Assembly: GCA_022729795.1 (NCBI GenBank)
Contig: DZBD01000002.1
Location: 1 to 63,866 of the forward strand
DNA from: Sulfuricurvum sp.
Lineage (GTDB): Bacteria; Campylobacterota; Campylobacteria; Campylobacterales; Sulfurimonadaceae
Reading direction: 5' to 3'
DNA: 63,866 nt
Shown: in pieces, positions 1 through 63,866 of the stretch
Layout of the letters: every line of letters starts with the position of its first letter
Numbering within the stretch: position 1 is the stretch's first letter
Translations under genes and position numbers: made by a program
The notes under the pieces: generated by a model
Told to the model about the DNA's origin: nothing
The model's database searches: none
The model's input: only the letters and a program-made list of their open reading frames with translations

Positions 1-65
1 TTTTTAATAAGCCCTCAGAACTATTCTTGTATAATCGCGCATTAAGTTCTCCAAGAAGGAATCCA

Positions 66-992
66 ATGCGTGGTTATAAAATTTTTTCCGGCTCGGCAAG
101 CGTAGATTTTGCAAATGAAGTTTGTCAAATTCTTGATGTTCCCTTAGCCAAGGCTGATGTAAAAAGGTTCAGCGACGGTGAGATATCCGTTCAGATTGCC
201 GAGAGTGTTCGTGGTCGTGATGTATTTATCATTCAATCAACCGGGGCACCCTCCAACGACAATTTAATGGAGCTTCTTATCATGACGGATGCCCTACGCC
301 GTTCATCGGCAGACAGTATTACAGCCGTTGTTCCTTACTACGGATATGGCAGACAAGACAGAAAAGCGGCACCTCGTGTACCTATTACTGCAAGACTTGT
401 TGCAGATATGTATGAAACAGCCGGCATAGACAGAGTGGTTACCATCGACTTGCATGCGGGACAAATTCAAGGATTTTTTAGTGTTCCTGTGGATAATCTT
501 TATGGCTCTATCACGTTTGAGAACTACATCAAAAGCAAAAATCTCAAAAATCCTATTATAGCTTCTCCGGATATCGGCGGCGTTTCACGTGCGCGTTATT
601 TTGCTTCACGTATGGGTCTTGAGATGGTTATCGTTGATAAACGCCGTGAAAAAGCGAATGAATCAGAGGTAATGAACATCATCGGTAATGTAGAGGGGCA
701 TGATGTCATTATCATTGATGATATGGTAGATACTGCCGGTACTATGATAAAAGCAGCCAGCGCATTGAAGAGCAAGGGTGCTACATCGGTTATGGCATGT
801 GCAACGCACGGTGTTCTTAGCGGAAAAGCTTACGAAAATTTAGAATACGGCGAACTTGATGAGCTTATCATCACAAATACCCTTGTGACAAAACCTCATC
901 CAAAAGTAATGGTACTCACTGTAGCGCCTCTTTTTGCAGAGGTTATACGCAGAGTGTATCACAATGAGAGTGTTAATTCACTTTTTGCATAA
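66..992 (+). CDS. prs: ribose-phosphate pyrophosphokinase
   Basis: Motifs FSDGE, RQDRK, DLHAGQIQGFF and DDMVDTAGT. ATG at 66 follows AAGGA at 56-60, so it is preferred to the ORF-track TTG at 27. TATAAT at 30-35. Confidence 0.97.
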   Translation: MRGYKIFSGSASVDFANEVCQILDVPLAKADVKRFSDGEISVQIAESVRGRDVFIIQSTGAPSNDNLMELLIMTDALRRSSADSITAVVPYYGYGRQDRKAAPRVPITARLVADMYETAGIDRVVTIDLHAGQIQGFFSVPVDNLYGSITFENYIKSKNLKNPIIASPDIGGVSRARYFASRMGLEMVIVDKRREKANESEVMNIIGNVEGHDVIIIDDMVDTAGTMIKAASALKSKGATSVMACATHGVLSGKAYENLEYGELDELIITNTLVTKPHPKVMVLTVAPLFAEVIRRVYHNESVNSLFA

Positions 993-1001
993 GGTACCTC
1001 A

Positions 1002-2792
1002 TTGAAAAACATTAGAAATTTTTCTATCATTGCGCATATCGACCATGGTAAAAGTACTTTAGCCGACCGTATTATTCAAGAATGCGGATCGGTTAGCGAA
1101 AGAGAACTTGGCAAGCAAATGATGGATACGATGGACATTGAAAAAGAGCGCGGTATTACCATTAAAGCGCAAAGTGTGAGACTTGATTATGTCAAAGACG
1201 GGCAACACTATATACTCAACCTTATCGATACTCCGGGGCATGTGGATTTCTCCTATGAAGTGAGCAAATCATTAGCTTCGAGTGATGGCGCACTGCTTAT
1301 CGTGGATGCAGCACAAGGTGTGGAAGCACAGACAATTGCGAATGTTTATCTCGCACTTGAGAACAACTTAGAACTCATCCCCGTTATCAATAAAATCGAC
1401 CTTCCCGCAGCAGATCCCGTAAAAGTAGCAGAGGAGATAGAAACAAGTATAGGAATAGATGCAACAGATGCTATTTTGGTATCAGCCAAAACAGGTGTCG
1501 GTATTCGCACGCTTCTTGATGCTATCGTTGAGAGGATACCCGCTCCAATTGGAGATGAAAAAGCTCCAACAAAGGCAATCATTTATGATTCTTGGTTTGA
1601 CCCGTATTTAGGTGCTCTAGGGCTTGTGCGCGTATTTGACGGTGAAATCAAAATAAACCAACTCGTAAGACTTATGAGTAACGGTGAAGAGCATCAGGTT
1701 CTTGATTTGATGTACCCTCACCCGCTTAAGCGCAAAAAAACCAATGTTATCAAAACAGGAGAAATTGGAATCGTTGTGCTCGGACTTAAAGAGGTTCACG
1801 TAGTCAATGTCGGAGACACTATTACCGATGCCAAAAACCCTACGGCAGAACCAGTTCTCAAATACGAACCTGCAAAACCTTTTGTATTTGCCGGACTCTA
1901 TCCGATAGATACGGATGAGTTTGAAGAGCTTCGTGATGCACTCGACAAACTCAAACTAAACGATAGCTCACTCTCTTATGAGCCTGAAACATCGGTGGCT
2001 CTTGGCTTTGGCTTTCGTGTAGGATTTCTTGGTATGCTTCATATGGAGGTTATCAAAGAGAGGTTAGAACGTGAATTTGATTTGGATCTCATCGCTACTG
2101 CGCCGTCCGTTGTATATCATGTTTTTTTAACAAACGGAGAGATGATTAATGTACAGAATCCCTCAGAACTCCCGCCTGTAAACCACATAGCACGTATAGA
2201 AGAGCCTTACGTAAAGGCAACAGTCATCACTCCGACAATCTATCTTGGAAATATTATGAATCTTTTGGTAAACAAAAGGGGGACTCAAGATAAAATGACC
2301 TATCTCAATGAAGACAGAGTTATGCTTGAATATTCCCTTCCTATGAATGAGATAGTTGTAGATTTTTACGATAAGCTCAAATCTATCTCCAAAGGCTATG
2401 CAAGTTTTGATTATGAACCAATTGATTTTCAAGAGGGTGATTTGGTAAAACTCGATGTGGTTGTAGCCGGCGATGTCGTAGATGCTTTAAGTATTATCGT
2501 TCACCGCTCTGCTGCGGATTCTCGTGGTCGTGCACTTGTAAAAAACATGAAAGAGATTGTTCCTCGTCAACTTTTTGAGGTGGCAATCCAAGCATCTTTG
2601 GGCAACAAAGTAATCGCAAGAGAAACAGTAAAATCTATGGGTAAAAACGTGACCGCCAAATGTTACGGCGGTGATATTACTCGAAAAAGAAAACTACTCG
2701 AAAAACAAAAAGCGGGTAAAAAAAGAATGAAGTCTATAGGAAAAGTACAGCTTCCCCAAGAGGCATTTATGTCCGTTTTAAAAATGGACTAA
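1002..2792 (+). CDS. lepA: elongation factor 4 (LepA)
   Basis: [23 protein letters not shown] and C-terminal [21 protein letters not shown] start. Confidence 0.98.
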
Positions 2793-2793
2793 A

Positions 2794-3369
2794 ATGCGAT
2801 GTATGTTGTGTGAGGGTTTATCTTTCACACATATATGTTCCACATGCCAAGAAACTTTTCTCTCTCCCTCTTTATATAAACGAAAAATTCTTCATAATAT
2901 CGAAGTACTCTCTTTTTATAAATACTCCCAAATCAAAGAACTCCTCCTTACAAAACATACTGATTTGGGCTACTATATCTATTCTATCTTGGCAAAAAAC
3001 AGTTTTGAAAAATTTACTCAAAATTTTGTATTTCCACATGCCGTGGTATCAATAGCCATAGACGACCATGTAAGAAGCGGCTATTCTCATACTGCAATTC
3101 TCAACAAGACACTTCAAAGCAGTTGTATCAAACCATTATATAATAAGCTCAGAGCCGAAAATGATATTTCTTATGCAGGAAAAAGCAGAGAGTTCAGATT
3201 GCTTCATCCACGAAAATTTCAGCTTAAGCGCTTTAGTGAAGAGGATGTTATTCTAGTGGATGATATAATTACAACAGGATTTACACTCGGCGAAGCTGTC
3301 AATGCAATGCGCCAAGCGGGAAAAAATGTCCTTTTTTGTATCACCTTGGCCGATGCAAGTTTGAAATAA
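2794..3369 (+). CDS. comF: ComF-family competence protein (zinc finger plus phosphoribosyltransferase domain)
   Basis: N-terminal CxxC-x7-CxxC (CMLC...CSTC) and PRT motif VILVDDIITTGFTL. Confidence 0.85.
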   Translation: MRCMLCEGLSFTHICSTCQETFLSPSLYKRKILHNIEVLSFYKYSQIKELLLTKHTDLGYYIYSILAKNSFEKFTQNFVFPHAVVSIAIDDHVRSGYSHTAILNKTLQSSCIKPLYNKLRAENDISYAGKSREFRLLHPRKFQLKRFSEEDVILVDDIITTGFTLGEAVNAMRQAGKNVLFCITLADASLK

Positions 3370-3387
3370 TTATCACAAAGGAAAACT

Positions 3388-3825
3388 TTGAAAAAACTAC
3401 TTTTATTTTTTATGCCTCTGTTTCTTTGTGCTCAAATGATTCAAATTGGAGACACGATAATCCCCGTGACTCTTAAATCCCAACATGATAAAGAATATAG
3501 TTTGGTAAAAGACGGCATGTGGATTATCACGTGGGATAAAGAAACAACAGCTATTGCCAATGAATATTTTGAAAACGCTCCGTTAGCCGAAAATGTCAAC
3601 TTGTTGGTAGATGTTTCCCAAATCCCCTCAGGAATCTTAAACCTCTTCGTACTACCGCGTATGAAAAAATACCGCCACCCTATTTTGCTTAGCTATGATG
3701 AAGCCTATAATGTGACTCTTCCTTATCAAGAAGAGAATCTCACTCTATTAAGCGTCAAAAACGGTATTCTTACAAAGATTGAATATGTCAAAAATCAAGA
3801 GGAGCTAGAAAAGCTTTTGAAGTAA
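3388..3825 (+). CDS. exported hypothetical protein
   Basis: Signal-peptide-like N-terminus (MKKLLLFFMPLFLCA) and AAGGA RBS. Family not recognised with certainty. Confidence 0.7.
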   Translation: MKKLLLFFMPLFLCAQMIQIGDTIIPVTLKSQHDKEYSLVKDGMWIITWDKETTAIANEYFENAPLAENVNLLVDVSQIPSGILNLFVLPRMKKYRHPILLSYDEAYNVTLPYQEENLTLLSVKNGILTKIEYVKNQEELEKLLK

Positions 3826-5775
3826 CTTTCCAACTTCTTGTTGTATCGCCTCGCCCGCTTGAGACTTCATAAGTTTCTCTAAATCTATTGAGATTTTGGG
3901 TGATGTTACCTCACCCCTGAGCGTCGCCGTAATTGGGCTTTTATTCGCTACAAGCGTTACTGTTGCGTCCATCTGCTTTGTTTTGGAATTCAATTTCGCA
4001 TCTTTTGTCGTGATAGAAGAGGTGTTGGATTTCAAATCGAGCGAAGCTACGATATTTTCTTTGTTGCTTGCCGCACTCAACTCACCTTCAAACTTTTCTA
4101 TGTACATATCCACTTTTACATACTGTTTTACCAAGTCTAACATTTGGCTTTTTACAAATTTTCCATCCGTTAAATGAGCTTGAAGAGTTCCTTTTTGTTG
4201 CATCAAATTATAGGATAGTTTGCCGTCAAGTGTTGATTTAAAAACTTCAGGATAGATGAGTATATTTAAAATATCAAGCGTTTGCAAGCTATGCAAGTCT
4301 GCTCTAAAATCATCATTATGGAGTGTCGCATCAATATCTCCGCCTGCAACTTTGGAGCGGACACTTAAATCTAAATCTTTTGCTTTTTGGAATTCACCCT
4401 CGGCGCTTATTCCTCCGCGCATATGTCTTTGCGTCAGAAAATAAAGCTTATCCAAACTAGAGATTTGTATTTTATAGTCGCTTTTTAAAGAGCCGTCTTT
4501 GAGGTTGAATCTGACTCTGTTACTATCGAATTTTAAAAGACTTGATTCTAAAGCAAGCTTTGTATCGACAATATCACCGCTAAGAACCGTGTGCGCAGTT
4601 GAGTGAAAAGTTGTTGTAGGCATAGGACTTGTAAACCCATACGTTTGTGTTATATATTGCGAATCAAGGAGACCGTTTTTTACATTTGTATTGACAATTC
4701 CTTGCAAACTACCGCCCGACATCTCTGATATATCAGCATCCAAAAATAAAACTCCATCTGTATAATGTGGCTGTTTGCTCATGTAAAGCAGTTTTGAAAT
4801 TTGCATATTTTTTATATTTGCTTTGATTTTGTCCGGCTTAAACTCTTTCAAAACAGCTTCAAATATTGTATCTGATGATGCCAAATCACTTTGCCCATCT
4901 ATCACTAAATGTGACTTATCACCTTTTATTTTGCCCTCAATTCGTAACGCACCCCTAATATCTGCCCCTAGAAGAGGTTTTAAAACGGCAAGTTCTTGTA
5001 TGTTGAGTGCATATTTAGCATCTGCCTTAAAAGGCTCAGGCATAATTTTTCCCGAAGATGTGATATTGGCAAGATTTGAGCTGAGAATGTATGTATAGTC
5101 CACATCGTCACCTTTGAGTTTTGCATCAAGATTCATAGCAAAATCTGTTTTTACCAGCTTTGTGGCCATTTTACCTTTTTGAGTCTCTAGTGAAATAGTA
5201 CCGTTCATGGCATGTGGAGTGATATCCGTAAAATAAATATCCAAATTTACATCTGCATCTGCATACGCTTTTTCTCCTATCATATGAAGCAATAAAGCCA
5301 GTTGTGCTTTTTGAACCTTCGCTTTTATTGATACAGGATGAAAATCATTAAGCTTCACATGGTAGCTAGTATCGCTATGTGCCAAATCACTTACACCGGC
5401 GATATCTATCAAATGCAAATCTCCACAAACCGTTCCGCTTGTATGAAAGTTACCGCTCACAGGTACTTTTACAAAATTTTGCAAAGCTTGAAGATTGTCT
5501 ATTTTGAGTTTATAAGAGATATTAAAATCTTGTAAAAAAAGAGAATATTTACCATTGAAAGAGATGCTGTTATTGCTATCTAACTCTAAAACAATATCAA
5601 AATCACTCATATTTAGATGAAATGTACTGAGTTTACTCTCTAATTTTGTTTGTTTTTGTATCTCTTTTTCTAGTATCGGTCCAATAATGCTATTCCCAAA
5701 AGATGTAAACACAATAACATAAACCACAGCCAATAGTGCTACCAAAACTGTACCAAACCAAGCTAAATACTTCAT
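3805..5775 (-). CDS. membrane-anchored periplasmic beta-rich protein (AsmA/TamB-like)
   Basis: Single N-terminal TM helix, then repeated beta-strand-rich segments (GxSDLAxSDT occurs twice) and an AsmA-like C-terminus (ATLRGEVTSPKISIDL). Confidence 0.65.
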   Translation of the reverse strand: MKYLAWFGTVLVALLAVVYVIVFTSFGNSIIGPILEKEIQKQTKLESKLSTFHLNMSDFDIVLELDSNNSISFNGKYSLFLQDFNISYKLKIDNLQALQNFVKVPVSGNFHTSGTVCGDLHLIDIAGVSDLAHSDTSYHVKLNDFHPVSIKAKVQKAQLALLLHMIGEKAYADADVNLDIYFTDITPHAMNGTISLETQKGKMATKLVKTDFAMNLDAKLKGDDVDYTYILSSNLANITSSGKIMPEPFKADAKYALNIQELAVLKPLLGADIRGALRIEGKIKGDKSHLVIDGQSDLASSDTIFEAVLKEFKPDKIKANIKNMQISKLLYMSKQPHYTDGVLFLDADISEMSGGSLQGIVNTNVKNGLLDSQYITQTYGFTSPMPTTTFHSTAHTVLSGDIVDTKLALESSLLKFDSNRVRFNLKDGSLKSDYKIQISSLDKLYFLTQRHMRGGISAEGEFQKAKDLDLSVRSKVAGGDIDATLHNDDFRADLHSLQTLDILNILIYPEVFKSTLDGKLSYNLMQQKGTLQAHLTDGKFVKSQMLDLVKQYVKVDMYIEKFEGELSAASNKENIVASLDLKSNTSSITTKDAKLNSKTKQMDATVTLVANKSPITATLRGEVTSPKISIDLEKLMKSQAGEAIQQEVGKLLQKLF

Positions 5776-5850
5776 TCAAATCTCCTAAAATCACGAGATA
5801 TAATAGTACTCAAACTTTCTTAAATAAGAATAAGAGAAAATAGATACGAA

Positions 5851-5871
5851 CTTGATATGGATAGACTAAAC
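5851..5871. promoter_or_regulatory. HAIR-like (HspR operator) site, distal
   Basis: CTTGATA-N7-ACTAAAC resembles the HAIR consensus CTTGAGT-N7-ACTCAAG and lies upstream of grpE-dnaK. Confidence 0.5.
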
Positions 5872-5899
5872 TAAACTTATACATTTAACTCATATATTA

Positions 5900-5929
5900 C
5901 TTGACATTGTTACACTCAATATGTATAAT
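5900..5929 (+). promoter_or_regulatory. sigma70 promoter of grpE-dnaK overlapped by a HAIR-like operator
   Basis: TTGACA (5901-5906), 17 bp spacer, TATAAT (5924-5929). CTTGACA-N7-ACTCAAT (5900-5920) matches HAIR geometry. Confidence 0.75.
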
Positions 5930-5967
5930 ATCGCCAACTTTTGAAAAAGAAGGAGTCAATTACTATT

Positions 5968-6522
5968 ATGTCTAAAGAAGAAATAGAAAAAGAACCTCTC
6001 ATAAATGAAGAGGAAAATATAGAAATAAAAATGGATGAGGCACAAGCGGAAGCAGTTGCTGTAGAAAATGAGTTTGATCTTCTACAAAATGAGCTTTTAA
6101 CTTTAAAAGATAAATATGCGCGCGTTCATGCTGATTTTGACAACATCAAAAAAAGATTAGAACGGGAAAAATATACGGCAGTCGATTATGCAAATGAAAA
6201 ATTTGCTAAAGATATGATTCCGGTTATGGATTCACTTCAAGGTGCGATGAATTCAGCCAATACCGGAGCAGATAAAGCTGAACTTTTTGACAAGCTGAAA
6301 GAGGGAATAGAATTAACTCAAAAACAACTCATTACCGCTTTGGAGCGACATGGCGTAAGCATGGTTTCTCATGATGAACCTTTTGATCCCAACATCCACA
6401 ATGCTATTCAAAGCGTAGACAGTGAGACGGTTGAAAGCGGTCAAATTGTTCAAACGTTTCAAACAGGCTATAAATATAAAGAAAGACCTTTGCGTGAAGC
6501 AATGGTAGTAGTTGCGAACTAA
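5968..6522 (+). CDS. grpE: nucleotide exchange factor GrpE
   Basis: ADFDNIKKR, FDPNIHNA and GYKYKERPLREAMVVV. ATG at 5968 follows AAGGAG. Confidence 0.96.
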   Translation: MSKEEIEKEPLINEEENIEIKMDEAQAEAVAVENEFDLLQNELLTLKDKYARVHADFDNIKKRLEREKYTAVDYANEKFAKDMIPVMDSLQGAMNSANTGADKAELFDKLKEGIELTQKQLITALERHGVSMVSHDEPFDPNIHNAIQSVDSETVESGQIVQTFQTGYKYKERPLREAMVVVAN

Positions 6523-6564
6523 TTCGCCAATAATATAAACTAAATAGAATTAAGGAATAAAATT

Positions 6565-8448
6565 ATGAGTAAAGTAATAGGTATAGATTTAGGAACAACA
6601 AATTCATGTGTAGCAGTATATGAGGGCGGGGAAGCGAAAATCATCCCAAATAAAGAGGGTAAAAATACAACTCCTTCCGTAGTTGCTTTTACAGATAAAG
6701 GTGATGTTTTAGTCGGTGACCCTGCGAAACGTCAAGCAATCACAAATCCAAACAAAACTATCTCTTCAATCAAGAGAATCATGGGTCTTATGATGAGCGA
6801 AGAAAATGCCAAAGCGGCTCACGATAAAGTAACATACAATATCGTGGATAAAGACGGTATGGCTGCAGTAGACGTAGCGGGTAAAATCTACACTCCACAA
6901 GAGATTTCAGCAAAAATTCTTAGCAAGCTTAAAGAAGATGCGGAAGCGTATTTAGGTTCGACCGTAAGTGACGCCGTTATTACAGTTCCTGCGTACTTCA
7001 ACGATGCACAAAGAAAGGCTACAAAAGATGCCGGAACAATCGCCGGACTCAATGTTTTACGTATCATTAATGAGCCGACTGCTTCTGCACTTGCTTATGG
7101 TTTAGAGAGCAAAGCGGAAGAAAATGTACTTGTATATGACCTAGGCGGCGGAACATTTGACGTTACGGTTTTAGAGATTTCTGACGGTACTTTCGAAGTT
7201 CTCTCAACAGACGGAAATGCATTCTTAGGCGGAGACGACTTTGACAACAAAATCGTAGATTATTTGAATGCAGAATTCAAAAATACGCACGGTATAGATC
7301 TTAAAAATGACAAAATGGCCTTGCAACGTCTTAAAGATGCTGCAGAAAACGCTAAAAAAGAGCTTTCAAGTTCCACAGAAACAGAGATCAACTTACCGTT
7401 TATCACTATGACGGAAGCAGGACCGCAACACCTTGTTATCAAGCTTACTCGTGCAAAATTTGAAGGGATGATCGATTCTTTAATCAAAGAAACGATTGAT
7501 CATATCAAAACAGCAATGAAAGAATCCGGTTTAGACAAAGATGATATCAAAGAAATTATCATGGTGGGCGGTTCTATCCGTGTTCCTAAAGCACAAGAGA
7601 TGGTTTCAGCTTATTTCGGTGGCAAAAAACTCAACAAAAGTGTAAATCCTGATGAAGTTGTAGCCGCCGGTGCTGCTATTCAAGGCGGTGTATTACGTGG
7701 AGATGTTAAAGATGTTCTTCTTTTAGATGTCACACCTTTATCTCTGGGTATTGAAACTTTAGGCGGTGTTGCTACAAAAATTATCGAAAAAGGGACAACA
7801 ATCCCTGTGAAAAAATCTCAAGTTTTCTCAACTGCAGAAGATAACCAGCCGGCCGTATCTATCTCAGTTGTTCAAGGCGAGAGAGAATTTGCAAAAGACA
7901 ACAAATCTTTAGGTCTTTTTGAGCTAGGAAATATTGCCGCTGCGCCAAGAGGCGTTCCTCAAATCGAAGTTACTTTTGATATCGATGCAAACGGTATTTT
8001 AACTGTAAGCTCCACAGATAAAGGAACCGGCAAATCTCAGTCTATTACAATCAGCGGTAGTTCAGGGCTTAGCGAAGAAGAGATTAACAAAATGGTTCAA
8101 GATGCCGAGTCTCACAAAGCAGAAGATTCAAAAAGAAGAGCTATTGTTGACCTTAAAAATCAAGCAGATGCCCTTATTGCTCAAACTGAAAAATCCTTGG
8201 GTGAAATCGGCGAAAAAATTTCTGCTGAGGAAAAAGCAAATATTGAAACTGCTATTACCGAGCTCAAAGATACTCTGAAAAATGAAAATTCTACAAAAGA
8301 ACAAATCGAAGCAAAAGTAAAAACTTTGACGGAAGCAAGCCACAAAATGGCAGAACAGATGTACAAAAAAGATGAATCGGGCGAATCCGAACAAGCAGAT
8401 ACTAAAAAGAAAAAAGAAGAAGACGTAATAGACGCTGAAATAGAATAA
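6565..8448 (+). CDS. dnaK: chaperone DnaK
   Basis: [25 protein letters not shown] and [16 protein letters not shown]. Confidence 0.99.
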
Positions 8449-8460
8449 GCTCTACCCCAT

Positions 8461-8498
8461 TTCCACATGCCGAGATGTTTTATTCTTGGCATGTGGAA
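8461..8498. terminator. probable bidirectional terminator hairpin formed by an inverted pair of the TTCCACATGCC motif
   Basis: TTCCACATGCCGAGA, 8-nt loop, TCTTGGCATGTGGAA: a 15-bp stem with one G.T pair, between convergent stops at 8448 and 8501. Confidence 0.85.
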
Positions 8499-8500
8499 TT

Positions 8501-9604
8501 CTAAATCTCCTGAAGAAGCCACCCTTTTATTATTTCCATCTTTGTTTTATTTAAGCCCTTTGCAATCCCTTGCTCAAGCTCTATTTTTTTAATATTAGAA
8601 TTATATATACTCAAAAAATCATCGATATTCTCAAAAAAGATATCTATGAGTTGTGGATCAAAGTGGACACCGCGCATCTCTTTCATAAAGCTAAGTACCT
8701 CGGATTCGCTCCATCCATGCTTGTAAGCTCTACGAAATAGCAAGGCATCAAACACATCTGCAATCGCCACAATACGCCCGTAAATATGTATCTCTTCCCC
8801 TTTGAGCTTCTTGGGATATCCTGTTCCGTTGTACTTTTCGTGATGCTGCATACAAACAATTGTAGCGATTTTAAAAAGTGGCAATTCAGAATGCTGAAGC
8901 ATTCCGGCTCCGATTGAGGCATGCTCTTGAATCTCTTTATATTCTTTTTTATCCAAAGCGGTATTTTTGTGTAGGACACTCTCTCGAACTCCTAACTTAC
9001 CGATATCATGCAAAGAAGAGGCATCTTTAAGCTGCAATGCCTCTTCTTGGGGCATGCCGTATAGTATTGCCAATCTATACGTAAATTCTGCAACTCTTCT
9101 CACATGAAGATAGGTCTCAGGCGAATGCCCTTCGGCAATACCGCCAAGCGTAATCATAAGCTGCACTTGCGTGGCATAAATATCTTTTGTTCTCTCTTGC
9201 ACTTTATACTCAAGATTTTTTTCATAGTCTCGTAGTTTCAGCCTTGATTCTATGCGTGCCAAGAGTTCTTCTTTAAAAAAGGGCTTTCTAATATAATCAC
9301 TGCCACCTACATTATATGCTTTTGTGAGAGTGTTTTTGTCATCGCTTGCCGTAATAAATATCACAGGAATAGATGCCGTTTTTGGTTCAACTTTTAAATA
9401 TCTGCATGTTTCTAAGCCACCCATAATAGGCATCATTATATCCATCAATATTAAGTCGAAATCTTCCTCTTTGCTTATTCGTAGAGCAGTCAGTCCATCA
9501 CGTGCAATTTTTGTTTGATACCCTGCACTGTCGAGCATATTTACCACGATTTTGATATTTTCTTCTATATCATCTACGACTAGAATTGTATATTTGTTAT
9601 TCAT
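8501..9604 (-). CDS. response regulator with HD-GYP c-di-GMP phosphodiesterase domain
   Basis: REC domain (ILVVDD, LMDIMMP, KPF) followed by HDIGK and HHEKYNGTGYP. Confidence 0.92.
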   Translation of the reverse strand: MNNKYTILVVDDIEENIKIVVNMLDSAGYQTKIARDGLTALRISKEEDFDLILMDIMMPIMGGLETCRYLKVEPKTASIPVIFITASDDKNTLTKAYNVGGSDYIRKPFFKEELLARIESRLKLRDYEKNLEYKVQERTKDIYATQVQLMITLGGIAEGHSPETYLHVRRVAEFTYRLAILYGMPQEEALQLKDASSLHDIGKLGVRESVLHKNTALDKKEYKEIQEHASIGAGMLQHSELPLFKIATIVCMQHHEKYNGTGYPKKLKGEEIHIYGRIVAIADVFDALLFRRAYKHGWSESEVLSFMKEMRGVHFDPQLIDIFFENIDDFLSIYNSNIKKIELEQGIAKGLNKTKMEIIKGWLLQEI

Positions 9605-9643
9605 TATAATTATCTAAAAACCTTTTACTTTTTTTATGCATTA

Positions 9644-10150
9644 CTACTTCTTATAGTGTTTAAAGTCTTCTTTTGCTATTTCTCGCGCATGATTGAAATC
9701 CATAATTTCTCCACCGTTTTGTGATTGAAATTTTTCAGCATCCTCTAAATTTAAAAAAGCATATTTACTTATCTTACTCATTGTTCCTTTTTTACTGCTT
9801 CCTACTACATAATGAGCATCTGCAACACTAATAAATTTTAAAGAGCCAAGATCTACTACACGAGGATTTTTAAGTTCTATCCCCTCTCCCAAATGCTCTT
9901 CAAGGCAATGTAAAGAACAATATTGATAATTTTTACCCTTGTAAACTGCAGCATGACTGGTTTTGTAAAACTTTACCAAATCCATACCGCATCGGACACA
10001 ATACCTTTTCTCTTTACCCTCTTGAACGAGTATCGCATCTTTTTCACTCACCGACTGAAACATACCTGAAGACATTTGCATATTTTTTTGGGTACTACAA
10101 CCGCTAAACAACAAAAAAACGAGCATACTTGCTATAAATTTTAACATCAT
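9644..10150 (-). CDS. NosL-family lipoprotein
   Basis: Lipobox LFSGC, then CVRCGM, CSLHCL, YVVGS..KGTM and AEKF...NGG. Start re-called at ATG 10150. Confidence 0.78.
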   Translation of the reverse strand: MMLKFIASMLVFLLFSGCSTQKNMQMSSGMFQSVSEKDAILVQEGKEKRYCVRCGMDLVKFYKTSHAAVYKGKNYQYCSLHCLEEHLGEGIELKNPRVVDLGSLKFISVADAHYVVGSSKKGTMSKISKYAFLNLEDAEKFQSQNGGEIMDFNHAREIAKEDFKHYKK

Positions 10151-10243
10151 AAACCCTACTATTGAATTCAAAATAGTATCATTAATTTGTTAGATGAACA
10201 TTAAAGAGACTATAATTAAATGAAATAAATCAATGGAGATTCG

Positions 10244-10741
10244 ATGAAATCAAAAATAGCACATTACATAAAAGAGATAGCTCTCTTTCTCATTTTTATG
10301 ACTCTTTTAATGAATGCTCTTAGTTTATACAAAAGCCAAGATTTAAACAAAGAAGCATTCGCTCTAAAGGATATTATATTAGTGGATAATCAAAAATATA
10401 TCATTCCACATGCCAAGCCTATACTTATACATTTTTGGGCAACATGGTGCCCTACTTGTAAGTTTGAAGCATCCAATATACAAAAAGTATCTGAGCATTA
10501 TGAGGTATTGAGTATAGCCGTAAAATCTGGCAGTGATGACGATATCAAACACTTTTTACAAAGTCATGAATTAAATTATAAAGTAGTGAATGACAAAAAT
10601 GGATTTCTTGCTAATAAATTTAATATTGCAGCCTATCCGAGTACATTTATTTATGACAAAGATAAAAATCTTGTATTGAGTGAGGTTGGATATACTAGCA
10701 CTTGGGGGTTATTACTTCGAATGTGGTGGGCAGGAATATAA
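10244..10741 (+). CDS. TlpA/ResA-like membrane-anchored thiol-disulfide oxidoreductase
   Basis: N-terminal TM helix, HFWATWCPTC and YPSTFIYD. Confidence 0.88.
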   Translation: MKSKIAHYIKEIALFLIFMTLLMNALSLYKSQDLNKEAFALKDIILVDNQKYIIPHAKPILIHFWATWCPTCKFEASNIQKVSEHYEVLSIAVKSGSDDDIKHFLQSHELNYKVVNDKNGFLANKFNIAAYPSTFIYDKDKNLVLSEVGYTSTWGLLLRMWWAGI

Positions 10742-10746
10742 ATACG

Positions 10747-10783
10747 TTTCTTGGCATGTGGATTATTTCCACATGCCAAGAAA
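10747..10783. terminator. probable bidirectional terminator hairpin formed by an inverted pair of the TTCCACATGCC motif
   Basis: TTTCTTGGCATGTGGA, loop TTATT, TCCACATGCCAAGAAA: a perfect 16-bp stem between convergent stops at 10741 and 10787. Confidence 0.88.
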
Positions 10784-10786
10784 GAA

Positions 10787-13700
10787 CTATTTTTTAATAC
10801 TTACTGCGTAAGCTTTGTCTGAGAGTGGAACCCACGGACGTTTGATATGTTTAGGGCGACGTAATGTAGAATTTTCATCCAATCCACGAGTAAGCTGATC
10901 TCTCCATCCTTGATAGACTTTGAAATTATTATCGTAGTTGACGTGAATATCACCAATCTTATCACCTTTTTGTGCAGGTTCTAAGATAACTTTTTGATGC
11001 CAACAGTGCATACCTGAAACAGGGTCAGGATGTGGAGCTGCTACAGCATTTTGCCACGAACCGCTTAGTCCATCCCACCAAATATTTCCGCTATCTCTGT
11101 TGTAGTTTGCAAATCGTTCTGCTTTAAATGGTTTAATACCCTCAACATATTTGAGTTTACCCTCTTTTCCATCCATCTGAATCTCTGCAGTCGGAACACC
11201 GAAACTATTCATGCCGCTTGTTCCGTCGTAATCTTCAATTTTGATTTGTCCGGCTTCTTTACCTGCATTTTCCGGCGAGTGAGCCATAAACTTAGGATCA
11301 TTCATATTTCTTGCAACCGGCTGCGAATCTACTTTACCGTCAGTTACACCGTTTGGAATCGTAATAGAATTTTTAAGTTTCCATCTTCCTCCATGGTGAG
11401 AACAAGCAAGTGTTCCCGGAAGGACTCCCTCAGTCGGAACTGCCATTGCAACAAAATATCCCGATTCTAAACCTGTCAAACTATCTACAATTCTTACACG
11501 GATAGAATCACCGCGCTTAAAGCCCTGACGTGCAGCATCCAGAGTTGAAATCCAAATTGGGTCATGATTTTGTGAAATCTCCATCAAGTGCTTCGAGTTA
11601 GCTGAACGAGTGTGAATATTATACGGTAAACGAAACACAGTGTTAAGCGCATATGAATTTTGCTCTGTCATATAAGAGTGATTTACATGAGAAACAATGT
11701 GCAACATTTGCTTTTTCTCTGCCTCATTTCTTGGGTAAAACGGAATTGCGTACTCAGGCCATTTCCAATCATCCGCTAACCATTCACAAAAAAAGTCTAG
11801 TTTCTTGTCAAGTGTTGCAAACCCTTCCATTTTCACGCCGTCCGTCTCAATACCTATTTGAGTCTTTGTACCATTATGCTCAGCGGTCATAACGCCTGTT
11901 CGCTTATTTATAGTAACATGTGCTTTTTCAAATTTATGACCGTGAGAAATGTAGTTTTCTCCATCATCTTTTATCACTCTTTCTTGAGGAGAATAAATAT
12001 GGTTCTCTTCCATCCACGCACCATGATCTCTCAAATATGAGTAAACAGGATACTCTTCATTTTTGTATCGTATATCTGCCAAGGCAGTTGCTTTGAGATT
12101 TGGTAAATTATCTCCAAATGCAGCATCATACCACTCAGCAATAGTCACTGGTTTGCCTGGAGTTTTTTTAGATTCCCACATTTTTTTGATTCCAAGTTTA
12201 CCTGTGGGGTCAATATAATTGACACACATTTCAAACCAAAATTCATTATCTTCCCAAACTTCACCAAGACCGGCTTTAATATGTGCCTCAAGTGTAGCTC
12301 GTGCAGGATTTTTTGCTTTCCATCCCATTTTTTCCAGTGCAACACGAAGAACCGGCTGACGAAATGATGTCCAACGTGCCGGCATAGTAGCTTCAGAGTG
12401 TTGGTCATGTCTCTCTCCGGCTAAACCGACAGGCAAAATATAATCCATATACCAGTTTGTCTCACTCCATACAGGAGAAAGATTCATGGTAAGTTCCATC
12501 TTCTTTTCATCTTTTAGAGTTTCTATCCATCTAAATCCATCCGGATTAATCCAAACAGGATTATACATACGAGGAATATAAACAGAGAGTTTTTGGGGAA
12601 CGGTTAATCCTTTTTCTATCCATTTATCTTGCCAAGCAGTATCACTCAACAAATGTGGCAAGAGATAAGACATTTCATACGAAGATAAAGGCCATTCCGG
12701 TGGATATGTTAGCTCATTGTACACATCGATTTTAGGAACATTAGTACCGCGAGCACCTTGACCGACCGTTGCACTCCCACCTAAACCGGAAACAGAAATA
12801 ACATGCCAATGGTGAAAAAATGTACCGCCCTCAGGTCCGATTGCACCACGAAGCGCTAATGCAAGATAGCCCGTTCTACCACCCATCCAGCCGCCACGAT
12901 TTCCGGCAGCAGAAGCTCTCCAAAAGTATGAAGAAACGGCTGTTTCAGCCCAAATGAACATATCATAAAGCTGCTCAAGCTTATAAGAAGGCACATGAGT
13001 TTCTTTTACTGCATAATCAAGCGTGTAAGGTGCGTAAAGCTCTTTAAGCACCTCTAAAAAATCTTCAAAGTTATCACCGGCCGGCATTTTAGATATATAG
13101 CCTTTTGTTACCATAAATTCTAAATATGCTTTATTATCAAGCATCACTTCCCAGTTAAACCATTTTTTAATGAACTCTTTGTTTACCTTGTTTTCGCTTA
13201 GCATTCTTTGAGCTAAGTAAAGATAAATAACAGGTTCAGTTCCCGGCCATGCTGCTATCCATAAATCAGCCATACCCGCAGAGTTAGACAGACGAGGATC
13301 CATAACTACAAGCTTCGCACCTTTTTGTCTTGCATCAGCAATAAAAGAAGCTGATTGTTGAAAATAGTGACCTGCATCAGCTGCATGAGAAGAATTTAGA
13401 AATATTAACTTAGCATTTGCCCAATCTGGAGACGTTCTATCATCATTAGCCCATTGTATAGTGGGTGTTCGTCCATTTGATGAACAGATATTGGTATGTG
13501 AATTATACGCATCAAGTCCTAAAGAGTGCCAAATTGCCGGTACGAAACCGTTTTCATTTGGACGCCCGACATGGAACATGACGGTTTTTTTAGATAATTC
13601 GTCGCCTTTTTCAATTGTATCTGCCATCTTTTTACCGATAGTAGTCATTGCTTCATCCCAAGTAGTTCGAATCCATTTTCCCTCACCGCGAGCAGAACCT

Positions 13701-14179
13701 GCCGCACGTTTGAGTGGAAATGCTATACGATCCGGATCATACATTTGACTTTGCGCAGCATAGCCTTTAGCACAATTACGACCGCGAGAACCCGGATGAA
13801 GAGGATTTCCCATATATTTTTTCACTGTAAAAGTTTTTTTATCAATCCAAGCAGTTAAACCACATGAAGCTTCACAGTTAGAACACGCAGTCGGTACTAT
13901 CATGTAATCGTTTACTTCAATACCATCGGGATTCGATTCGCTTCTTACACCTTTACGGTCTATTCCGCCTCTTTTCCAGTCATTTCCATCCAACTCTTTA
14001 AAATCTGCCCACTCTTGCATCGGTGGATAAAATGACAATGAATCTGGGGTATTCGTAAATTTGCTCTCAGTTACAGATTCTGCAAGAGCATCTGTCGTAA
14101 ATACACCTCTAACAATAGCGGCTCCTGCAACTGTAAATGCAGCGCCTTTTAAAAATGTTCTTCTACTTTGTAAATACAT
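10787..14179 (-). CDS. Tat-exported molybdopterin oxidoreductase catalytic subunit (PsrA/TtrA-like, DMSO reductase family)
   Basis: Twin-Arg signal SRRTFLK, [4Fe-4S] motif CSNCEASC...NCAKG, HTNICS with a putative Cys Mo ligand, VVMDPRLS. Confidence 0.9.
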   Translation of the reverse strand: MYLQSRRTFLKGAAFTVAGAAIVRGVFTTDALAESVTESKFTNTPDSLSFYPPMQEWADFKELDGNDWKRGGIDRKGVRSESNPDGIEVNDYMIVPTACSNCEASCGLTAWIDKKTFTVKKYMGNPLHPGSRGRNCAKGYAAQSQMYDPDRIAFPLKRAAGSARGEGKWIRTTWDEAMTTIGKKMADTIEKGDELSKKTVMFHVGRPNENGFVPAIWHSLGLDAYNSHTNICSSNGRTPTIQWANDDRTSPDWANAKLIFLNSSHAADAGHYFQQSASFIADARQKGAKLVVMDPRLSNSAGMADLWIAAWPGTEPVIYLYLAQRMLSENKVNKEFIKKWFNWEVMLDNKAYLEFMVTKGYISKMPAGDNFEDFLEVLKELYAPYTLDYAVKETHVPSYKLEQLYDMFIWAETAVSSYFWRASAAGNRGGWMGGRTGYLALALRGAIGPEGGTFFHHWHVISVSGLGGSATVGQGARGTNVPKIDVYNELTYPPEWPLSSYEMSYLLPHLLSDTAWQDKWIEKGLTVPQKLSVYIPRMYNPVWINPDGFRWIETLKDEKKMELTMNLSPVWSETNWYMDYILPVGLAGERHDQHSEATMPARWTSFRQPVLRVALEKMGWKAKNPARATLEAHIKAGLGEVWEDNEFWFEMCVNYIDPTGKLGIKKMWESKKTPGKPVTIAEWYDAAFGDNLPNLKATALADIRYKNEEYPVYSYLRDHGAWMEENHIYSPQERVIKDDGENYISHGHKFEKAHVTINKRTGVMTAEHNGTKTQIGIETDGVKMEGFATLDKKLDFFCEWLADDWKWPEYAIPFYPRNEAEKKQMLHIVSHVNHSYMTEQNSYALNTVFRLPYNIHTRSANSKHLMEISQNHDPIWISTLDAARQGFKRGDSIRVRIVDSLTGLESGYFVAMAVPTEGVLPGTLACSHHGGRWKLKNSITIPNGVTDGKVDSQPVARNMNDPKFMAHSPENAGKEAGQIKIEDYDGTSGMNSFGVPTAEIQMDGKEGKLKYVEGIKPFKAERFANYNRDSGNIWWDGLSGSWQNAVAAPHPDPVSGMHCWHQKVILEPAQKGDKIGDIHVNYDNNFKVYQGWRDQLTRGLDENSTLRRPKHIKRPWVPLSDKAYAVSIKK

Positions 14180-14189
14180 TCATTTCTCC

Positions 14190-15092
14190 CTAACTCATTG
14201 GTAATAATTGTGGGATGATAAGCCAAACATGCTTCACCAACCACAGACCTGCTAGCGCTAAAAGAGCTGCAAGTTTTAAAATATTTTCAGATTTACTCAC
14301 ACGACTAAGAATAACCAGCAACATAGGTAGAATATATGCTCCCCATTGACCTAACCAAAACATAACCGTGTACGGTCCATCACCTTTGATGTACTCTAAA
14401 ACCGCTGCCACCTCTTCTGCCTTCATCGGACCAAATATATATTCTGACATATATAAAATAAATGACATCATAGCGCTCAAACCAAGAACTGCGCCTAAAG
14501 TTTTCTTCGCTTCATAATCAAGTTTAGAACCACCGAGTAAAATCATTGTCGCTGAACCCGAAAGCAAGGCTGCTAAAATCATTTGTGCCGATTCTGTGGG
14601 CATTTGCCATAACTCACGTGCCGTACACTGTGACATAAGTCCCGCCGTGTAAAGGGTAACCGGAATAGCCAAAATAGTGACCCATGTCAAAGTCTTATCA
14701 AAAGCTGCATTATCTTTTTTAATAGAGCTCAAAAATGCCAACAAGAAAAGTAGACCTACAAACGCCGTTGCCATCCATGCACCGACTGTAATTGCCGATG
14801 TTAAATGAGGATAGAAAAATATATGCCACATTCTAAAGGGCTGATGTAAATCAGCAAGAGTGAATAGTAAAAATATATGAATAAATATAATTGAAACAAC
14901 GATTGTCTGAAATCTTAATTTACCTGCTTGATCGGGATATTTTTTAAGAAGCAAAAACAACATAAAAATAACACCCGTACCGATACTCTTTGCCCACATG
15001 TTTACGGTAACTAGCCATGGCCAAACTATACCTGGTAAAGCTACATCCAAAGTTACTACAGCATTTGTTGCTGCTAATGTTTCGTGTACCAT
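14190..15092 (-). CDS. NrfD/PsrC-family membrane anchor
   Basis: Multiple TM helices with DLHQPFRMWH, SAITVGAW and YTAGL. Confidence 0.9.
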   Translation of the reverse strand: MVHETLAATNAVVTLDVALPGIVWPWLVTVNMWAKSIGTGVIFMLFLLLKKYPDQAGKLRFQTIVVSIIFIHIFLLFTLADLHQPFRMWHIFFYPHLTSAITVGAWMATAFVGLLFLLAFLSSIKKDNAAFDKTLTWVTILAIPVTLYTAGLMSQCTARELWQMPTESAQMILAALLSGSATMILLGGSKLDYEAKKTLGAVLGLSAMMSFILYMSEYIFGPMKAEEVAAVLEYIKGDGPYTVMFWLGQWGAYILPMLLVILSRVSKSENILKLAALLALAGLWLVKHVWLIIPQLLPMS

Positions 15093-15730
15093 TAGTGGTG
15101 CCCTCCTACAGGAAGTGTTGTAATTTTATTAAATAATTGATGTCCTTCATCTCTATGTGAAGCAAGAGGATTGAGGGTAACATTTCCGCCACCGACATAA
15201 TAATGATGAGGGTTTGTCCCTTTTTCCGGCTTACGTACTTGAATATTTCCTTGATTTTGCTGGATATATTTAGAAATATTTGAAGCAGGATCTTCCAAAT
15301 CGCCAAAAATATTTGCTTGGACAGGACAAGCAACGACACAAGCTGGCATCATTGATGAAGCAACACGGTGCGCACAGTATGTACATTTATCTGCTGTTTG
15401 AGTTTGAGGGTCTATATAAATTGCTCCATATGGACACGCCATAACACAGCCCGCACATCCAATGCATCTCTCTTTATCAATATTTACGATACCGTTTTCA
15501 AGATAGTGTAGAGCACTTACTGGACAAATTCTCTCACACGGAGCATTCTCGCAGTGATTACATCTTAGAGGCGTAAATGTTCTTCTTGTCTCTGGAAAGC
15601 TACCTACATCTACATATTTAACACGGAGTCTCCATGTGCTAAGCGGAACTTCATTTTCCACTTTACATGCGATCTCACACCCTTTGCATCCCATACACAG
15701 ATGCAAATCAACTAGGAAACCTAATTGCAT
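15092..15730 (-). CDS. 4Fe-4S dicluster electron-transfer subunit (PsrB/TtrB/NrfC-like)
   Basis: CMGCKGCEIAC, CNHCENAPCERICP, CIGCAGCVMACPY and KCTYC...PACVVACP. Confidence 0.93.
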   Translation of the reverse strand: MQLGFLVDLHLCMGCKGCEIACKVENEVPLSTWRLRVKYVDVGSFPETRRTFTPLRCNHCENAPCERICPVSALHYLENGIVNIDKERCIGCAGCVMACPYGAIYIDPQTQTADKCTYCAHRVASSMMPACVVACPVQANIFGDLEDPASNISKYIQQNQGNIQVRKPEKGTNPHHYYVGGGNVTLNPLASHRDEGHQLFNKITTLPVGGHH

Positions 15731-16067
15731 ATATTCTCCTTTAACCTTATTGTGACTAATTTAAGATTTATAACCATCACTAATCTTTTGAAAAAGAAAG
15801 CCTTATACTATAAAATCGGCTTCTTTACTGCTAAAAATAGTATCAAAGAAACCTTAAAATCGTTATAAATATGTAATAACTTTTTGATATTTTTTTTAAT
15901 ACTGAGTAGATTCGAATAAGAAATATTTATAAAATTATAAGCATAAATATATTTTTATGTTTAAGTGGGAGTTAGAAGAAATACATTTACGAATATTTTC
16001 GCTTAATTCTAATAGTACTATATCTACATGCTATTGAAGATACCATGCAGATATAAAGATTATTTTT

Positions 16068-16544
16068 TTATTTTTCTTCTATAAAATCTGAAGGGTCTGC
16101 TAAGCAGTCCATACCGTCAGAATATTTTTCAACATTAGCACCGTGTGTATACGTGAGTTCACCGCCCATCTTTCCTTGATACATAACACCGCCTGCTATC
16201 ATTGCAACCAATATTATTGAAAACATTTCAGCTTTAAAATTATGTTTAAAACAGCCATAAAATTTAATCAAAGTTACAAAAGTCATAGTAATCACAAGAT
16301 AAAGTGCGAGTTCTTTATGATGCTTTAAGAGTTCTTGTCCTTGCTGGGATAAAAGAGCATACGCTTCCCCTCCATCTTCTTTACCTGTAAAAAACGCTAC
16401 CACGAGAAAAAGAGTTGCAAAAACCATAAAACGTGTTGATATTTTAGACATAAGCTCACTTGGTTTTATCAAATAAGCTAGACCTATAACAAAAGAGATA
16501 ATTGGTAAAACTACCGCAAAGTGTGATGCTGCCGGGTGTAACAT
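16068..16544 (-). CDS. DUF2231-like membrane protein
   Basis: N-terminal LHPAASHF, four TM helices and GKMGGELTY. Confidence 0.7.
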   Translation of the reverse strand: MLHPAASHFAVVLPIISFVIGLAYLIKPSELMSKISTRFMVFATLFLVVAFFTGKEDGGEAYALLSQQGQELLKHHKELALYLVITMTFVTLIKFYGCFKHNFKAEMFSIILVAMIAGGVMYQGKMGGELTYTHGANVEKYSDGMDCLADPSDFIEEK

Positions 16545-16618
16545 AAAGACTCCTCTTATAAATGAATAGAGGCATTTTACACTTAAATCTATAGTTATTT
16601 CTTATAAAAATAAACTAC

Positions 16619-17908
16619 TTATTTTAACCTGACTCTCACTGATTGCTCATGAGCGGTTAGCCCTTCCGTATTTGCAATCAAAGCACAATCTTCACCAATT
16701 TCATTAATAGCCTGAGCACTAAAATAGATTATCGATGTTTTTTTCATAAAATTTTCAACCCCAAGAGGAGAATAGAATTTCGCTGTTCCCCCTGTTGGAA
16801 GAGTATGGTTTGGCCCTGCCACATAATCCCCTATAGCTTCGGGGGTATTATGACCCAAAAATATTGCACCTGCATGTTTGATAAAAGGGAGAAGTTCAAA
16901 AGGTGAATTCGTACACACCTCTAAATGCTCAGGAGCAATCTCATTCATGAGTTTTATAGCTTCTTGCATATCCTCACACACAATAATCGCACCGCGCTCT
17001 TCAATAGACTTTCTAGCTATCTCTTGGCGGGGAAGCATTTGTAGCCATTTTTCAAGCTCTACTCTTACTTCATCTGCAAGTTTTTGGGAGGGTGTTATCA
17101 AAATGGAACTTGCCATCTCATCATGTTCTGCTTGAGAAAGCATATCTATAGCTAAATGGTTTGCGTTAGCACTCTCGTCTGCCAAAATTCCTATCTCGCT
17201 AGGTCCTGCTATCATATCTATATTGACTTCACCGTAAACCATCTTTTTGGCAGTTGCTACAAAGATATTTCCGGGTCCCGTAATAACATCTACTTTTGGA
17301 ATAGTCTCAGTTCCATACGCCATAGCCGCAATTGCGCTCGCACCGCCAACCTTATACACTTGTGTCACTCCACAAAGGTGACAAGCTGCAAGAAGGAGCT
17401 CGTTGGGTTCATTATCGGGTGTTGGAGTACAAACAATAATATTCTCCACCCCTGCAACTTGCGCGGGGATAACATTCATCAAAAGTGAAGAAGGGTATGC
17501 AGCTTTTCCGCCGGGAATATAAAGTCCTGCTCTATCAACTGGAGTTACTTTTTGTCCCAAAATTGCTCCATTGGGCTCATCGTCAAACCAGCTTTTTGGT
17601 TTAAGCTTTTCATGGTAAGTCTTGATTCTATCATAGGATAAATGAAGTGCTTTTTTTAATTTGACATCAATTGTATTATAAGCTTTTTGCATAGACTCTA
17701 CAGAAATTTTCAAATCGCTATCATCTTTAGGAGTCCAATGGTCAAACTTTGCAATATGGCGCTTAAGTGCTTGATTTTTTTCTTTTTTTATCTCATCGAT
17801 AATAGTACCGACGATAACGCTCACATTTGCCATATCCATTTTTCCGCGCCCTAGAAGTTCATTAAAATTCTCTTCAAAGTTATCCTCTTTTGTAGCGACA
17901 AAAATCAT
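16619..17908 (-). CDS. hisD: histidinol dehydrogenase
   Basis: GLYIPGGKAAYPSS, IDMIAGPSE, QAEHD, APEHLE and GPNHTLPT. Confidence 0.98.
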   Translation of the reverse strand: MIFVATKEDNFEENFNELLGRGKMDMANVSVIVGTIIDEIKKEKNQALKRHIAKFDHWTPKDDSDLKISVESMQKAYNTIDVKLKKALHLSYDRIKTYHEKLKPKSWFDDEPNGAILGQKVTPVDRAGLYIPGGKAAYPSSLLMNVIPAQVAGVENIIVCTPTPDNEPNELLLAACHLCGVTQVYKVGGASAIAAMAYGTETIPKVDVITGPGNIFVATAKKMVYGEVNIDMIAGPSEIGILADESANANHLAIDMLSQAEHDEMASSILITPSQKLADEVRVELEKWLQMLPRQEIARKSIEERGAIIVCEDMQEAIKLMNEIAPEHLEVCTNSPFELLPFIKHAGAIFLGHNTPEAIGDYVAGPNHTLPTGGTAKFYSPLGVENFMKKTSIIYFSAQAINEIGEDCALIANTEGLTAHEQSVRVRLK

Positions 17909-17910
17909 AC

Positions 17911-18360
17911 TTATTTCCCTGTTTTTGGCATTTTAGCAAACTCGTCTTTGACGATTGCGAGTGCTTTTAAGAAGTTTGATGCATCAACTGCACCGACAAG
18001 AGGCTGGAACATCGGCTCACCGTTTGGCAACAAAAACCACAAAGTCGGTGTTCCCGATCTCCACAACTCTCTTGGAGTGTAATCTTGTTCATCGGTGTAG
18101 GATACGATAGAAACATAATCTCTGTTTAAAGCTGCAATAACATGAGTATCTTTAAATGTTGTTTCTTCCAATATCACACAATATTTGCATGAATGACGTG
18201 AAAAAACGAAAAGAACAGGTTTATTTTGCTCTTTTGCCAGCTTAAGCCCATCTGCGAAATCTTTCGCCCAATTTATACTTGGAACAGCAACTTCAGTAGA
18301 CTGGGCAGCAAAAAGAGATGTTGCAAAAAGCATCATCAAAGTAAGAAATAATTTACGCAT
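17911..18360 (-). CDS. exported thioredoxin-fold protein (SoxW-like)
   Basis: Signal peptide, KPVLFVF..HSCKYC and GTPTLWFL. Confidence 0.8.
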   Translation of the reverse strand: MRKLFLTLMMLFATSLFAAQSTEVAVPSINWAKDFADGLKLAKEQNKPVLFVFSRHSCKYCVILEETTFKDTHVIAALNRDYVSIVSYTDEQDYTPRELWRSGTPTLWFLLPNGEPMFQPLVGAVDASNFLKALAIVKDEFAKMPKTGK

Positions 18361-18868
18361 GTTTTTTTACCTTTGTTAAAAGTTCTTTAGCACACTCTTG
18401 TGCACTCTTATTTGTAACATCTATTACAACATCTGCCAAAGCTAAATAGCTTGGTCTTCGCAATTCATATAATTCTTTTGCCTTATCTAAATCGCATAAA
18501 AGGGGTCTTTTACTTAACTTTTTTTCAGCATTAGGATGTTCTTGTATTCTTTTTAATATCTCTTCAAAAGGAGAATCCAAAAAAACAATTGTACCGATTT
18601 TTTTTAAGTTTTTCACCTTATAAAATCCACCGCCTGTAGAAATTAAAGTATTTTGAACACTTTTTTGAAGCCAGATAGAGATGTTTGCTTCAAGCTCTCG
18701 GAAATATTCTTCCCCCTCTTCTTCAAAAATTTTTCTTACACTCCGATTTTCCATACTCTCTATCAAGTCATCCGTATCTAAAGAGATGTATTTGGATTTT
18801 TTCACGACCTCTCGTGCAATACTTCCTTTTCCGACACCCATAAAACCAATCAAAACAATATTTTTCAA
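18353..18868 (-). CDS. aroK: shikimate kinase
   Basis: GFMGVGKGS, DTD, GEEYFRELE, STGGG and KRPLL. Confidence 0.95.
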   Translation of the reverse strand: MKNIVLIGFMGVGKGSIAREVVKKSKYISLDTDDLIESMENRSVRKIFEEEGEEYFRELEANISIWLQKSVQNTLISTGGGFYKVKNLKKIGTIVFLDSPFEEILKRIQEHPNAEKKLSKRPLLCDLDKAKELYELRRPSYLALADVVIDVTNKSAQECAKELLTKVKKHA

Positions 18869-18883
18869 ATTTTTACCCTTGAG

Positions 18884-19432
18884 CTATAAAGAAGAGATGT
18901 ATTGAGAAACAGCTAAAATTTCAGCATCGGTGAGTTTGCGGGAAGGTTCTTTCATTACGTTTTTCATTGATCCGCCGTAGGATTGAGTTTTATACTCATT
19001 TAAAGCGTTGCTGATTCTTACATAATTCCAGCCTCTGATGATTTTAGAACTGCGAAGTGCAGATTTTTCAGCAGATTTCCCATGACAGTTTGCACATGCC
19101 GCAGTATAGACAGCTTTTCCAGAAACAAGCGAATAAGAAGAAAATGTAGGCTTAGTTCTTCTTTTTACTGGTGTCGGCATTGTTGTTTTTTGGTTAAGAA
19201 CAATCATTCTAAGTTCTGGATTAACCTCTTCAACTGCTACTGGTGCCACAACCATAACACCATTGTCAAGCGTTGTACTTTGGACTTGTCTGTGTCTTTG
19301 AATCGCTTGCTTGGTCGGATTATTTGTAAAACGCTGCGTTTTTGGAGTCGCATATTCATAAGCCGGATTATTAAAAGCATAGCCATAACCAAGAAAACTA
19401 AAAACTAAAAAAAACAAAACTACTATCTTCAT
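18884..19432 (-). CDS. monoheme cytochrome c (c553-like) with N-terminal extension
   Basis: Signal peptide, C-terminal domain with CANCH and distal Met (GGSMKNVM). Confidence 0.85.
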   Translation of the reverse strand: MKIVVLFFLVFSFLGYGYAFNNPAYEYATPKTQRFTNNPTKQAIQRHRQVQSTTLDNGVMVVAPVAVEEVNPELRMIVLNQKTTMPTPVKRRTKPTFSSYSLVSGKAVYTAACANCHGKSAEKSALRSSKIIRGWNYVRISNALNEYKTQSYGGSMKNVMKEPSRKLTDAEILAVSQYISSL

Positions 19433-19559
19433 ACTACATATCCTTTTTATTAAAAACGCAATTATACAACAGCTTTGGTCTTTCTTTACTTCTACCGTAA
19501 CTATAGATTAACAAAATATAAACTATAATTTCTTTTTTAAAAATCTACATGGATATACT

Positions 19560-20885
19560 ATGAACAACAAAAAATTTATTACACTCGGTTTTGTTTCTAC
19601 AGCAATAGCGCTAACGCTTTTATTTTCTGCAAATGTTTTTGCTTCACAAAAAGATGAGAAGGACTCACAAACCAAAAAAGAAGCTTCAAGACTTCAGTCC
19701 TTGGCAAAATTCACAAAAGTCATCAGTATTGTTGAGCAATACAACGTAGACAATGTTACGATAGAAGAGTTGATGGACAAAGCTTTAGACGGTATGCTAA
19801 GTAATCTTGATGCCCACTCAAATTATCTTACTCAAAAAGATTATAAACAGCTAAAAGTCCAAACAAACGGCGAATTTGGCGGACTAGGGATTACCGTGGG
19901 AATGAAAGACGGTGCATTAACAGTTATCGCACCAATAGAGGGTACACCTGCGGATAAAGCCGGCCTTAAATCCAAAGATATTATTTTGAAAATCAATAAT
20001 GAATCTACAATAAATATGACGATTGACGATGCAGTTGCTATTATGAGAGGCAAAGTCGGCACTCCGATAGATTTAACTATAGTAAGAGAAGGGGAAACAA
20101 AACCTCTTACTATTCATATTATTAGAGCAAATATCACCATTGAATCTGTGTACGCAAGAACAATCGGAGATGATATACTTTATATAAGAGTAACAAGTTT
20201 TGATAAAAAAGTAACAGAAGATGTAGCAAAAGAGATTAATAAGAAAAAAGACACAACTAAGGGTATTATCCTTGATTTGAGAAATAATCCGGGCGGATTA
20301 CTTGATCAGGCTGTTGATTTAGTAGATGTATTTGTAGATGAAGGCGATATCGTTTCCCAAAAAGGACGCCAAGAAATTGACAATAAAACATATACTGCTT
20401 CCAAAGGAAAAACTCTCACAAAAGTACCTCTGGTAGTTCTTATTAATGGAGGAAGTGCAAGTGCTTCCGAAATTGTTAGTGGCTCACTCCAAGACCACAA
20501 ACGTGCTATCTTAATCGGTGAAAATACTTTTGGTAAAGGAAGCGTTCAAGTAGTGTTACCGATTACGGAAACAGAAGCTATAAAACTTACCATCGCACGC
20601 TATTATCTTCCAAGCGGAAGAACAATTCAAGCTGTTGGGGTAAAGCCTGATATTGAAGTATTTCCGGGAGAAGTCAAAACTGACGAAACAAGTTTTTCTA
20701 TTAAAGAGTCTGATTTAAAACAGCATTTAGAAGAAGAACTAGAAAAAGTCGATGGCGAAAAAACAGACAAAGGCACCTTGGAAAAAGATAAAAAAGATAT
20801 AATTACGCCGGAACAAATAAATAAAGATATGCAACTCAAAGAAGCTGCAGATGTCTTAAAAGCTTTAATTATTACAAAAGGATAG
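19560..20885 (+). CDS. ctpA: carboxyl-terminal protease, S41 family
   Basis: PDZ domain (FGGLGI), [15 protein letters not shown] and FGKGSVQ. Confidence 0.95.
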
Positions 20886-20892
20886 GTTTAGA

Positions 20893-21606
20893 ATGCAAAA
20901 GAGAGAGTTACTTTACGAAGGTAAGGCTAAAAAGTTATTTTTAACAGATGATGAAAACTTAGTTATTTCAGAGTTCAAAGATGATTTGACGGCGTTTAAC
21001 GGTGCAAAAAAATCAAGCGAAGCGGGAAAAGGCGCTCTTAACAATAAAATTTCTACTGAACTCTTTAAGCTCTTAGAACAACATAAAATTCCGACACACT
21101 TTGTAAAGATGCTTGATGACAATCATATGCTTCATACAAAAGTAGATGTAATTTTAATCGAAGTGATTGTCCGTAATATTGCAACGGGAAGCCTAAGCCG
21201 TAATCTCGGCATCGAGGACGGGAAAGTTCTTCCGTTTACCTTGGTTGAGTTCGATTATAAAAATGATGCTCTGAATGACCCTAAATTAAACGACCAACAT
21301 GCATTAATTTTAGGTCTTGTCGAGTACCAAGATGAACTTGATAAAATTCGTCGCATGGCAAGACAAATTAATGACATCTTAAAACCATATTTTGCAGACA
21401 AAGGCCTTAATCTTGTTGATTTTAAACTTGAGTTTGGTAAAGATAAAAGCGGAAATATTATTTTAATAGATGAAATCAGTCCCGATAATTGCCGTTTTTG
21501 GGATATTCAAAGTGGCGAAAAAATGGATAAAGACAGATTTCGTCAAGGTCTTGGCGGACTTACGGTAGCGTATGAGCAAGTTTTAAACAGAATATTAGGA
21601 AAATAA
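20893..21606 (+). CDS. purC: SAICAR synthetase
   Basis: [21 protein letters not shown] and DKDRFR. Confidence 0.98.
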
Positions 21607-21609
21607 ATA

Positions 21610-21852
21610 ATGAAAGCAATAGTAAATGTATTCTTAAAAGCAGGTGTTTTGGATTCTCAAGGAAAAGCGGTACAACATGCTTTATCCTCTCTTCATTTCA
21701 GTCATGTCAATGATGTCCGTGTAGGAAAACAAATAATACTGAAACTTGACGAAACAGATGTTATAAAAGCAAAAGAAGATGTCATAAAAATGTGTGAGGA
21801 GCTATTAGCAAACACGGTAATTGAAGATTACGAGATTGAGATAATTTCATGA
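21610..21852 (+). CDS. purS: FGAM synthase subunit PurS
   Basis: VLDSQGKA, VRVGK and LLANTVIEDY. Confidence 0.96.
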   Translation: MKAIVNVFLKAGVLDSQGKAVQHALSSLHFSHVNDVRVGKQIILKLDETDVIKAKEDVIKMCEELLANTVIEDYEIEIIS

Positions 21853-22523
21853 AAGTAGCTATCTTACAGTTTCCGGGCACAAACTGCGAGTATGACACAC
21901 AGCATGCATTTAAATCTCTTGGCGCTGAAACTGAAGTACTATGGCATAAATCCCAAAATATTCCAAGCGACACGAATCTTCTTATTGTTGCCGGCGGCTT
22001 TAGTTACGGTGACTATCTCAGAAGCGGTGCCATCGCAAAATTCAGCCCAGTGATGCAAGCCGTCAAAGAATATGCTGCCAATGGCGGAAAAGTTTTAGGC
22101 ATATGCAACGGCTTTCAAGTTTTAACAGAAGCAGGATTACTCCCTGGTGCTTTAAAAAGAAATGAACATCTGCATTTTTTATCCCAGCATCATAATCTTA
22201 AAGTCATCTCCAATAATAATATCTTTTTGGAAAAATTAGAGAACAATGATGTTGTTAATATCCCAATTGCGCATCATGACGGTAACTATTACATTAATGA
22301 AGAAGGCTTAAAAGATTTGTACGAAAATGATCAGGTACTTCTAAAGTACTGCGATAAAGAGGGTCATAGCAGCAATCCAAACGGCAGCGTAGATGCTATT
22401 GCCGGCATATGCAATAAAGAAAAAAATGTATTTGGACTTATGCCACACCCAGAACGTGCCATGGAGATGATTCTAGGCTCTAATGATGGAGTAAAAATGC
22501 TCCAAGGATTTCTTCAAGCGTGA
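21849..22523 (+). CDS. purQ: FGAM synthase glutaminase subunit PurQ
   Basis: [23 protein letters not shown] and MPHPER. Confidence 0.97.
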
Positions 22524-23608
22524 AAATATTACTTCTACTAAGCTTTCTGTTCTTTTCAACTCTTTTTGCAGATAACGACGATGAGACAACCGGTCTTTAT
22601 GACGACCTCTCGCCCCAAGTCCTTTATCTGAGTTATACACAAACACCGCAGAGAGTTTTGCAAGGGGAAATATTTTCTATCACAATCAAAACGCTCTCTA
22701 CTACCAAAGATTTTCAAGACATACAATATAATTTTTCAAACTATTCGGGTCTGAAATCTTTAAACTCAATTCCTAAAAGAACAGAATACAATCAGTATTT
22801 TCTAGATACTTTTTATTTTTTAGTAACAAAAAACAAAGCAAAATTGCCTGATGTAAAAGCGACTCTCGTGAGTGACCATACGTATAAAAGCAGCAGTATA
22901 TCGGGTGAAAATCTCAATGTCATAACCCTAAATCCTAAAAAAGATTTTGCAAATATTATTGCGAATTCTTTTGAAGTAACAGAATATAAAACAACCAGTT
23001 TCGATAATACACATAATATTATTGTATTTACCGCCAAAGCGCTTAACTGTGACATTGCTGCACTTAGCTTTCAAAAAGTTTATAAACAGGGAAGCGAATC
23101 GGTAGATGCATCTTTTGATAAATCTAAAATTACCTATTTTGCCGTTATCAATAAAGATTTAGAGAGCTTTTCATTTTCTTATTTTAATCTCAAAAACAAT
23201 AACTTTGCAACAATCACGTTACCTATTATACTTGATGATGACAGCGTAACAACACAAACCGATATCAAACCAAAAGATCAGTCAAAAGAGGAATTAAAAA
23301 TACTTATCGCACTCGCGGTAATGCTTATTGGGTTCGTTCTTCTTTTATGGCTTAAAAAGTACATTTATCTTCTCTTGCTTTTACTTCCCTTGGGCTATAT
23401 CGGGTCTTTAGTTTTGCCCTCAAAAACCGTTTGTATAAAACAAGGCTCTTCTGTATACATTCTGCCTGTAAGAAATGGAACGGTTTTTGAGACTACGGAG
23501 GATGAATCTAAGTTCTCAAAAGAGGGAAGCTCTGAGAACTTTGTAAAAATAAAATTAAATAACGATAGAATAGGTTGGGTAAAAAATGAAGATATTTGCT
23601 CGAATTAG
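22520..23608 (+). CDS. conserved exported/membrane protein with C-terminal SH3-like domain
   Basis: Signal peptide, two TM helices near the C-terminus and KIKL...IGWV. Same position between purQ and plsC as in Campylobacter. Confidence 0.75.
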   Translation: MKILLLLSFLFFSTLFADNDDETTGLYDDLSPQVLYLSYTQTPQRVLQGEIFSITIKTLSTTKDFQDIQYNFSNYSGLKSLNSIPKRTEYNQYFLDTFYFLVTKNKAKLPDVKATLVSDHTYKSSSISGENLNVITLNPKKDFANIIANSFEVTEYKTTSFDNTHNIIVFTAKALNCDIAALSFQKVYKQGSESVDASFDKSKITYFAVINKDLESFSFSYFNLKNNNFATITLPIILDDDSVTTQTDIKPKDQSKEELKILIALAVMLIGFVLLLWLKKYIYLLLLLLPLGYIGSLVLPSKTVCIKQGSSVYILPVRNGTVFETTEDESKFSKEGSSENFVKIKLNNDRIGWVKNEDICSN

Positions 23609-24284
23609 TTGGCTTTTTGCAACTACAATCATTTTTGCTTCTCTAGTTTTGATGATATTTACCTACTATCTCATCCCTAGACCCTACGCAAGGAAAATGG
23701 CGGCTTGGCTTTTGAGAATCACCCTCTTTTTTTCTGTGGAGATAAAAGGGGAAGAAGATCCAAATGCGCAGATGTTTTTAATCAATCATCAGAGCGATTT
23801 AGATATCGGAGTTATTGAGACTATTACAAGCAAAGATTTGGCATGGGTTGCAAAAAAAGAACTTTTCAATGTTCCTTTTTTTGGTTTAGCTCTCAAATTT
23901 CCGGAAGATATCTCAGTGGAACGGGAGAGTAAAACCTCTCTCATCAAACTCCTCAAAGCTGCCAAAAACAGACTTGATAAAAAGAGAGTGATTACAATGT
24001 TTCCTGAGGGAACCCGCTCTACAACAGGAAAGATACTTCCATTCAAATCAGGAGCAAAAGTAATCGCTGACAAATACAAACTTTGTGTGCAACCAATCGT
24101 ATTGATGCAAACATCCAAATACTATAACATCAAACAATTTTACTATAAACCCGGAAGGATAAAAGCTATCTTCTTAGATTCTTTTATTGCCCAAAGAGAC
24201 GATGAAAATTGGCTAGTCGATATAAGAGAAAAAATGCAAAAGGTGTACGATGATGAGTTGGCAAACAATCCTAGCCATAGGTAG
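23586..24284 (+). CDS. plsC: 1-acyl-sn-glycerol-3-phosphate acyltransferase
   Basis: NHQSDLD (HX4D) and FPEGTRS. Confidence 0.93.
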   Translation: MKIFARISWLFATTIIFASLVLMIFTYYLIPRPYARKMAAWLLRITLFFSVEIKGEEDPNAQMFLINHQSDLDIGVIETITSKDLAWVAKKELFNVPFFGLALKFPEDISVERESKTSLIKLLKAAKNRLDKKRVITMFPEGTRSTTGKILPFKSGAKVIADKYKLCVQPIVLMQTSKYYNIKQFYYKPGRIKAIFLDSFIAQRDDENWLVDIREKMQKVYDDELANNPSHR

Positions 24285-24639
24285 TGGCGGCTTTATAGGA
24301 GCCATTCTCAGAGCCTATCTCAACGGTCTTATCTCCGATAAAGTACCTCACGCATTGCCCTTTGGAACGCTTGGGGTCAACCTTATCGGCAGTTTTATAA
24401 TGGGGGTGCTTGTTGCCTACTTTATGTATACAAGTTTCTTTTCACTGCATACGAAATCTTTTCTCTCCACCGGTATTTTGGGCGCTCTAACCACCTATTC
24501 CACTTTTGCAATAGAGAGTTTTTTTCTTTTAGAGGGGGGACATCTATTGCTTGCTCTTGCAAATATATCCCTTAATGCTTTTGGAGCCGTTTTTATGGCA
24601 GGAAGCGGGTTTTATCTTGTGAAATATTTTATCAAATAA
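24250..24639 (+). CDS. crcB: fluoride channel Fluc/CrcB
   Basis: GGFIGAILR, GTLGVNLIGSF and GALTTYSTF. Confidence 0.95.
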   Translation: MMSWQTILAIGSGGFIGAILRAYLNGLISDKVPHALPFGTLGVNLIGSFIMGVLVAYFMYTSFFSLHTKSFLSTGILGALTTYSTFAIESFFLLEGGHLLLALANISLNAFGAVFMAGSGFYLVKYFIK

Positions 24640-25201
24640 GTATTATCTCATCAGCACACCAGCGTGCCAATTCCATATCGTGCGTAATCAAGAGCATCCC
24701 CGTATTTTCTAAATTTTGCATCAGCATATTCATAACTTCAAGTTGTATAACATTATCCAAAGCAGAGGTGGGCTCATCGAGTAATAAAAGTTCAGGACGC
24801 ATCAGCATCGCTCTGAGTATGGATGCACGCTGGAGTTGTCCTCCTGAGAGTTCATGGGGTAATTTTAAAAGTAACTCATATTCTAGATTTATACTTTTGA
24901 GATATGCGGGGAGCAAATCTATTGCAGCGACATCTTTTATTTGATTTAAAAGAGAATAGCTTGGATGAAAAGAGCTATAAGGGTCTTGAAACACTTCCGA
25001 TACTTGAGATTTTTTTATCTCTCCCGAATATGGTTTTAAGTTATTAAGTATGAGTTCAAAAAGCGTACTTTTACCCGCGCCACTGGCTCCTACAATCGCT
25101 TTAATCTCCCCTTTTTTAAGACTAAGAGAGAAATTATCAAACAATAATGTGCCCTTCTTGTATCCAAAAGAAAGATTTTTCACCTCTAAAACAGTTTTCA
25201 A
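24632..25201 (-). CDS. ABC transporter ATP-binding protein (stand-alone)
   Basis: GASGAGKST, LSGGQLQR, LLLDEPT and ITHD. Confidence 0.92.
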   Translation of the reverse strand: MKTVLEVKNLSFGYKKGTLLFDNFSLSLKKGEIKAIVGASGAGKSTLFELILNNLKPYSGEIKKSQVSEVFQDPYSSFHPSYSLLNQIKDVAAIDLLPAYLKSINLEYELLLKLPHELSGGQLQRASILRAMLMRPELLLLDEPTSALDNVIQLEVMNMLMQNLENTGMLLITHDMELARWCADEIILI

Positions 25202-25204
25202 AGA

Positions 25205-25897
25205 TTAACTCTTATTCAAAGAAAGGTAAAGTTTTGCCAACTCTTTATAAAGCACAACCGGAGTAATATCTCCGTTTTTTTCCCAAATTCTTTTCATAAT
25301 AACATTATCTTCTTCACCGTTCCATACTTTGATGTAGCTTCCCTCTTTATAACCGTTGTCTTGGCGAAACTGATTCAAAATATTTTTTCCTACATAAAGT
25401 CGGTAGAGACTCTCCAAATCCAAACCGCTCATAGTTACAAGTAAAAAGAAATCATTTATTAAACTCTCTAAATCAAATCTCTCTTTATTCAGTACATCAA
25501 ACATAATCCCCTCAACCCTAGCAATGATTGTATTTTCCTCATCAAAAGAGGTATTTGATATTTTTAATTTTTCAAAACTTTGTAACTCTGAGATATTCAC
25601 AGCCAAGTCCTCAATTCCACCCTTCATATTTAAAGCGTACTCTTCGATAGCCAAACTCATTATAAAATGCCAGATATCTACCACTTCTATCTGCAAATTG
25701 TCAAAGTCGGAATCTTTATCGATACTTTTCCAATGCTTCCACGAAAAACTGTCGATTATCTCGGCACATTCCATATAAATACAACGCCTCCAATTGATAA
25801 TTTTTCCATTTTTAGTAATCCCTTTTGTCCATTCCTCCCCATTTGTAGCATCATTCAACTGTGCCTGAAGCTGTAACATTAAAAGTATTTTATCCAT
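25205..25897 (-). CDS. dut: dimeric (all-alpha) dUTPase, Campylobacter type
   Basis: ECAEIIDSFSWKHWK, EVVDIWHF, KNILNQFRQDNGY and EDN. Confidence 0.92.
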   Translation of the reverse strand: MDKILLMLQLQAQLNDATNGEEWTKGITKNGKIINWRRCIYMECAEIIDSFSWKHWKSIDKDSDFDNLQIEVVDIWHFIMSLAIEEYALNMKGGIEDLAVNISELQSFEKLKISNTSFDEENTIIARVEGIMFDVLNKERFDLESLINDFFLLVTMSGLDLESLYRLYVGKNILNQFRQDNGYKEGSYIKVWNGEEDNVIMKRIWEKNGDITPVVLYKELAKLYLSLNKS

Positions 25898-25972
25898 TAT
25901 TTTCTCTTTATTTTAGTTTTTTTATTGTACCCAATATGCTAAAATAGCGCACTTAAAAACAAAGAGTACGGG

Positions 25973-26149
25973 ATGAAAAGAATCAATTGTAGAAGGTGTG
26001 AATACTATTTTGTGACTTGGGAAGCGGGCAAACCGCATGGTTGTAAAGCATATGGTTTCAAATCGGCGCAAATCCCCTCCATAGTAGTTTTTCAAAGTAG
26101 CCGCATGGATTGCAATTTATATAAAGAGAAAAAATTTCCCCAAAACTAA
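25973..26149 (+). CDS. small Cys-rich protein (58 aa), absent from the ORF track
   Basis: Hand translation MKRINCRRCEYYFVTWEAGKPHGCKAYGFKSAQIPSIVVFQSSRMDCNLYKEKKFPQN with four Cys. It fills the gap between dut and the next gene. TGCTAAAAT, a -10-like element, lies upstream. Confidence 0.8.
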   Translation: MKRINCRRCEYYFVTWEAGKPHGCKAYGFKSAQIPSIVVFQSSRMDCNLYKEKKFPQN

Positions 26150-26562
26150 TACCAAATGATTTTTTTGCCGAACCCCAAAGTATTATCCGTCATTTTAAAA
26201 TAATTTACTTTGATTTGCCAAAGTTTCGGGCGCAAAAGTACGGCATGTGGAAATGCTTTGAAATAAAGCTTTTTAAGTTCCGAATCTTGCAGTACTAAAA
26301 ACTCACCCCGAAACTGAACCCCTTGAATTTTTCCTACCGTTTTTGTTTCCAGAAGTACATTTCCGGCTATCCGGGAGTTGTGATTTATATGGCGGATATG
26401 GGTAGTTTCATCACTGCTTGCAACGATGAAGGAGATATGTTCAAGAGAAAAAACATAAAAAAGACTGCATACGCTGAGCATCGTATCACTAGAAGTAGCC
26501 AAACTCATCACATGATGTTCGTTTAAAAACAGAACAATCTTTTCTAAATTTTTTTGCATCAA
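26146..26562 (-). CDS. pyridoxamine 5'-phosphate oxidase-like (YhbP/UPF0306) protein
   Basis: HVMSLAT, IQGVQFRG and KMTDNTLGFGKK. Confidence 0.82.
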   Translation of the reverse strand: MMQKNLEKIVLFLNEHHVMSLATSSDTMLSVCSLFYVFSLEHISFIVASSDETTHIRHINHNSRIAGNVLLETKTVGKIQGVQFRGEFLVLQDSELKKLYFKAFPHAVLLRPKLWQIKVNYFKMTDNTLGFGKKIIWY

Positions 26563-26786
26563 GAGAGTTTAAAGATATAAGGCTCCAACCCCTCTGCATC
26601 GACAACCTCACGTTTATTGAGCATCATCACCGCTAGCTCATCCTCACGAAAAATTTCATATATATCCATAGGATTTGTCATATTGTAGTAACTTTTCATA
26701 AAATCCAAAAGAATTTCAAAGTTATCGCACTTATGGCTGTGCTTTTTAAACTCTTTGTATCCGTCCCAATTGATTTTAATCATCAT
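26559..26786 (-). CDS. hypothetical protein (75 aa)
   Basis: Translationally coupled (ATGA overlaps) to both neighbours. Confidence 0.7.
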   Translation of the reverse strand: MMIKINWDGYKEFKKHSHKCDNFEILLDFMKSYYNMTNPMDIYEIFREDELAVMMLNKREVVDAEGLEPYIFKLS

Positions 26787-27982
26787 CTTCCCCCAAACTT
26801 TCTTTGTAAAGCATTTTCGAGTTGCTCCAATACTTGTGACATTTTAGCACGTGAGAGCGCAAAATTCAACCGCATAAAGCCGCTTCCCTCTCTGCCGAAG
26901 CTTATTCCCGCATTCAAGCCAAGCTTTGCCTCGTTTACAAAAAAATCTCGTAACTCTTTATCGTGAAACTGCATCCCTCTGCAATCAAGCCAAGCTAAAT
27001 ATGTAGCTTGTATAGGTGTCACTTTTATGGCATGTGGATATTTTTCACATACGCCTTGGAGTAAATAAAAATTCTCTAAAAGATGGATTTTCAGCTCTTC
27101 AAGCCAAACTTTGCCGTGTGTATAAGCCGCCTCAAATCCCACATGCCCAAAAACGGTTCCCTGAGCAAAATGGATTCGCTTATAAACTTGAGCAAATTTC
27201 GCCCTCAATACTTCGCTCGGTATCGCAACACTGCTCATTGCAAAACCTGCCATATTAAAAGTCTTGCCGACTCCCATAGCAGTAATTGTAATCTCTTTTG
27301 CCTTGTCTGAGAGAGAGGCAAAAGGGATATGTTTGTTGGGATAGTATATTAAATCCGAATGAATTTCATCGGAAAAAACAGTAATTTTATGTTCTAAGCA
27401 AAGGTCTAAAATCTCTTGAAGCTCCTCATTTTGCCAAACACGACCGACCGGATTATGGGGAGAGCAAAGAAGTAAAAGTTTTGTTCTCTCATTGATTTTG
27501 GCTTTTAAGTCTTCTCTATCAAAAACATACTTTCCACATGCCGAGAGTTTGAGAGGATTTTTAATAAGCGTTCTTTTATGTGTCTTTACGCTATGAAAAA
27601 ATGGCGGATAAACAGGGGTCTGAACAATCACGCCCTCTCCCTCATCGCTAAAAGCCTCGATAGCTACGTTCATACTTGCTACTACGGAATGGGAATAAAA
27701 CATCTCTTCTAATTTAAAATCTACTCCGTGCTCTTTTTGCATCCAAGCAATCTGCGCCAAAAATGCACTTTCGGGCATCTCTTCATATCCGAAAATAGGA
27801 TGTTCCAGCCTCTTTTTTAGAGCATCCAATACAAAATCGGGAGTGTTTATATCCATATCCGCCACCCAAACAGGAAGCAAATCTTCTCTGCCGAAAAGCT
27901 TTTTTTTCAAAGTGTACTTTTCGGCGTTTGTACCCTCTCGGCATGTGGAAATGCTAAAATCGTAGCTCACTTCTTTTTCCAA
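26783..27982 (-). CDS. MalY/PatB-family PLP-dependent C-S lyase
   Basis: PVWVADMD, LCSPHNPVGRVW, SDEIHSD, KTFNMAG and ATYLAWLD. Confidence 0.92.
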   Translation of the reverse strand: MEKEVSYDFSISTCREGTNAEKYTLKKKLFGREDLLPVWVADMDINTPDFVLDALKKRLEHPIFGYEEMPESAFLAQIAWMQKEHGVDFKLEEMFYSHSVVASMNVAIEAFSDEGEGVIVQTPVYPPFFHSVKTHKRTLIKNPLKLSACGKYVFDREDLKAKINERTKLLLLCSPHNPVGRVWQNEELQEILDLCLEHKITVFSDEIHSDLIYYPNKHIPFASLSDKAKEITITAMGVGKTFNMAGFAMSSVAIPSEVLRAKFAQVYKRIHFAQGTVFGHVGFEAAYTHGKVWLEELKIHLLENFYLLQGVCEKYPHAIKVTPIQATYLAWLDCRGMQFHDKELRDFFVNEAKLGLNAGISFGREGSGFMRLNFALSRAKMSQVLEQLENALQRKFGGR

Positions 27983-30075
27983 ACACTCAGTTGTGAAATA
28001 GTATGTTGAAATTTTCTTGCACTCTCTTTTATTACAAAAGGTAAATCCTGCAGATGGATAAGCTCAAACTTTTTACCCAAAATATCTTTGAGCGTTTGGA
28101 TAGTTTTTACCTCGTTGCCTTCTTTATCCACGAATCCCCCAAGCCACAACTCTTTGCTTGTAGAACTTTCCTGCCAAGTATACGGGGAGGTGATGACTAA
28201 AATACCGTTCTCGTTGATACGTTCCTCAATACTCTGCAAAAAGAGCATCGGATTGTAAAGTCTGTCGATAAGATTTGTCGCCATAACCAAATCATATCCG
28301 CTAAAATTGGGCTTGAGATTACAAGCATCCCCCTGCCAAAAAGATACTTTTTCTTTGAGTTTCTCGTATCCTAGTTCTTCTACACTCAGCTTTTTATGGA
28401 TGAGTAAATCGCCCTCCTCTTTGGAGCTAAAGGCGACATAGCCATCACTTTTGAGTTTTGCACCCACCTGAACAAAACGAACAGAAAAATCAATCCCCTC
28501 CACCTCGTCAAACTCTTTTGCCAGCTCAAATGTAGCCCGCCCCGTTGCACAGCCTAAATCTAAGGCTTTTGTTTTATTTACTGCAAAAGAAGATGCTATC
28601 CTTGCACATTCGTTGGCAAAATTTTTCACGCCGAAATGCTCATCTCCGTATTGAAACTCACAATACTGAGAAACAAGCGCATCGCTCTCATAAATATCTT
28701 CATTTTCCAAAATTATTTCCTTTTCATTGCTTGAGATTACGTATCTAAAACCGGCATTTTGGTAAAAATGTTTTCTAAAAGCGTAACGTGCATGTTTCAT
28801 TATCAAATTGCCGCTGCTCGCCCACGAAGAGCCTTTTATAATCGCATGTTTGTCATCAAAAGTGGGCACTGAAAAATCATCATATGCAGGGTGCACTTCA
28901 AACCCTTCAAAACCAAAAAAAGGTGTGCGGCTCCACTGCCAGACATTTCCTACCACATCCCCGATTCCATGAAACATAAACCTGTCCACGGGAGAGGCGC
29001 TGAAATAATGGGTGAAATTCAAATTTGCTTGACTATCATCAAACTCCGGTAAATCTTTGAGTCCACAATATTCATAAAGCGCTCTATATTCCGCCTCGCT
29101 TGGAAGCGTGTAGCGCACTCCCTCTTTTTGAGATTTGTATCTACAAAACGCTTCGGCTTCAAGTGCATTGACATCTACGGGCCAGTTGTACGGCATGTGG
29201 ATATGTGCGCTGAGTGTTCTGTATTGATAGACTCCATTTTCCACATGCCAAAATGGGGGATGTTTTGCACCGCTTATTTGAAGAAACTTTTGCCCCTCTT
29301 CATCCCAAAACTCGGGTGTTTCATAGCCACCGTCTTTGACAAACTCCATAAATTCGCCGTTGCTGACCAAATACTTGGAAGCCTGGAACTCTTTGACATC
29401 CTCGATATATTTGCCGTATTCGTTGTCCCATCCATACAGATGATGGTTCTTCTCTTTGCCTAGTTCCACATGCCAAGAGGGGATTACAGTCATGCTGTTT
29501 TGAGGCGCTTCCCCCGTCTGCGTACAAATATTAAATTCCTTAACCTCTTTGACAAATTCCAAAGGGATCTGCCTGTGAAGTACCAAAGATGTCTCGATAT
29601 GAATCCTCTCATGTTCAATCCCCATAAGGATAATCCACATGCCGGAATCTTCAGTGATAGGAAGAGTGAGCGGAATATGCATAATCAAACTATCTACCAG
29701 TTCTCGCACCTGATTTCTGTATGCTCTGACATCCTGAACTTGAGGCCATTTGTAATGGGAACTTGTAATATCGTCCCAAGCCATCTCATCTACGCCAACC
29801 GCAAAGATAGACTCAAATTCCCGATTTATTCTCTTTTGAATAAGGTTCATACTTATTAATTTATTGATAAAAAAAGTGGCGGTATGCCCGAAATAAAATA
29901 TCATAGGGTGGCGCGTAGGCTCAGATTTTTTGTAAAAAACCTCATCTTCTTTGAGTAATTCGAATATTTTTTCAAACAAATTAAAAGTATGATGAAAATA
30001 TTCTCTTATCTCATGGCGTTTTTTATTGCTGTTGTTTCCCGTTAATGTTACCGGATCTGTACTAAATTCTCTCAA
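27967..30075 (-). CDS. ovoA: 5-histidylcysteine sulfoxide synthase/methyltransferase (ovothiol biosynthesis)
   Basis: RHPMIFYFGHTATF, GVDEMAWDD and iron motif HERIHIE. FGE-sulfatase domain (GNVWQW, FRKHFYQNAGFR). C-terminal SAM methyltransferase (LDLGCATGR, GDACNL, NLIDRL). Confidence 0.92.
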   Translation of the reverse strand: MREFSTDPVTLTGNNSNKKRHEIREYFHHTFNLFEKIFELLKEDEVFYKKSEPTRHPMIFYFGHTATFFINKLISMNLIQKRINREFESIFAVGVDEMAWDDITSSHYKWPQVQDVRAYRNQVRELVDSLIMHIPLTLPITEDSGMWIILMGIEHERIHIETSLVLHRQIPLEFVKEVKEFNICTQTGEAPQNSMTVIPSWHVELGKEKNHHLYGWDNEYGKYIEDVKEFQASKYLVSNGEFMEFVKDGGYETPEFWDEEGQKFLQISGAKHPPFWHVENGVYQYRTLSAHIHMPYNWPVDVNALEAEAFCRYKSQKEGVRYTLPSEAEYRALYEYCGLKDLPEFDDSQANLNFTHYFSASPVDRFMFHGIGDVVGNVWQWSRTPFFGFEGFEVHPAYDDFSVPTFDDKHAIIKGSSWASSGNLIMKHARYAFRKHFYQNAGFRYVISSNEKEIILENEDIYESDALVSQYCEFQYGDEHFGVKNFANECARIASSFAVNKTKALDLGCATGRATFELAKEFDEVEGIDFSVRFVQVGAKLKSDGYVAFSSKEEGDLLIHKKLSVEELGYEKLKEKVSFWQGDACNLKPNFSGYDLVMATNLIDRLYNPMLFLQSIEERINENGILVITSPYTWQESSTSKELWLGGFVDKEGNEVKTIQTLKDILGKKFELIHLQDLPFVIKESARKFQHTISQLSVWKKK

Positions 30076-30187
30076 AAAAAAACCTCTTACTCTTTCATAA
30101 TAAATATTTTAACATGTATAAGAGTATATTAGAACTTCTTTAAAGGCATTTTATCTACAAATTTTGTCTTATTATAAAAGCTTCTCT

Positions 30188-31981
30188 TTAGTATTGAACC
30201 GCTTCAATCATCGTAGATGCATCTATCACCTGTTCCTTGTGAACGTTTTCAACCGGTTTGATATGTGCATCCCTGCCGTAAATATAGCTTTGCTCTTCTA
30301 CTATTATTTTATACGCTTTATTCAAATCTTTTGCTCTTGTAAGGGAGGGATATAAAAGATAAGAGATATCATTTTTTATTTTATTGAGCTCATCTATTTT
30401 CAAAGAACCGTTTGTTTCAAAAAATTTGTTCATCACTTCATCGTTGGCTCTAAACTCATCGCCTGCATGGTTTACTTCGAGATACAAAGAATACTCATCT
30501 CGTGCATCGGGAGTTTTTGGCTCTTTGATATTTTTCAGACCGTGAGCATCTTGGCTCCAGTGGTACCAGCCCTTTTGAAAAGCGGTTTTATCAAATTTTC
30601 TCTGAAATACGAAAGTGCTGTCTGCAATCGCTCCGATACCGCTGTGGCATCCTATGCAGTAAAGCGTCTCTTCATAATTTTGCGGTCTAAGCTCTCCCTT
30701 GGCATCTTCGATAAAACCTTGATAGATCCAACCCATATTGTTTAAAGCTCCGTATTCCGAATTGCCCATGATGGTTCTAAGCAAATCTGGAGACAAATCT
30801 TTTTCTTTTATATCGGTTAAGACTGAATTTTTCAGTTCAGAATAGCTAATCCAGTCAATTTTTTTCCCATAACGAAGCTCTTTCATACGAGGCGCCATTT
30901 TTATACTTTGCCCGTCATCGTCTATGTATCGGACACTGTGTAAAAATTCGGTATTTTTTGGATAAAGTCCCGGGGCTATCAAGTACTCATTGGTGCTTAA
31001 GAGCTCTTTTGCATGCCCCACGTAACTCATAGAAAAATTCTCAATCTTCCCCGTTCCTGAATTATAAGTAGGCTTGTTCCATTTAAAAACCACCTCACTT
31101 GCTTTGCCTAAAACACCGTCGTGATTCAAATCAAACCCGTATAAATTTTCATCAACCTCATCAATAGCCACATTTTTTTGTTTTATCAGAGATTCGACGA
31201 TAGAGAGATTGAGTTTATAAACGGCAAGATTAAAAGTTTTATTTTTATCCTGCATAAACTCTTTTGAAAGACGTATCAGTACATCATCCATACTTCCGTT
31301 GGTAGGCCAAAAAGTCCCCAAAAACGGATAATATCCAAAAGCTCTCCAGCCCGTGTAATTTCCATCGGGCGATTTATCAAACCCCTCGCTATCAAAATCA
31401 AAATAACAGTCAGGTGTATATCCGTCCCATTTGCCGTTATTATTGATATCCCACTCTGCAGGAGGAGTTTTGAGTGCATTAGCTAAAAGTATTTGACTTT
31501 TTTGCATATAGTTGTTTTCTCTCACATAAGAGACTATCTCTTCATCACTAATTTGCGAAACTAAAGAGGTTCTATCTTTAAAAAGGTTTGTAAATCTGTT
31601 TACTTTGGTATACTCCCCAAATCCTGCAAAAGTCTGTAAATCCCAATCGTCCACGTAATTTGGCTCAATCGAACTAATGTGACACGAAAAACAAGGGTTA
31701 TGCACTCCGCCGTTTGCATCTACCGTCTTTGTATAGCACTGGCTTGTAACGTAAGCACCTTTATTATTGAGAGGTGTCGTTGAGAGGAAATCAATATTTA
31801 TAGGGGTTAAATTTCTCGTATTATAGAGGGAGTTGTTACTTTCGTATAGAGCTATTGTATCATCTATCACAAGCTCCTCTTTTAAGGTGTTCTTGCTGCC
31901 TCCACAGCCGATAATACAAATGCTGATAATAAAAAATAAAGTTACGATGAAATATTTCATACGACTCAAGCGATTCTGCAT
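30188..31981 (-). CDS. uncharacterised di-heme c-type cytochrome lipoprotein (paralog 2)
   Basis: Lipobox IIGC and two CxxCH motifs (CFSCH, CIGCH). Alternative start ATG at 31960. Confidence 0.75.
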   Translation of the reverse strand: MQNRLSRMKYFIVTLFFIISICIIGCGGSKNTLKEELVIDDTIALYESNNSLYNTRNLTPINIDFLSTTPLNNKGAYVTSQCYTKTVDANGGVHNPCFSCHISSIEPNYVDDWDLQTFAGFGEYTKVNRFTNLFKDRTSLVSQISDEEIVSYVRENNYMQKSQILLANALKTPPAEWDINNNGKWDGYTPDCYFDFDSEGFDKSPDGNYTGWRAFGYYPFLGTFWPTNGSMDDVLIRLSKEFMQDKNKTFNLAVYKLNLSIVESLIKQKNVAIDEVDENLYGFDLNHDGVLGKASEVVFKWNKPTYNSGTGKIENFSMSYVGHAKELLSTNEYLIAPGLYPKNTEFLHSVRYIDDDGQSIKMAPRMKELRYGKKIDWISYSELKNSVLTDIKEKDLSPDLLRTIMGNSEYGALNNMGWIYQGFIEDAKGELRPQNYEETLYCIGCHSGIGAIADSTFVFQRKFDKTAFQKGWYHWSQDAHGLKNIKEPKTPDARDEYSLYLEVNHAGDEFRANDEVMNKFFETNGSLKIDELNKIKNDISYLLYPSLTRAKDLNKAYKIIVEEQSYIYGRDAHIKPVENVHKEQVIDASTMIEAVQY

Positions 31982-31989
31982 CTTATATG

Positions 31990-33990
31990 CTATTTTTCTT
32001 CAAAATCTTGCGGGTACTTAAAGATTGGAAGATACTCCGCATCGTAGTTGCTCCCCGTCTCGTCTATAAGCGTCTCTACTTTACCTACTCCCCAAAGAAT
32101 CGTCTCCTCTGTATTATACGGTCTATCTGTGATAGTCTCGCCAAATTCATAGCTTGTACCATCAATATGAGAGTAACTGCTGTTGGCATCACGGTAGTAT
32201 TTGTAGGTAAAAATTGTTTCGCCAAAGTAATCTTTTCCTTTTGTGTAGCGCTGAGTAGCTACTACTTTTCTGTATCCAGTCGCACCTTTAAGTGACTCTT
32301 CAAGAGTAGGATAAAGAAGTGGAGCTTGCAAAAAGCCATCTGCTGTGAGATAATCCTTTTTAGCCGTAAACTCTCTTACGAGCTTGAGTCGCATCTCCTG
32401 AATTGCTTTTAGCTGCGCAACATTCTCAAAGGCTAGAGTTGGAAAATCATCACTATAGCCGTTTGCTGAAGTAATGACGCCTTTAAGATATGCCTCCATA
32501 GATTTTGGCATCTCCCCATAAAGCGAAGCACCTACTACATGATTTAAAAACTTTCTATATTCCCCCATGTTTGCATCGCGGTTGATAGGATCACCTCTGT
32601 GTGCACTTCCTGAGGTTTCATTTGTGTTGGCATGTGGATCTCTTTTATAGCCCAAATAGTCCATCTCTCTCCAGCCTAAATCACCTGCAAATTTTCTGGA
32701 AAATGACCACACCGTATCTATAGTATTGCTGGTTCCTGAGGTAAACTGAGCAGGTTCAAAACCGTATTTTGAGCTATGACATCCTACACACTGCATAAGC
32801 TCTTCAGGTTTTTGCCCTCGAAGTGAGCCGTTTGCATCTTCTATAAATGCACTCATCCACCATCCCGCACCGTTATCTATCCATGTTTCATTTTCGTTGT
32901 AGTAAAGCGGTGCGTTTTCCTCTTTTGTGACAGGTTCATCCGTATGGCGCATTTCCCATTTATACATGTAACGAATCTCTTTTACATGGGTTGAGCGCGT
33001 TCCCGGAAATTTTGAACTCACTCCGTCTGCATCAACATCTACATAATGAAGCGGGTGAGCAAACTCTGTTCTAAGCGGGAAAAGTCCTCTATAAAGGGGT
33101 ACATCGCTTGCTCTTCCTACATAATGAGTTCTATTATTTTCTATTCTATCTTGGATAGCTTGCTCTAAAAGCTCAAGGTTTTGCTTGTATATATCAAGGC
33201 TAAAAGTACCGTTTGCATCTTGCATAAACTTCGCATCAAGACGAATATAAATACCGCTCACGCTTCCCGTATGCGGGGTAAAGATTCCATAAGGCATAAA
33301 ATTCACGGCTCTCCATCCCGTATTGAGCCCTTTTGCATCGCTAAAGAGCATCTCAGCGCTGTTTTGTGTTCGTACAAACCCATCATCATCGGCCGGAAGA
33401 GCGGCAGGGTTTAAAGCGGGAAAGAGACGAAAAGAATCATCTTTTATACCGCTGTCACTCACTTTGGCATCCCCCCTTTTTTTGTTGTACGCTTCTTGCC
33501 AGTTGTCGCTTTTAATGTAGCTTTGCATATCCCAAGTATCGGCATTGATGTTTAAGTTTGCAAAAGCTTCATCGAGTTTATGAGGCGTGATGGTGTTTTC
33601 CCAAGGGTTAATATTGGGTGAGCGAGTGAATATATCTGCCGGTCCAAAGGCATATTCGAGTTGGAGATTTCCTATATAGTCATCAAACCCCGCTTGTGCC
33701 AAAGTGCTTCCTAACTTTTGTTTTGCCGCTGCATTGGAGTGGCAAAAAAGACAGGCGTTTTGCGTGCCGAAAGAGGTTTCTATGTAGCACTGAGCAGGGA
33801 TGTTTGCATAAGGGTTGGAAAAAAGTGTTCGAGCGCGAAATTCACCCGTCATAGGAGCATCTTCAACCGGTGTAGTGGTGTTTATCTCATCAACGAGAAC
33901 ATCTTTGCTACTATCACTCACACCGCAACTAATAAACGCCAATCCGCTTACAAAAAGTAAAACTACGAGGTAAAGAGGGATTTTTTTCAT
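31990..33990 (-). CDS. uncharacterised di-heme c-type cytochrome lipoprotein (paralog 1)
   Basis: Start re-called at ATG 33990 (MKKIPLY...FISC lipobox). Two CxxCH motifs (CLFCH, CVGCH). Shares many blocks with the downstream gene. Confidence 0.75.
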   Translation of the reverse strand: MKKIPLYLVVLLFVSGLAFISCGVSDSSKDVLVDEINTTTPVEDAPMTGEFRARTLFSNPYANIPAQCYIETSFGTQNACLFCHSNAAAKQKLGSTLAQAGFDDYIGNLQLEYAFGPADIFTRSPNINPWENTITPHKLDEAFANLNINADTWDMQSYIKSDNWQEAYNKKRGDAKVSDSGIKDDSFRLFPALNPAALPADDDGFVRTQNSAEMLFSDAKGLNTGWRAVNFMPYGIFTPHTGSVSGIYIRLDAKFMQDANGTFSLDIYKQNLELLEQAIQDRIENNRTHYVGRASDVPLYRGLFPLRTEFAHPLHYVDVDADGVSSKFPGTRSTHVKEIRYMYKWEMRHTDEPVTKEENAPLYYNENETWIDNGAGWWMSAFIEDANGSLRGQKPEELMQCVGCHSSKYGFEPAQFTSGTSNTIDTVWSFSRKFAGDLGWREMDYLGYKRDPHANTNETSGSAHRGDPINRDANMGEYRKFLNHVVGASLYGEMPKSMEAYLKGVITSANGYSDDFPTLAFENVAQLKAIQEMRLKLVREFTAKKDYLTADGFLQAPLLYPTLEESLKGATGYRKVVATQRYTKGKDYFGETIFTYKYYRDANSSYSHIDGTSYEFGETITDRPYNTEETILWGVGKVETLIDETGSNYDAEYLPIFKYPQDFEEK

Positions 33991-34038
33991 GAATTTTCCA
34001 AATTTTAGTTTTTGTGAATTGATTGCTAGAAATAGGCA

Positions 34039-34058
34039 CAAGAGGCAAAAGCCCCTTG
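34039..34058 (-). terminator. intercistronic stem-loop after the phoX-like gene
   Basis: Minus strand CAAGGGGC-TTTT-GCCTCTTG, an 8-bp stem with one G.U pair and no strong U-tract. Confidence 0.55.
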
Positions 34059-34062
34059 AGAA

Positions 34063-35952
34063 TTATTTAAGACCCGGAATTCCGCCGATGTAACCGAAGT
34101 TAGCATCATGTTTATCTATCATAGTGCCAAGTACATCTTTTAAAGTAGTCGGTGTAGTGCCTGTAAAGTCAGCATGGTGCTGTGAGTTACTCATAACATA
34201 AGCATGACCGTTTGCATTGTCAACTACCTGAAGCCCTGTACACTCAGCTCCAGCTGGAACAGAAAGGATACGAGCAAGATTTTTTGTATCTACATTGTAT
34301 GCCCATACGAAGTTGTTTGTGTGTGTACCGCTGTCTTCACCGACAAACAGTGTTCTCATTTTTTCAGAGAAGAAAATATTGTCTGTGTTAGCGATTTTGT
34401 CAGGGTGACATGTATTTCCAAGTGCATCAGCTGTGATCGGTTCACCTACTAAGCCCACTGGAGCCATAAGACTTGCACCGACATAGTCAGAGTTGATTGC
34501 ATTGCCGTCAGTATCTTTTTGTCCGCTTGCAAGAGTGATCTCATATGTAGCACCACAGTTGTTTTTTGCAACTTGAATATGGTCAGTTCCAAAAGTAGCA
34601 TCTGCCAACATTCCCTTGTCTTGGTAACTGATAGCCATATACGCTTTTTTAGATTTCTCATCAATTGTGATACCTTCCATTTTGTTCCACTCAGTTGTAG
34701 CGCCTTTCATAGCAGCTAAACGGCGTGGCTCAAGGAAGGCAGCAGCTGTTTCCATACCTGTTTTTAATTTCAAATACTCTTTACCGGTGTGTCCTGCTTT
34801 GATAACAGTGTAACCTGTAATATCAGCACCGGCTGTAACTGCTTCAGGTGTTAAATAATCAAAAATATCAGCAAAAGTTAAAGTATCTGCGAAAGCTTTT
34901 ACTTGAGTTTCAGTTGCGTGACCAAGTTTGATCCAGCTCATAGTTCCCTCGGCGGTAGCGCTTCCAGCAGCATTTGTTTGAGTGAATTTTTGCGCATAAA
35001 GTGTGCCTACAGAGAGGTCGTTTGCTTTGTCGCCTACGAACATAAGTAAAAATACATTGGTGCCGTCATCACCGTAAAGTGCAGTTTTGCCATCGCCAAA
35101 TACTTTAGCCATTTCCCAAGTACCTTTACCCATAGCATAACGCTTATGTAAATCGTAAGTACCGTCTGCTTTTACAACAACCTCTTGGTTGTATCCGTAG
35201 TGGTAAGGGTTTGCAGTTTTCGTATTGTCCCAGTAAAGTTCTGTCATAGCTTTAAGTCCGGCAACAGTTGTTGCAGCAGCTTTACCGCTTGCTTCTGTAA
35301 AGTAAAGGTCATAATCCTCTTCTCCACCTAAGTGTGTATTCCATGGAGTTTGTGAACCGAAACAAAAAATCCATCCACCCTCTACGCTTGAGTGATCTAT
35401 AGGTTTTTGTGCAACTGCTTTAAGGTTACCTTTTGCATCTTGCTCAATGTCTGTAAGAATCATATTCATAGGAGATCTTGAATACCATCCCTCTTGCTTG
35501 TATGCTTGCACACCGTTAGATAAAATCCAGTCATACTCTAAGTGAGAAACCATAAAAAGTTTTCCGTCTATGTTTAAAAGTGAGTTAGAGTCCGGAGTCT
35601 CAGCAATTAAAGGCTCATTAAACGGATCTTTAAGTGGCTCCATTTTGTAGTTATAAAGTTGTCCTGCATAGTTTTCACTATTACCGACTTTATCTTTTAC
35701 GCCAAAAAGAATATTATAAGAAAGTTCATGTTGAGTATATTCTGTAGCGCTTGTATAAACACGTACTTTGGCATCAGAATATGCTCTTGACATATCTGTA
35801 TAGTTTGATGGCGCTGCCATGCTCACAAATTCTACTTTAGTAGCTGAAACTGATGTATCACTAAGTTGAACTTGTTCATCATCACTACCACAACCTGCAA
35901 AACCTAAACCTAAAGCTACAGCAGTAGCAAGAGAGATCCATTTCTTATTCAT
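34063..35952 (-). CDS. PhoX/DUF839-family alkaline phosphatase-like lipoprotein
   Basis: CFGSQTPWNTHLGGEE, KMEGI, NTDNI..., GEDS and GAECTG match PhoX-type blocks. Lipobox FAGC. Start re-called at ATG 35952 after AAGGA. Confidence 0.8.
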   Translation of the reverse strand: MNKKWISLATAVALGLGFAGCGSDDEQVQLSDTSVSATKVEFVSMAAPSNYTDMSRAYSDAKVRVYTSATEYTQHELSYNILFGVKDKVGNSENYAGQLYNYKMEPLKDPFNEPLIAETPDSNSLLNIDGKLFMVSHLEYDWILSNGVQAYKQEGWYSRSPMNMILTDIEQDAKGNLKAVAQKPIDHSSVEGGWIFCFGSQTPWNTHLGGEEDYDLYFTEASGKAAATTVAGLKAMTELYWDNTKTANPYHYGYNQEVVVKADGTYDLHKRYAMGKGTWEMAKVFGDGKTALYGDDGTNVFLLMFVGDKANDLSVGTLYAQKFTQTNAAGSATAEGTMSWIKLGHATETQVKAFADTLTFADIFDYLTPEAVTAGADITGYTVIKAGHTGKEYLKLKTGMETAAAFLEPRRLAAMKGATTEWNKMEGITIDEKSKKAYMAISYQDKGMLADATFGTDHIQVAKNNCGATYEITLASGQKDTDGNAINSDYVGASLMAPVGLVGEPITADALGNTCHPDKIANTDNIFFSEKMRTLFVGEDSGTHTNNFVWAYNVDTKNLARILSVPAGAECTGLQVVDNANGHAYVMSNSQHHADFTGTTPTTLKDVLGTMIDKHDANFGYIGGIPGLK

Positions 35953-35981
35953 TTTACTTATCCTTTTTTGTATATTCTGGA

Positions 35982-36035
35982 ATCGTATTTCAATTGCGTT
36001 ACAATGCAATCACATTTTGATAACATCTTGGTAAC
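35982..36035 (-). promoter_or_regulatory. pho-box-like tandem repeats (11-bp period) plus candidate -10 for the phoX-like operon
   Basis: Minus strand GTTACcaagat-GTTATcaaaat-GTGATtgcatt-GTAACgcaatt, then TACGAT at 35987-35982. Confidence 0.6.
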
Positions 36036-36076
36036 CAAGAACATATTTATTATTTTTCAAGTGCTATACTCAGCGG

Positions 36077-36829
36077 ATGAAAAAAAATACACTCCTTCAT
36101 AAATTCAAAAATATCACGCATACTTTTACCGCAAGAGAAGGCGGATGTTCCCTGCCTCCTTATGATTCCATGAATCTTGCTTTTCATGTCAACGACAACT
36201 CTTGGCATGTGGATAGGAACCATAATATTTTGGCAGATACCTTAGGCTACAATAAAAACTCACTCGTATATATGAAACAAATCCATTCTAATACCGTGCA
36301 TAAAGTCGATGAACATGATAATTTCCACATGCCAAGAAGCTGTGATGCACTTATTACGGACAAAATAAATATCCCTCTGATGGTGATGGCGGCGGACTGT
36401 TCCCCCTTGCTTTTTTACGATGAAATACAAAAAGTCATAGCGGTTGCACATGCTGGAAGAGCGGGTGCATTTCAAAATATAGCGACAAATGTCGTAAAAA
36501 GTTTTGAGAAAGATTTTCAAAGTAAGGCAAAGGACATTTATGTGAGCGTCGGTGCGAGCATCGGCGCGTGCTGTTACGAGGTGGGCAAAGAGATTGCCCA
36601 AGAGGCAAAAGAGCTTCACTTAGAATACGCCGTCCAAAGCAGACAAAAGAGATATTATCTGGATGTAAGCAGTATTTTGAAAACTCAACTCTTGGCATGT
36701 GGAATATTAGAAGAACATATAGAATTCTCTCCCGATTGCACATGTTGCAAAAATGATACCTATTTTTCCTATAGAGCCGATGGTATCACGGGAAGATTTG
36801 CTGGAGTGCTTATGCTCAAAGAGGAGTAA
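36077..36829 (+). CDS. pgeF: YfiH/PgeF-family protein (purine nucleoside phosphorylase/peptidoglycan editing factor)
   Basis: QIHS, DALIT, ADCSPLL, HAGRAG, CCYEVG and FSYR. Confidence 0.92.
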   Translation: MKKNTLLHKFKNITHTFTAREGGCSLPPYDSMNLAFHVNDNSWHVDRNHNILADTLGYNKNSLVYMKQIHSNTVHKVDEHDNFHMPRSCDALITDKINIPLMVMAADCSPLLFYDEIQKVIAVAHAGRAGAFQNIATNVVKSFEKDFQSKAKDIYVSVGASIGACCYEVGKEIAQEAKELHLEYAVQSRQKRYYLDVSSILKTQLLACGILEEHIEFSPDCTCCKNDTYFSYRADGITGRFAGVLMLKEE

Positions 36830-36838
36830 AAATAGATA

Positions 36839-39800
36839 TCACAAAAGTTTTTCAAACTCCTCTGCTGGAGCGGGTTTACTTTTGAGATATCCCTGATACA
36901 TTGTGCAGCCTCTTGCTTTTAAAAATTCTAGTTGATCTTCTCTTTCTACCCCCTCGGCTAATATTTGAAAACCAAGCGCTTGTCCCATCGCAATAATTGC
37001 ACTTACTATTGCCATATCGTCTTTGTCGTATGGGATATCATCTACAAAACTTTTATCAATTTTGAGTACGTCGATAGGAAAACGTTTGAGGTAACTCAAA
37101 GAGGAATAACCCGTCCCAAAATCATCTATTGCCAAACGTATCCCTTTTGCTCTGAGAAGATGAAGCATCTCCACAACCTCTTCCTCCCTTTGCATCAAAG
37201 AGCTCTCTGTTAGTTCGAGTTCTAAACGTGAAGCGGTATATCCGCTGTGCTTGAGGGCATTTTCTACTACAAGAGGAATATTTTGATAGCGGATTTGATG
37301 CGCTGAGACATTCACGGCAAGGGTTAAGCGATGCCCGCGGTCGAGCCAAATTTTGCCCTGCCTGCAAGTTTCATTCAAAACCCACTCCCCTATACTACTT
37401 ATTAGTCCTAGCTCTTCGGCAATAGGGATAAATTCATTCGGAGGGACAAGCCCTCTTAGGGGATGATTCCATCTCACAAGCGCTTCTGCACCAAGGATAC
37501 GACCTGAGAGTATATGTACCTGAGGTTGATAATACACTTCAAACTCATTGTTCTCAATGGCATGCCGCAAATCATTTTCACATTCAATACGGTGACGTGC
37601 CAGATTAGTAAGCTCATCGGTGTAGTAACTATACGTTCCCCTTCCGTCGGCTTTTGATTTATAAAGTGCTGCATCGGAGTGCTGCAAAAGGTCGGATGCA
37701 TTGTGTCCATTATCCGGATAAAGAGCGATACCTACGCTTATCCCGACATGAATCAAAGCTCCGGCGGATAATTTATATTCTAATGCCAGATTGTTAATCA
37801 TCTCTTTTGCAAGTCTTCCCGCATCCTCGGGATGGGATAAATTTTCTAGAACAATGGCAAATTCATCGCCTCCGATACGGCTCACAAGATCTCCTTCTCT
37901 AAGACGAGAAGAAAAGTGATTTGCAATATGGCAAAGAAGCTCATCGCCTGCAGCATGCCCGTAACTGTCATTAATATCTTTAAAACGGTCTAAGTCAAAC
38001 ATCAGCAGTGCTATCTGTGTTTTATTACGCTTTGCATGTTCTATGGAGCTTTGCAAATAGGAGATCAAAAATGCACGGCTTGCAAGTCCCGTCAGCGAGT
38101 CATAGTTTGCAAGTGTTTCAAGCCTTTCTTGATAAAGCTTTTGTTCCGTAATATCCTGCACCATTCCTATTCCTGAAGATAATTCTCCAAACGTATCAGA
38201 TTCAAGTCTTGCGTGCTCTTTTACCCATCGAACCTCACCGTCAACAAGAATACGATGCTCTATCTCGTAATTATTTCCTCTTAAGGCTGCCTGCCAAGCA
38301 TTATTTACTTTTTCTAAATCATCGGGATGGATACTCTTTAAAAAAGTACCGTAGGTAAGGGGTGTCTCTTTTGGGATTCCAAATATTCTATAGGTCTCAT
38401 CCGACCACTCTAAAACATTACTCTCAATATCAATTCTCCAACTTCCTATCTTTGCCAGCCTTTGAACACTCCCAAGGTCTTTATCTTTGCGGAGAATTGT
38501 ATTTTCATATTCTATCTGTTCCGTCAAATCCTGAAAAATTCCCATTGCTTTGATGGGATTGTGCTCTTTGTCATAAAAAAATTCCGTATGCGTTTTAATC
38601 CATTTATATCCATTATTAACATCAAAAACTCTATAAAGGGAACCGATATTTTTATCTTTTTTAGAAGCGTCGAAGAGTTGATGTGTCACTTTTTCTCTAT
38701 CTTGGGGTGCAAAATGTTCAATAACATCTTTAAACTTTATTTTGCTATTCGAATCTATCCCAAAAATTTTGTACGCTTCCGTGCTTCCGGTAAATATATC
38801 CTGAGCTATATCCCATTCCCAGGTTCCTATATGCGCCAATCCTTGGATTTGTTCAGCCTCTTCATTTTTGCGCTTTCTCTCGCTCATATCTCTAGCAACG
38901 CCGATAACTCCAAGCACTTTGCCCTCAGCATCTTTCATAGGTGTTTTTATTGTTTCAAAATAGCCCGCATAACTGCCGTCGCCAAATTTTAAAAATTCTT
39001 CATTTGTACGTAAACCTCCGGCTTCTATTGCTGCTTGGTCATGTTGGCGAAAAAATTGTGCCAATTCTGCATCTACAAAATCAAAATCATTCTTTCCTAG
39101 AATCTCACTCTCTTTGGCATTATAAAGTCTCTCAAACATCTCGTTACAAGCTAGATACGTTCCCTCGGAGTCTTTGAGCCATATCAAATCGGGTATAGTA
39201 TTAATAAGGGTATGTAAAAACGCTTTTTGTCGGGTGAGTTCCGATTGTCTTGTGAGTAAGCTGCGCTGTGTCTGTTTGAGTTCTGCAATATCTCTATAAA
39301 CAGCCATAAAAAAAGGGGTTCCGTCCAAATCTATGACTACTACATTTACCCACACGTCAATAAGTGCCCCGTCTTTGGCACGATGAACCGTCTCAAAACT
39401 ATCAAATCCCCTCTCCAAAATAGCTGTAAAGCGCCGTGCCGTTTCCTCTTTTGTTTCTTTTACTTCATAATCCGGGATTCTTAATTTTGCAAACTCGGAT
39501 GCGGTATATCCCAAATATCGGTGTGCGGCACTGTTAAATTCAACTGCTCTCATTGTAGTAATATCAACAAGAACAACTCCATCGGGGAGTGACTCAAAAA
39601 GCTTGAGATACTTGAGGCTATTTTGAGTTTTGAAATCGGCTCGCAATAAAGATGCCACTGTTTCATCTGTTTGAATATTACAGTTAATACACCATTTCGC
39701 GATATCCCGTTCCGTAATCAAGCCTATAGGATGGCTATTGGTATCGAGCACTATAGCATAATCACATTTACGATTTTTCATCAGCGCAGCTGTTTCTATG

Positions 39801-40258
39801 AGGGAAGTATTACTTTGGACAATCAACGGTGAACCGCTCATAATGTCTGAGACAATTTTAAATTTATTCAAATCTTCAAAGCCTACATGACGAAGGAAAT
39901 CCCCCTCACTTACAATACCGACAAACTTTTTCAAGTCATCAACTACCACCAAATGGTGATACCCTTTCGTTTCCATCATCATGTACGCATCATGAATATA
40001 AAGGCTTTCTTGCACACAAAAAGGGTATGGAGTCATCACCTCGGCTAAGGATTTTTGAATATCAATCTTCTCGGCTACGACATGAAGAGCATCGTGCTCT
40101 GTAAAAATTCCTATCGGATGCATATCTGCATCAACAATTACTACCGAACTAATTGATTTCTCAGCCATTATCTTGAGCGCATGTTCTATACTTTTTGTAA
40201 AATCTAAGCTTATCTTTGCATGCGAGATAATTGATTTGAGTGTAACAAATTCCATCAT
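36839..40258 (-). CDS. CBS-PAS-GGDEF-EAL diguanylate cyclase/phosphodiesterase
   Basis: Three CBS repeats, about four PAS/PAC domains, intact GGDEF, EAL and DDFGTGYSS. Confidence 0.93.
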   Translation of the reverse strand: MMEFVTLKSIISHAKISLDFTKSIEHALKIMAEKSISSVVIVDADMHPIGIFTEHDALHVVAEKIDIQKSLAEVMTPYPFCVQESLYIHDAYMMMETKGYHHLVVVDDLKKFVGIVSEGDFLRHVGFEDLNKFKIVSDIMSGSPLIVQSNTSLIETAALMKNRKCDYAIVLDTNSHPIGLITERDIAKWCINCNIQTDETVASLLRADFKTQNSLKYLKLFESLPDGVVLVDITTMRAVEFNSAAHRYLGYTASEFAKLRIPDYEVKETKEETARRFTAILERGFDSFETVHRAKDGALIDVWVNVVVIDLDGTPFFMAVYRDIAELKQTQRSLLTRQSELTRQKAFLHTLINTIPDLIWLKDSEGTYLACNEMFERLYNAKESEILGKNDFDFVDAELAQFFRQHDQAAIEAGGLRTNEEFLKFGDGSYAGYFETIKTPMKDAEGKVLGVIGVARDMSERKRKNEEAEQIQGLAHIGTWEWDIAQDIFTGSTEAYKIFGIDSNSKIKFKDVIEHFAPQDREKVTHQLFDASKKDKNIGSLYRVFDVNNGYKWIKTHTEFFYDKEHNPIKAMGIFQDLTEQIEYENTILRKDKDLGSVQRLAKIGSWRIDIESNVLEWSDETYRIFGIPKETPLTYGTFLKSIHPDDLEKVNNAWQAALRGNNYEIEHRILVDGEVRWVKEHARLESDTFGELSSGIGMVQDITEQKLYQERLETLANYDSLTGLASRAFLISYLQSSIEHAKRNKTQIALLMFDLDRFKDINDSYGHAAGDELLCHIANHFSSRLREGDLVSRIGGDEFAIVLENLSHPEDAGRLAKEMINNLALEYKLSAGALIHVGISVGIALYPDNGHNASDLLQHSDAALYKSKADGRGTYSYYTDELTNLARHRIECENDLRHAIENNEFEVYYQPQVHILSGRILGAEALVRWNHPLRGLVPPNEFIPIAEELGLISSIGEWVLNETCRQGKIWLDRGHRLTLAVNVSAHQIRYQNIPLVVENALKHSGYTASRLELELTESSLMQREEEVVEMLHLLRAKGIRLAIDDFGTGYSSLSYLKRFPIDVLKIDKSFVDDIPYDKDDMAIVSAIIAMGQALGFQILAEGVEREDQLEFLKARGCTMYQGYLKSKPAPAEEFEKLL

Positions 40259-40264
40259 AGCACC

Positions 40265-42088
40265 TTATTTGTCGGTATAAATTCTTTTGGCTAATTGCTC
40301 CGGTAGAAGTCCCAAAGATTTTTCTACCAATTTTGTATTTCCGTGTGTTATAAACATATCTTCATATTCAAAACTTACAACTTCTATATCGGAAATTTTT
40401 TCCTCACTAAGAAACTCCAAAATAGCACTTGCAACTCCCCCCATTTTGGCACTATCGGAAAACACGAACCATCGAGTGTGTTTTGTCGCAAGCATTTTCA
40501 GCATCTCTTTATCAAGCGGCTTTACAAATCGCAAATCAAGTATACTCACCGCTTCCTCCAAAAGCTCTGCCGTTTGGTATGCACGTCCTACACCGTTTCC
40601 ATAACCGATAAAAAGCATATTTCCCTCGTTTGAGCGAAGAAGCTGTGATTTTGCCAATGTAAAAGGGATAGACTCCGGTAAATCTGTTTCTATAAAGGAG
40701 CCTCTTGGATAGCGAAGAGAACATGGGTGTCGGTACTCTGCGGCAAAAGCCATTGCCTGATGAAAGGACTTTTCATCTCTTGGAGCAAAAAGTGTCATAT
40801 TCGGTACCGCCCTTAAAAAGCTGATATCAAAGACTCCTTGGTGCGTTTCTCCGTCTTCTCCTACAATTCCCGCTCTATCAAGCGCAAATACTACCGGTAA
40901 ATCCATCAAACACGTATCATGAATCACTTGGTCATATCCACGTTGCAAAAATGTGGAATAAATAGTACAAAACGGCTTAAATCCCTCTTTTGCCATAGCC
41001 GCCATAGATGTAACGGCATGCTGCTCGGCAATCGCAACATCCCAAAATCTATTTGGATATTTTTCTATAAGCTCACTCAAACCTGTTCCGCTTGGCATAG
41101 CGGCAGTTGCCCCTACAATCTTCTCATTTTTTTCACATAAATGCAAAAGTGCTTGCGTATAAATTTGTGTCGCACTTTTAGCTGAGCTATTTTTTGATGC
41201 ATTTCCGCTATCTAAATCAAAAGGACCTACTCCATGCCACTTTTCCTCTTTTCCTTCCGCCATCTCATACCCTTTTCCTTTAAGGGTTTGGGCGTGAACA
41301 ATAACGGGCTTTTGCAGATTTTTTGCTTTTTGCAAAATTTCGATAAGAGACTTTAAATTGTGCCCGTCTATAGGACCGATATAATGTATTCCCATCTCTT
41401 CGAATAAAATTCCCGGAGTAATAAGCTTAAGGCTCTCTTCCATTTTTTTGGCAATATAATGTGCTCCCGGTCCAAAGTTATCCACAAAATTTTCGGTATG
41501 CTTTTTAAATCTTTGATAAAAAGGTCCCGCCATTGCAGAACTTAGCATACGGCTTATTGCACCGATTGGCTTGGCAATGCTCATCTCATTATCGTTAAGA
41601 ATAATCACCATGGGATATTTTCTATCTCCGAGTTCATTCAAAGCTTCATATACCATTCCGGCAGTCATAGAACCATCCCCTATCATCACAACAGGGATTC
41701 GGGAATTTTGCTCTTTTTTTAGGGCAATAGATTTTGCAGCTCCCACACCCAAAGAGATAGAGGTAGAACTATGCCCCGCTACAAAATAATCATACGGTGA
41801 TTCGCTTGGTTTTGTATATCCGCACATGCCGCCGAATTGTCTTAGAGTGTCAAAAGCTTCCCATCTCTCAGTGAGGAGCTTGTGCGCATACGCTTGATGG
41901 GAAACATCAAATATAAAAGGATCTTTTGTCACATCAAAGACTTTATGCATTGCTACTATGAGTTCTGTTGCACCCAGCGTAGAACTAAGATGTCCCCCGT
42001 TTTTACTAACTACTCTTAGAATTTCACTACGAATATCTTTGCAAATATCTTCGAGTTCTTCTATAGTTTTTGATTGAATATTCATCAC
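40265..42088 (-). CDS. dxs: 1-deoxy-D-xylulose-5-phosphate synthase
   Basis: GGHLSS, HQAYAHK, GDGSMTAG, NDNEMSI, IAEQHA and GEDGETHQG. Confidence 0.98.
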   Translation of the reverse strand: MMNIQSKTIEELEDICKDIRSEILRVVSKNGGHLSSTLGATELIVAMHKVFDVTKDPFIFDVSHQAYAHKLLTERWEAFDTLRQFGGMCGYTKPSESPYDYFVAGHSSTSISLGVGAAKSIALKKEQNSRIPVVMIGDGSMTAGMVYEALNELGDRKYPMVIILNDNEMSIAKPIGAISRMLSSAMAGPFYQRFKKHTENFVDNFGPGAHYIAKKMEESLKLITPGILFEEMGIHYIGPIDGHNLKSLIEILQKAKNLQKPVIVHAQTLKGKGYEMAEGKEEKWHGVGPFDLDSGNASKNSSAKSATQIYTQALLHLCEKNEKIVGATAAMPSGTGLSELIEKYPNRFWDVAIAEQHAVTSMAAMAKEGFKPFCTIYSTFLQRGYDQVIHDTCLMDLPVVFALDRAGIVGEDGETHQGVFDISFLRAVPNMTLFAPRDEKSFHQAMAFAAEYRHPCSLRYPRGSFIETDLPESIPFTLAKSQLLRSNEGNMLFIGYGNGVGRAYQTAELLEEAVSILDLRFVKPLDKEMLKMLATKHTRWFVFSDSAKMGGVASAILEFLSEEKISDIEVVSFEYEDMFITHGNTKLVEKSLGLLPEQLAKRIYTDK

Positions 42089-42115
42089 TTTATACTACCT
42101 ATCACTTATAAATTA

Positions 42116-42913
42116 TTATTCGCTTAATGCTGCTCTTTTTACTCTCTCGAATCTTTTTGAAATTTGTGCATCTATATTTCCCGCATCGCTGATAGCTATC
42201 ACACCGCCAGGGCTAACTGCACTATCAGAGACCACTTCCACATGCCTAAGTGAGCCGACATGTTCAGACAAAGGACCGTGATCTTTGGGATTTACTTTGA
42301 GCAGAACTTTTGATGCACTTTGCAACTCTTTAATTAACTCATCCGACAAAACTTTTGCAACCTTTGCAGAATCGGCGCTAAGCTCCGCACTGATAACCTC
42401 TTTGGATATATCCAAAGCTGCAACAATAAGTTCACCCTTAATCCCCTCAAGAGCACTTTCAAACTCTTTTGCACTGTTTTCCAATTTTGCTACAGAGGAT
42501 GAAAATTGGGCAAGCCCTTCAATATGACCTGATTCTCTATGTTGTGCGGCTTGATGTTTGCCTGCTTCAACTCCCTCTAAAAAAGCAGCTTCTTTAACTT
42601 TTTTGAGTTGCTGTGCATATTCTTCCTCTTTTGATTCGAGCTTCATCTGAAGCTTTATAAAATTTGATGACATCTCATCCGTTTTATTCATCAGTGATTC
42701 TATCAGAACATCTTTAGAGTTTTGGCTTTGGGGATTTGAATCCGTATCACTGTCGCGTCGCTTGGGATTTTCCTCTTTTGAATACTCCGCAGCACTTGCC
42801 GGCTCAGTTCTTGCCGACTTGGAATCTTCGTTGGCACCCATAGCAAATACTTTAAAATTATACTTATCCACGGCGTGCTTAGATATGAACTTACTAGAAA
42901 TTATCGTTGCCAT
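42116..42913 (-). CDS. fliH: flagellar assembly protein FliH
   Basis: Follows fliG. Coiled coil with EGVEAG, then VNPKD and GGVI...GNIDA. Confidence 0.9.
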   Translation of the reverse strand: MATIISSKFISKHAVDKYNFKVFAMGANEDSKSARTEPASAAEYSKEENPKRRDSDTDSNPQSQNSKDVLIESLMNKTDEMSSNFIKLQMKLESKEEEYAQQLKKVKEAAFLEGVEAGKHQAAQHRESGHIEGLAQFSSSVAKLENSAKEFESALEGIKGELIVAALDISKEVISAELSADSAKVAKVLSDELIKELQSASKVLLKVNPKDHGPLSEHVGSLRHVEVVSDSAVSPGGVIAISDAGNIDAQISKRFERVKRAALSE

Positions 42914-42915
42914 AA

Positions 42916-43941
42916 TTAATCAATCATCTCTTCACTAGAGCCCATTTGGATAGTTCCGGCTTCTGAGAGTCCGTTGACTACTTCGACAATTCTTCTTTGA
43001 GCTGCTTCAACATCTTTCATTTTCACCGCACCGAGGAATTGCATCTCTTCTTCAAAAGCATCCTTCGCTCTCTCACTCATTGCAGAAAAGAATTTTTCTT
43101 TTAGCTCTTCAGGAGAACTTTTCAGAGCAAGCATCAGATCTGCTTTATCCACGGCCTTCAAAGTCTCCGTGATAGCATTTTTGTCCAAAGAAACCATATC
43201 TTCAAAGGTAAACATCATATCTTTGATGAGATTTGCCAAATCTTCATCCACTTGTTCAATCGTAGCCAAAGTAGCTTTGGATGATTTTGCTCCAAGACGG
43301 TTAAAGACATCCGCAACCGCTCTTGGACCACCCACTTCAACTTTGTATGAGGCAAGAGATTCAAGTTTAGATTCCAATACGGCTGAAACTCTTTTAATAA
43401 CCGAAGGAGATATGTCTCCGAGTCTTGCCATTCTCATCGCCACCTCACTCCGTAACTCATCAGGAAAATACTGTAGCGTATCTGCCGCTTCCGAAGCATC
43501 CATGTGCGCCAAAATAAGAGCAATAGTTTGAGGATGCTCGTTGATAATAAAATCTGAGAGCTGTTGCGGCTTAATTTTAGAAAGATATGCAAAATTTTGA
43601 CTGCTTTGCATACTTCTAGTAAGTTTGTCCAAAACTTTTTTCGCTTCCTCCGGTCCCAGTGTCCTATAAAGAAGCTCTCGCGCATACTCCATACCGCCGG
43701 AGGTAATATACTGTCCAGATTGAAATATAGCATGGAACTCTTCCAAAACAGCAGTTGCTACTGCTTTTTCAATCGTTTTGTTGCCTGCAATAAATTTGGA
43801 CACCTCCGTAATAGTATCTACGGTCATATGAGAAAAGAGTCCCGCCGTTACATCTTCACCTAGCTGAAGTAACAAAATAGATATTTTTTCAGCCATAGAC
43901 ATTTCATCATATATGGCTTGTTGCGAAGAAGAGAGGTTCAT
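42916..43941 (-). CDS. fliG: flagellar motor switch protein FliG
   Basis: EHPQTIALIL, MFTFED and MSERA. Confidence 0.97.
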   Translation of the reverse strand: MNLSSSQQAIYDEMSMAEKISILLLQLGEDVTAGLFSHMTVDTITEVSKFIAGNKTIEKAVATAVLEEFHAIFQSGQYITSGGMEYARELLYRTLGPEEAKKVLDKLTRSMQSSQNFAYLSKIKPQQLSDFIINEHPQTIALILAHMDASEAADTLQYFPDELRSEVAMRMARLGDISPSVIKRVSAVLESKLESLASYKVEVGGPRAVADVFNRLGAKSSKATLATIEQVDEDLANLIKDMMFTFEDMVSLDKNAITETLKAVDKADLMLALKSSPEELKEKFFSAMSERAKDAFEEEMQFLGAVKMKDVEAAQRRIVEVVNGLSEAGTIQMGSSEEMID

Positions 43942-45662
43942 TATTTTTCCTTATCCGGTTTATTAGGTCCGGGTCCGCCCACAAGCTCTTCAGTTAAAAG
44001 AGCTTGCAAGAGTGCTGCGATTGCTTCCGAATTGTCTTCCGCCATGCTTCTGACTTTTTCCAAAATAACATCATATTTCAATTCATCCTCATTAAATCCA
44101 TCTCTAAAGCCAAGCTGGTCTTCCACTTTTTTTCTCATAGCTTGCACTTTTTCAACCAAATCTTCATCATCGTCATCAATAGAAAGGATAGGTTTGGCAA
44201 GTTCATCCTCTTCCTTAGAAACTTCAAGCATCCTTTGTGCAAAAGGTGAAATGACTTTCTTGTAAACAATAAGTAATAAAAGAAGGACGAAAATATACTT
44301 GAACACTTCGGAGAAAGGTGCAAGATATGTTTGACTAAATGCAAGAGCCTTATTTACCCCATCTTCTCCGGCTTTTTCTTTATCTCTTTTAAATTGCAAA
44401 TTTTTAACGGAAATCACATCTCCTCTTGCTTCATCTATTCCGATAGATTGGCTTACAAGAGAAGCTAAAGCAGCTAATTCCGTCTCATCCAAGGCTGCAT
44501 ATTCAAGTTCATCGCTTGAAGTTCCGTCATCTTTGAGCTTATTTTTATATTGCCCGTCTACAACCACTGCTGCCGTAATTCTTTTAATGGACGCAAATTG
44601 CGATTTTATTGTAGAAACAGTCTTTCCTATTTCATAGTTTGTCGTTCCGGTATTTTTTTCATATTTTTCACTTTTTTGATTACTTTGAAGCCCCTGAACC
44701 GGACCTATATTACTCACGGTTCCGGGGACACCCCCAACCTCTTCGGGAGAAGCTCCATCTCTTTTTTCTTCGCTGACCTGCTCACTTCTTACTACATTTT
44801 CTGGATCAAATGTTTCAGAGGTTGAATTTTTGATTGAAAAATCGTATTCAATACTCACTTGGGCAACTACTTTTTCACTACCGCCGACAAAGGGAGAGAT
44901 AACTTGAATTATTTTTTGTTGTCTTTTTTTTTCTTCTTTTGTTTTGTAATTTTGCTGTACCGCCGAGAGCTCACCCATCTGCGCCATCTCGTCTTCATCT
45001 CCCAAGGTTTCACCCTCTGAGTTTACAAGCATTACATTCGCTGAAGTCATTTTAGGAATTGCAGCTGCAACAAGATTTTTTATCCCTCGAATTTGCTTCG
45101 AAGACAAGCTTCTCCCTTCCACCAAAGTAATCATAACGGAGGCGGTAGGATCTACTTGCTTGGAAACAAATAAAGTGTCTTTGGGTATTGCTAAACTAAC
45201 CGAAGTGGATTCAATAGGTGCCAAGCTATTGATGGTTCGTGAGAGTTCCCCTTCAAGCGCACGAAGATATTTAACATTTTGATCAAAACTTGTAGCTCCA
45301 AACTCTTGATTATCAAAAAGCTCAAAGCCTACACCGCTCTCTTTGGGTATCCCTAAAGAGGCAATGGCAATTCTCTGCCTATATACAACTTCTTTGGGAA
45401 CTTTTACAACATTATTATTGAGCAGTTCATAAGGAATCTGCTCTTTTTCTAGCTGTTCTACTACTTTAGCGGCATCTGATGGAGTTAAAGAATCAAAAAG
45501 CACTTCATATTTATTGTCTTGTTTTTTTTGAGCCGTATAAACAACCATAAATATTAAAAAAGCAACTATACCAAAGACGGCTGCAGTAATAATAATTTTT
45601 TGCTGTTTCGTCAGCTTTGTATAAAGTACAACTAACTGTGAAAAAAGTACTTTAAAATCCAT
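43941..45662 (-). CDS. fliF: flagellar MS-ring protein FliF
   Basis: GFELFD..FGATSFDQ, RALEGELSRTI and two TM helices. Confidence 0.97.
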   Translation of the reverse strand: MDFKVLFSQLVVLYTKLTKQQKIIITAAVFGIVAFLIFMVVYTAQKKQDNKYEVLFDSLTPSDAAKVVEQLEKEQIPYELLNNNVVKVPKEVVYRQRIAIASLGIPKESGVGFELFDNQEFGATSFDQNVKYLRALEGELSRTINSLAPIESTSVSLAIPKDTLFVSKQVDPTASVMITLVEGRSLSSKQIRGIKNLVAAAIPKMTSANVMLVNSEGETLGDEDEMAQMGELSAVQQNYKTKEEKKRQQKIIQVISPFVGGSEKVVAQVSIEYDFSIKNSTSETFDPENVVRSEQVSEEKRDGASPEEVGGVPGTVSNIGPVQGLQSNQKSEKYEKNTGTTNYEIGKTVSTIKSQFASIKRITAAVVVDGQYKNKLKDDGTSSDELEYAALDETELAALASLVSQSIGIDEARGDVISVKNLQFKRDKEKAGEDGVNKALAFSQTYLAPFSEVFKYIFVLLLLLIVYKKVISPFAQRMLEVSKEEDELAKPILSIDDDDEDLVEKVQAMRKKVEDQLGFRDGFNEDELKYDVILEKVRSMAEDNSEAIAALLQALLTEELVGGPGPNKPDKEK

Positions 45663-45681
45663 TAATTTCCCATTTTTATAA

Positions 45682-46776
45682 TTATAATAATTCTAAAAGC
45701 AGTTTAAATAAACGGCTATTTTGTTCTGGTGTCCCCACAGTAACACGGATAGCGTTCATTCCGTATCCGCTTAGATTTCTAACAATCATCCCTTTTTTTA
45801 AAAGTTCATCTGCAATATTTGTAGAATTTTGTGAATCGTTTAAACATAATGTTACAAAATTTGTATAACTATTAATTATATCTATTTTTTGTTTTTTTGC
45901 AAACTCTTCGTAACGCTTCATCTCTAAAAAGTTGTTAGCAATACACTCATGCACAAAAACCTCATCACTAAGCGCAACCGTAGCTGCTTCAAGTGAAAGC
46001 GTCGTAATATTAAAAGGCGGTCTGAGTTTATAGAGTTCATTGATAATTTTAGAGTCGGCAATTCCATATCCGACCCTCATCCCTCCAAGACCGTACGCCT
46101 TTGAAAAAGTGCCCAGATAAAGAACATTCTCAAATTTTGCAATCAGCTCCTCAGGATTGACTTTTTTAGTTTCATCCTTATACGCTCCATATTCCATATA
46201 AGCGCCATCTACAACAACCAAAGTTTCACTATCTATTTTTGCTATAAAATCAAACAACTCTTTTGCATCCAGAGCATCACCCGTAGGATTATTAGGAGTA
46301 CACAAAAATATGATTGACGGCTTTTCTTCAACATAGAGCTTATAAAACTCTTCTAAATCGTGGTGACGTGAAGATGTTTTTATAATCTGCGCTCCAACAT
46401 GTTTAGCATATATTTCATACATCGCAAATGTTACACTGTTTACTAGAACCTTAGAACTTTTATCTGCTTTGGCATGGATAGCAAATTCTATAATCTGATC
46501 GCTTCCAGAGCCGATAATAATATTTTCTTTTGCAACTTCATATCTACTACTCAGTGCATCTTTGAGTTTAATCATAGAATCATCCGGATAAAGAGCCATT
46601 TTTGAAATTACGGCACTCACTGCATCTTTTACTTTTTGGGAACATCCGTAAGGATTTTCATTACTTGCAAGCTTTACGATATCTTTTGGATCTATACCGA
46701 ATTCACGGACAACCAACTCTATTGGTTTCCCGGCTTCATACGTTTTTATCTCTTCTAAATGTTTATTAAATTTCAT
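45682..46776 (-). CDS. hisC: histidinol-phosphate aminotransferase
   Basis: [14 protein letters not shown] and [15 protein letters not shown]. Confidence 0.95.
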
Positions 46777-47855
46777 GATTCACCTTTTATATAGCTTCCT
46801 AGCCATGTTACTTCACCCTTGTGTTTAGAGAGGACTCTTTGGACGGCATCTTCATCGATATGTCCGTAAAAATCTATAAAAAACCAATACCCGAATCCGC
46901 TCTCATCCTTAGAGGGACGAGATTCTATTTTTGAGAGGTTAATTTTTTCTTTATCAAAATCCTGTAAAAAATGCACCAAAGAGCCCGCTTTTACTGCATC
47001 ATTAAGCCTCACTAAAATAGAAGTTTTATCCTCATGGCTAATCAAATTTTTGAAATCGCTCAGAATTACAAATCTTGTATGACTGTCATGTTCATCTTCT
47101 ATATTGTCAAACATTCTTGGTATGCCGTAAAGTTTTGCTGCTATATGGGAACATATTGCTGCCGCACTTTTATCATCAGCTGCAAGAATAGCCGCCTTTG
47201 CGGTGGATTCAACCGGAATCAATTCCACATTAATGAGTCCGTGTTCGGATAAAAATTCTCTACACTGTCCAAAACCCTTGTCTTTTGAATATATCTTTTT
47301 AATATCTTCGAGTCTTCTCGCTTTTGTTGCAAACGACATATGAATAGGCATATAAAGTTCCGCGACTATTTTCACCGAACTTTTCGCAAGTAAATCGAGT
47401 GTCTCACCGACAATTCCGTCTCGTGAATTTTCAATAGGAACAACACCGTACTTTGCTCTTTTAGCTTCGAGTGTTTGAAATACCGCCTGAATAGAACCAA
47501 GGGAAAGATAGTCGCTCATCCCTCCAAAACGGCTCTCGGCAGCTTGATGGGTGAAACTTCCCTCAGGTCCTAAATAGGCAATACGCTCGGGAAGTTCAAG
47601 ATTTCTGGCAACTGCAAATATCTCCAGATAGATAGCTTCAATAGCACCTCTATTTAAAATCCAATGATTTTCTTTACTGATATGAGTAAGCCTTTCTATT
47701 ATCGCTTTTTCTCTCTCCGGTCTATATACCGCCGTGCCTGTATCATGTTTAATCTCTCCGACTCGTTTGACAACTCTCATTCTTTTGTCGAGCAACTCCA
47801 GTATATGATTATCAATACTATCTATCGTATCTCTGCACTCTTGTAAAGTATTCAT
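46773..47855 (-). CDS. pheA: chorismate mutase/prephenate dehydratase
   Basis: N-terminal chorismate mutase domain, [19 protein letters not shown] and ACT domain (IESRP). Confidence 0.96.
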
Positions 47856-48628
47856 AAAGCCTCCATTATCTCTTGCATATCATGAAAAACCATGTCCGGC
47901 TTTAGATGTTCTTTCAAAAACGGGACTATCTCCTGTGCGGTTTTATATTTTCCGCTTGTTACAAAAATAGTTTTCATCCCCATCTCTTTTGCACCGCCCA
48001 AATCCCCTTTGACGTCATCGCTGATTATAGTAATCTCTTCAAGCTTGGCATGTGGAACTTGTTGGCGCATCATTTTCAAAGACTCTCTATAAAAAGCTTC
48101 ACTTGGTTTGCCGACTACGGTATAGGGGGTAGACGTAGCAAATTCAAGAAGTTTTAAAATGGCTCCCACTCCAGGGTATCTTTTGTTATTTTTCGCATAA
48201 ATTGAGGTCTCGTGCATACCGACCAAGGCTGCGCCGCTGAGTAAAAAATCTATCATCTGTGCGTACTCGTCGGGCATAAAATCTTCTTTAATAGAAACAA
48301 GCACTGTTTTTGGATTTTTATAGTCTAAAACATAACCCATCTTGCATAAGCCGTCTAAAAATTCTTTGGCGCCATACGCCGCAACTGCATCTTTTTCTAC
48401 ATGCGATTCTAAAAGCATCAGAGGATCCAAATATTTTGAAAAATCGAAATGAAATCCTTGTTTTTGCAAAAATGCATAAAAATCTTTAGAAGATTGTTTT
48501 GTATTATTTGTAATAACCATATAGGGAATTTTATTATCATTGAGCATATCAATAAACTCTCTACTTCCACGAATAGGTGACTTATCCTCATCACTGATTA
48601 AAGTGCCTTGCACATCTATAAAATACAA
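47852..48628 (-). CDS. HAD-superfamily subfamily IIA hydrolase
   Basis: FIDVQGTL, ITNN, VGKPS and SDDVKGDL. Confidence 0.9.
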   Translation of the reverse strand: MYFIDVQGTLISDEDKSPIRGSREFIDMLNDNKIPYMVITNNTKQSSKDFYAFLQKQGFHFDFSKYLDPLMLLESHVEKDAVAAYGAKEFLDGLCKMGYVLDYKNPKTVLVSIKEDFMPDEYAQMIDFLLSGAALVGMHETSIYAKNNKRYPGVGAILKLLEFATSTPYTVVGKPSEAFYRESLKMMRQQVPHAKLEEITIISDDVKGDLGGAKEMGMKTIFVTSGKYKTAQEIVPFLKEHLKPDMVFHDMQEIMEAL

Positions 48629-48678
48629 GCAAACCCTTTTAGCGACTTATTTTTACACATTATAAACCTCATTTATCC

Positions 48679-49890
48679 CTAACTTTGCAAGAATTCTAAC
48701 TCAAGAGCTATGAGGTCTTCAAATGTTTCTCTTTTACGAATCAATCTTGAAGCACCCTTTTCTACCGCAACCTCTGCACTTCTTGCGCGTGTATTGTAAT
48801 TACTTCCCATCCCAAAACCATAGGCACCTGCACTGTGGATTACAAGTAAATCATTATGTTCTAACTCAGGCAAAGAATAGTTTTTTGCAAAAAAATCTCC
48901 GCTCTCACATACGGGACCGACAATATCTACTAATCGCTCCTCGGAAGTACTCTTCGTAATCGCTTCTATTTTATGATATGCATTATACAGAGCTGGACGT
49001 AAAAGGTCATTCATCGCCCCGTCTACTACCACAAATTTTTTCTCTGCGTTTTGTTTTTCATAGAGTACTTTTGTCAAAAAATATCCCGCATTGGCAGTTA
49101 AAAATCGCCCCGGTTCACAAATAACGGTAAGGTCTAAAGAAGTTAATGTTCCCAAAATTGCCTGCGCATAGTCATAAGGCTCAATAGTTACTTCTTTATC
49201 ATACTCCACTCCTAGTCCGCCGCCTACATCAAAAAATTTCAATTCAATATTAATGGTGGAGAGTGAGCGGACAAGATCAGCTACAATTTCGGCTGCCTCA
49301 CGGATAGGCTCCAATTTTGTAAGTTGAGAACCTATATGAAAATGTATTCCCACAGGGTCAAGATGCTCAGAATTGTTAGCAAAAATATACATCCGTTTTG
49401 CACTGTTTAAATCCACTCCAAACTTATTATCATGAAGTCCCGTAGAGATGTAAGGGTGCGTTTTAGGGTCAATATTGGGATTCACTCGTATGCTTATACG
49501 ACAAACTTTATCCAACTCTTTTGCTATGAGCGCTACTCTTTTAAGTTCTGCTTCGCTCTCTACATTGATATAAAGAATATCCTTAAGAATTGCCTCTTGT
49601 ATCTCATCATCACTTTTGCCCACACCGCTAAAAATAATTTTGTAACTAGGTATCCCGGCTAAAAATGCACGGCGTACCTCTCCGATAGAGACACAATCTG
49701 CTCCGCTTCCCAAATCTGCAAAATGTTTTACGACACTTAAATTAGAATTTGATTTCACGGCATATGCCAGAAGAGATTTTCTCCCTTTAAACGCTTCTTT
49801 GAGCTTGTTGTATTGGGAGGTCATGTAGTCAAAATCGTAGATGTATAAAGGCGTTTTATACTCATTTGCTAACTCTTTAAAATTTATCAT
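48679..49890 (-). CDS. lysA: diaminopimelate decarboxylase
   Basis: YAVKSN, HIGSQ, EPGR, GPVCESGD and SNYN. Confidence 0.97.
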   Translation of the reverse strand: MINFKELANEYKTPLYIYDFDYMTSQYNKLKEAFKGRKSLLAYAVKSNSNLSVVKHFADLGSGADCVSIGEVRRAFLAGIPSYKIIFSGVGKSDDEIQEAILKDILYINVESEAELKRVALIAKELDKVCRISIRVNPNIDPKTHPYISTGLHDNKFGVDLNSAKRMYIFANNSEHLDPVGIHFHIGSQLTKLEPIREAAEIVADLVRSLSTINIELKFFDVGGGLGVEYDKEVTIEPYDYAQAILGTLTSLDLTVICEPGRFLTANAGYFLTKVLYEKQNAEKKFVVVDGAMNDLLRPALYNAYHKIEAITKSTSEERLVDIVGPVCESGDFFAKNYSLPELEHNDLLVIHSAGAYGFGMGSNYNTRARSAEVAVEKGASRLIRKRETFEDLIALELEFLQS

Positions 49891-49942
49891 AAAAATCCTA
49901 AATAATTTTTGCTCTCATTTTAGCAAAAAAGTACTTATAATG

Positions 49943-51013
49943 TTATGTAGAGGGTTGAAATTTTCTCCATTGCCACCAAGCGATTATGAATAATATTCCC
50001 ACGGGAGCAATAACACCGGCTTCGCTTGATATTGTTTTATTGTTCGATAACTCAATAAGCATGAATAAAATTCCCCAAATTAAAAGAGAAGCAAGTATAG
50101 CACCGAAACTAAAAAGTGAAACATTTAAAAAGCGTACACTCACGGGCACGAAGAAAAAAATAATAACTACCAAGCAAGGAACAAACAAAGGATAAATAAA
50201 TATTTTATAAAGAGCACCTTTAATACTGTTCGTATTTATATTTTGGTCTTGCAGAAGCATTAATGCATCTATGGCATTGTAAATTGTAAAATTTACCTTC
50301 CCCTCGTACACCTGATCAAGAATTTTAGGACGAAAGCCTTCGAGTATTTCCAAATCTTTTTTATGAATCACCTGCATCCCTGTGGATTCAAAATTAATCT
50401 CATCGGGCTTAGTGATAATATCTGCTTCATCAATATGCCAATGTTCATCTCTGTATGTAGCTTCTTTGGCGACTAAAACCTCTTTTAAGAAATTATCTTT
50501 GACACTAAAAACCCGTATCCCCTCTGCTTTTTCTTGTAAAGGAAGCATTTTTGCAAAATAAACATATTTATCTTTATAAATAAAAAAAAGATCTCTTGTA
50601 GGACTGAGATACTGTTCGTTTTTTCGAATATTATTTGAAAACTCATCGGCTCTTGAAAAGCTCGGTAAAGCATGCAAAGATATAAAAATAATAATAATAG
50701 AAGTTGAAACAACTACAAAAGGGCGTAAAATATGAATTCTTGAATAGCCTAAAGAATAAAATGAGACAAGTGCATTGGAGCGGATTAAAAATATTTTTGT
50801 GGATATCATCGCAAAAATCAAAGACAAAGGAAGCAACATATCTATCGCATAAAAAGCTTTATACACCAAATAAATCAAAAGTAAGTTTGCCGCATTGGAA
50901 AGGTTTTGCGCATTTTCCATATAATCGAATCCTACCAAAAACATCACAAGTGCCAATAAAATGACAAGAAAGTATTTGATGTAATGAAAAGATATATATT
51001 TAAATGCAAGCAT
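49943..51013 (-). CDS. LptF/LptG (YjgP/YjgQ) family LPS export permease
   Basis: Three TM helices, a periplasmic beta domain and three more TM helices. Same position as in Campylobacter. Confidence 0.85.
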   Translation of the reverse strand: MLAFKYISFHYIKYFLVILLALVMFLVGFDYMENAQNLSNAANLLLIYLVYKAFYAIDMLLPLSLIFAMISTKIFLIRSNALVSFYSLGYSRIHILRPFVVVSTSIIIIFISLHALPSFSRADEFSNNIRKNEQYLSPTRDLFFIYKDKYVYFAKMLPLQEKAEGIRVFSVKDNFLKEVLVAKEATYRDEHWHIDEADIITKPDEINFESTGMQVIHKKDLEILEGFRPKILDQVYEGKVNFTIYNAIDALMLLQDQNINTNSIKGALYKIFIYPLFVPCLVVIIFFFVPVSVRFLNVSLFSFGAILASLLIWGILFMLIELSNNKTISSEAGVIAPVGILFIIAWWQWRKFQPST

Positions 51014-51050
51014 AGTAAAAAGCCTCTAAAATAGTTAAAAAATACAGCTG

Positions 51051-51608
51051 TTATTTTAGCTGAAATTTTTTAATCGTAAATTGGGAACTTGCGTCCTCAA
51101 GTGAGTTTTCAAGAAGAAATTCTACTGCATCACAGGCCTGCGAAATCCACATGCCAAGATGTTTGGATTCTTGTGGATTAAAATCACTCAGCACATAAGA
51201 TGCTACCTCACCCTTATGCTCAGGTTTTCCTATGCCCATTCTTACTCTTGCATATTCTTTTGAAATCTTTTCATCTGTTGATTTGAGACCGTTATGCCCG
51301 CCGTGTCCGCCGTCAAACTTAAACCGAAGTGTTCCAAAAGGTAAATCTAAATCATCATGTATTACAACAACCGCATCAATCTTGTAAAATTTCTTTACTA
51401 ATGCAATGGACTCCCCTGATAAATTCATAAAGGTAAGAGGTTTTAATAAAAAATGATTTGAGAATTTAAAAAGTTCACCCTTAAATGAGGAAGAAGAAAG
51501 TTTTTGAGCATCTAAACGACGGATAAGCTCGTCTATCACCATAAAGCCTATGTTATGGCGTGTATTTTCATATGCCGGTCCAGGATTTCCTAGCCCGACA
51601 ATGAGCAT
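51051..51608 (-). CDS. pth: peptidyl-tRNA hydrolase
   Basis: GLGNPG, TRHNIGF, MNLSG, HDDLD and GGHNGLKS. Confidence 0.98.
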   Translation of the reverse strand: MLIVGLGNPGPAYENTRHNIGFMVIDELIRRLDAQKLSSSSFKGELFKFSNHFLLKPLTFMNLSGESIALVKKFYKIDAVVVIHDDLDLPFGTLRFKFDGGHGGHNGLKSTDEKISKEYARVRMGIGKPEHKGEVASYVLSDFNPQESKHLGMWISQACDAVEFLLENSLEDASSQFTIKKFQLK

Positions 51609-51610
51609 GA

Positions 51611-52147
51611 TTACTTCGCTTTAATGATACTTATTACAGATACGCGATCCGAATCTGTAAATATAACATTTTCTACTTTAGCAATATCACGAATAAGCTT
51701 AGAATCACCGACATCCATACGAGTAACATCTACGTTAATAGCTGCAGGTAGATTTTCTATAGTAGCTTTTACTCTTAAGCGAGGTTTTGAAATATTAACA
51801 AGACCTTTATTTTTAAGACCTATTGCATCACCCTGAGCAACAACAGGCACATGATAATGTGTAACTACGCCCGGCTGTGCTACCATCAAATCAACGTGTA
51901 AAAGTTGTGCAGTAACAGCATGTGACTCATATGATTGAACAACAACATTCATCTCTTTGTCTCCTATTTTTACCGGAAACGATAAAGTATCTTTGTTGCG
52001 AACAGTACGGATATATTCATTTTGTTTGAATGCGGCATGAATATTTTCAAGCCCTTTTCCGTAAATGTTTGCAATTAGATAACCATCACGGCGAAGCGCT
52101 TTTGTACCCTTCTTACCAATACTCTCTCTAACAATGCCTTCTAACAT
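51611..52147 (-). CDS. rplY: 50S ribosomal protein L25/Ctc
   Basis: LRRDG...ANIYGKG and LLHVDL. Upstream of pth. Confidence 0.95.
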   Translation of the reverse strand: MLEGIVRESIGKKGTKALRRDGYLIANIYGKGLENIHAAFKQNEYIRTVRNKDTLSFPVKIGDKEMNVVVQSYESHAVTAQLLHVDLMVAQPGVVTHYHVPVVAQGDAIGLKNKGLVNISKPRLRVKATIENLPAAINVDVTRMDVGDSKLIRDIAKVENVIFTDSDRVSVISIIKAK

Positions 52148-52221
52148 ATTTAATCCTTAATTTTAAAAAATGAGCGAAATTATACTTTTTTTAAGCTTCA
52201 AGATTAGTTAAGTTTGTTTTT

Positions 52222-53415
52222 TTAGTCTTTCAAACTAAAAATATCATTACCGCTCTCTTTTGTGAGGTTCTTTGCTTGAGCATCCACTGAACCGGCAGAA
52301 ACTTGACCGCTACTGAGTCCGCTTATTCTTAACTCCAAATCCGAGGCACTCGTCGCATTTGCTTTTGCCTGTTCTTTGGAGATTATTCCCTCGTCATACA
52401 AATCAAGGATAGACTGATCAAAACTTTGGGATTTATAATGTTCTCTCCCTTTTTCCAAGGTTTCTCGAATTTCGTAATCACGTTTTTCCAAAATAAGTTT
52501 CTCTATTGTCGGCGTGTTCACCAAAATTTCCAGAGCTGCACGTCTTTTTCCATCAACGGTCGGGATAAGCCTTTGGGAAACAACTCCTTGCAAAACACTT
52601 GATAGCGATAAGCGCACACGGTTTTGCTCGTCTGTGGGATACTGAGCAATAATACGGTTTATAGTCTCTTTGGCATCAATAGTATGGAGAGTTGAAAAAA
52701 CTAAGTGCCCCGTGTCTGCAGCATGTAATGCCAAATCTATTGTTTCTCTATCCCTCATCTCCCCTACAAGAATAATATCCGGATCTTCACGAAGTGCCGC
52801 CCTTAATGCGGCACTAAAGGAGAGTGTGTCTTGCCCGACGGAGCGCTGATTAATTATACATCCTCTATCTTTGTGGACAAATTCGATTGGGTCTTCAATG
52901 GTAATAATATGTTTTTTCTTTGTCAGATTTATTTCATTGATTATCGATGCCAAGGTAGTTGACTTACCGCTTCCCGTAGCTCCCGTCACCAAAATAAGAC
53001 CTCTTTCTTTTTGAGTAAATGCTTTAATCACTTCCGGAAGATGCAATTCGGCTATTGTTGGAACTTTTACAGGAATAATACGAAATACGGCAGAAACACC
53101 GTCCATCTGAAAAAAAACATTCACACGAAAGCGGTTTCTCTCATCATAAGGATAAACCAAATCTATCTCTTTATGTTCGAGAAACTCTGCATATCTACTC
53201 TTGAGCAACTCTTTTGCAAAAGTGAGTGCATCTTCTTTTAAAAAAATATCACCGGCAAACTGAATAAGGTTTCCGTTGATTCTAGCTCTGATAACAGAAT
53301 TTGCTTTAACGTGCAAATCGCTTCCGCCGAGTTCTATCATCTTTTTTAGATAGGCACGAACTTTTTTTAACTGCTCAAACGATAAGCTAGCGACATCTAT
53401 ATCTTGGCTGCTCAT
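52222..53415 (-). CDS. pilT: PilT/PilU-family type IV pilus retraction ATPase
   Basis: SDLH, RFRVNVF, GATGSGKSTT, TIEDPIE, ALREDPD and GHLVFSTLHT. Confidence 0.9.
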   Translation of the reverse strand: MSSQDIDVASLSFEQLKKVRAYLKKMIELGGSDLHVKANSVIRARINGNLIQFAGDIFLKEDALTFAKELLKSRYAEFLEHKEIDLVYPYDERNRFRVNVFFQMDGVSAVFRIIPVKVPTIAELHLPEVIKAFTQKERGLILVTGATGSGKSTTLASIINEINLTKKKHIITIEDPIEFVHKDRGCIINQRSVGQDTLSFSAALRAALREDPDIILVGEMRDRETIDLALHAADTGHLVFSTLHTIDAKETINRIIAQYPTDEQNRVRLSLSSVLQGVVSQRLIPTVDGKRRAALEILVNTPTIEKLILEKRDYEIRETLEKGREHYKSQSFDQSILDLYDEGIISKEQAKANATSASDLELRISGLSSGQVSAGSVDAQAKNLTKESGNDIFSLKD

Positions 53416-54392
53416 AAAGTGTCCAAGATATCTTTAAAGGCATCTTTAAAGGCATTTAAGCCATCGAGAATTTGTTTTTCAAGAACTGCATCAAAGTTGA
53501 TACCGATATCCGCTATTCTTTGAAAATGTTTTTGTATCAGCTCATCGGAAATGGGGAGCGCACTCTCTCTCAAACCATCTTTGTGATACGCTTTAATAGT
53601 ATCTATGGGAGCGGTGTTTACGCTATTGTATGCTAAAAGTTTTTCCACATAATAATGTGCCGCCAAAGAGTCGTCTTTTACTCCGGTGCTTGCAAACAGT
53701 GTTCTACAGCCCGTAACATTTTCCCCTTGTATTGCGGCATAAATATCCGCGGAGTTGTATATTCCGCTGAGTGCGGTTGCAATATTATTTTTGCTAAGTT
53801 CAGCATCGAGTGCACGGTCGACTCTGCTTACGAATATACTAATAACGGTGTCCACTTTTGCTCCATGTTGTGCCACTCCCGCTCGAAAAGCATTTGCACA
53901 TGCCAAGGCTTGCGCTTTTGAAAAAATAAGTGTAGCATTTACGGGAATTCCACATGCCGTAAGTTCTTCCATTGCCTGATAGCCCGCAGTTGTTGCCGGC
54001 ACTTTTATCATTACGTTTTTTCTGTTGATTGTACTAAAGAGTCTTTTTCCCTCAGAGATTGTAGCATCTGCATCATCGCACAAAAAAGGGTCTACCTCTA
54101 TGCTAACATACCCGTCGTCACCGCTATCGTAAAGCGGTTTGAGAATATCTGCAGCTTTACTAATATCATAGATTGCCAAAGCCTCGTACTTCTCTTTGGG
54201 CGAAAGCACACCAAGCGTTTGCAACTGTTCTTTATATGCAGGAGAATTCAAAATAGCATTTTTAAAAATAGCAGGATTTGAAGTAGCTCCGTTAATGATT
54301 TTGTGTTGAATTAAATCTTTAAACTCGTTATCTAAGTAATCTCTTTCAATAAAATCTGCCCACAAGGAGAATTTCAAATCTTCTATATACAT
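53412..54392 (-). CDS. tal: transaldolase
   Basis: GATSNPAIF, VSIEVDP, MIKVPAT, NATLIFS and FASTGVK. Confidence 0.95.
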   Translation of the reverse strand: MYIEDLKFSLWADFIERDYLDNEFKDLIQHKIINGATSNPAIFKNAILNSPAYKEQLQTLGVLSPKEKYEALAIYDISKAADILKPLYDSGDDGYVSIEVDPFLCDDADATISEGKRLFSTINRKNVMIKVPATTAGYQAMEELTACGIPVNATLIFSKAQALACANAFRAGVAQHGAKVDTVISIFVSRVDRALDAELSKNNIATALSGIYNSADIYAAIQGENVTGCRTLFASTGVKDDSLAAHYYVEKLLAYNSVNTAPIDTIKAYHKDGLRESALPISDELIQKHFQRIADIGINFDAVLEKQILDGLNAFKDAFKDILDTL

Positions 54393-54435
54393 ATTTTCAA
54401 CCTCAATTTTTTTGTCAATTATAGCCCAAAAGTTC

Positions 54436-55125
54436 TCAAACTTTTTTAAAGTTTTTTATATCGCTCTGTTTTAGAAATAAAAAAATAAAAAAATGTAAAA
54501 GCGTCAAAACATACAAAACCTCATCATGCAATAAGTTGTTTTTATCCCTAATATCCAGCCATATGTAAAAATCAAAAATAAACTCTCTTATACTCTCATA
54601 AAGTAAAAGAAAGATCCCTGCAAAAAAGAGATATCTCACTGCTTTTTTAGAAGTAACGGCTTTGTTTTGTTTAAAAAAAAATATGATTGCAAAAAGATTC
54701 AACAAATAAAGAAGATAACTCTCAGCAGCAAAAAGCAGTAGTAAACCTTTATAGATACTCAGTAAATAAAGTGCTCCAACCGCATCACTGAGCAAATTAT
54801 TACCAAAACGAACGACAAAGAGGAGATACGTAAACTGTAAAAATACAAAGAGGCTATACTCTTGGATATAGAAAACAGAAGTGCTCAACAAAGCATGTAA
54901 CAGCAGATACGCATAAGATTTTTTCTCCTTACACACATAAATACTAAGACTCAAAAAAAGATACAAAATAAAAAGAAATTCTCCTTGGCTCAGTCGATGA
55001 GAGAGAAAAAGTATCTTCTCACCAAAGAAAAAAGAGTTATAAAATACAAACCCAAAAAATGCAATTGCAAAAAGAAAAAGAGCTCTTAAAAGAGTCATCC
55101 TATACGATATTTTTAGGTATCTCAA
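54436..55125 (-). CDS. hypothetical integral membrane protein
   Basis: Very hydrophobic (about 7-8 TM helices). Start uncertain, possibly ATG 55098. Confidence 0.6.
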   Translation of the reverse strand: MRYLKISYRMTLLRALFLFAIAFFGFVFYNSFFFGEKILFLSHRLSQGEFLFILYLFLSLSIYVCKEKKSYAYLLLHALLSTSVFYIQEYSLFVFLQFTYLLFVVRFGNNLLSDAVGALYLLSIYKGLLLLFAAESYLLYLLNLFAIIFFFKQNKAVTSKKAVRYLFFAGIFLLLYESIREFIFDFYIWLDIRDKNNLLHDEVLYVLTLLHFFIFLFLKQSDIKNFKKV

Positions 55126-56497
55126 CTATAAAAGCCGTACCTTCTTTGGAAGTTTGAACATCAATCACCCCGTTAAACTGTTTTTGGATAATCATTTGGC
55201 TCAAATAAAGCCCGATTCCCGTGCCGTTTTTTCCTTTGGTACTAAAATAGGGCTCAAAAATATGGGGCAGATTTTCGTCGCTTATTCCGGAACCGTTGTC
55301 TTTTATACAAATTTGTATCGTATTTTCTTTCTCTTGGACACTCAGTAAAATGAGAGGATTTTCACTTTTGCCCTCAATAAGAACATCCAAAGCATTATTC
55401 ATCAAATTGAGCACAACCTGAATCAATTCATTGATATATGTTTGAATTTGGATAGTTTTACCGCTTTGCAGCACTAATTGAATAGTAGTATCACTTACTC
55501 TCGGAAGAGAAAAATTGACTACTTTTTGCAATAAGGCATGTACTTCAATTGCTTGCGAATCTTTTTTCGGTAAAAAATAAGTTTGAAAATCGTCGATGGT
55601 GTTGGATAAATAGATAATCGTATCGCTTATTTCATTCAGCAAGGAATCGGTTTCATGTGTTGCAATTTCATTTCCAAAGAGCCTTTTGAATTGTAAGTTG
55701 GATATCCGAAGCGTAATCGTAGAGAGCGGTTGTCTCCACTGATGCGCAATCATCGTTATCATTTCACCCATAACGGCTTGCTTGGATTGGATTGTGAGAA
55801 TTTTGTCTTTTTGTATCAGCTCTTCTATTTTCTCTTGCACTTTTGTCTCAAGCATATCGTTCATAAGTCTTAGTTCTGCCGTTTTTTCTTCCACTTCTTT
55901 TTCGAGTTTCGCATTAAAATCCAGAAGCATTTTTTGTTGCTTTAAGATGATATCGCTTGCCTCCGCCATCTTCTTTTGATAAAAAAACGTAATCACACTT
56001 ACCATCACGAGGACGAAAGAAAGATAGCTTACTTGGTAAAATGAAAATTGTACCGGAGTATAAGGTTGAAACGGGGAGACAAGCAATAGTGCTATTACGA
56101 GTCCTAGCCAATATTTGCCGTATTCCCTTTTTTGAACAACCAATAAAATAACCGGATAGGTAAAAATCCACAAATGTTTTAAATCTGCAGGATTGGAGTT
56201 ATAAATCAAAAACAGATAAAAAAAAGCGTATTCAACCGTTAGTACGGTGGCAATTTTATTGAGTAGTTTGAGATTCATTCTTAAAAGAATCATCATGAAT
56301 ATTCCACCTGCCATCATCAGCGATTCTATGAATACAAAACCGTTTACTCCTCTGACAATATTGCCCGTAATTCCGTAAATCAGTCCCAAAACTGATAATA
56401 ATATAATGGTATTTGTAGCTTGTACTCTACTTTTTAAAGTATATTCCGATGCCTCAAATAAAAATCCGCTTCTTAATATATTGTCTAATATTCTCAT
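55100..56497 (-). CDS. membrane sensor histidine kinase
   Basis: Several TM helices, H-box IAHQWRQPL, N-box NLMNNALD, DNGSG and GTGIGL. Confidence 0.93.
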   Translation of the reverse strand: MRILDNILRSGFLFEASEYTLKSRVQATNTIILLSVLGLIYGITGNIVRGVNGFVFIESLMMAGGIFMMILLRMNLKLLNKIATVLTVEYAFFYLFLIYNSNPADLKHLWIFTYPVILLVVQKREYGKYWLGLVIALLLVSPFQPYTPVQFSFYQVSYLSFVLVMVSVITFFYQKKMAEASDIILKQQKMLLDFNAKLEKEVEEKTAELRLMNDMLETKVQEKIEELIQKDKILTIQSKQAVMGEMITMIAHQWRQPLSTITLRISNLQFKRLFGNEIATHETDSLLNEISDTIIYLSNTIDDFQTYFLPKKDSQAIEVHALLQKVVNFSLPRVSDTTIQLVLQSGKTIQIQTYINELIQVVLNLMNNALDVLIEGKSENPLILLSVQEKENTIQICIKDNGSGISDENLPHIFEPYFSTKGKNGTGIGLYLSQMIIQKQFNGVIDVQTSKEGTAFIVEIPKNIV

Positions 56498-56505
56498 AGC
56501 TTTTC

Positions 56506-57444
56506 CTAAGGAAGATAAATTTTATCTAAAAGTTCATCGTATTCACTTTGAACACTACTATCAAGCGTAATGCCGCCGCCGCTTTTATAAATATACCCTT
56601 CTTTTGTTTTTTCTATAAAACGAATCATCACCCCGCTGTCCAATTTTTTGCCGTCATATACACCGAAAATACCGCTAAAATAGCCTCTCTCATACCCTTC
56701 AATTTTTTCAATAATCTCCAAAGTACTCTTTTTCGGCGCACCGCTAATGCTTCCGGCAGGAAGAAGGGATTTTAACAGAGTTCCAATTTCCACATGCCAA
56801 GAATCTCCGACATCTCCGCTGATATGGGAGCTTACCTGAAGCAGTTTTTTTTCTCCGGCATCAAGCTCTTGCACATAACGAAACGATTCCACCTTCACGT
56901 TTGTTGCAACAATAGAGAGATCATTTCGGAGTAAATCTACCACCATCACATGTTCTGCCATCTCTTTTTGGTTCTTTAAAATCATTTGCTCGGCATGTGG
57001 AATTGAAGCGTCTATAGTTCCTTTCATGGGATAAGTGTGTATTTTATTATCCTCTATTCGTATAAATTTTTCAGGTGAAAAACACACGAATTTATCTTTA
57101 TACCTTAACTTGTAATGAGCATTGGCATACTGATAAATTTCCTTGAGACTCAGCGATGTGACTATGGGCGTGGGTTGTGTAAGATTCAAAAGGTAGGTTT
57201 CGCCTGACTTAATTTTTTCGATAACACAATTAAATTTTTGCTCATACGCATTAAAGTCGATGGGAAATTTTTTTAATATATGGGGATGTGGCTGTTTAAT
57301 ATAATTTTCATCAATGCAAAAGGCAACATCTTCGGCATCCAATGCATCAAGGGGAATAATTTCTAAATTTTCGGCCTTAAAATCACAGATAAACAAAAAA
57401 GGTTTTCTCTGTTTTCCTAGGGCATTCAGATATTCAAATTTCAT
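56506..57444 (-). CDS. pabB: aminodeoxychorismate synthase component I
   Basis: [33 protein letters not shown] and SGGGIT. Confidence 0.9.
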
Positions 57445-58309
57445 AAATCAGTTTTTTGAGCACTGCCATTCTAATAGACACTCCGTTGGAGACCTGACCA
57501 AGCACCTTACATCTCTCATCCGCCAAAAGCGCATCGCAGATATCTATATTTCTATGGACGGGTCCCGGATGAAGCAAGATAATATCTCTCTCTCCGACCA
57601 ACTCCGAAGTGATACAAAAATCGCTTGCATAGTCTTTGAGTGAAGCGTAATTTTGAGAAGAGTGCCTCTCAGTTTGAGTGCGAAGACTCATAATAGCATC
57701 CACTTCATCTATTATTTCATGGATATAGTGGGTTGTTTTTAATGATGTTTTTGGGAGAAACTGAGGAGGAGCCACCAAAATTACTTTCATTCCAAATCTC
57801 GTCAAAAGTTCTATATTGGAGTTGGCGACGCGGGAGTTTTTTATATCCCCGACTATTGCTATTTTTTTTCCTCGTACATCGCCAAAATGCTCTTTTAAAG
57901 TGTAAAGGTCCAAGAGTGCTTGAGTCGGATGTGCATGTGCGCCGTCCCCTGCATTGATGATTGCGGCTTTTGTGTGGTTAGAGAGAATCTTCGCAACACC
58001 GGCATTTTGATGTCTCACTATGATGGCATGTGGACCCATCGCATCCAAATTCATCGCCGTATCTACAAGGGTTTCCCCCTTGGTTGTAGAGCTTTTTGCA
58101 ACATCCAAATGCACCATCTCGGCACCGAGTCTTTTGGCTGCTATCTCAAATGAGCTTCGCGTTCTCGTTGAGTTTTCAAAAAAAAGTGTAATAATGATTT
58201 TGTCTTGTAAGATTCTTTCAAATCTTCCGTCGCTAAATCTCTTTGCATCGGTTAAAATCTCTTCAATCTCTTGGGTTGTAAAATCATCTGTGCGGATTAA
58301 ATGCTTCAT
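57434..58309 (-). CDS. pyrB: aspartate carbamoyltransferase catalytic subunit
   Basis: [24 protein letters not shown] and HPGP. Start re-called at ATG 58309 (MKHLI). Confidence 0.97.
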
Positions 58310-58328
58310 TTTATACTTCTTATATTTT

Positions 58329-58979
58329 TTATAGATTATACAAAACATCACATATTTTTACAATATCTTCATTCACTTTAAGCACTTTTTGATTTGTTTT
58401 CAAAAAATAAGGTTCCGATACGATCGCAAAACTTTTATCACTCTCTTTACAGTTAAAAGCTACGGCATGTGGAATATTTCTCTCTTGAAGAGCCTTTTGA
58501 CTCAAAAGGGTGTCATTGATGCATCCAAGAGAGCAATGGGTCACTAAAAGTGCAGTGGCTTTCAAATAGGTGATTAAATCTATCATCATCGTATTTTCGT
58601 CTATAGGCACATAGAGTCCGCCTGCACCCTCGATGATAACAAGGTCACAAGAGGCTTCCATCTCTTGAATTTTGATTTGAATTTTTTTCAAATCAAAAGG
58701 GATATTGTTTGAAGCTACAAAAGGAGCAGCAGGCAACTCGTAGGTAATAGGGACGATATCTTCTACTTCCAAAGACCAAAGTTTATGATTACACTCTTTT
58801 GCACATGCCAAGAGTTCTTCTCCATCAGCAGCATATCCGTCGATTACCCCTGTTTCAATAGGCTTTATAACACCCACTAAAATTCCACGCGAAGCAAATT
58901 CACGTAAGAGCAACTTTGTTGTATAAGTCTTACCGATGTCGGTATTTGTGGCCGTCACAAAAATCCGTTTTTTCATCAT
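58329..58979 (-). CDS. bioD: dethiobiotin synthase
   Basis: [19 protein letters not shown] and LGCINDT. Confidence 0.95.
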
Positions 58980-58984
58980 CTGGG

Positions 58985-59128
58985 CTATTCTTTGTCTAAC
59001 TCTCTTAAAGCCTCGGAAGAAAGTTTATTTGATCTCTCATACGAGCCGTCATTCACAGGCGCTTTTTGAGCACAGGCAGTAAAACTCACTCCCACAATAA
59101 TCCATACACATAATAAAAATAATTTCAT
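58985..59128 (-). CDS. small lipoprotein (47 aa), absent from the ORF track
   Basis: Hand translation MKLFLLCVWIIVGVSFTACAQKAPVNDGSYERSNKLSSEALRELDKE. AAAGGA RBS, lipobox FTAC, stop 5 nt before the bioD start. Confidence 0.75.
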   Translation of the reverse strand: MKLFLLCVWIIVGVSFTACAQKAPVNDGSYERSNKLSSEALRELDKE

Positions 59129-59294
59129 CTTCTATCCTTTAAAATTTTATTATTGGATTCTAACATAAAAAGTATTATTTCCACATGCCAAGCTTCTACG
59201 CTCAGTATAAAGCTTCACGGCTAATACAATTTCTTTTTTTTATATTTATCACTACTTCGGTATAATTTATCAACTTTTATAAGGCTTACAATAA

Positions 59295-60530
59295 ATGAAT
59301 CATTTTGAAGAATATTGCACTACTTTTGTGCAATCTATAGGTTCCAAAGAGGGAGCCGTCAGCCCGAGCGTGACTAACTCTGCCTCTTTTGCTTATGAAA
59401 CTCCGGAGACGGCAGAGGGAATTTTTGACGGAAGTATAAAAAAACCGCTTTATTCAAGAATGGGGAATCCTACAACTGCAAAACTTGAGAATATAATGGC
59501 AGAGATGGACGGCGGTATCGGTGCCGTTGCCACAAGCTCAGGAATGGGCGCGACTGCGCTTGCAACACTCTCCCTCTTGGCATGTGGAGATGAGATTATT
59601 AGTGTCGGCGGTTTGTTCGGCGGAACCTATGCTCTCTTTAGCGAAACTCTCGTGCGCTTTGGGATTAAGACACATTTTTTTGATGTGGATGCTTTGGAGG
59701 AGATAGAAAATGCTATCAACGATAACACAAAAATAATCTTTTTAGAGAGTGTCGGGAATCCGAATATGAGACTTCCCGATATTACAAAAATTGCACACAT
59801 TGCCGACAAAGCCGCAATAGCTTTCATAGTCGACAATACTATCACTCCATTGAGTATTTTTCCTCTCAAACTCGGTGCCGACATCGTGGTGTATTCCACA
59901 ACTAAAATTATTGCAGGAAATTCATCGGCTCTTGGCGGATGTGCGGTTTTTCGTGCTATAAACGAAGGTGAAGATAAGTTTAAATCACTTCGCTACAAAG
60001 AACTAGAAAAATTTATCAAAAATACGGGAAAAATGGCACTTATTCCTAATGCCAAAAAAAGGGCTCTAAGGGATTTCGGGATGAGTGCAAATGCACATGC
60101 CAGCTACCAAACAATGCTTGGGCTGGAGACTCTTGCACTTCGAATGGATAGAATTATACAAAGTGTCGAGATTGTCGCTCAGGAACTTGACAAAAATGGG
60201 ATCAACGTCAATCACCCCTCTTTAGAAAAACATCCCCACCATCAAAGATATTTAGATATGTTTTCAAATGGATGCGGCACTTTACTGACCATAGATATGG
60301 GTTCCAAAGAAAAGGCATTTGCATTTTTAAACAAAACAAAACTTGCAACAATCACCGCAAATATCGGTGACAGCAGAACGCTTGCTTTGCACATGGCATC
60401 GACAATTTATAGAGATTTTGATGCAAAAGAGAAAGAATTTTTAGGGATAACAGACGGTCTTATAAGGATATCCATAGGGCTAGAAAATCCGCAAGATATC
60501 ATAAAAGATTTTTTAGAATCGACAAAGTAG
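59295..60530 (+). CDS. Cys/Met metabolism PLP enzyme (O-acetyl/O-succinylhomoserine sulfhydrylase-like)
   Basis: YSRMGNPT, SSGMGA, VDNT, YSTTK, NIGDSRTL and IRISIGLE. Confidence 0.9.
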   Translation: MNHFEEYCTTFVQSIGSKEGAVSPSVTNSASFAYETPETAEGIFDGSIKKPLYSRMGNPTTAKLENIMAEMDGGIGAVATSSGMGATALATLSLLACGDEIISVGGLFGGTYALFSETLVRFGIKTHFFDVDALEEIENAINDNTKIIFLESVGNPNMRLPDITKIAHIADKAAIAFIVDNTITPLSIFPLKLGADIVVYSTTKIIAGNSSALGGCAVFRAINEGEDKFKSLRYKELEKFIKNTGKMALIPNAKKRALRDFGMSANAHASYQTMLGLETLALRMDRIIQSVEIVAQELDKNGINVNHPSLEKHPHHQRYLDMFSNGCGTLLTIDMGSKEKAFAFLNKTKLATITANIGDSRTLALHMASTIYRDFDAKEKEFLGITDGLIRISIGLENPQDIIKDFLESTK

Positions 60531-60536
60531 GAAAAA

Positions 60537-60836
60537 ATGGCAACACATACTGATTTAGAAATAATAGATGAAATAGCACTCAAATATCCCAAAAAATACA
60601 AGGTCTATATCCTCAACGATGATTACAGTTCCATGGATTTTGTAATTGATGTTTTGATGAGCATCTTTCATAAAAGCTATCACGAAGCCGAAGCGATTAT
60701 GCTCGAAGTACATAAAAAAGAGCGGGGAATATGTGGTATTTATACTCATGAGATTGCAGAAACAAAAGTGATGCAGGTTCACAAAAAAGCTCGTGATAAC
60801 GGCTTTCCTCTAAAAGCTACAATGGAGGAGGAATAA
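60537..60836 (+). CDS. clpS: Clp protease adaptor ClpS
   Basis: LNDDYSSMDFV, MLEVH and FPLKATME. Confidence 0.96.
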   Translation: MATHTDLEIIDEIALKYPKKYKVYILNDDYSSMDFVIDVLMSIFHKSYHEAEAIMLEVHKKERGICGIYTHEIAETKVMQVHKKARDNGFPLKATMEEE

Positions 60837-63013
60837 TGATTAGCCCAAGTTTAAATGAAATTTTTCAAAAGTCTATCCAATTTGCAAAAGAACTTAGACA
60901 TGAATATTTGACTATAGAACATGTTTTTTATCTTCTACTCAGTTCAAGAGAAGGTGTGGCTATCATTAGTGCCTGCGGCGGCGATGTTAGCCAGATGAAA
61001 GAGCTTCTCAAAAATTATATAAAAACACATATTAATTCTCTTCCTGAGGATGTAGAAAGAGACCCGTATGAGAGCGTCGCCCTCTCCAGACTTATCGATA
61101 ATATGATAAAACATATTCAAAGCGCACAGCAAAACAGTGCCGATATCGGTGATTTGATTGCTGCACTTTATGATGAAGAAAACACCTTCACTTACATGCT
61201 TTTAAATGAGTACCAAATCTCAAGATTAGATATTTTAGAAATTATTTCCCACACAGACACAAAAACTCTCAACAATGATACGGAATCTTATTTGGAAAAA
61301 TATTCCATCAATCTTCTCGATAAAGCAAGAGAGGGAAAAATAGATCCGGTAATCGGAAGAGATAACGAGATAAAAAGAGTGATGCAGATTTTATGTAGAC
61401 GCAAAAAAAACAACCCTCTTTTAGTCGGTGAGGCCGGTGTAGGAAAAACAGCGATTGCAGAAGGATTAGCGCTGAATCTCGCTGCCGGAGAGGTTCCCGA
61501 CATTCTTAAAAAAGCAGAACTGTATGCACTTGATTTAGGAGCTTTGCTCGCCGGAACAAAATATAGAGGAGACTTTGAAAAAAGACTAAAAGGTGTTATG
61601 GATGAGCTCAAAGTTCACCCAAATGCCATTCTTTTTATTGATGAAATTCATACGCTCATCGGTGCAGGTTCTACAAGCGGAACCATGGATGCAGCCAACC
61701 AGCTCAAACCGGCTCTTGCCTCAGGTGAGCTTAAATGTATGGGTGCTACTACCTTTGCGGAGTACAGAAACGGCTTTGAAAAAGATAAGGCACTTAGCAG
61801 AAGATTCTCTAAAATCGACGTAGATGAGCCCTCAGAAAAAACAAGTTACCTGATACTTCAAGGGCTCAAAGACAAATACGAAAAACATCATAATGTTACT
61901 TATACCGACAAAGCTCTTAAAACGGCGGTGGAACTCTCCAAAAGGTATATTACGGACAGATTTTTACCGGACAAGGCAATAGATCTTATTGATGAAACGG
62001 CAGCTTCTTTTCATCTCAACAAAGAGAACAAAAAAAGAATTACCGCCTATGATATTGAAAAAACTATTTCTAGCATTATAGGTATTTCAAGTTCAAAAGT
62101 GAGCCAAAACGAAACAGCCTCACTTCTCACTTTAGATAAAGAGTTAAAAAAACGTGTTATCGGACAAGATAATGCCATTGAAAGAGTTACCAAAGCTATT
62201 AAAATATCAAAAGCGGGGCTTACTCCCAAAAATAAACCCATCGCCTCTTTTTTATTTTCCGGACCTACAGGTGTAGGAAAAACAGAATTAGCTATTGCTC
62301 TGAGTGAGACAATGGGAATACACTTCGAACGATTCGATATGAGTGAATATATGGAAAAACATACACTCAGCAGATTAGTCGGAGCGCCTCCGGGTTATGT
62401 AGGATATGAACAAGGCGGGCTTTTAACCGAGTCTATCAAAAAACATCCTTATTCGGTCTTGCTGCTCGATGAGATTGAAAAAGCACATCCGGATTTGGTG
62501 AATATTTTATTGCAAATCATGGATAATGCTGTTTTAACAGACAATAACGGATACAAAGCAAATTTTCAAAACGTAATACTTATTATGACCTCCAATATAG
62601 GTGCAAGTGCAAGAAATGTAATGGGCTTCAATAAAGACAGTTCACTTTCAAAAGAAGAAGAACTCAAAGCGTTTTTCACTCCTGAATTTAGAAATAGGCT
62701 TGATGGGGTCGTAGAGTTTAAAAGCTTGGATACAGAAACACTCAAAGGTATCGTAGTCAAATTTATCAATGATTTAAATAAAGACCTTAAAAAGAAAAAA
62801 ATCACGGTGACCGTATCTCAACATGCGATAGAATATATAGCCAAAAACGGCTATTGCGTCGAAATGGGTGCAAGACCGCTTAAAAGGTATATTCAGGATA
62901 ACATTACCGACAAATTAAGTGACGAAATACTTTTTGGCAAACTCAAACGCGGCGGAGAAGTTGAAGTCGGTTTTGAAAATAATTTGACTTTAAACTTCAA
63001 AGAAAGAAATTGA
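60836..63013 (+). CDS. clpA: ATP-dependent Clp protease ATP-binding subunit ClpA
   Basis: Two AAA+ modules (GEAGVGKT, GPTGVGKT), no middle coiled coil, located between clpS and aat. Confidence 0.96.
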   Translation: MISPSLNEIFQKSIQFAKELRHEYLTIEHVFYLLLSSREGVAIISACGGDVSQMKELLKNYIKTHINSLPEDVERDPYESVALSRLIDNMIKHIQSAQQNSADIGDLIAALYDEENTFTYMLLNEYQISRLDILEIISHTDTKTLNNDTESYLEKYSINLLDKAREGKIDPVIGRDNEIKRVMQILCRRKKNNPLLVGEAGVGKTAIAEGLALNLAAGEVPDILKKAELYALDLGALLAGTKYRGDFEKRLKGVMDELKVHPNAILFIDEIHTLIGAGSTSGTMDAANQLKPALASGELKCMGATTFAEYRNGFEKDKALSRRFSKIDVDEPSEKTSYLILQGLKDKYEKHHNVTYTDKALKTAVELSKRYITDRFLPDKAIDLIDETAASFHLNKENKKRITAYDIEKTISSIIGISSSKVSQNETASLLTLDKELKKRVIGQDNAIERVTKAIKISKAGLTPKNKPIASFLFSGPTGVGKTELAIALSETMGIHFERFDMSEYMEKHTLSRLVGAPPGYVGYEQGGLLTESIKKHPYSVLLLDEIEKAHPDLVNILLQIMDNAVLTDNNGYKANFQNVILIMTSNIGASARNVMGFNKDSSLSKEEELKAFFTPEFRNRLDGVVEFKSLDTETLKGIVVKFINDLNKDLKKKKITVTVSQHAIEYIAKNGYCVEMGARPLKRYIQDNITDKLSDEILFGKLKRGGEVEVGFENNLTLNFKERN

Positions 63014-63711
63014 ATATACCGCAACTCTCCAAATATAAATTAACTTTTCCACATGCCAATGATGCAAATGAAGACGGAATCGTGGCTTGGGGTGGGGATT
63101 TAAACCACTCAAGGCTTATTCGTGCTTACCAAAATGGGATTTTTCCTTGGTATGGAAAAAATGACCCTATTATTTGGTGGTCGCCAAATCCACGACTTAT
63201 AATGGAGCTTCAAGATTTCAAATGTAGCCGCTCTTTAAAAAAAAGTATAAAAAAATTTACTTATAAATTTGATACTCATTTTAAAGAGGTGATGTTGCAA
63301 TGTGCGTCCACTCCTAGAATAGGCCAAAATGGAACATGGATACAAGATGAGATTATAGAAGCCTACGAAGTACTCCACGGAATGGGAATCGCCCACAGCA
63401 TAGAAAGCTATTTTGAGGGTAATCTAGTAGGTGGATTGTATGGAGTTGTTATCGGTGGAGTTTTTTGTGGAGAATCTATGTTTGCACATGCCAATGATGC
63501 ATCTAAGGCAGCCTATGCTGTTTTAGTCAGCCATCTAAAATTATGGGGATACGATTTTATTGATTGCCAAGTACCAACAAATCATCTTAAAAGTTTAGGT
63601 GCAAAAGAAGTTGAGAGAAAGTATTTTTTAGAGAGATTATATAAAGTAAATATGAATGTAATAAAACATGTATGGGAAATAAATATATCTGCTCTAGAGG
63701 AATTATTATAA
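63010..63711 (+). CDS. aat: leucyl/phenylalanyl-tRNA--protein transferase
   Basis: AYQNGIFPW, WWSPNPR, GGLYGV, FCGESMF and DCQ. Confidence 0.96.
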   Translation: MNIPQLSKYKLTFPHANDANEDGIVAWGGDLNHSRLIRAYQNGIFPWYGKNDPIIWWSPNPRLIMELQDFKCSRSLKKSIKKFTYKFDTHFKEVMLQCASTPRIGQNGTWIQDEIIEAYEVLHGMGIAHSIESYFEGNLVGGLYGVVIGGVFCGESMFAHANDASKAAYAVLVSHLKLWGYDFIDCQVPTNHLKSLGAKEVERKYFLERLYKVNMNVIKHVWEINISALEELL

Positions 63712-63866
63712 TTATTTATCATATATTCCACATGCCAAAGAGTAAAAACACGCAAATAGATATAAAATTTTAAAAAGTTAAATAAAGCAAAAGTATAGAT
63801 TTAAAAAGTGCAAAAAGAGATAAGAGGATTAAAAAGTAGATTTTGACAACTAGGCAGCGACCTACA

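What the first reader, a model, noticed from the sequence alone, without database searches (positions are those of the whole stretch)
1237..63738. Candidate novel DNA uptake sequence TTCCACATGCC(A/G)AG dispersed through a Campylobacterota chromosome
Seen: 35 exact copies of the 9-mer CCACATGCC/GGCATGTGG in 63.9 kb, about 1 per 1.8 kb. Of these, 34 extend to TCCACATGCC and many to the 14-mer TTCCACATGCC(A/G)AG. At an eyeballed GC of about 36%, roughly 0.15 copies are expected, so enrichment is on the order of 200-fold. Orientation is balanced (18 vs 17), the motif is not palindromic, 29 copies lie inside called CDSs, and 4 form terminator inverted repeats. Established: this combination is typical of the Neisseriaceae DUS (GCCGTCTGAA) and Pasteurellaceae USS (AAGTGCGGT), which accumulate through biased DNA uptake. 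C. jejuni instead selects DNA by methylated RAATTY sites, and I know of no DUS reported in Campylobacterota. Inference: this lineage has an independently evolved sequence-specific uptake system with an unknown receptor. An alternative is a genome-wide binding site for an unknown chromosome protein.
Basis: partly seen in the sequence, partly recalled or inferred. Interest (0 to 1): 0.95.

Follow-up and report, generated by a model that had tools for sequence, protein, structure and literature searches.

The report
Uptake-like DNA word dialects in Sulfurimonas
This bacterium has written one short DNA word, TTCCACATGCC, about 900 times through its genes and gene ends, related species carry either the same word or a palindromic version with the same ACATG core, and the word likely tags the cell's own kind of DNA for preferential uptake, although no uptake test has been done and the protein that would read it was not found.

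Summary
Observation confirmed: 35 CCACATGCC in the window against 0.23 by shuffle, 893 in the 2.25 Mb genome, consensus aWTTCCACATGCCRAG. It has no strand polarity. It occurs in all six frames and inflates the tripeptide PHA tenfold. It forms hairpin pairs after stop codons and is absent from 157 kb of phage-like contigs (0 against 62 expected).

Of 194 genomes of the genus (Sulfurimonas), 13 carry 261-1307 copies. A separate 26 carry the palindrome TACATGTA instead, as do most genomes of another family. The two words partly occupy the same orthologous positions, so they are dialects of one system.

Competence genes are present in all classes. No methyltransferase tracks the motif and no receptor was identified. 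The best reading is a DNA-uptake-sequence-like signal (0.55); uptake is untested. Ten library searches found no paper on it. The scan earlier noted the palindromic dialect alone on other genomes, not its link to this word.

The parts
1237..1245 (-). Motif copy inside lepA (1002-2792 +); on the coding strand it lies in the codons for P-G-H-V-D-F
   Evidence: orthologues of non-A genomes spell the same residues without the motif
2794..3369 (+). comF-like gene with two copies (2840-2848 +, 3034-3042 +)
   Evidence: TIGR00201 E 4e-11, below its cut-off; comF holds 8 copies in 5.4 kb over 10 class A genomes
3514..3522 (-). Motif copy in ORF 3388-3825
5209..5217 (-). Motif copy in ORF 3805-5775
8461..8498 (.). 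Inverted pair of copies (8463 +, 8488 -) between convergent dnaK and a response-regulator/HD gene; predicted bidirectional terminator hairpin
   Evidence: -26.1 kcal/mol, z -6.14
10406..10414 (+). Motif copy in thioredoxin-like ORF 10244-10741
10749..10785 (.). Inverted pair of copies (10753 -, 10769 +) between the convergent thioredoxin-like and molybdopterin oxidoreductase genes; predicted terminator hairpin
   Evidence: -27.4 kcal/mol, z -8.55
26242..26250 (-). Motif copy in ORF 26146-26562
27029..27948 (.). Four copies (27029 -, 27139 +, 27534 +, 27940 -) in the aminotransferase ORF 26783-27982
29192..29643 (.). Four copies (29192 -, 29241 +, 29466 +, 29635 +) in the DinB/FGE-sulfatase/methyltransferase ORF 27967-30075
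32629..32637 (-). Motif copy in ORF 31990-34041
36204..36702 (.). Three copies (36204 -, 36325 +, 36694 -) in the Cu-oxidase_4 ORF 36077-36829
42238..42246 (+). Motif copy in fliH
48047..48055 (-). Motif copy in HAD hydrolase ORF
51147..51155 (+). Motif copy in pth
52222..53415 (-). pilT/pilU-family retraction ATPase, part of the putative uptake machinery; no motif inside
   Evidence: TIGR01420 422 bits against cut-off 319
53950..53958 (+). Motif copy in transaldolase
56790..57000 (.). Two copies (56790 +, 56992 -) in the chorismate-binding ORF
58025..58033 (-). Motif copy in the aspartate/ornithine carbamoyltransferase ORF
58464..58472 (-). Motif copy in AAA_26 ORF 58329-58979
59181..59189 (+). 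Single intergenic copy between divergent genes
59579..59587 (-). Motif copy in Cys/Met PLP enzyme ORF
63049..63057 (+). Motif copy in Leu/Phe-tRNA protein transferase ORF
63728..63736 (+). Single intergenic copy just after the stop codon of that ORF

Best explanation
The word aWTTCCACATGCCRAG is written about 900 times into this genome by point substitutions, and it is likely a DNA-uptake-type self tag: a sequence-specific reader on the cts/MSHA-like competence pilus would favour incoming DNA that carries it, and recombination would then spread it wherever genes tolerate it. Shown: copy number, lack of polarity, placement in tolerant genes and after stop codons, absence from phage-like DNA, and alternative words with the shared core YACATGY in relatives (TCCACATGCC, ACATGCCAW, YTACATGTAR, TTTACATGTAAA).
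For: Copy number: 893 copies with a sharp core; each single change inside CACATGC of the 10-mer occurs 6 times or fewer, against 840 exact. No polarity: 325 against 336 on 86 skew-oriented contigs. Proteome imprint: all six frames are used; PHA occurs 260 times against 27 expected, and 252 of 260 are spelled as the motif against 2.6% expected. Tolerance: 0.74/kb in the least and 0.09/kb in the most conserved quartile of 341 genes, the pattern in the abstract of PMC2817400 for USS/DUS. Point origin: 3 of 217 aligned sites touch a gap, background 1.1%. Terminator use: 83 copies in 15.7 kb between convergent genes (68 in inverted pairs) against 17 in 35 kb between divergent genes. Foreign DNA: 0 copies in six contigs (157 kb) with phage hallmarks or almost no Pfam match, against 62 expected; none in LPS, restriction and cas1 contigs. 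Dialects: the 13 high-A genomes have only 14-36 TACATGTA, and the 26 genomes with 211-850 TACATGTA have 0-40 TCCACATGCC. 9 of 80 aligned TACATGTA sites fall on G000 sites against about 0.04 by chance. Decay: the low-A genomes keep 11 of 30 sites within one mismatch against 4 of 91 in motif-free genomes (p 3e-5, kin not independent). Machinery: intact comEC with 3 copies, comF with 2, dprA, two PilT-like ATPases and a ctsD/P/X/E/F-like operon. C. jejuni uses such a pilus system for selective uptake (PMC10046745 passages).
Against: No uptake or binding data. Competence-pilus genes are also intact in genomes without either word (MshO-like 57 of 60; priA with upstream pilins 29 of 30), so machinery does not predict the motif. 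None of the pilins scanned matches ComP_DUS, and no pilin tree follows dialect. The tip-protein association is incomplete: one clade holds 16 of 25 class B and 0 of 9 high-A genomes, but 9 class B lie outside and 5 motif-free inside; only 3 independent pairs, p 0.25; its passenger domains look like adhesins. Dialects are scattered on the lepA+prs+comF tree (11 high-A genomes need 7 changes), whereas Neisseriaceae dialects follow the core phylogeny (PMC3630211 passage). The wider sister dialect is a palindrome, unlike DUS and USS. recA, radA and dprA hold no copy, and the comF+comEC excess shrinks to p 0.025 against the rate of low-codon-bias genes.
Confidence: 0.55

Rival explanations
1. HIP1-like intracellular drive: a cytoplasmic protein that binds or nicks at the ACATG-core word stimulates homologous recombination or biased repair there, so the word spreads by conversion after DNA entry rather than by selective uptake.
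For: The commoner dialect is an octamer palindrome at about 0.3-0.6/kb. Unmethylated HIP1 helps transformation only when homologous (bioRxiv 10.1101/2024.09.10.611283 passages). It predicts the same genomic distribution as uptake drive. Pilus genes do not track the word.
Against: The window dialect is asymmetric and pairs into terminators like DUS. No cognate methyltransferase tracks it, whereas HIPs generally come with one (PMC4390886 abstract).
Confidence: 0.24
2. Binding site of an abundant chromosome-organising or replication/repair protein, kept by selection on the resident chromosome.
For: Sites are conserved between distant class A genomes: 34 of 59 exact against 8% expected from 75.5% identity. 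Palindromic dialects suit a dimer.
Against: Spacing is near random (CV 1.1). Sites run round a closed chromosome with no ori or ter focus (first 100 of 113 sites in G043). About 130 of 194 congeners have neither word at high level, so it is not an essential function. Promoter-side regions are the poorest intergenic class.
Confidence: 0.14
3. Methylation-dependent self tag as in C. jejuni (methylated RAATTY): a CATG or RCATGY methyltransferase marks the core and the mark is what is read.
For: The core contains CATG. An orphan methyltransferase whose 77%-identical homologue is named M.NlaIII sits before tsaD in many Sulfurimonas, and relatives of it occur in 4 of 5 f23 genomes tested.
Against: G000 has no D12-class or m5C methyltransferase (92% complete). 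The closed class B genomes G041 and G053 have neither class. The NlaIII-like enzyme is absent from the 8 other high-A genomes of at least 91% completeness and present in motif-free G052, G095, G152 and G232. Beta-class N6/N4 enzymes were not checked in the closed genomes.
Confidence: 0.05
4. Remnant of a mobile repeat (REP/MITE), a terminator family, or a Chi/KOPS-like polar signal.
For: 73 inverted pairs of the 8-mer core.
Against: The logo is flat beyond about 4 bases on either side. Sites align without indels inside genes. Only 134 of 893 copies are in inverted pairs. There is no strand bias.
Confidence: 0.02

Closest known systems
DUS of Neisseriaceae (reader: minor pilin ComP) and USS of Pasteurellaceae (predicted reader ComN)
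   Same: About 10-base non-palindromic word at hundreds to over a thousand copies, both strands, all frames, inflated tripeptides, preference for poorly conserved genes, absence from foreign DNA, inverted pairs at gene ends, and dialects round a fixed core (PMC2817400 abstract; PMC3630211 and bioRxiv 10.1101/2025.10.24.684340 passages).
   Different: Unrelated sequence and phylum. No ComP match among the pilins scanned. Dialects are patchy on the tree and can be absent from close relatives. One dialect is a palindrome. Uptake is not shown.
HIP1 and alternate HIPs of cyanobacteria (PMC4390886, PMC13756078)
   Same: The sister dialect TACATGTA / TTTACATGTAAA is a highly iterated palindrome with lineage-specific extensions and losses; HIP1 has also been linked to transformation.
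   Different: AT-rich. No tracking methyltransferase. The window's own dialect is not palindromic and its spacing is not periodic.
Methylated RAATTY uptake signal of Campylobacter jejuni (as cited in PMC10046745)
   Same: Same order and the same type of cts pilus machinery; the core RCATGY has a similar form.
   Different: Longer, sharper word with 150-fold enrichment. RAATTY hexamers are not enriched here (AAATTT O/E 0.95, GAATTC 0.66). No D12-class methyltransferase was found in G000.

Membership tests
DUS/USS uptake sequences | Hundreds to thousands of exact copies of a 9-10-mer across the chromosome | tested here: met
   893 9-mers and 840 10-mers; up to 1307 in relatives
DUS/USS uptake sequences | No strand or replichore polarity | tested here: met
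   325 against 336 on contigs oriented by GC skew
DUS/USS uptake sequences | Inside genes in all frames, inflating tripeptides, biased to poorly conserved genes | tested here: met
DUS/USS uptake sequences | Inverted pairs at transcription terminators | tested here: met
   68 of 83 copies between convergent genes are in inverted pairs; hairpins are predicted but termination was not measured
DUS/USS uptake sequences | Absent from phage and recently acquired DNA | tested here: met
   0 against 62 expected in 157 kb; in a MAG some of these contigs may be co-binned free phage
DUS/USS uptake sequences | Dialects share a core | tested here: met
   ACATG in all four words
DUS/USS uptake sequences | Dialects follow the core-genome tree | tested here: not met
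   Clustered more than chance but scattered over at least four clades on a three-gene tree
DUS/USS uptake sequences | Competence machinery present | tested here: met
   comEC, comF, dprA (by signature), PilT, secretin/ATPase/platform operons; no short ComEA
DUS/USS uptake sequences | ComP- or ComN-type specific receptor | tested here: inconclusive
   No ComP_DUS hit in the pilins scanned; no pilin tracks dialect cleanly; two G000 pilins are cut by contig ends
DUS/USS uptake sequences | Word raises DNA uptake or transformation | not testable with these tools
   Needs a bench assay
HIP1/alternate HIPs | Palindromic word | tested here: not met
   Not in the window's dialect; met in the sister dialect
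HIP1/alternate HIPs | Cognate orphan methyltransferase co-occurs | tested here: not met
   D12 and m5C classes are absent from G000, G041 and G053; beta class was checked only in G000, where the two hits over the cut-off look like type III Mod subunits
HIP1/alternate HIPs | Quasi-periodic spacing | tested here: not met
   CV of 680 gaps is 1.11, close to exponential
Chi / KOPS | Strong leading-strand polarity | tested here: not met
matS / Noc / parS type sites (copy numbers recalled) | Tens of sites confined to or excluded from one chromosome domain | tested here: not met
   Hundreds of sites; the sister dialect is spread round closed G043
C. jejuni methylated RAATTY signal | Signal works only when methylated | not testable with these tools
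   No methylome available; methyltransferase distribution argues against

The most novel reading that the evidence does not exclude
Sulfur-cycling Campylobacterota carry a third, independently evolved sequence-specific DNA-uptake system. Its reader sits on the MSHA-like competence pilus and is swapped between lineages, flipping the genome between an asymmetric DUS-type word (TCCACATGCC), a HIP-type palindrome (TACATGTA) and no word at all. DUS and HIP would then be two states of one mechanism, and dialects would set gene-flow barriers inside one genus.
Probability: 0.35. Interest if true: 0.92.

Novelty: new variant of a known kind. Interest (0 to 1): 0.76.

Why it matters
Uptake sequences read without methylation are described for two families only (passages of bioRxiv 10.1101/2025.10.24.684340), and the function of HIP1 is still argued (PMC13756078). 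Here one genus holds word-rich, word-decaying, alternative-word and word-free species side by side. Closed single-contig genomes exist for the palindromic and the word-free classes. That makes gain, switch and loss of such a signal comparable and testable, and links DUS-type and HIP-type repeats. If the word controls uptake, adding it to DNA would also be a simple way to transform these environmental bacteria.

Tried and rejected
Literature: ten library searches listed no paper on CCACATGCC, TACATGTA or TTTACATGTAAA as a bacterial genome word. For one search only 30 of 532 string matches were listed and for 25 of 31; none of their titles concerns such a word. Most subscription papers and all supplements were not searched.

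Strand polarity was rejected and so was periodic spacing.

Methyltransferases: D12 class in 45 of 66 genomes without tracking. NlaIII-like enzyme in 1 of 5 low-A genomes (incomplete assemblies) and 4 of 5 f23 genomes, including a motif-poor one. m5C class in 3 of 5.

Receptor candidates that did not track dialect: the pilin beside the rRNA operon (56 of 64 genomes); MshD/O/P-like pilins (one I/V-type column in the MshO-like pilin separates class A in a naive permutation and is not taken as evidence); the Cj0683-like pilin before priA; the second pilus cluster on C68 (10 of 77 genomes, none of the other high-A genomes).

CATTAATG as a further dialect in word-free genomes was rejected (35-92 against control 22-47). 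Other words in that class were sampled on only 25-40 kb per genome, so they stay open.

rpoB was not assembled, so lepA, prs and comF served as markers. A single-sequence fold of the MshD-like pilin was uninformative (pLDDT 38). No RNA holder was listed. Contigs of four DNA runs laid on 25500-45499 gave too few clean differences to test polymorphism at sites. No Atlas look-alikes were obtained for the tip protein. Phage collections were not scanned.
Full report
OBSERVATION. The window is contig C34 of G000, a 2.25 Mb assembly in 140 contigs, 92% complete. It holds 35 CCACATGCC, 18 on + and 17 on -, against a shuffle mean of 0.23. The genome holds 893, and 840 of the 10-mer TCCACATGCC. These are the top 9- to 12-mers apart from N runs. 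The logo is a-W-T-T-C-CACATGCC-R-A-G and flat further out. Changes inside CACATGC are rare (6 or fewer each), while TGCACATGCC is a tolerated variant with 112 copies.

TAXON. A scan of GTDB genomes for the inverted doublet returned 111 loci, of which 80 were listed. 56 rows come from records titled Sulfurimonas, Campylobacterales, Helicobacteraceae or Campylobacterota, 13 from two unclassified MAGs, and 11 are scattered over other phyla. A protein of congener G181 is identical to one named from Sulfurimonas sp.. I therefore call the genus Sulfurimonas.

ANATOMY IN G000. There is no polarity: 325 against 336 on 86 contigs oriented by GC skew, where gene bases split 1.07 Mb to 0.39 Mb. 657 of 893 copies lie in ORFs, which cover 92% of the sequence, and all six frames are used. 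PHA occurs 260 times against 27 expected (its permutations 19-33), and 252 are spelled CCACATGCC against 2.6% expected from codon usage. ACG occurs 176 times against 23. Density falls from 0.88 to 0.08 per kb across deciles of a rough codon-adaptation score, and from 0.74 to 0.09 per kb from the least to the most conserved quartile of 341 genes with a fetched orthologue. Against word-free and class B orthologues, 3 of 217 sites touch a gap (background 1.1%). 48 of 214 differ only synonymously and the rest change one to four residues. The word therefore arises by substitution and reshapes proteins. Between genes it favours ends: 83 copies in 15.7 kb of convergent spacers (68 in inverted pairs), 102 in 92 kb of tandem spacers and 17 in 35 kb of divergent spacers. 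The two window pairs fold as 15-16 bp hairpins. Twelve contigs over 8 kb (215 kb) have no copy. Pfam on 74 of the 139 ORFs called on 11 of them shows portal, baseplate, HMUDK, TAGT, exonuclease and amidase genes on C91, C84 and C78, almost no matches on C10, C117 and C133, and LPS glycosyltransferases, McrBC/type I restriction, cas1 and cellulose synthase on others. The six phage-like contigs give 0 against 62 expected. Spacing is near exponential (CV 1.11).

RELATIVES AND DIALECTS. Of 194 genomes of the genus, 13 have 261-1307 TCCACATGCC (class A), 12 have 33-183 and 169 have 0-14. Sixteen other families of the order, one genome each, have 0-7. Twenty kb of apparently negative G043 showed another word. 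A genus scan found TACATGTA at 211-850 in 26 genomes (class B; reversed control 3-118 over all 194) but only 14-36 in the 13 class A genomes. Sub-dialects are CTACATGTAG (G043, G061) and TTACATGTAA (G041, G057). G193 has nYACATGCCAW. In an order-wide draw of 301 genomes, YACATGYV reaches 875-2023 per strand (control 109-339) in 16 of 24 genomes of family f23 and 806 and 1159 in two of three genomes of a sister genus. Outside f1 and f23 no genome exceeds about 330 per strand. The f23 word is TTTACATGTAAA. The tool does not name f23; an earlier scan note places this palindrome in Sulfurospirillum-type bacteria. On a lepA+prs+comF tree of 58 genomes, class A falls in at least four separate clades (7 changes for 11 genomes). 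G000 sites are exact in 34 of 59 aligned class A orthologues (8% expected), 3 of 30 low-A, 0 of 101 class B and 0 of 91 word-free. 9 of 80 aligned TACATGTA sites (8 distinct positions) sit on a G000 site against about 0.04 expected. Shared sites can reflect ancestry or the few places where proteins permit the core. Either way both words answer to the same constraint. Low-A genomes keep 11 of 30 sites within one mismatch against 4 of 91, which fits decay. In closed G043 the first 100 of 113 TCTACATGTAGA sites run from 0.02 to 2.50 Mb, with gaps of up to 230 kb and no ori or ter focus.

MACHINERY. G000 encodes an intact ComEC with 3 copies of the word, ComF with 2 (in the window), DprA, two PilT-like ATPases (one in the window) and three secretin/ATPase/platform clusters: a T2SS (C92), an accessory pilus (C68; 10 of 77 other genomes) and an operon on C69 that I read by gene order as ctsD/P/X/E/F-like. 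There is no short ComEA; PMC10046745 reports that comE is missing from most Campylobacter and of little weight for uptake (passages). priA and its upstream pilins are not assembled in G000. In relatives the first 1.7 kb of priA carries 2-4 copies in the seven class A genomes with a full locus. The MshQ/D/O/P-like cluster and the Cj0683-like pilin occur in all classes, so word-free species probably remain competent and lack only specificity; this is inference. The one lead is the C-terminal part of the hypervariable tip protein (DUF6701 in two of ten scanned). One starred clade of 24 holds 16 of 25 class B genomes, including one from another genus, none of 9 high-A, 3 low-A or A2 and 5 word-free genomes. 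In the out-of-sample set only 7 of 14 new class B genomes fell in it; 9 of 30 genomes gave no match and one fragment was dropped. The housekeeping data reject that group as a clade (AU p 7e-9), but only 3 independent pairs exist (p 0.25). This could be cause, a result of dialect-limited gene exchange, or kinship.

METHYLATION. The core holds CATG, and an orphan NlaIII-like enzyme (name from a 77%-identical homologue) is common in the genus. It is absent from high-A genomes and from closed class B genomes G041, G016, G053 and G057, and present in word-free ones. G041 and G053 also lack m5C enzymes. G000 shows only enzymes that look like type I or type III subunits. It is present in 5 of the 5 near-complete low-A genomes checked (two lineages), so methylation might block reading of dialect A. 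Three further low-A genomes, all incomplete, did not show it, so this stays a side idea.

MECHANISM. The shown facts demand a force that writes a specific word wherever sequence is free, spares recently acquired DNA, and can be lost or switched between close relatives. Biased uptake followed by recombination is the established mechanism with that signature. I put it at 0.55, an intracellular recombination or repair bias of HIP1 type at 0.24, and a chromosome-binding protein at 0.14.

COMPARISON AND NOVELTY. It works like DUS/USS on every genomic criterion tested except congruence of dialects with the tree. It cannot be filed as a member without an uptake test or a ComP-type reader. It fails the HIP1 criteria of palindromy (window dialect), methyltransferase and periodicity. 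Papers seen: PMC2817400 (abstract), PMC4390886 (abstract, passages), PMC13756078 (abstract, Discussion), PMC3630211, PMC10046745, bioRxiv 10.1101/2025.10.24.684340 and 10.1101/2024.09.10.611283 (passages); no supplements. Ten searches listed no paper on these words. Earlier notes of this scan describe TACATGTA in this order as HIP-like, and DUS-like words in other phyla. I had found the palindrome independently, and no note was returned for this genome or this word. Verdict: a real, genome-shaping, apparently undescribed word family that joins an asymmetric and a palindromic dialect; new variant of a known kind; interest 0.76.

Noticed in passing
G000:C91, C84, C78 (L122-L123, L129, L128); also C10, C117, C133: About 157 kb of phage-like contigs. 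C91 has a 5-hmdU DNA kinase helical domain, portal and baseplate J; C84 has a TET-associated glycosyltransferase, exonucleases and a Hint domain. This suggests a large phage with hypermodified DNA in or binned with this genome; most ORFs have no Pfam match.
   Followed up: partly
G000:C99:3510-5987 (L140): dnaB, directly upstream of comEC, carries an intein with a LAGLIDADG homing endonuclease.
   Followed up: no
G000:C71:1-196 and L223-L251: A hypervariable minor pilin gene lies after the ATP-citrate lyase genes and, in closed genomes, just before a conserved promoter that looks like that of an rRNA operon; many MAG contigs break there.
   Followed up: partly
G000:C58:80-5443 (L135) and L352-L391: MshQ-like pilus tip protein of about 960-2800 aa with shuffled Ig, Calx-beta and cadherin-like modules. 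Its gene tree conflicts with the housekeeping tree. The neighbouring MshD-like pilin has a conserved basic loop R.GH..Q..HRRC that could bind DNA.
   Followed up: partly
L265-L278: Orphan NlaIII-like adenine methyltransferase inserted just before tsaD in a patchy set of Sulfurimonas.
   Followed up: partly
window 10800-26200: A 15 kb stretch without any copy: molybdopterin oxidoreductase/NrfD/ferredoxin trio, histidinol dehydrogenase, purine genes. It fits the low density in conserved genes.
   Followed up: no
G000 whole genome: GATC (O/E 0.26) and GGCC (0.18) are strongly avoided.
   Followed up: no
L018, L042, L030, L033, L062, L068: The same inverted doublet occurs twice in one Phycisphaerae MAG and once each in four gut-type Clostridia records; chance or an unrelated element.
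   Followed up: no
L312 (G299:C1:1-20000): Besides CTTACATGTAAG, the word GTATGTGAAT is frequent in this 20 kb; it may be a local repeat.
   Followed up: no
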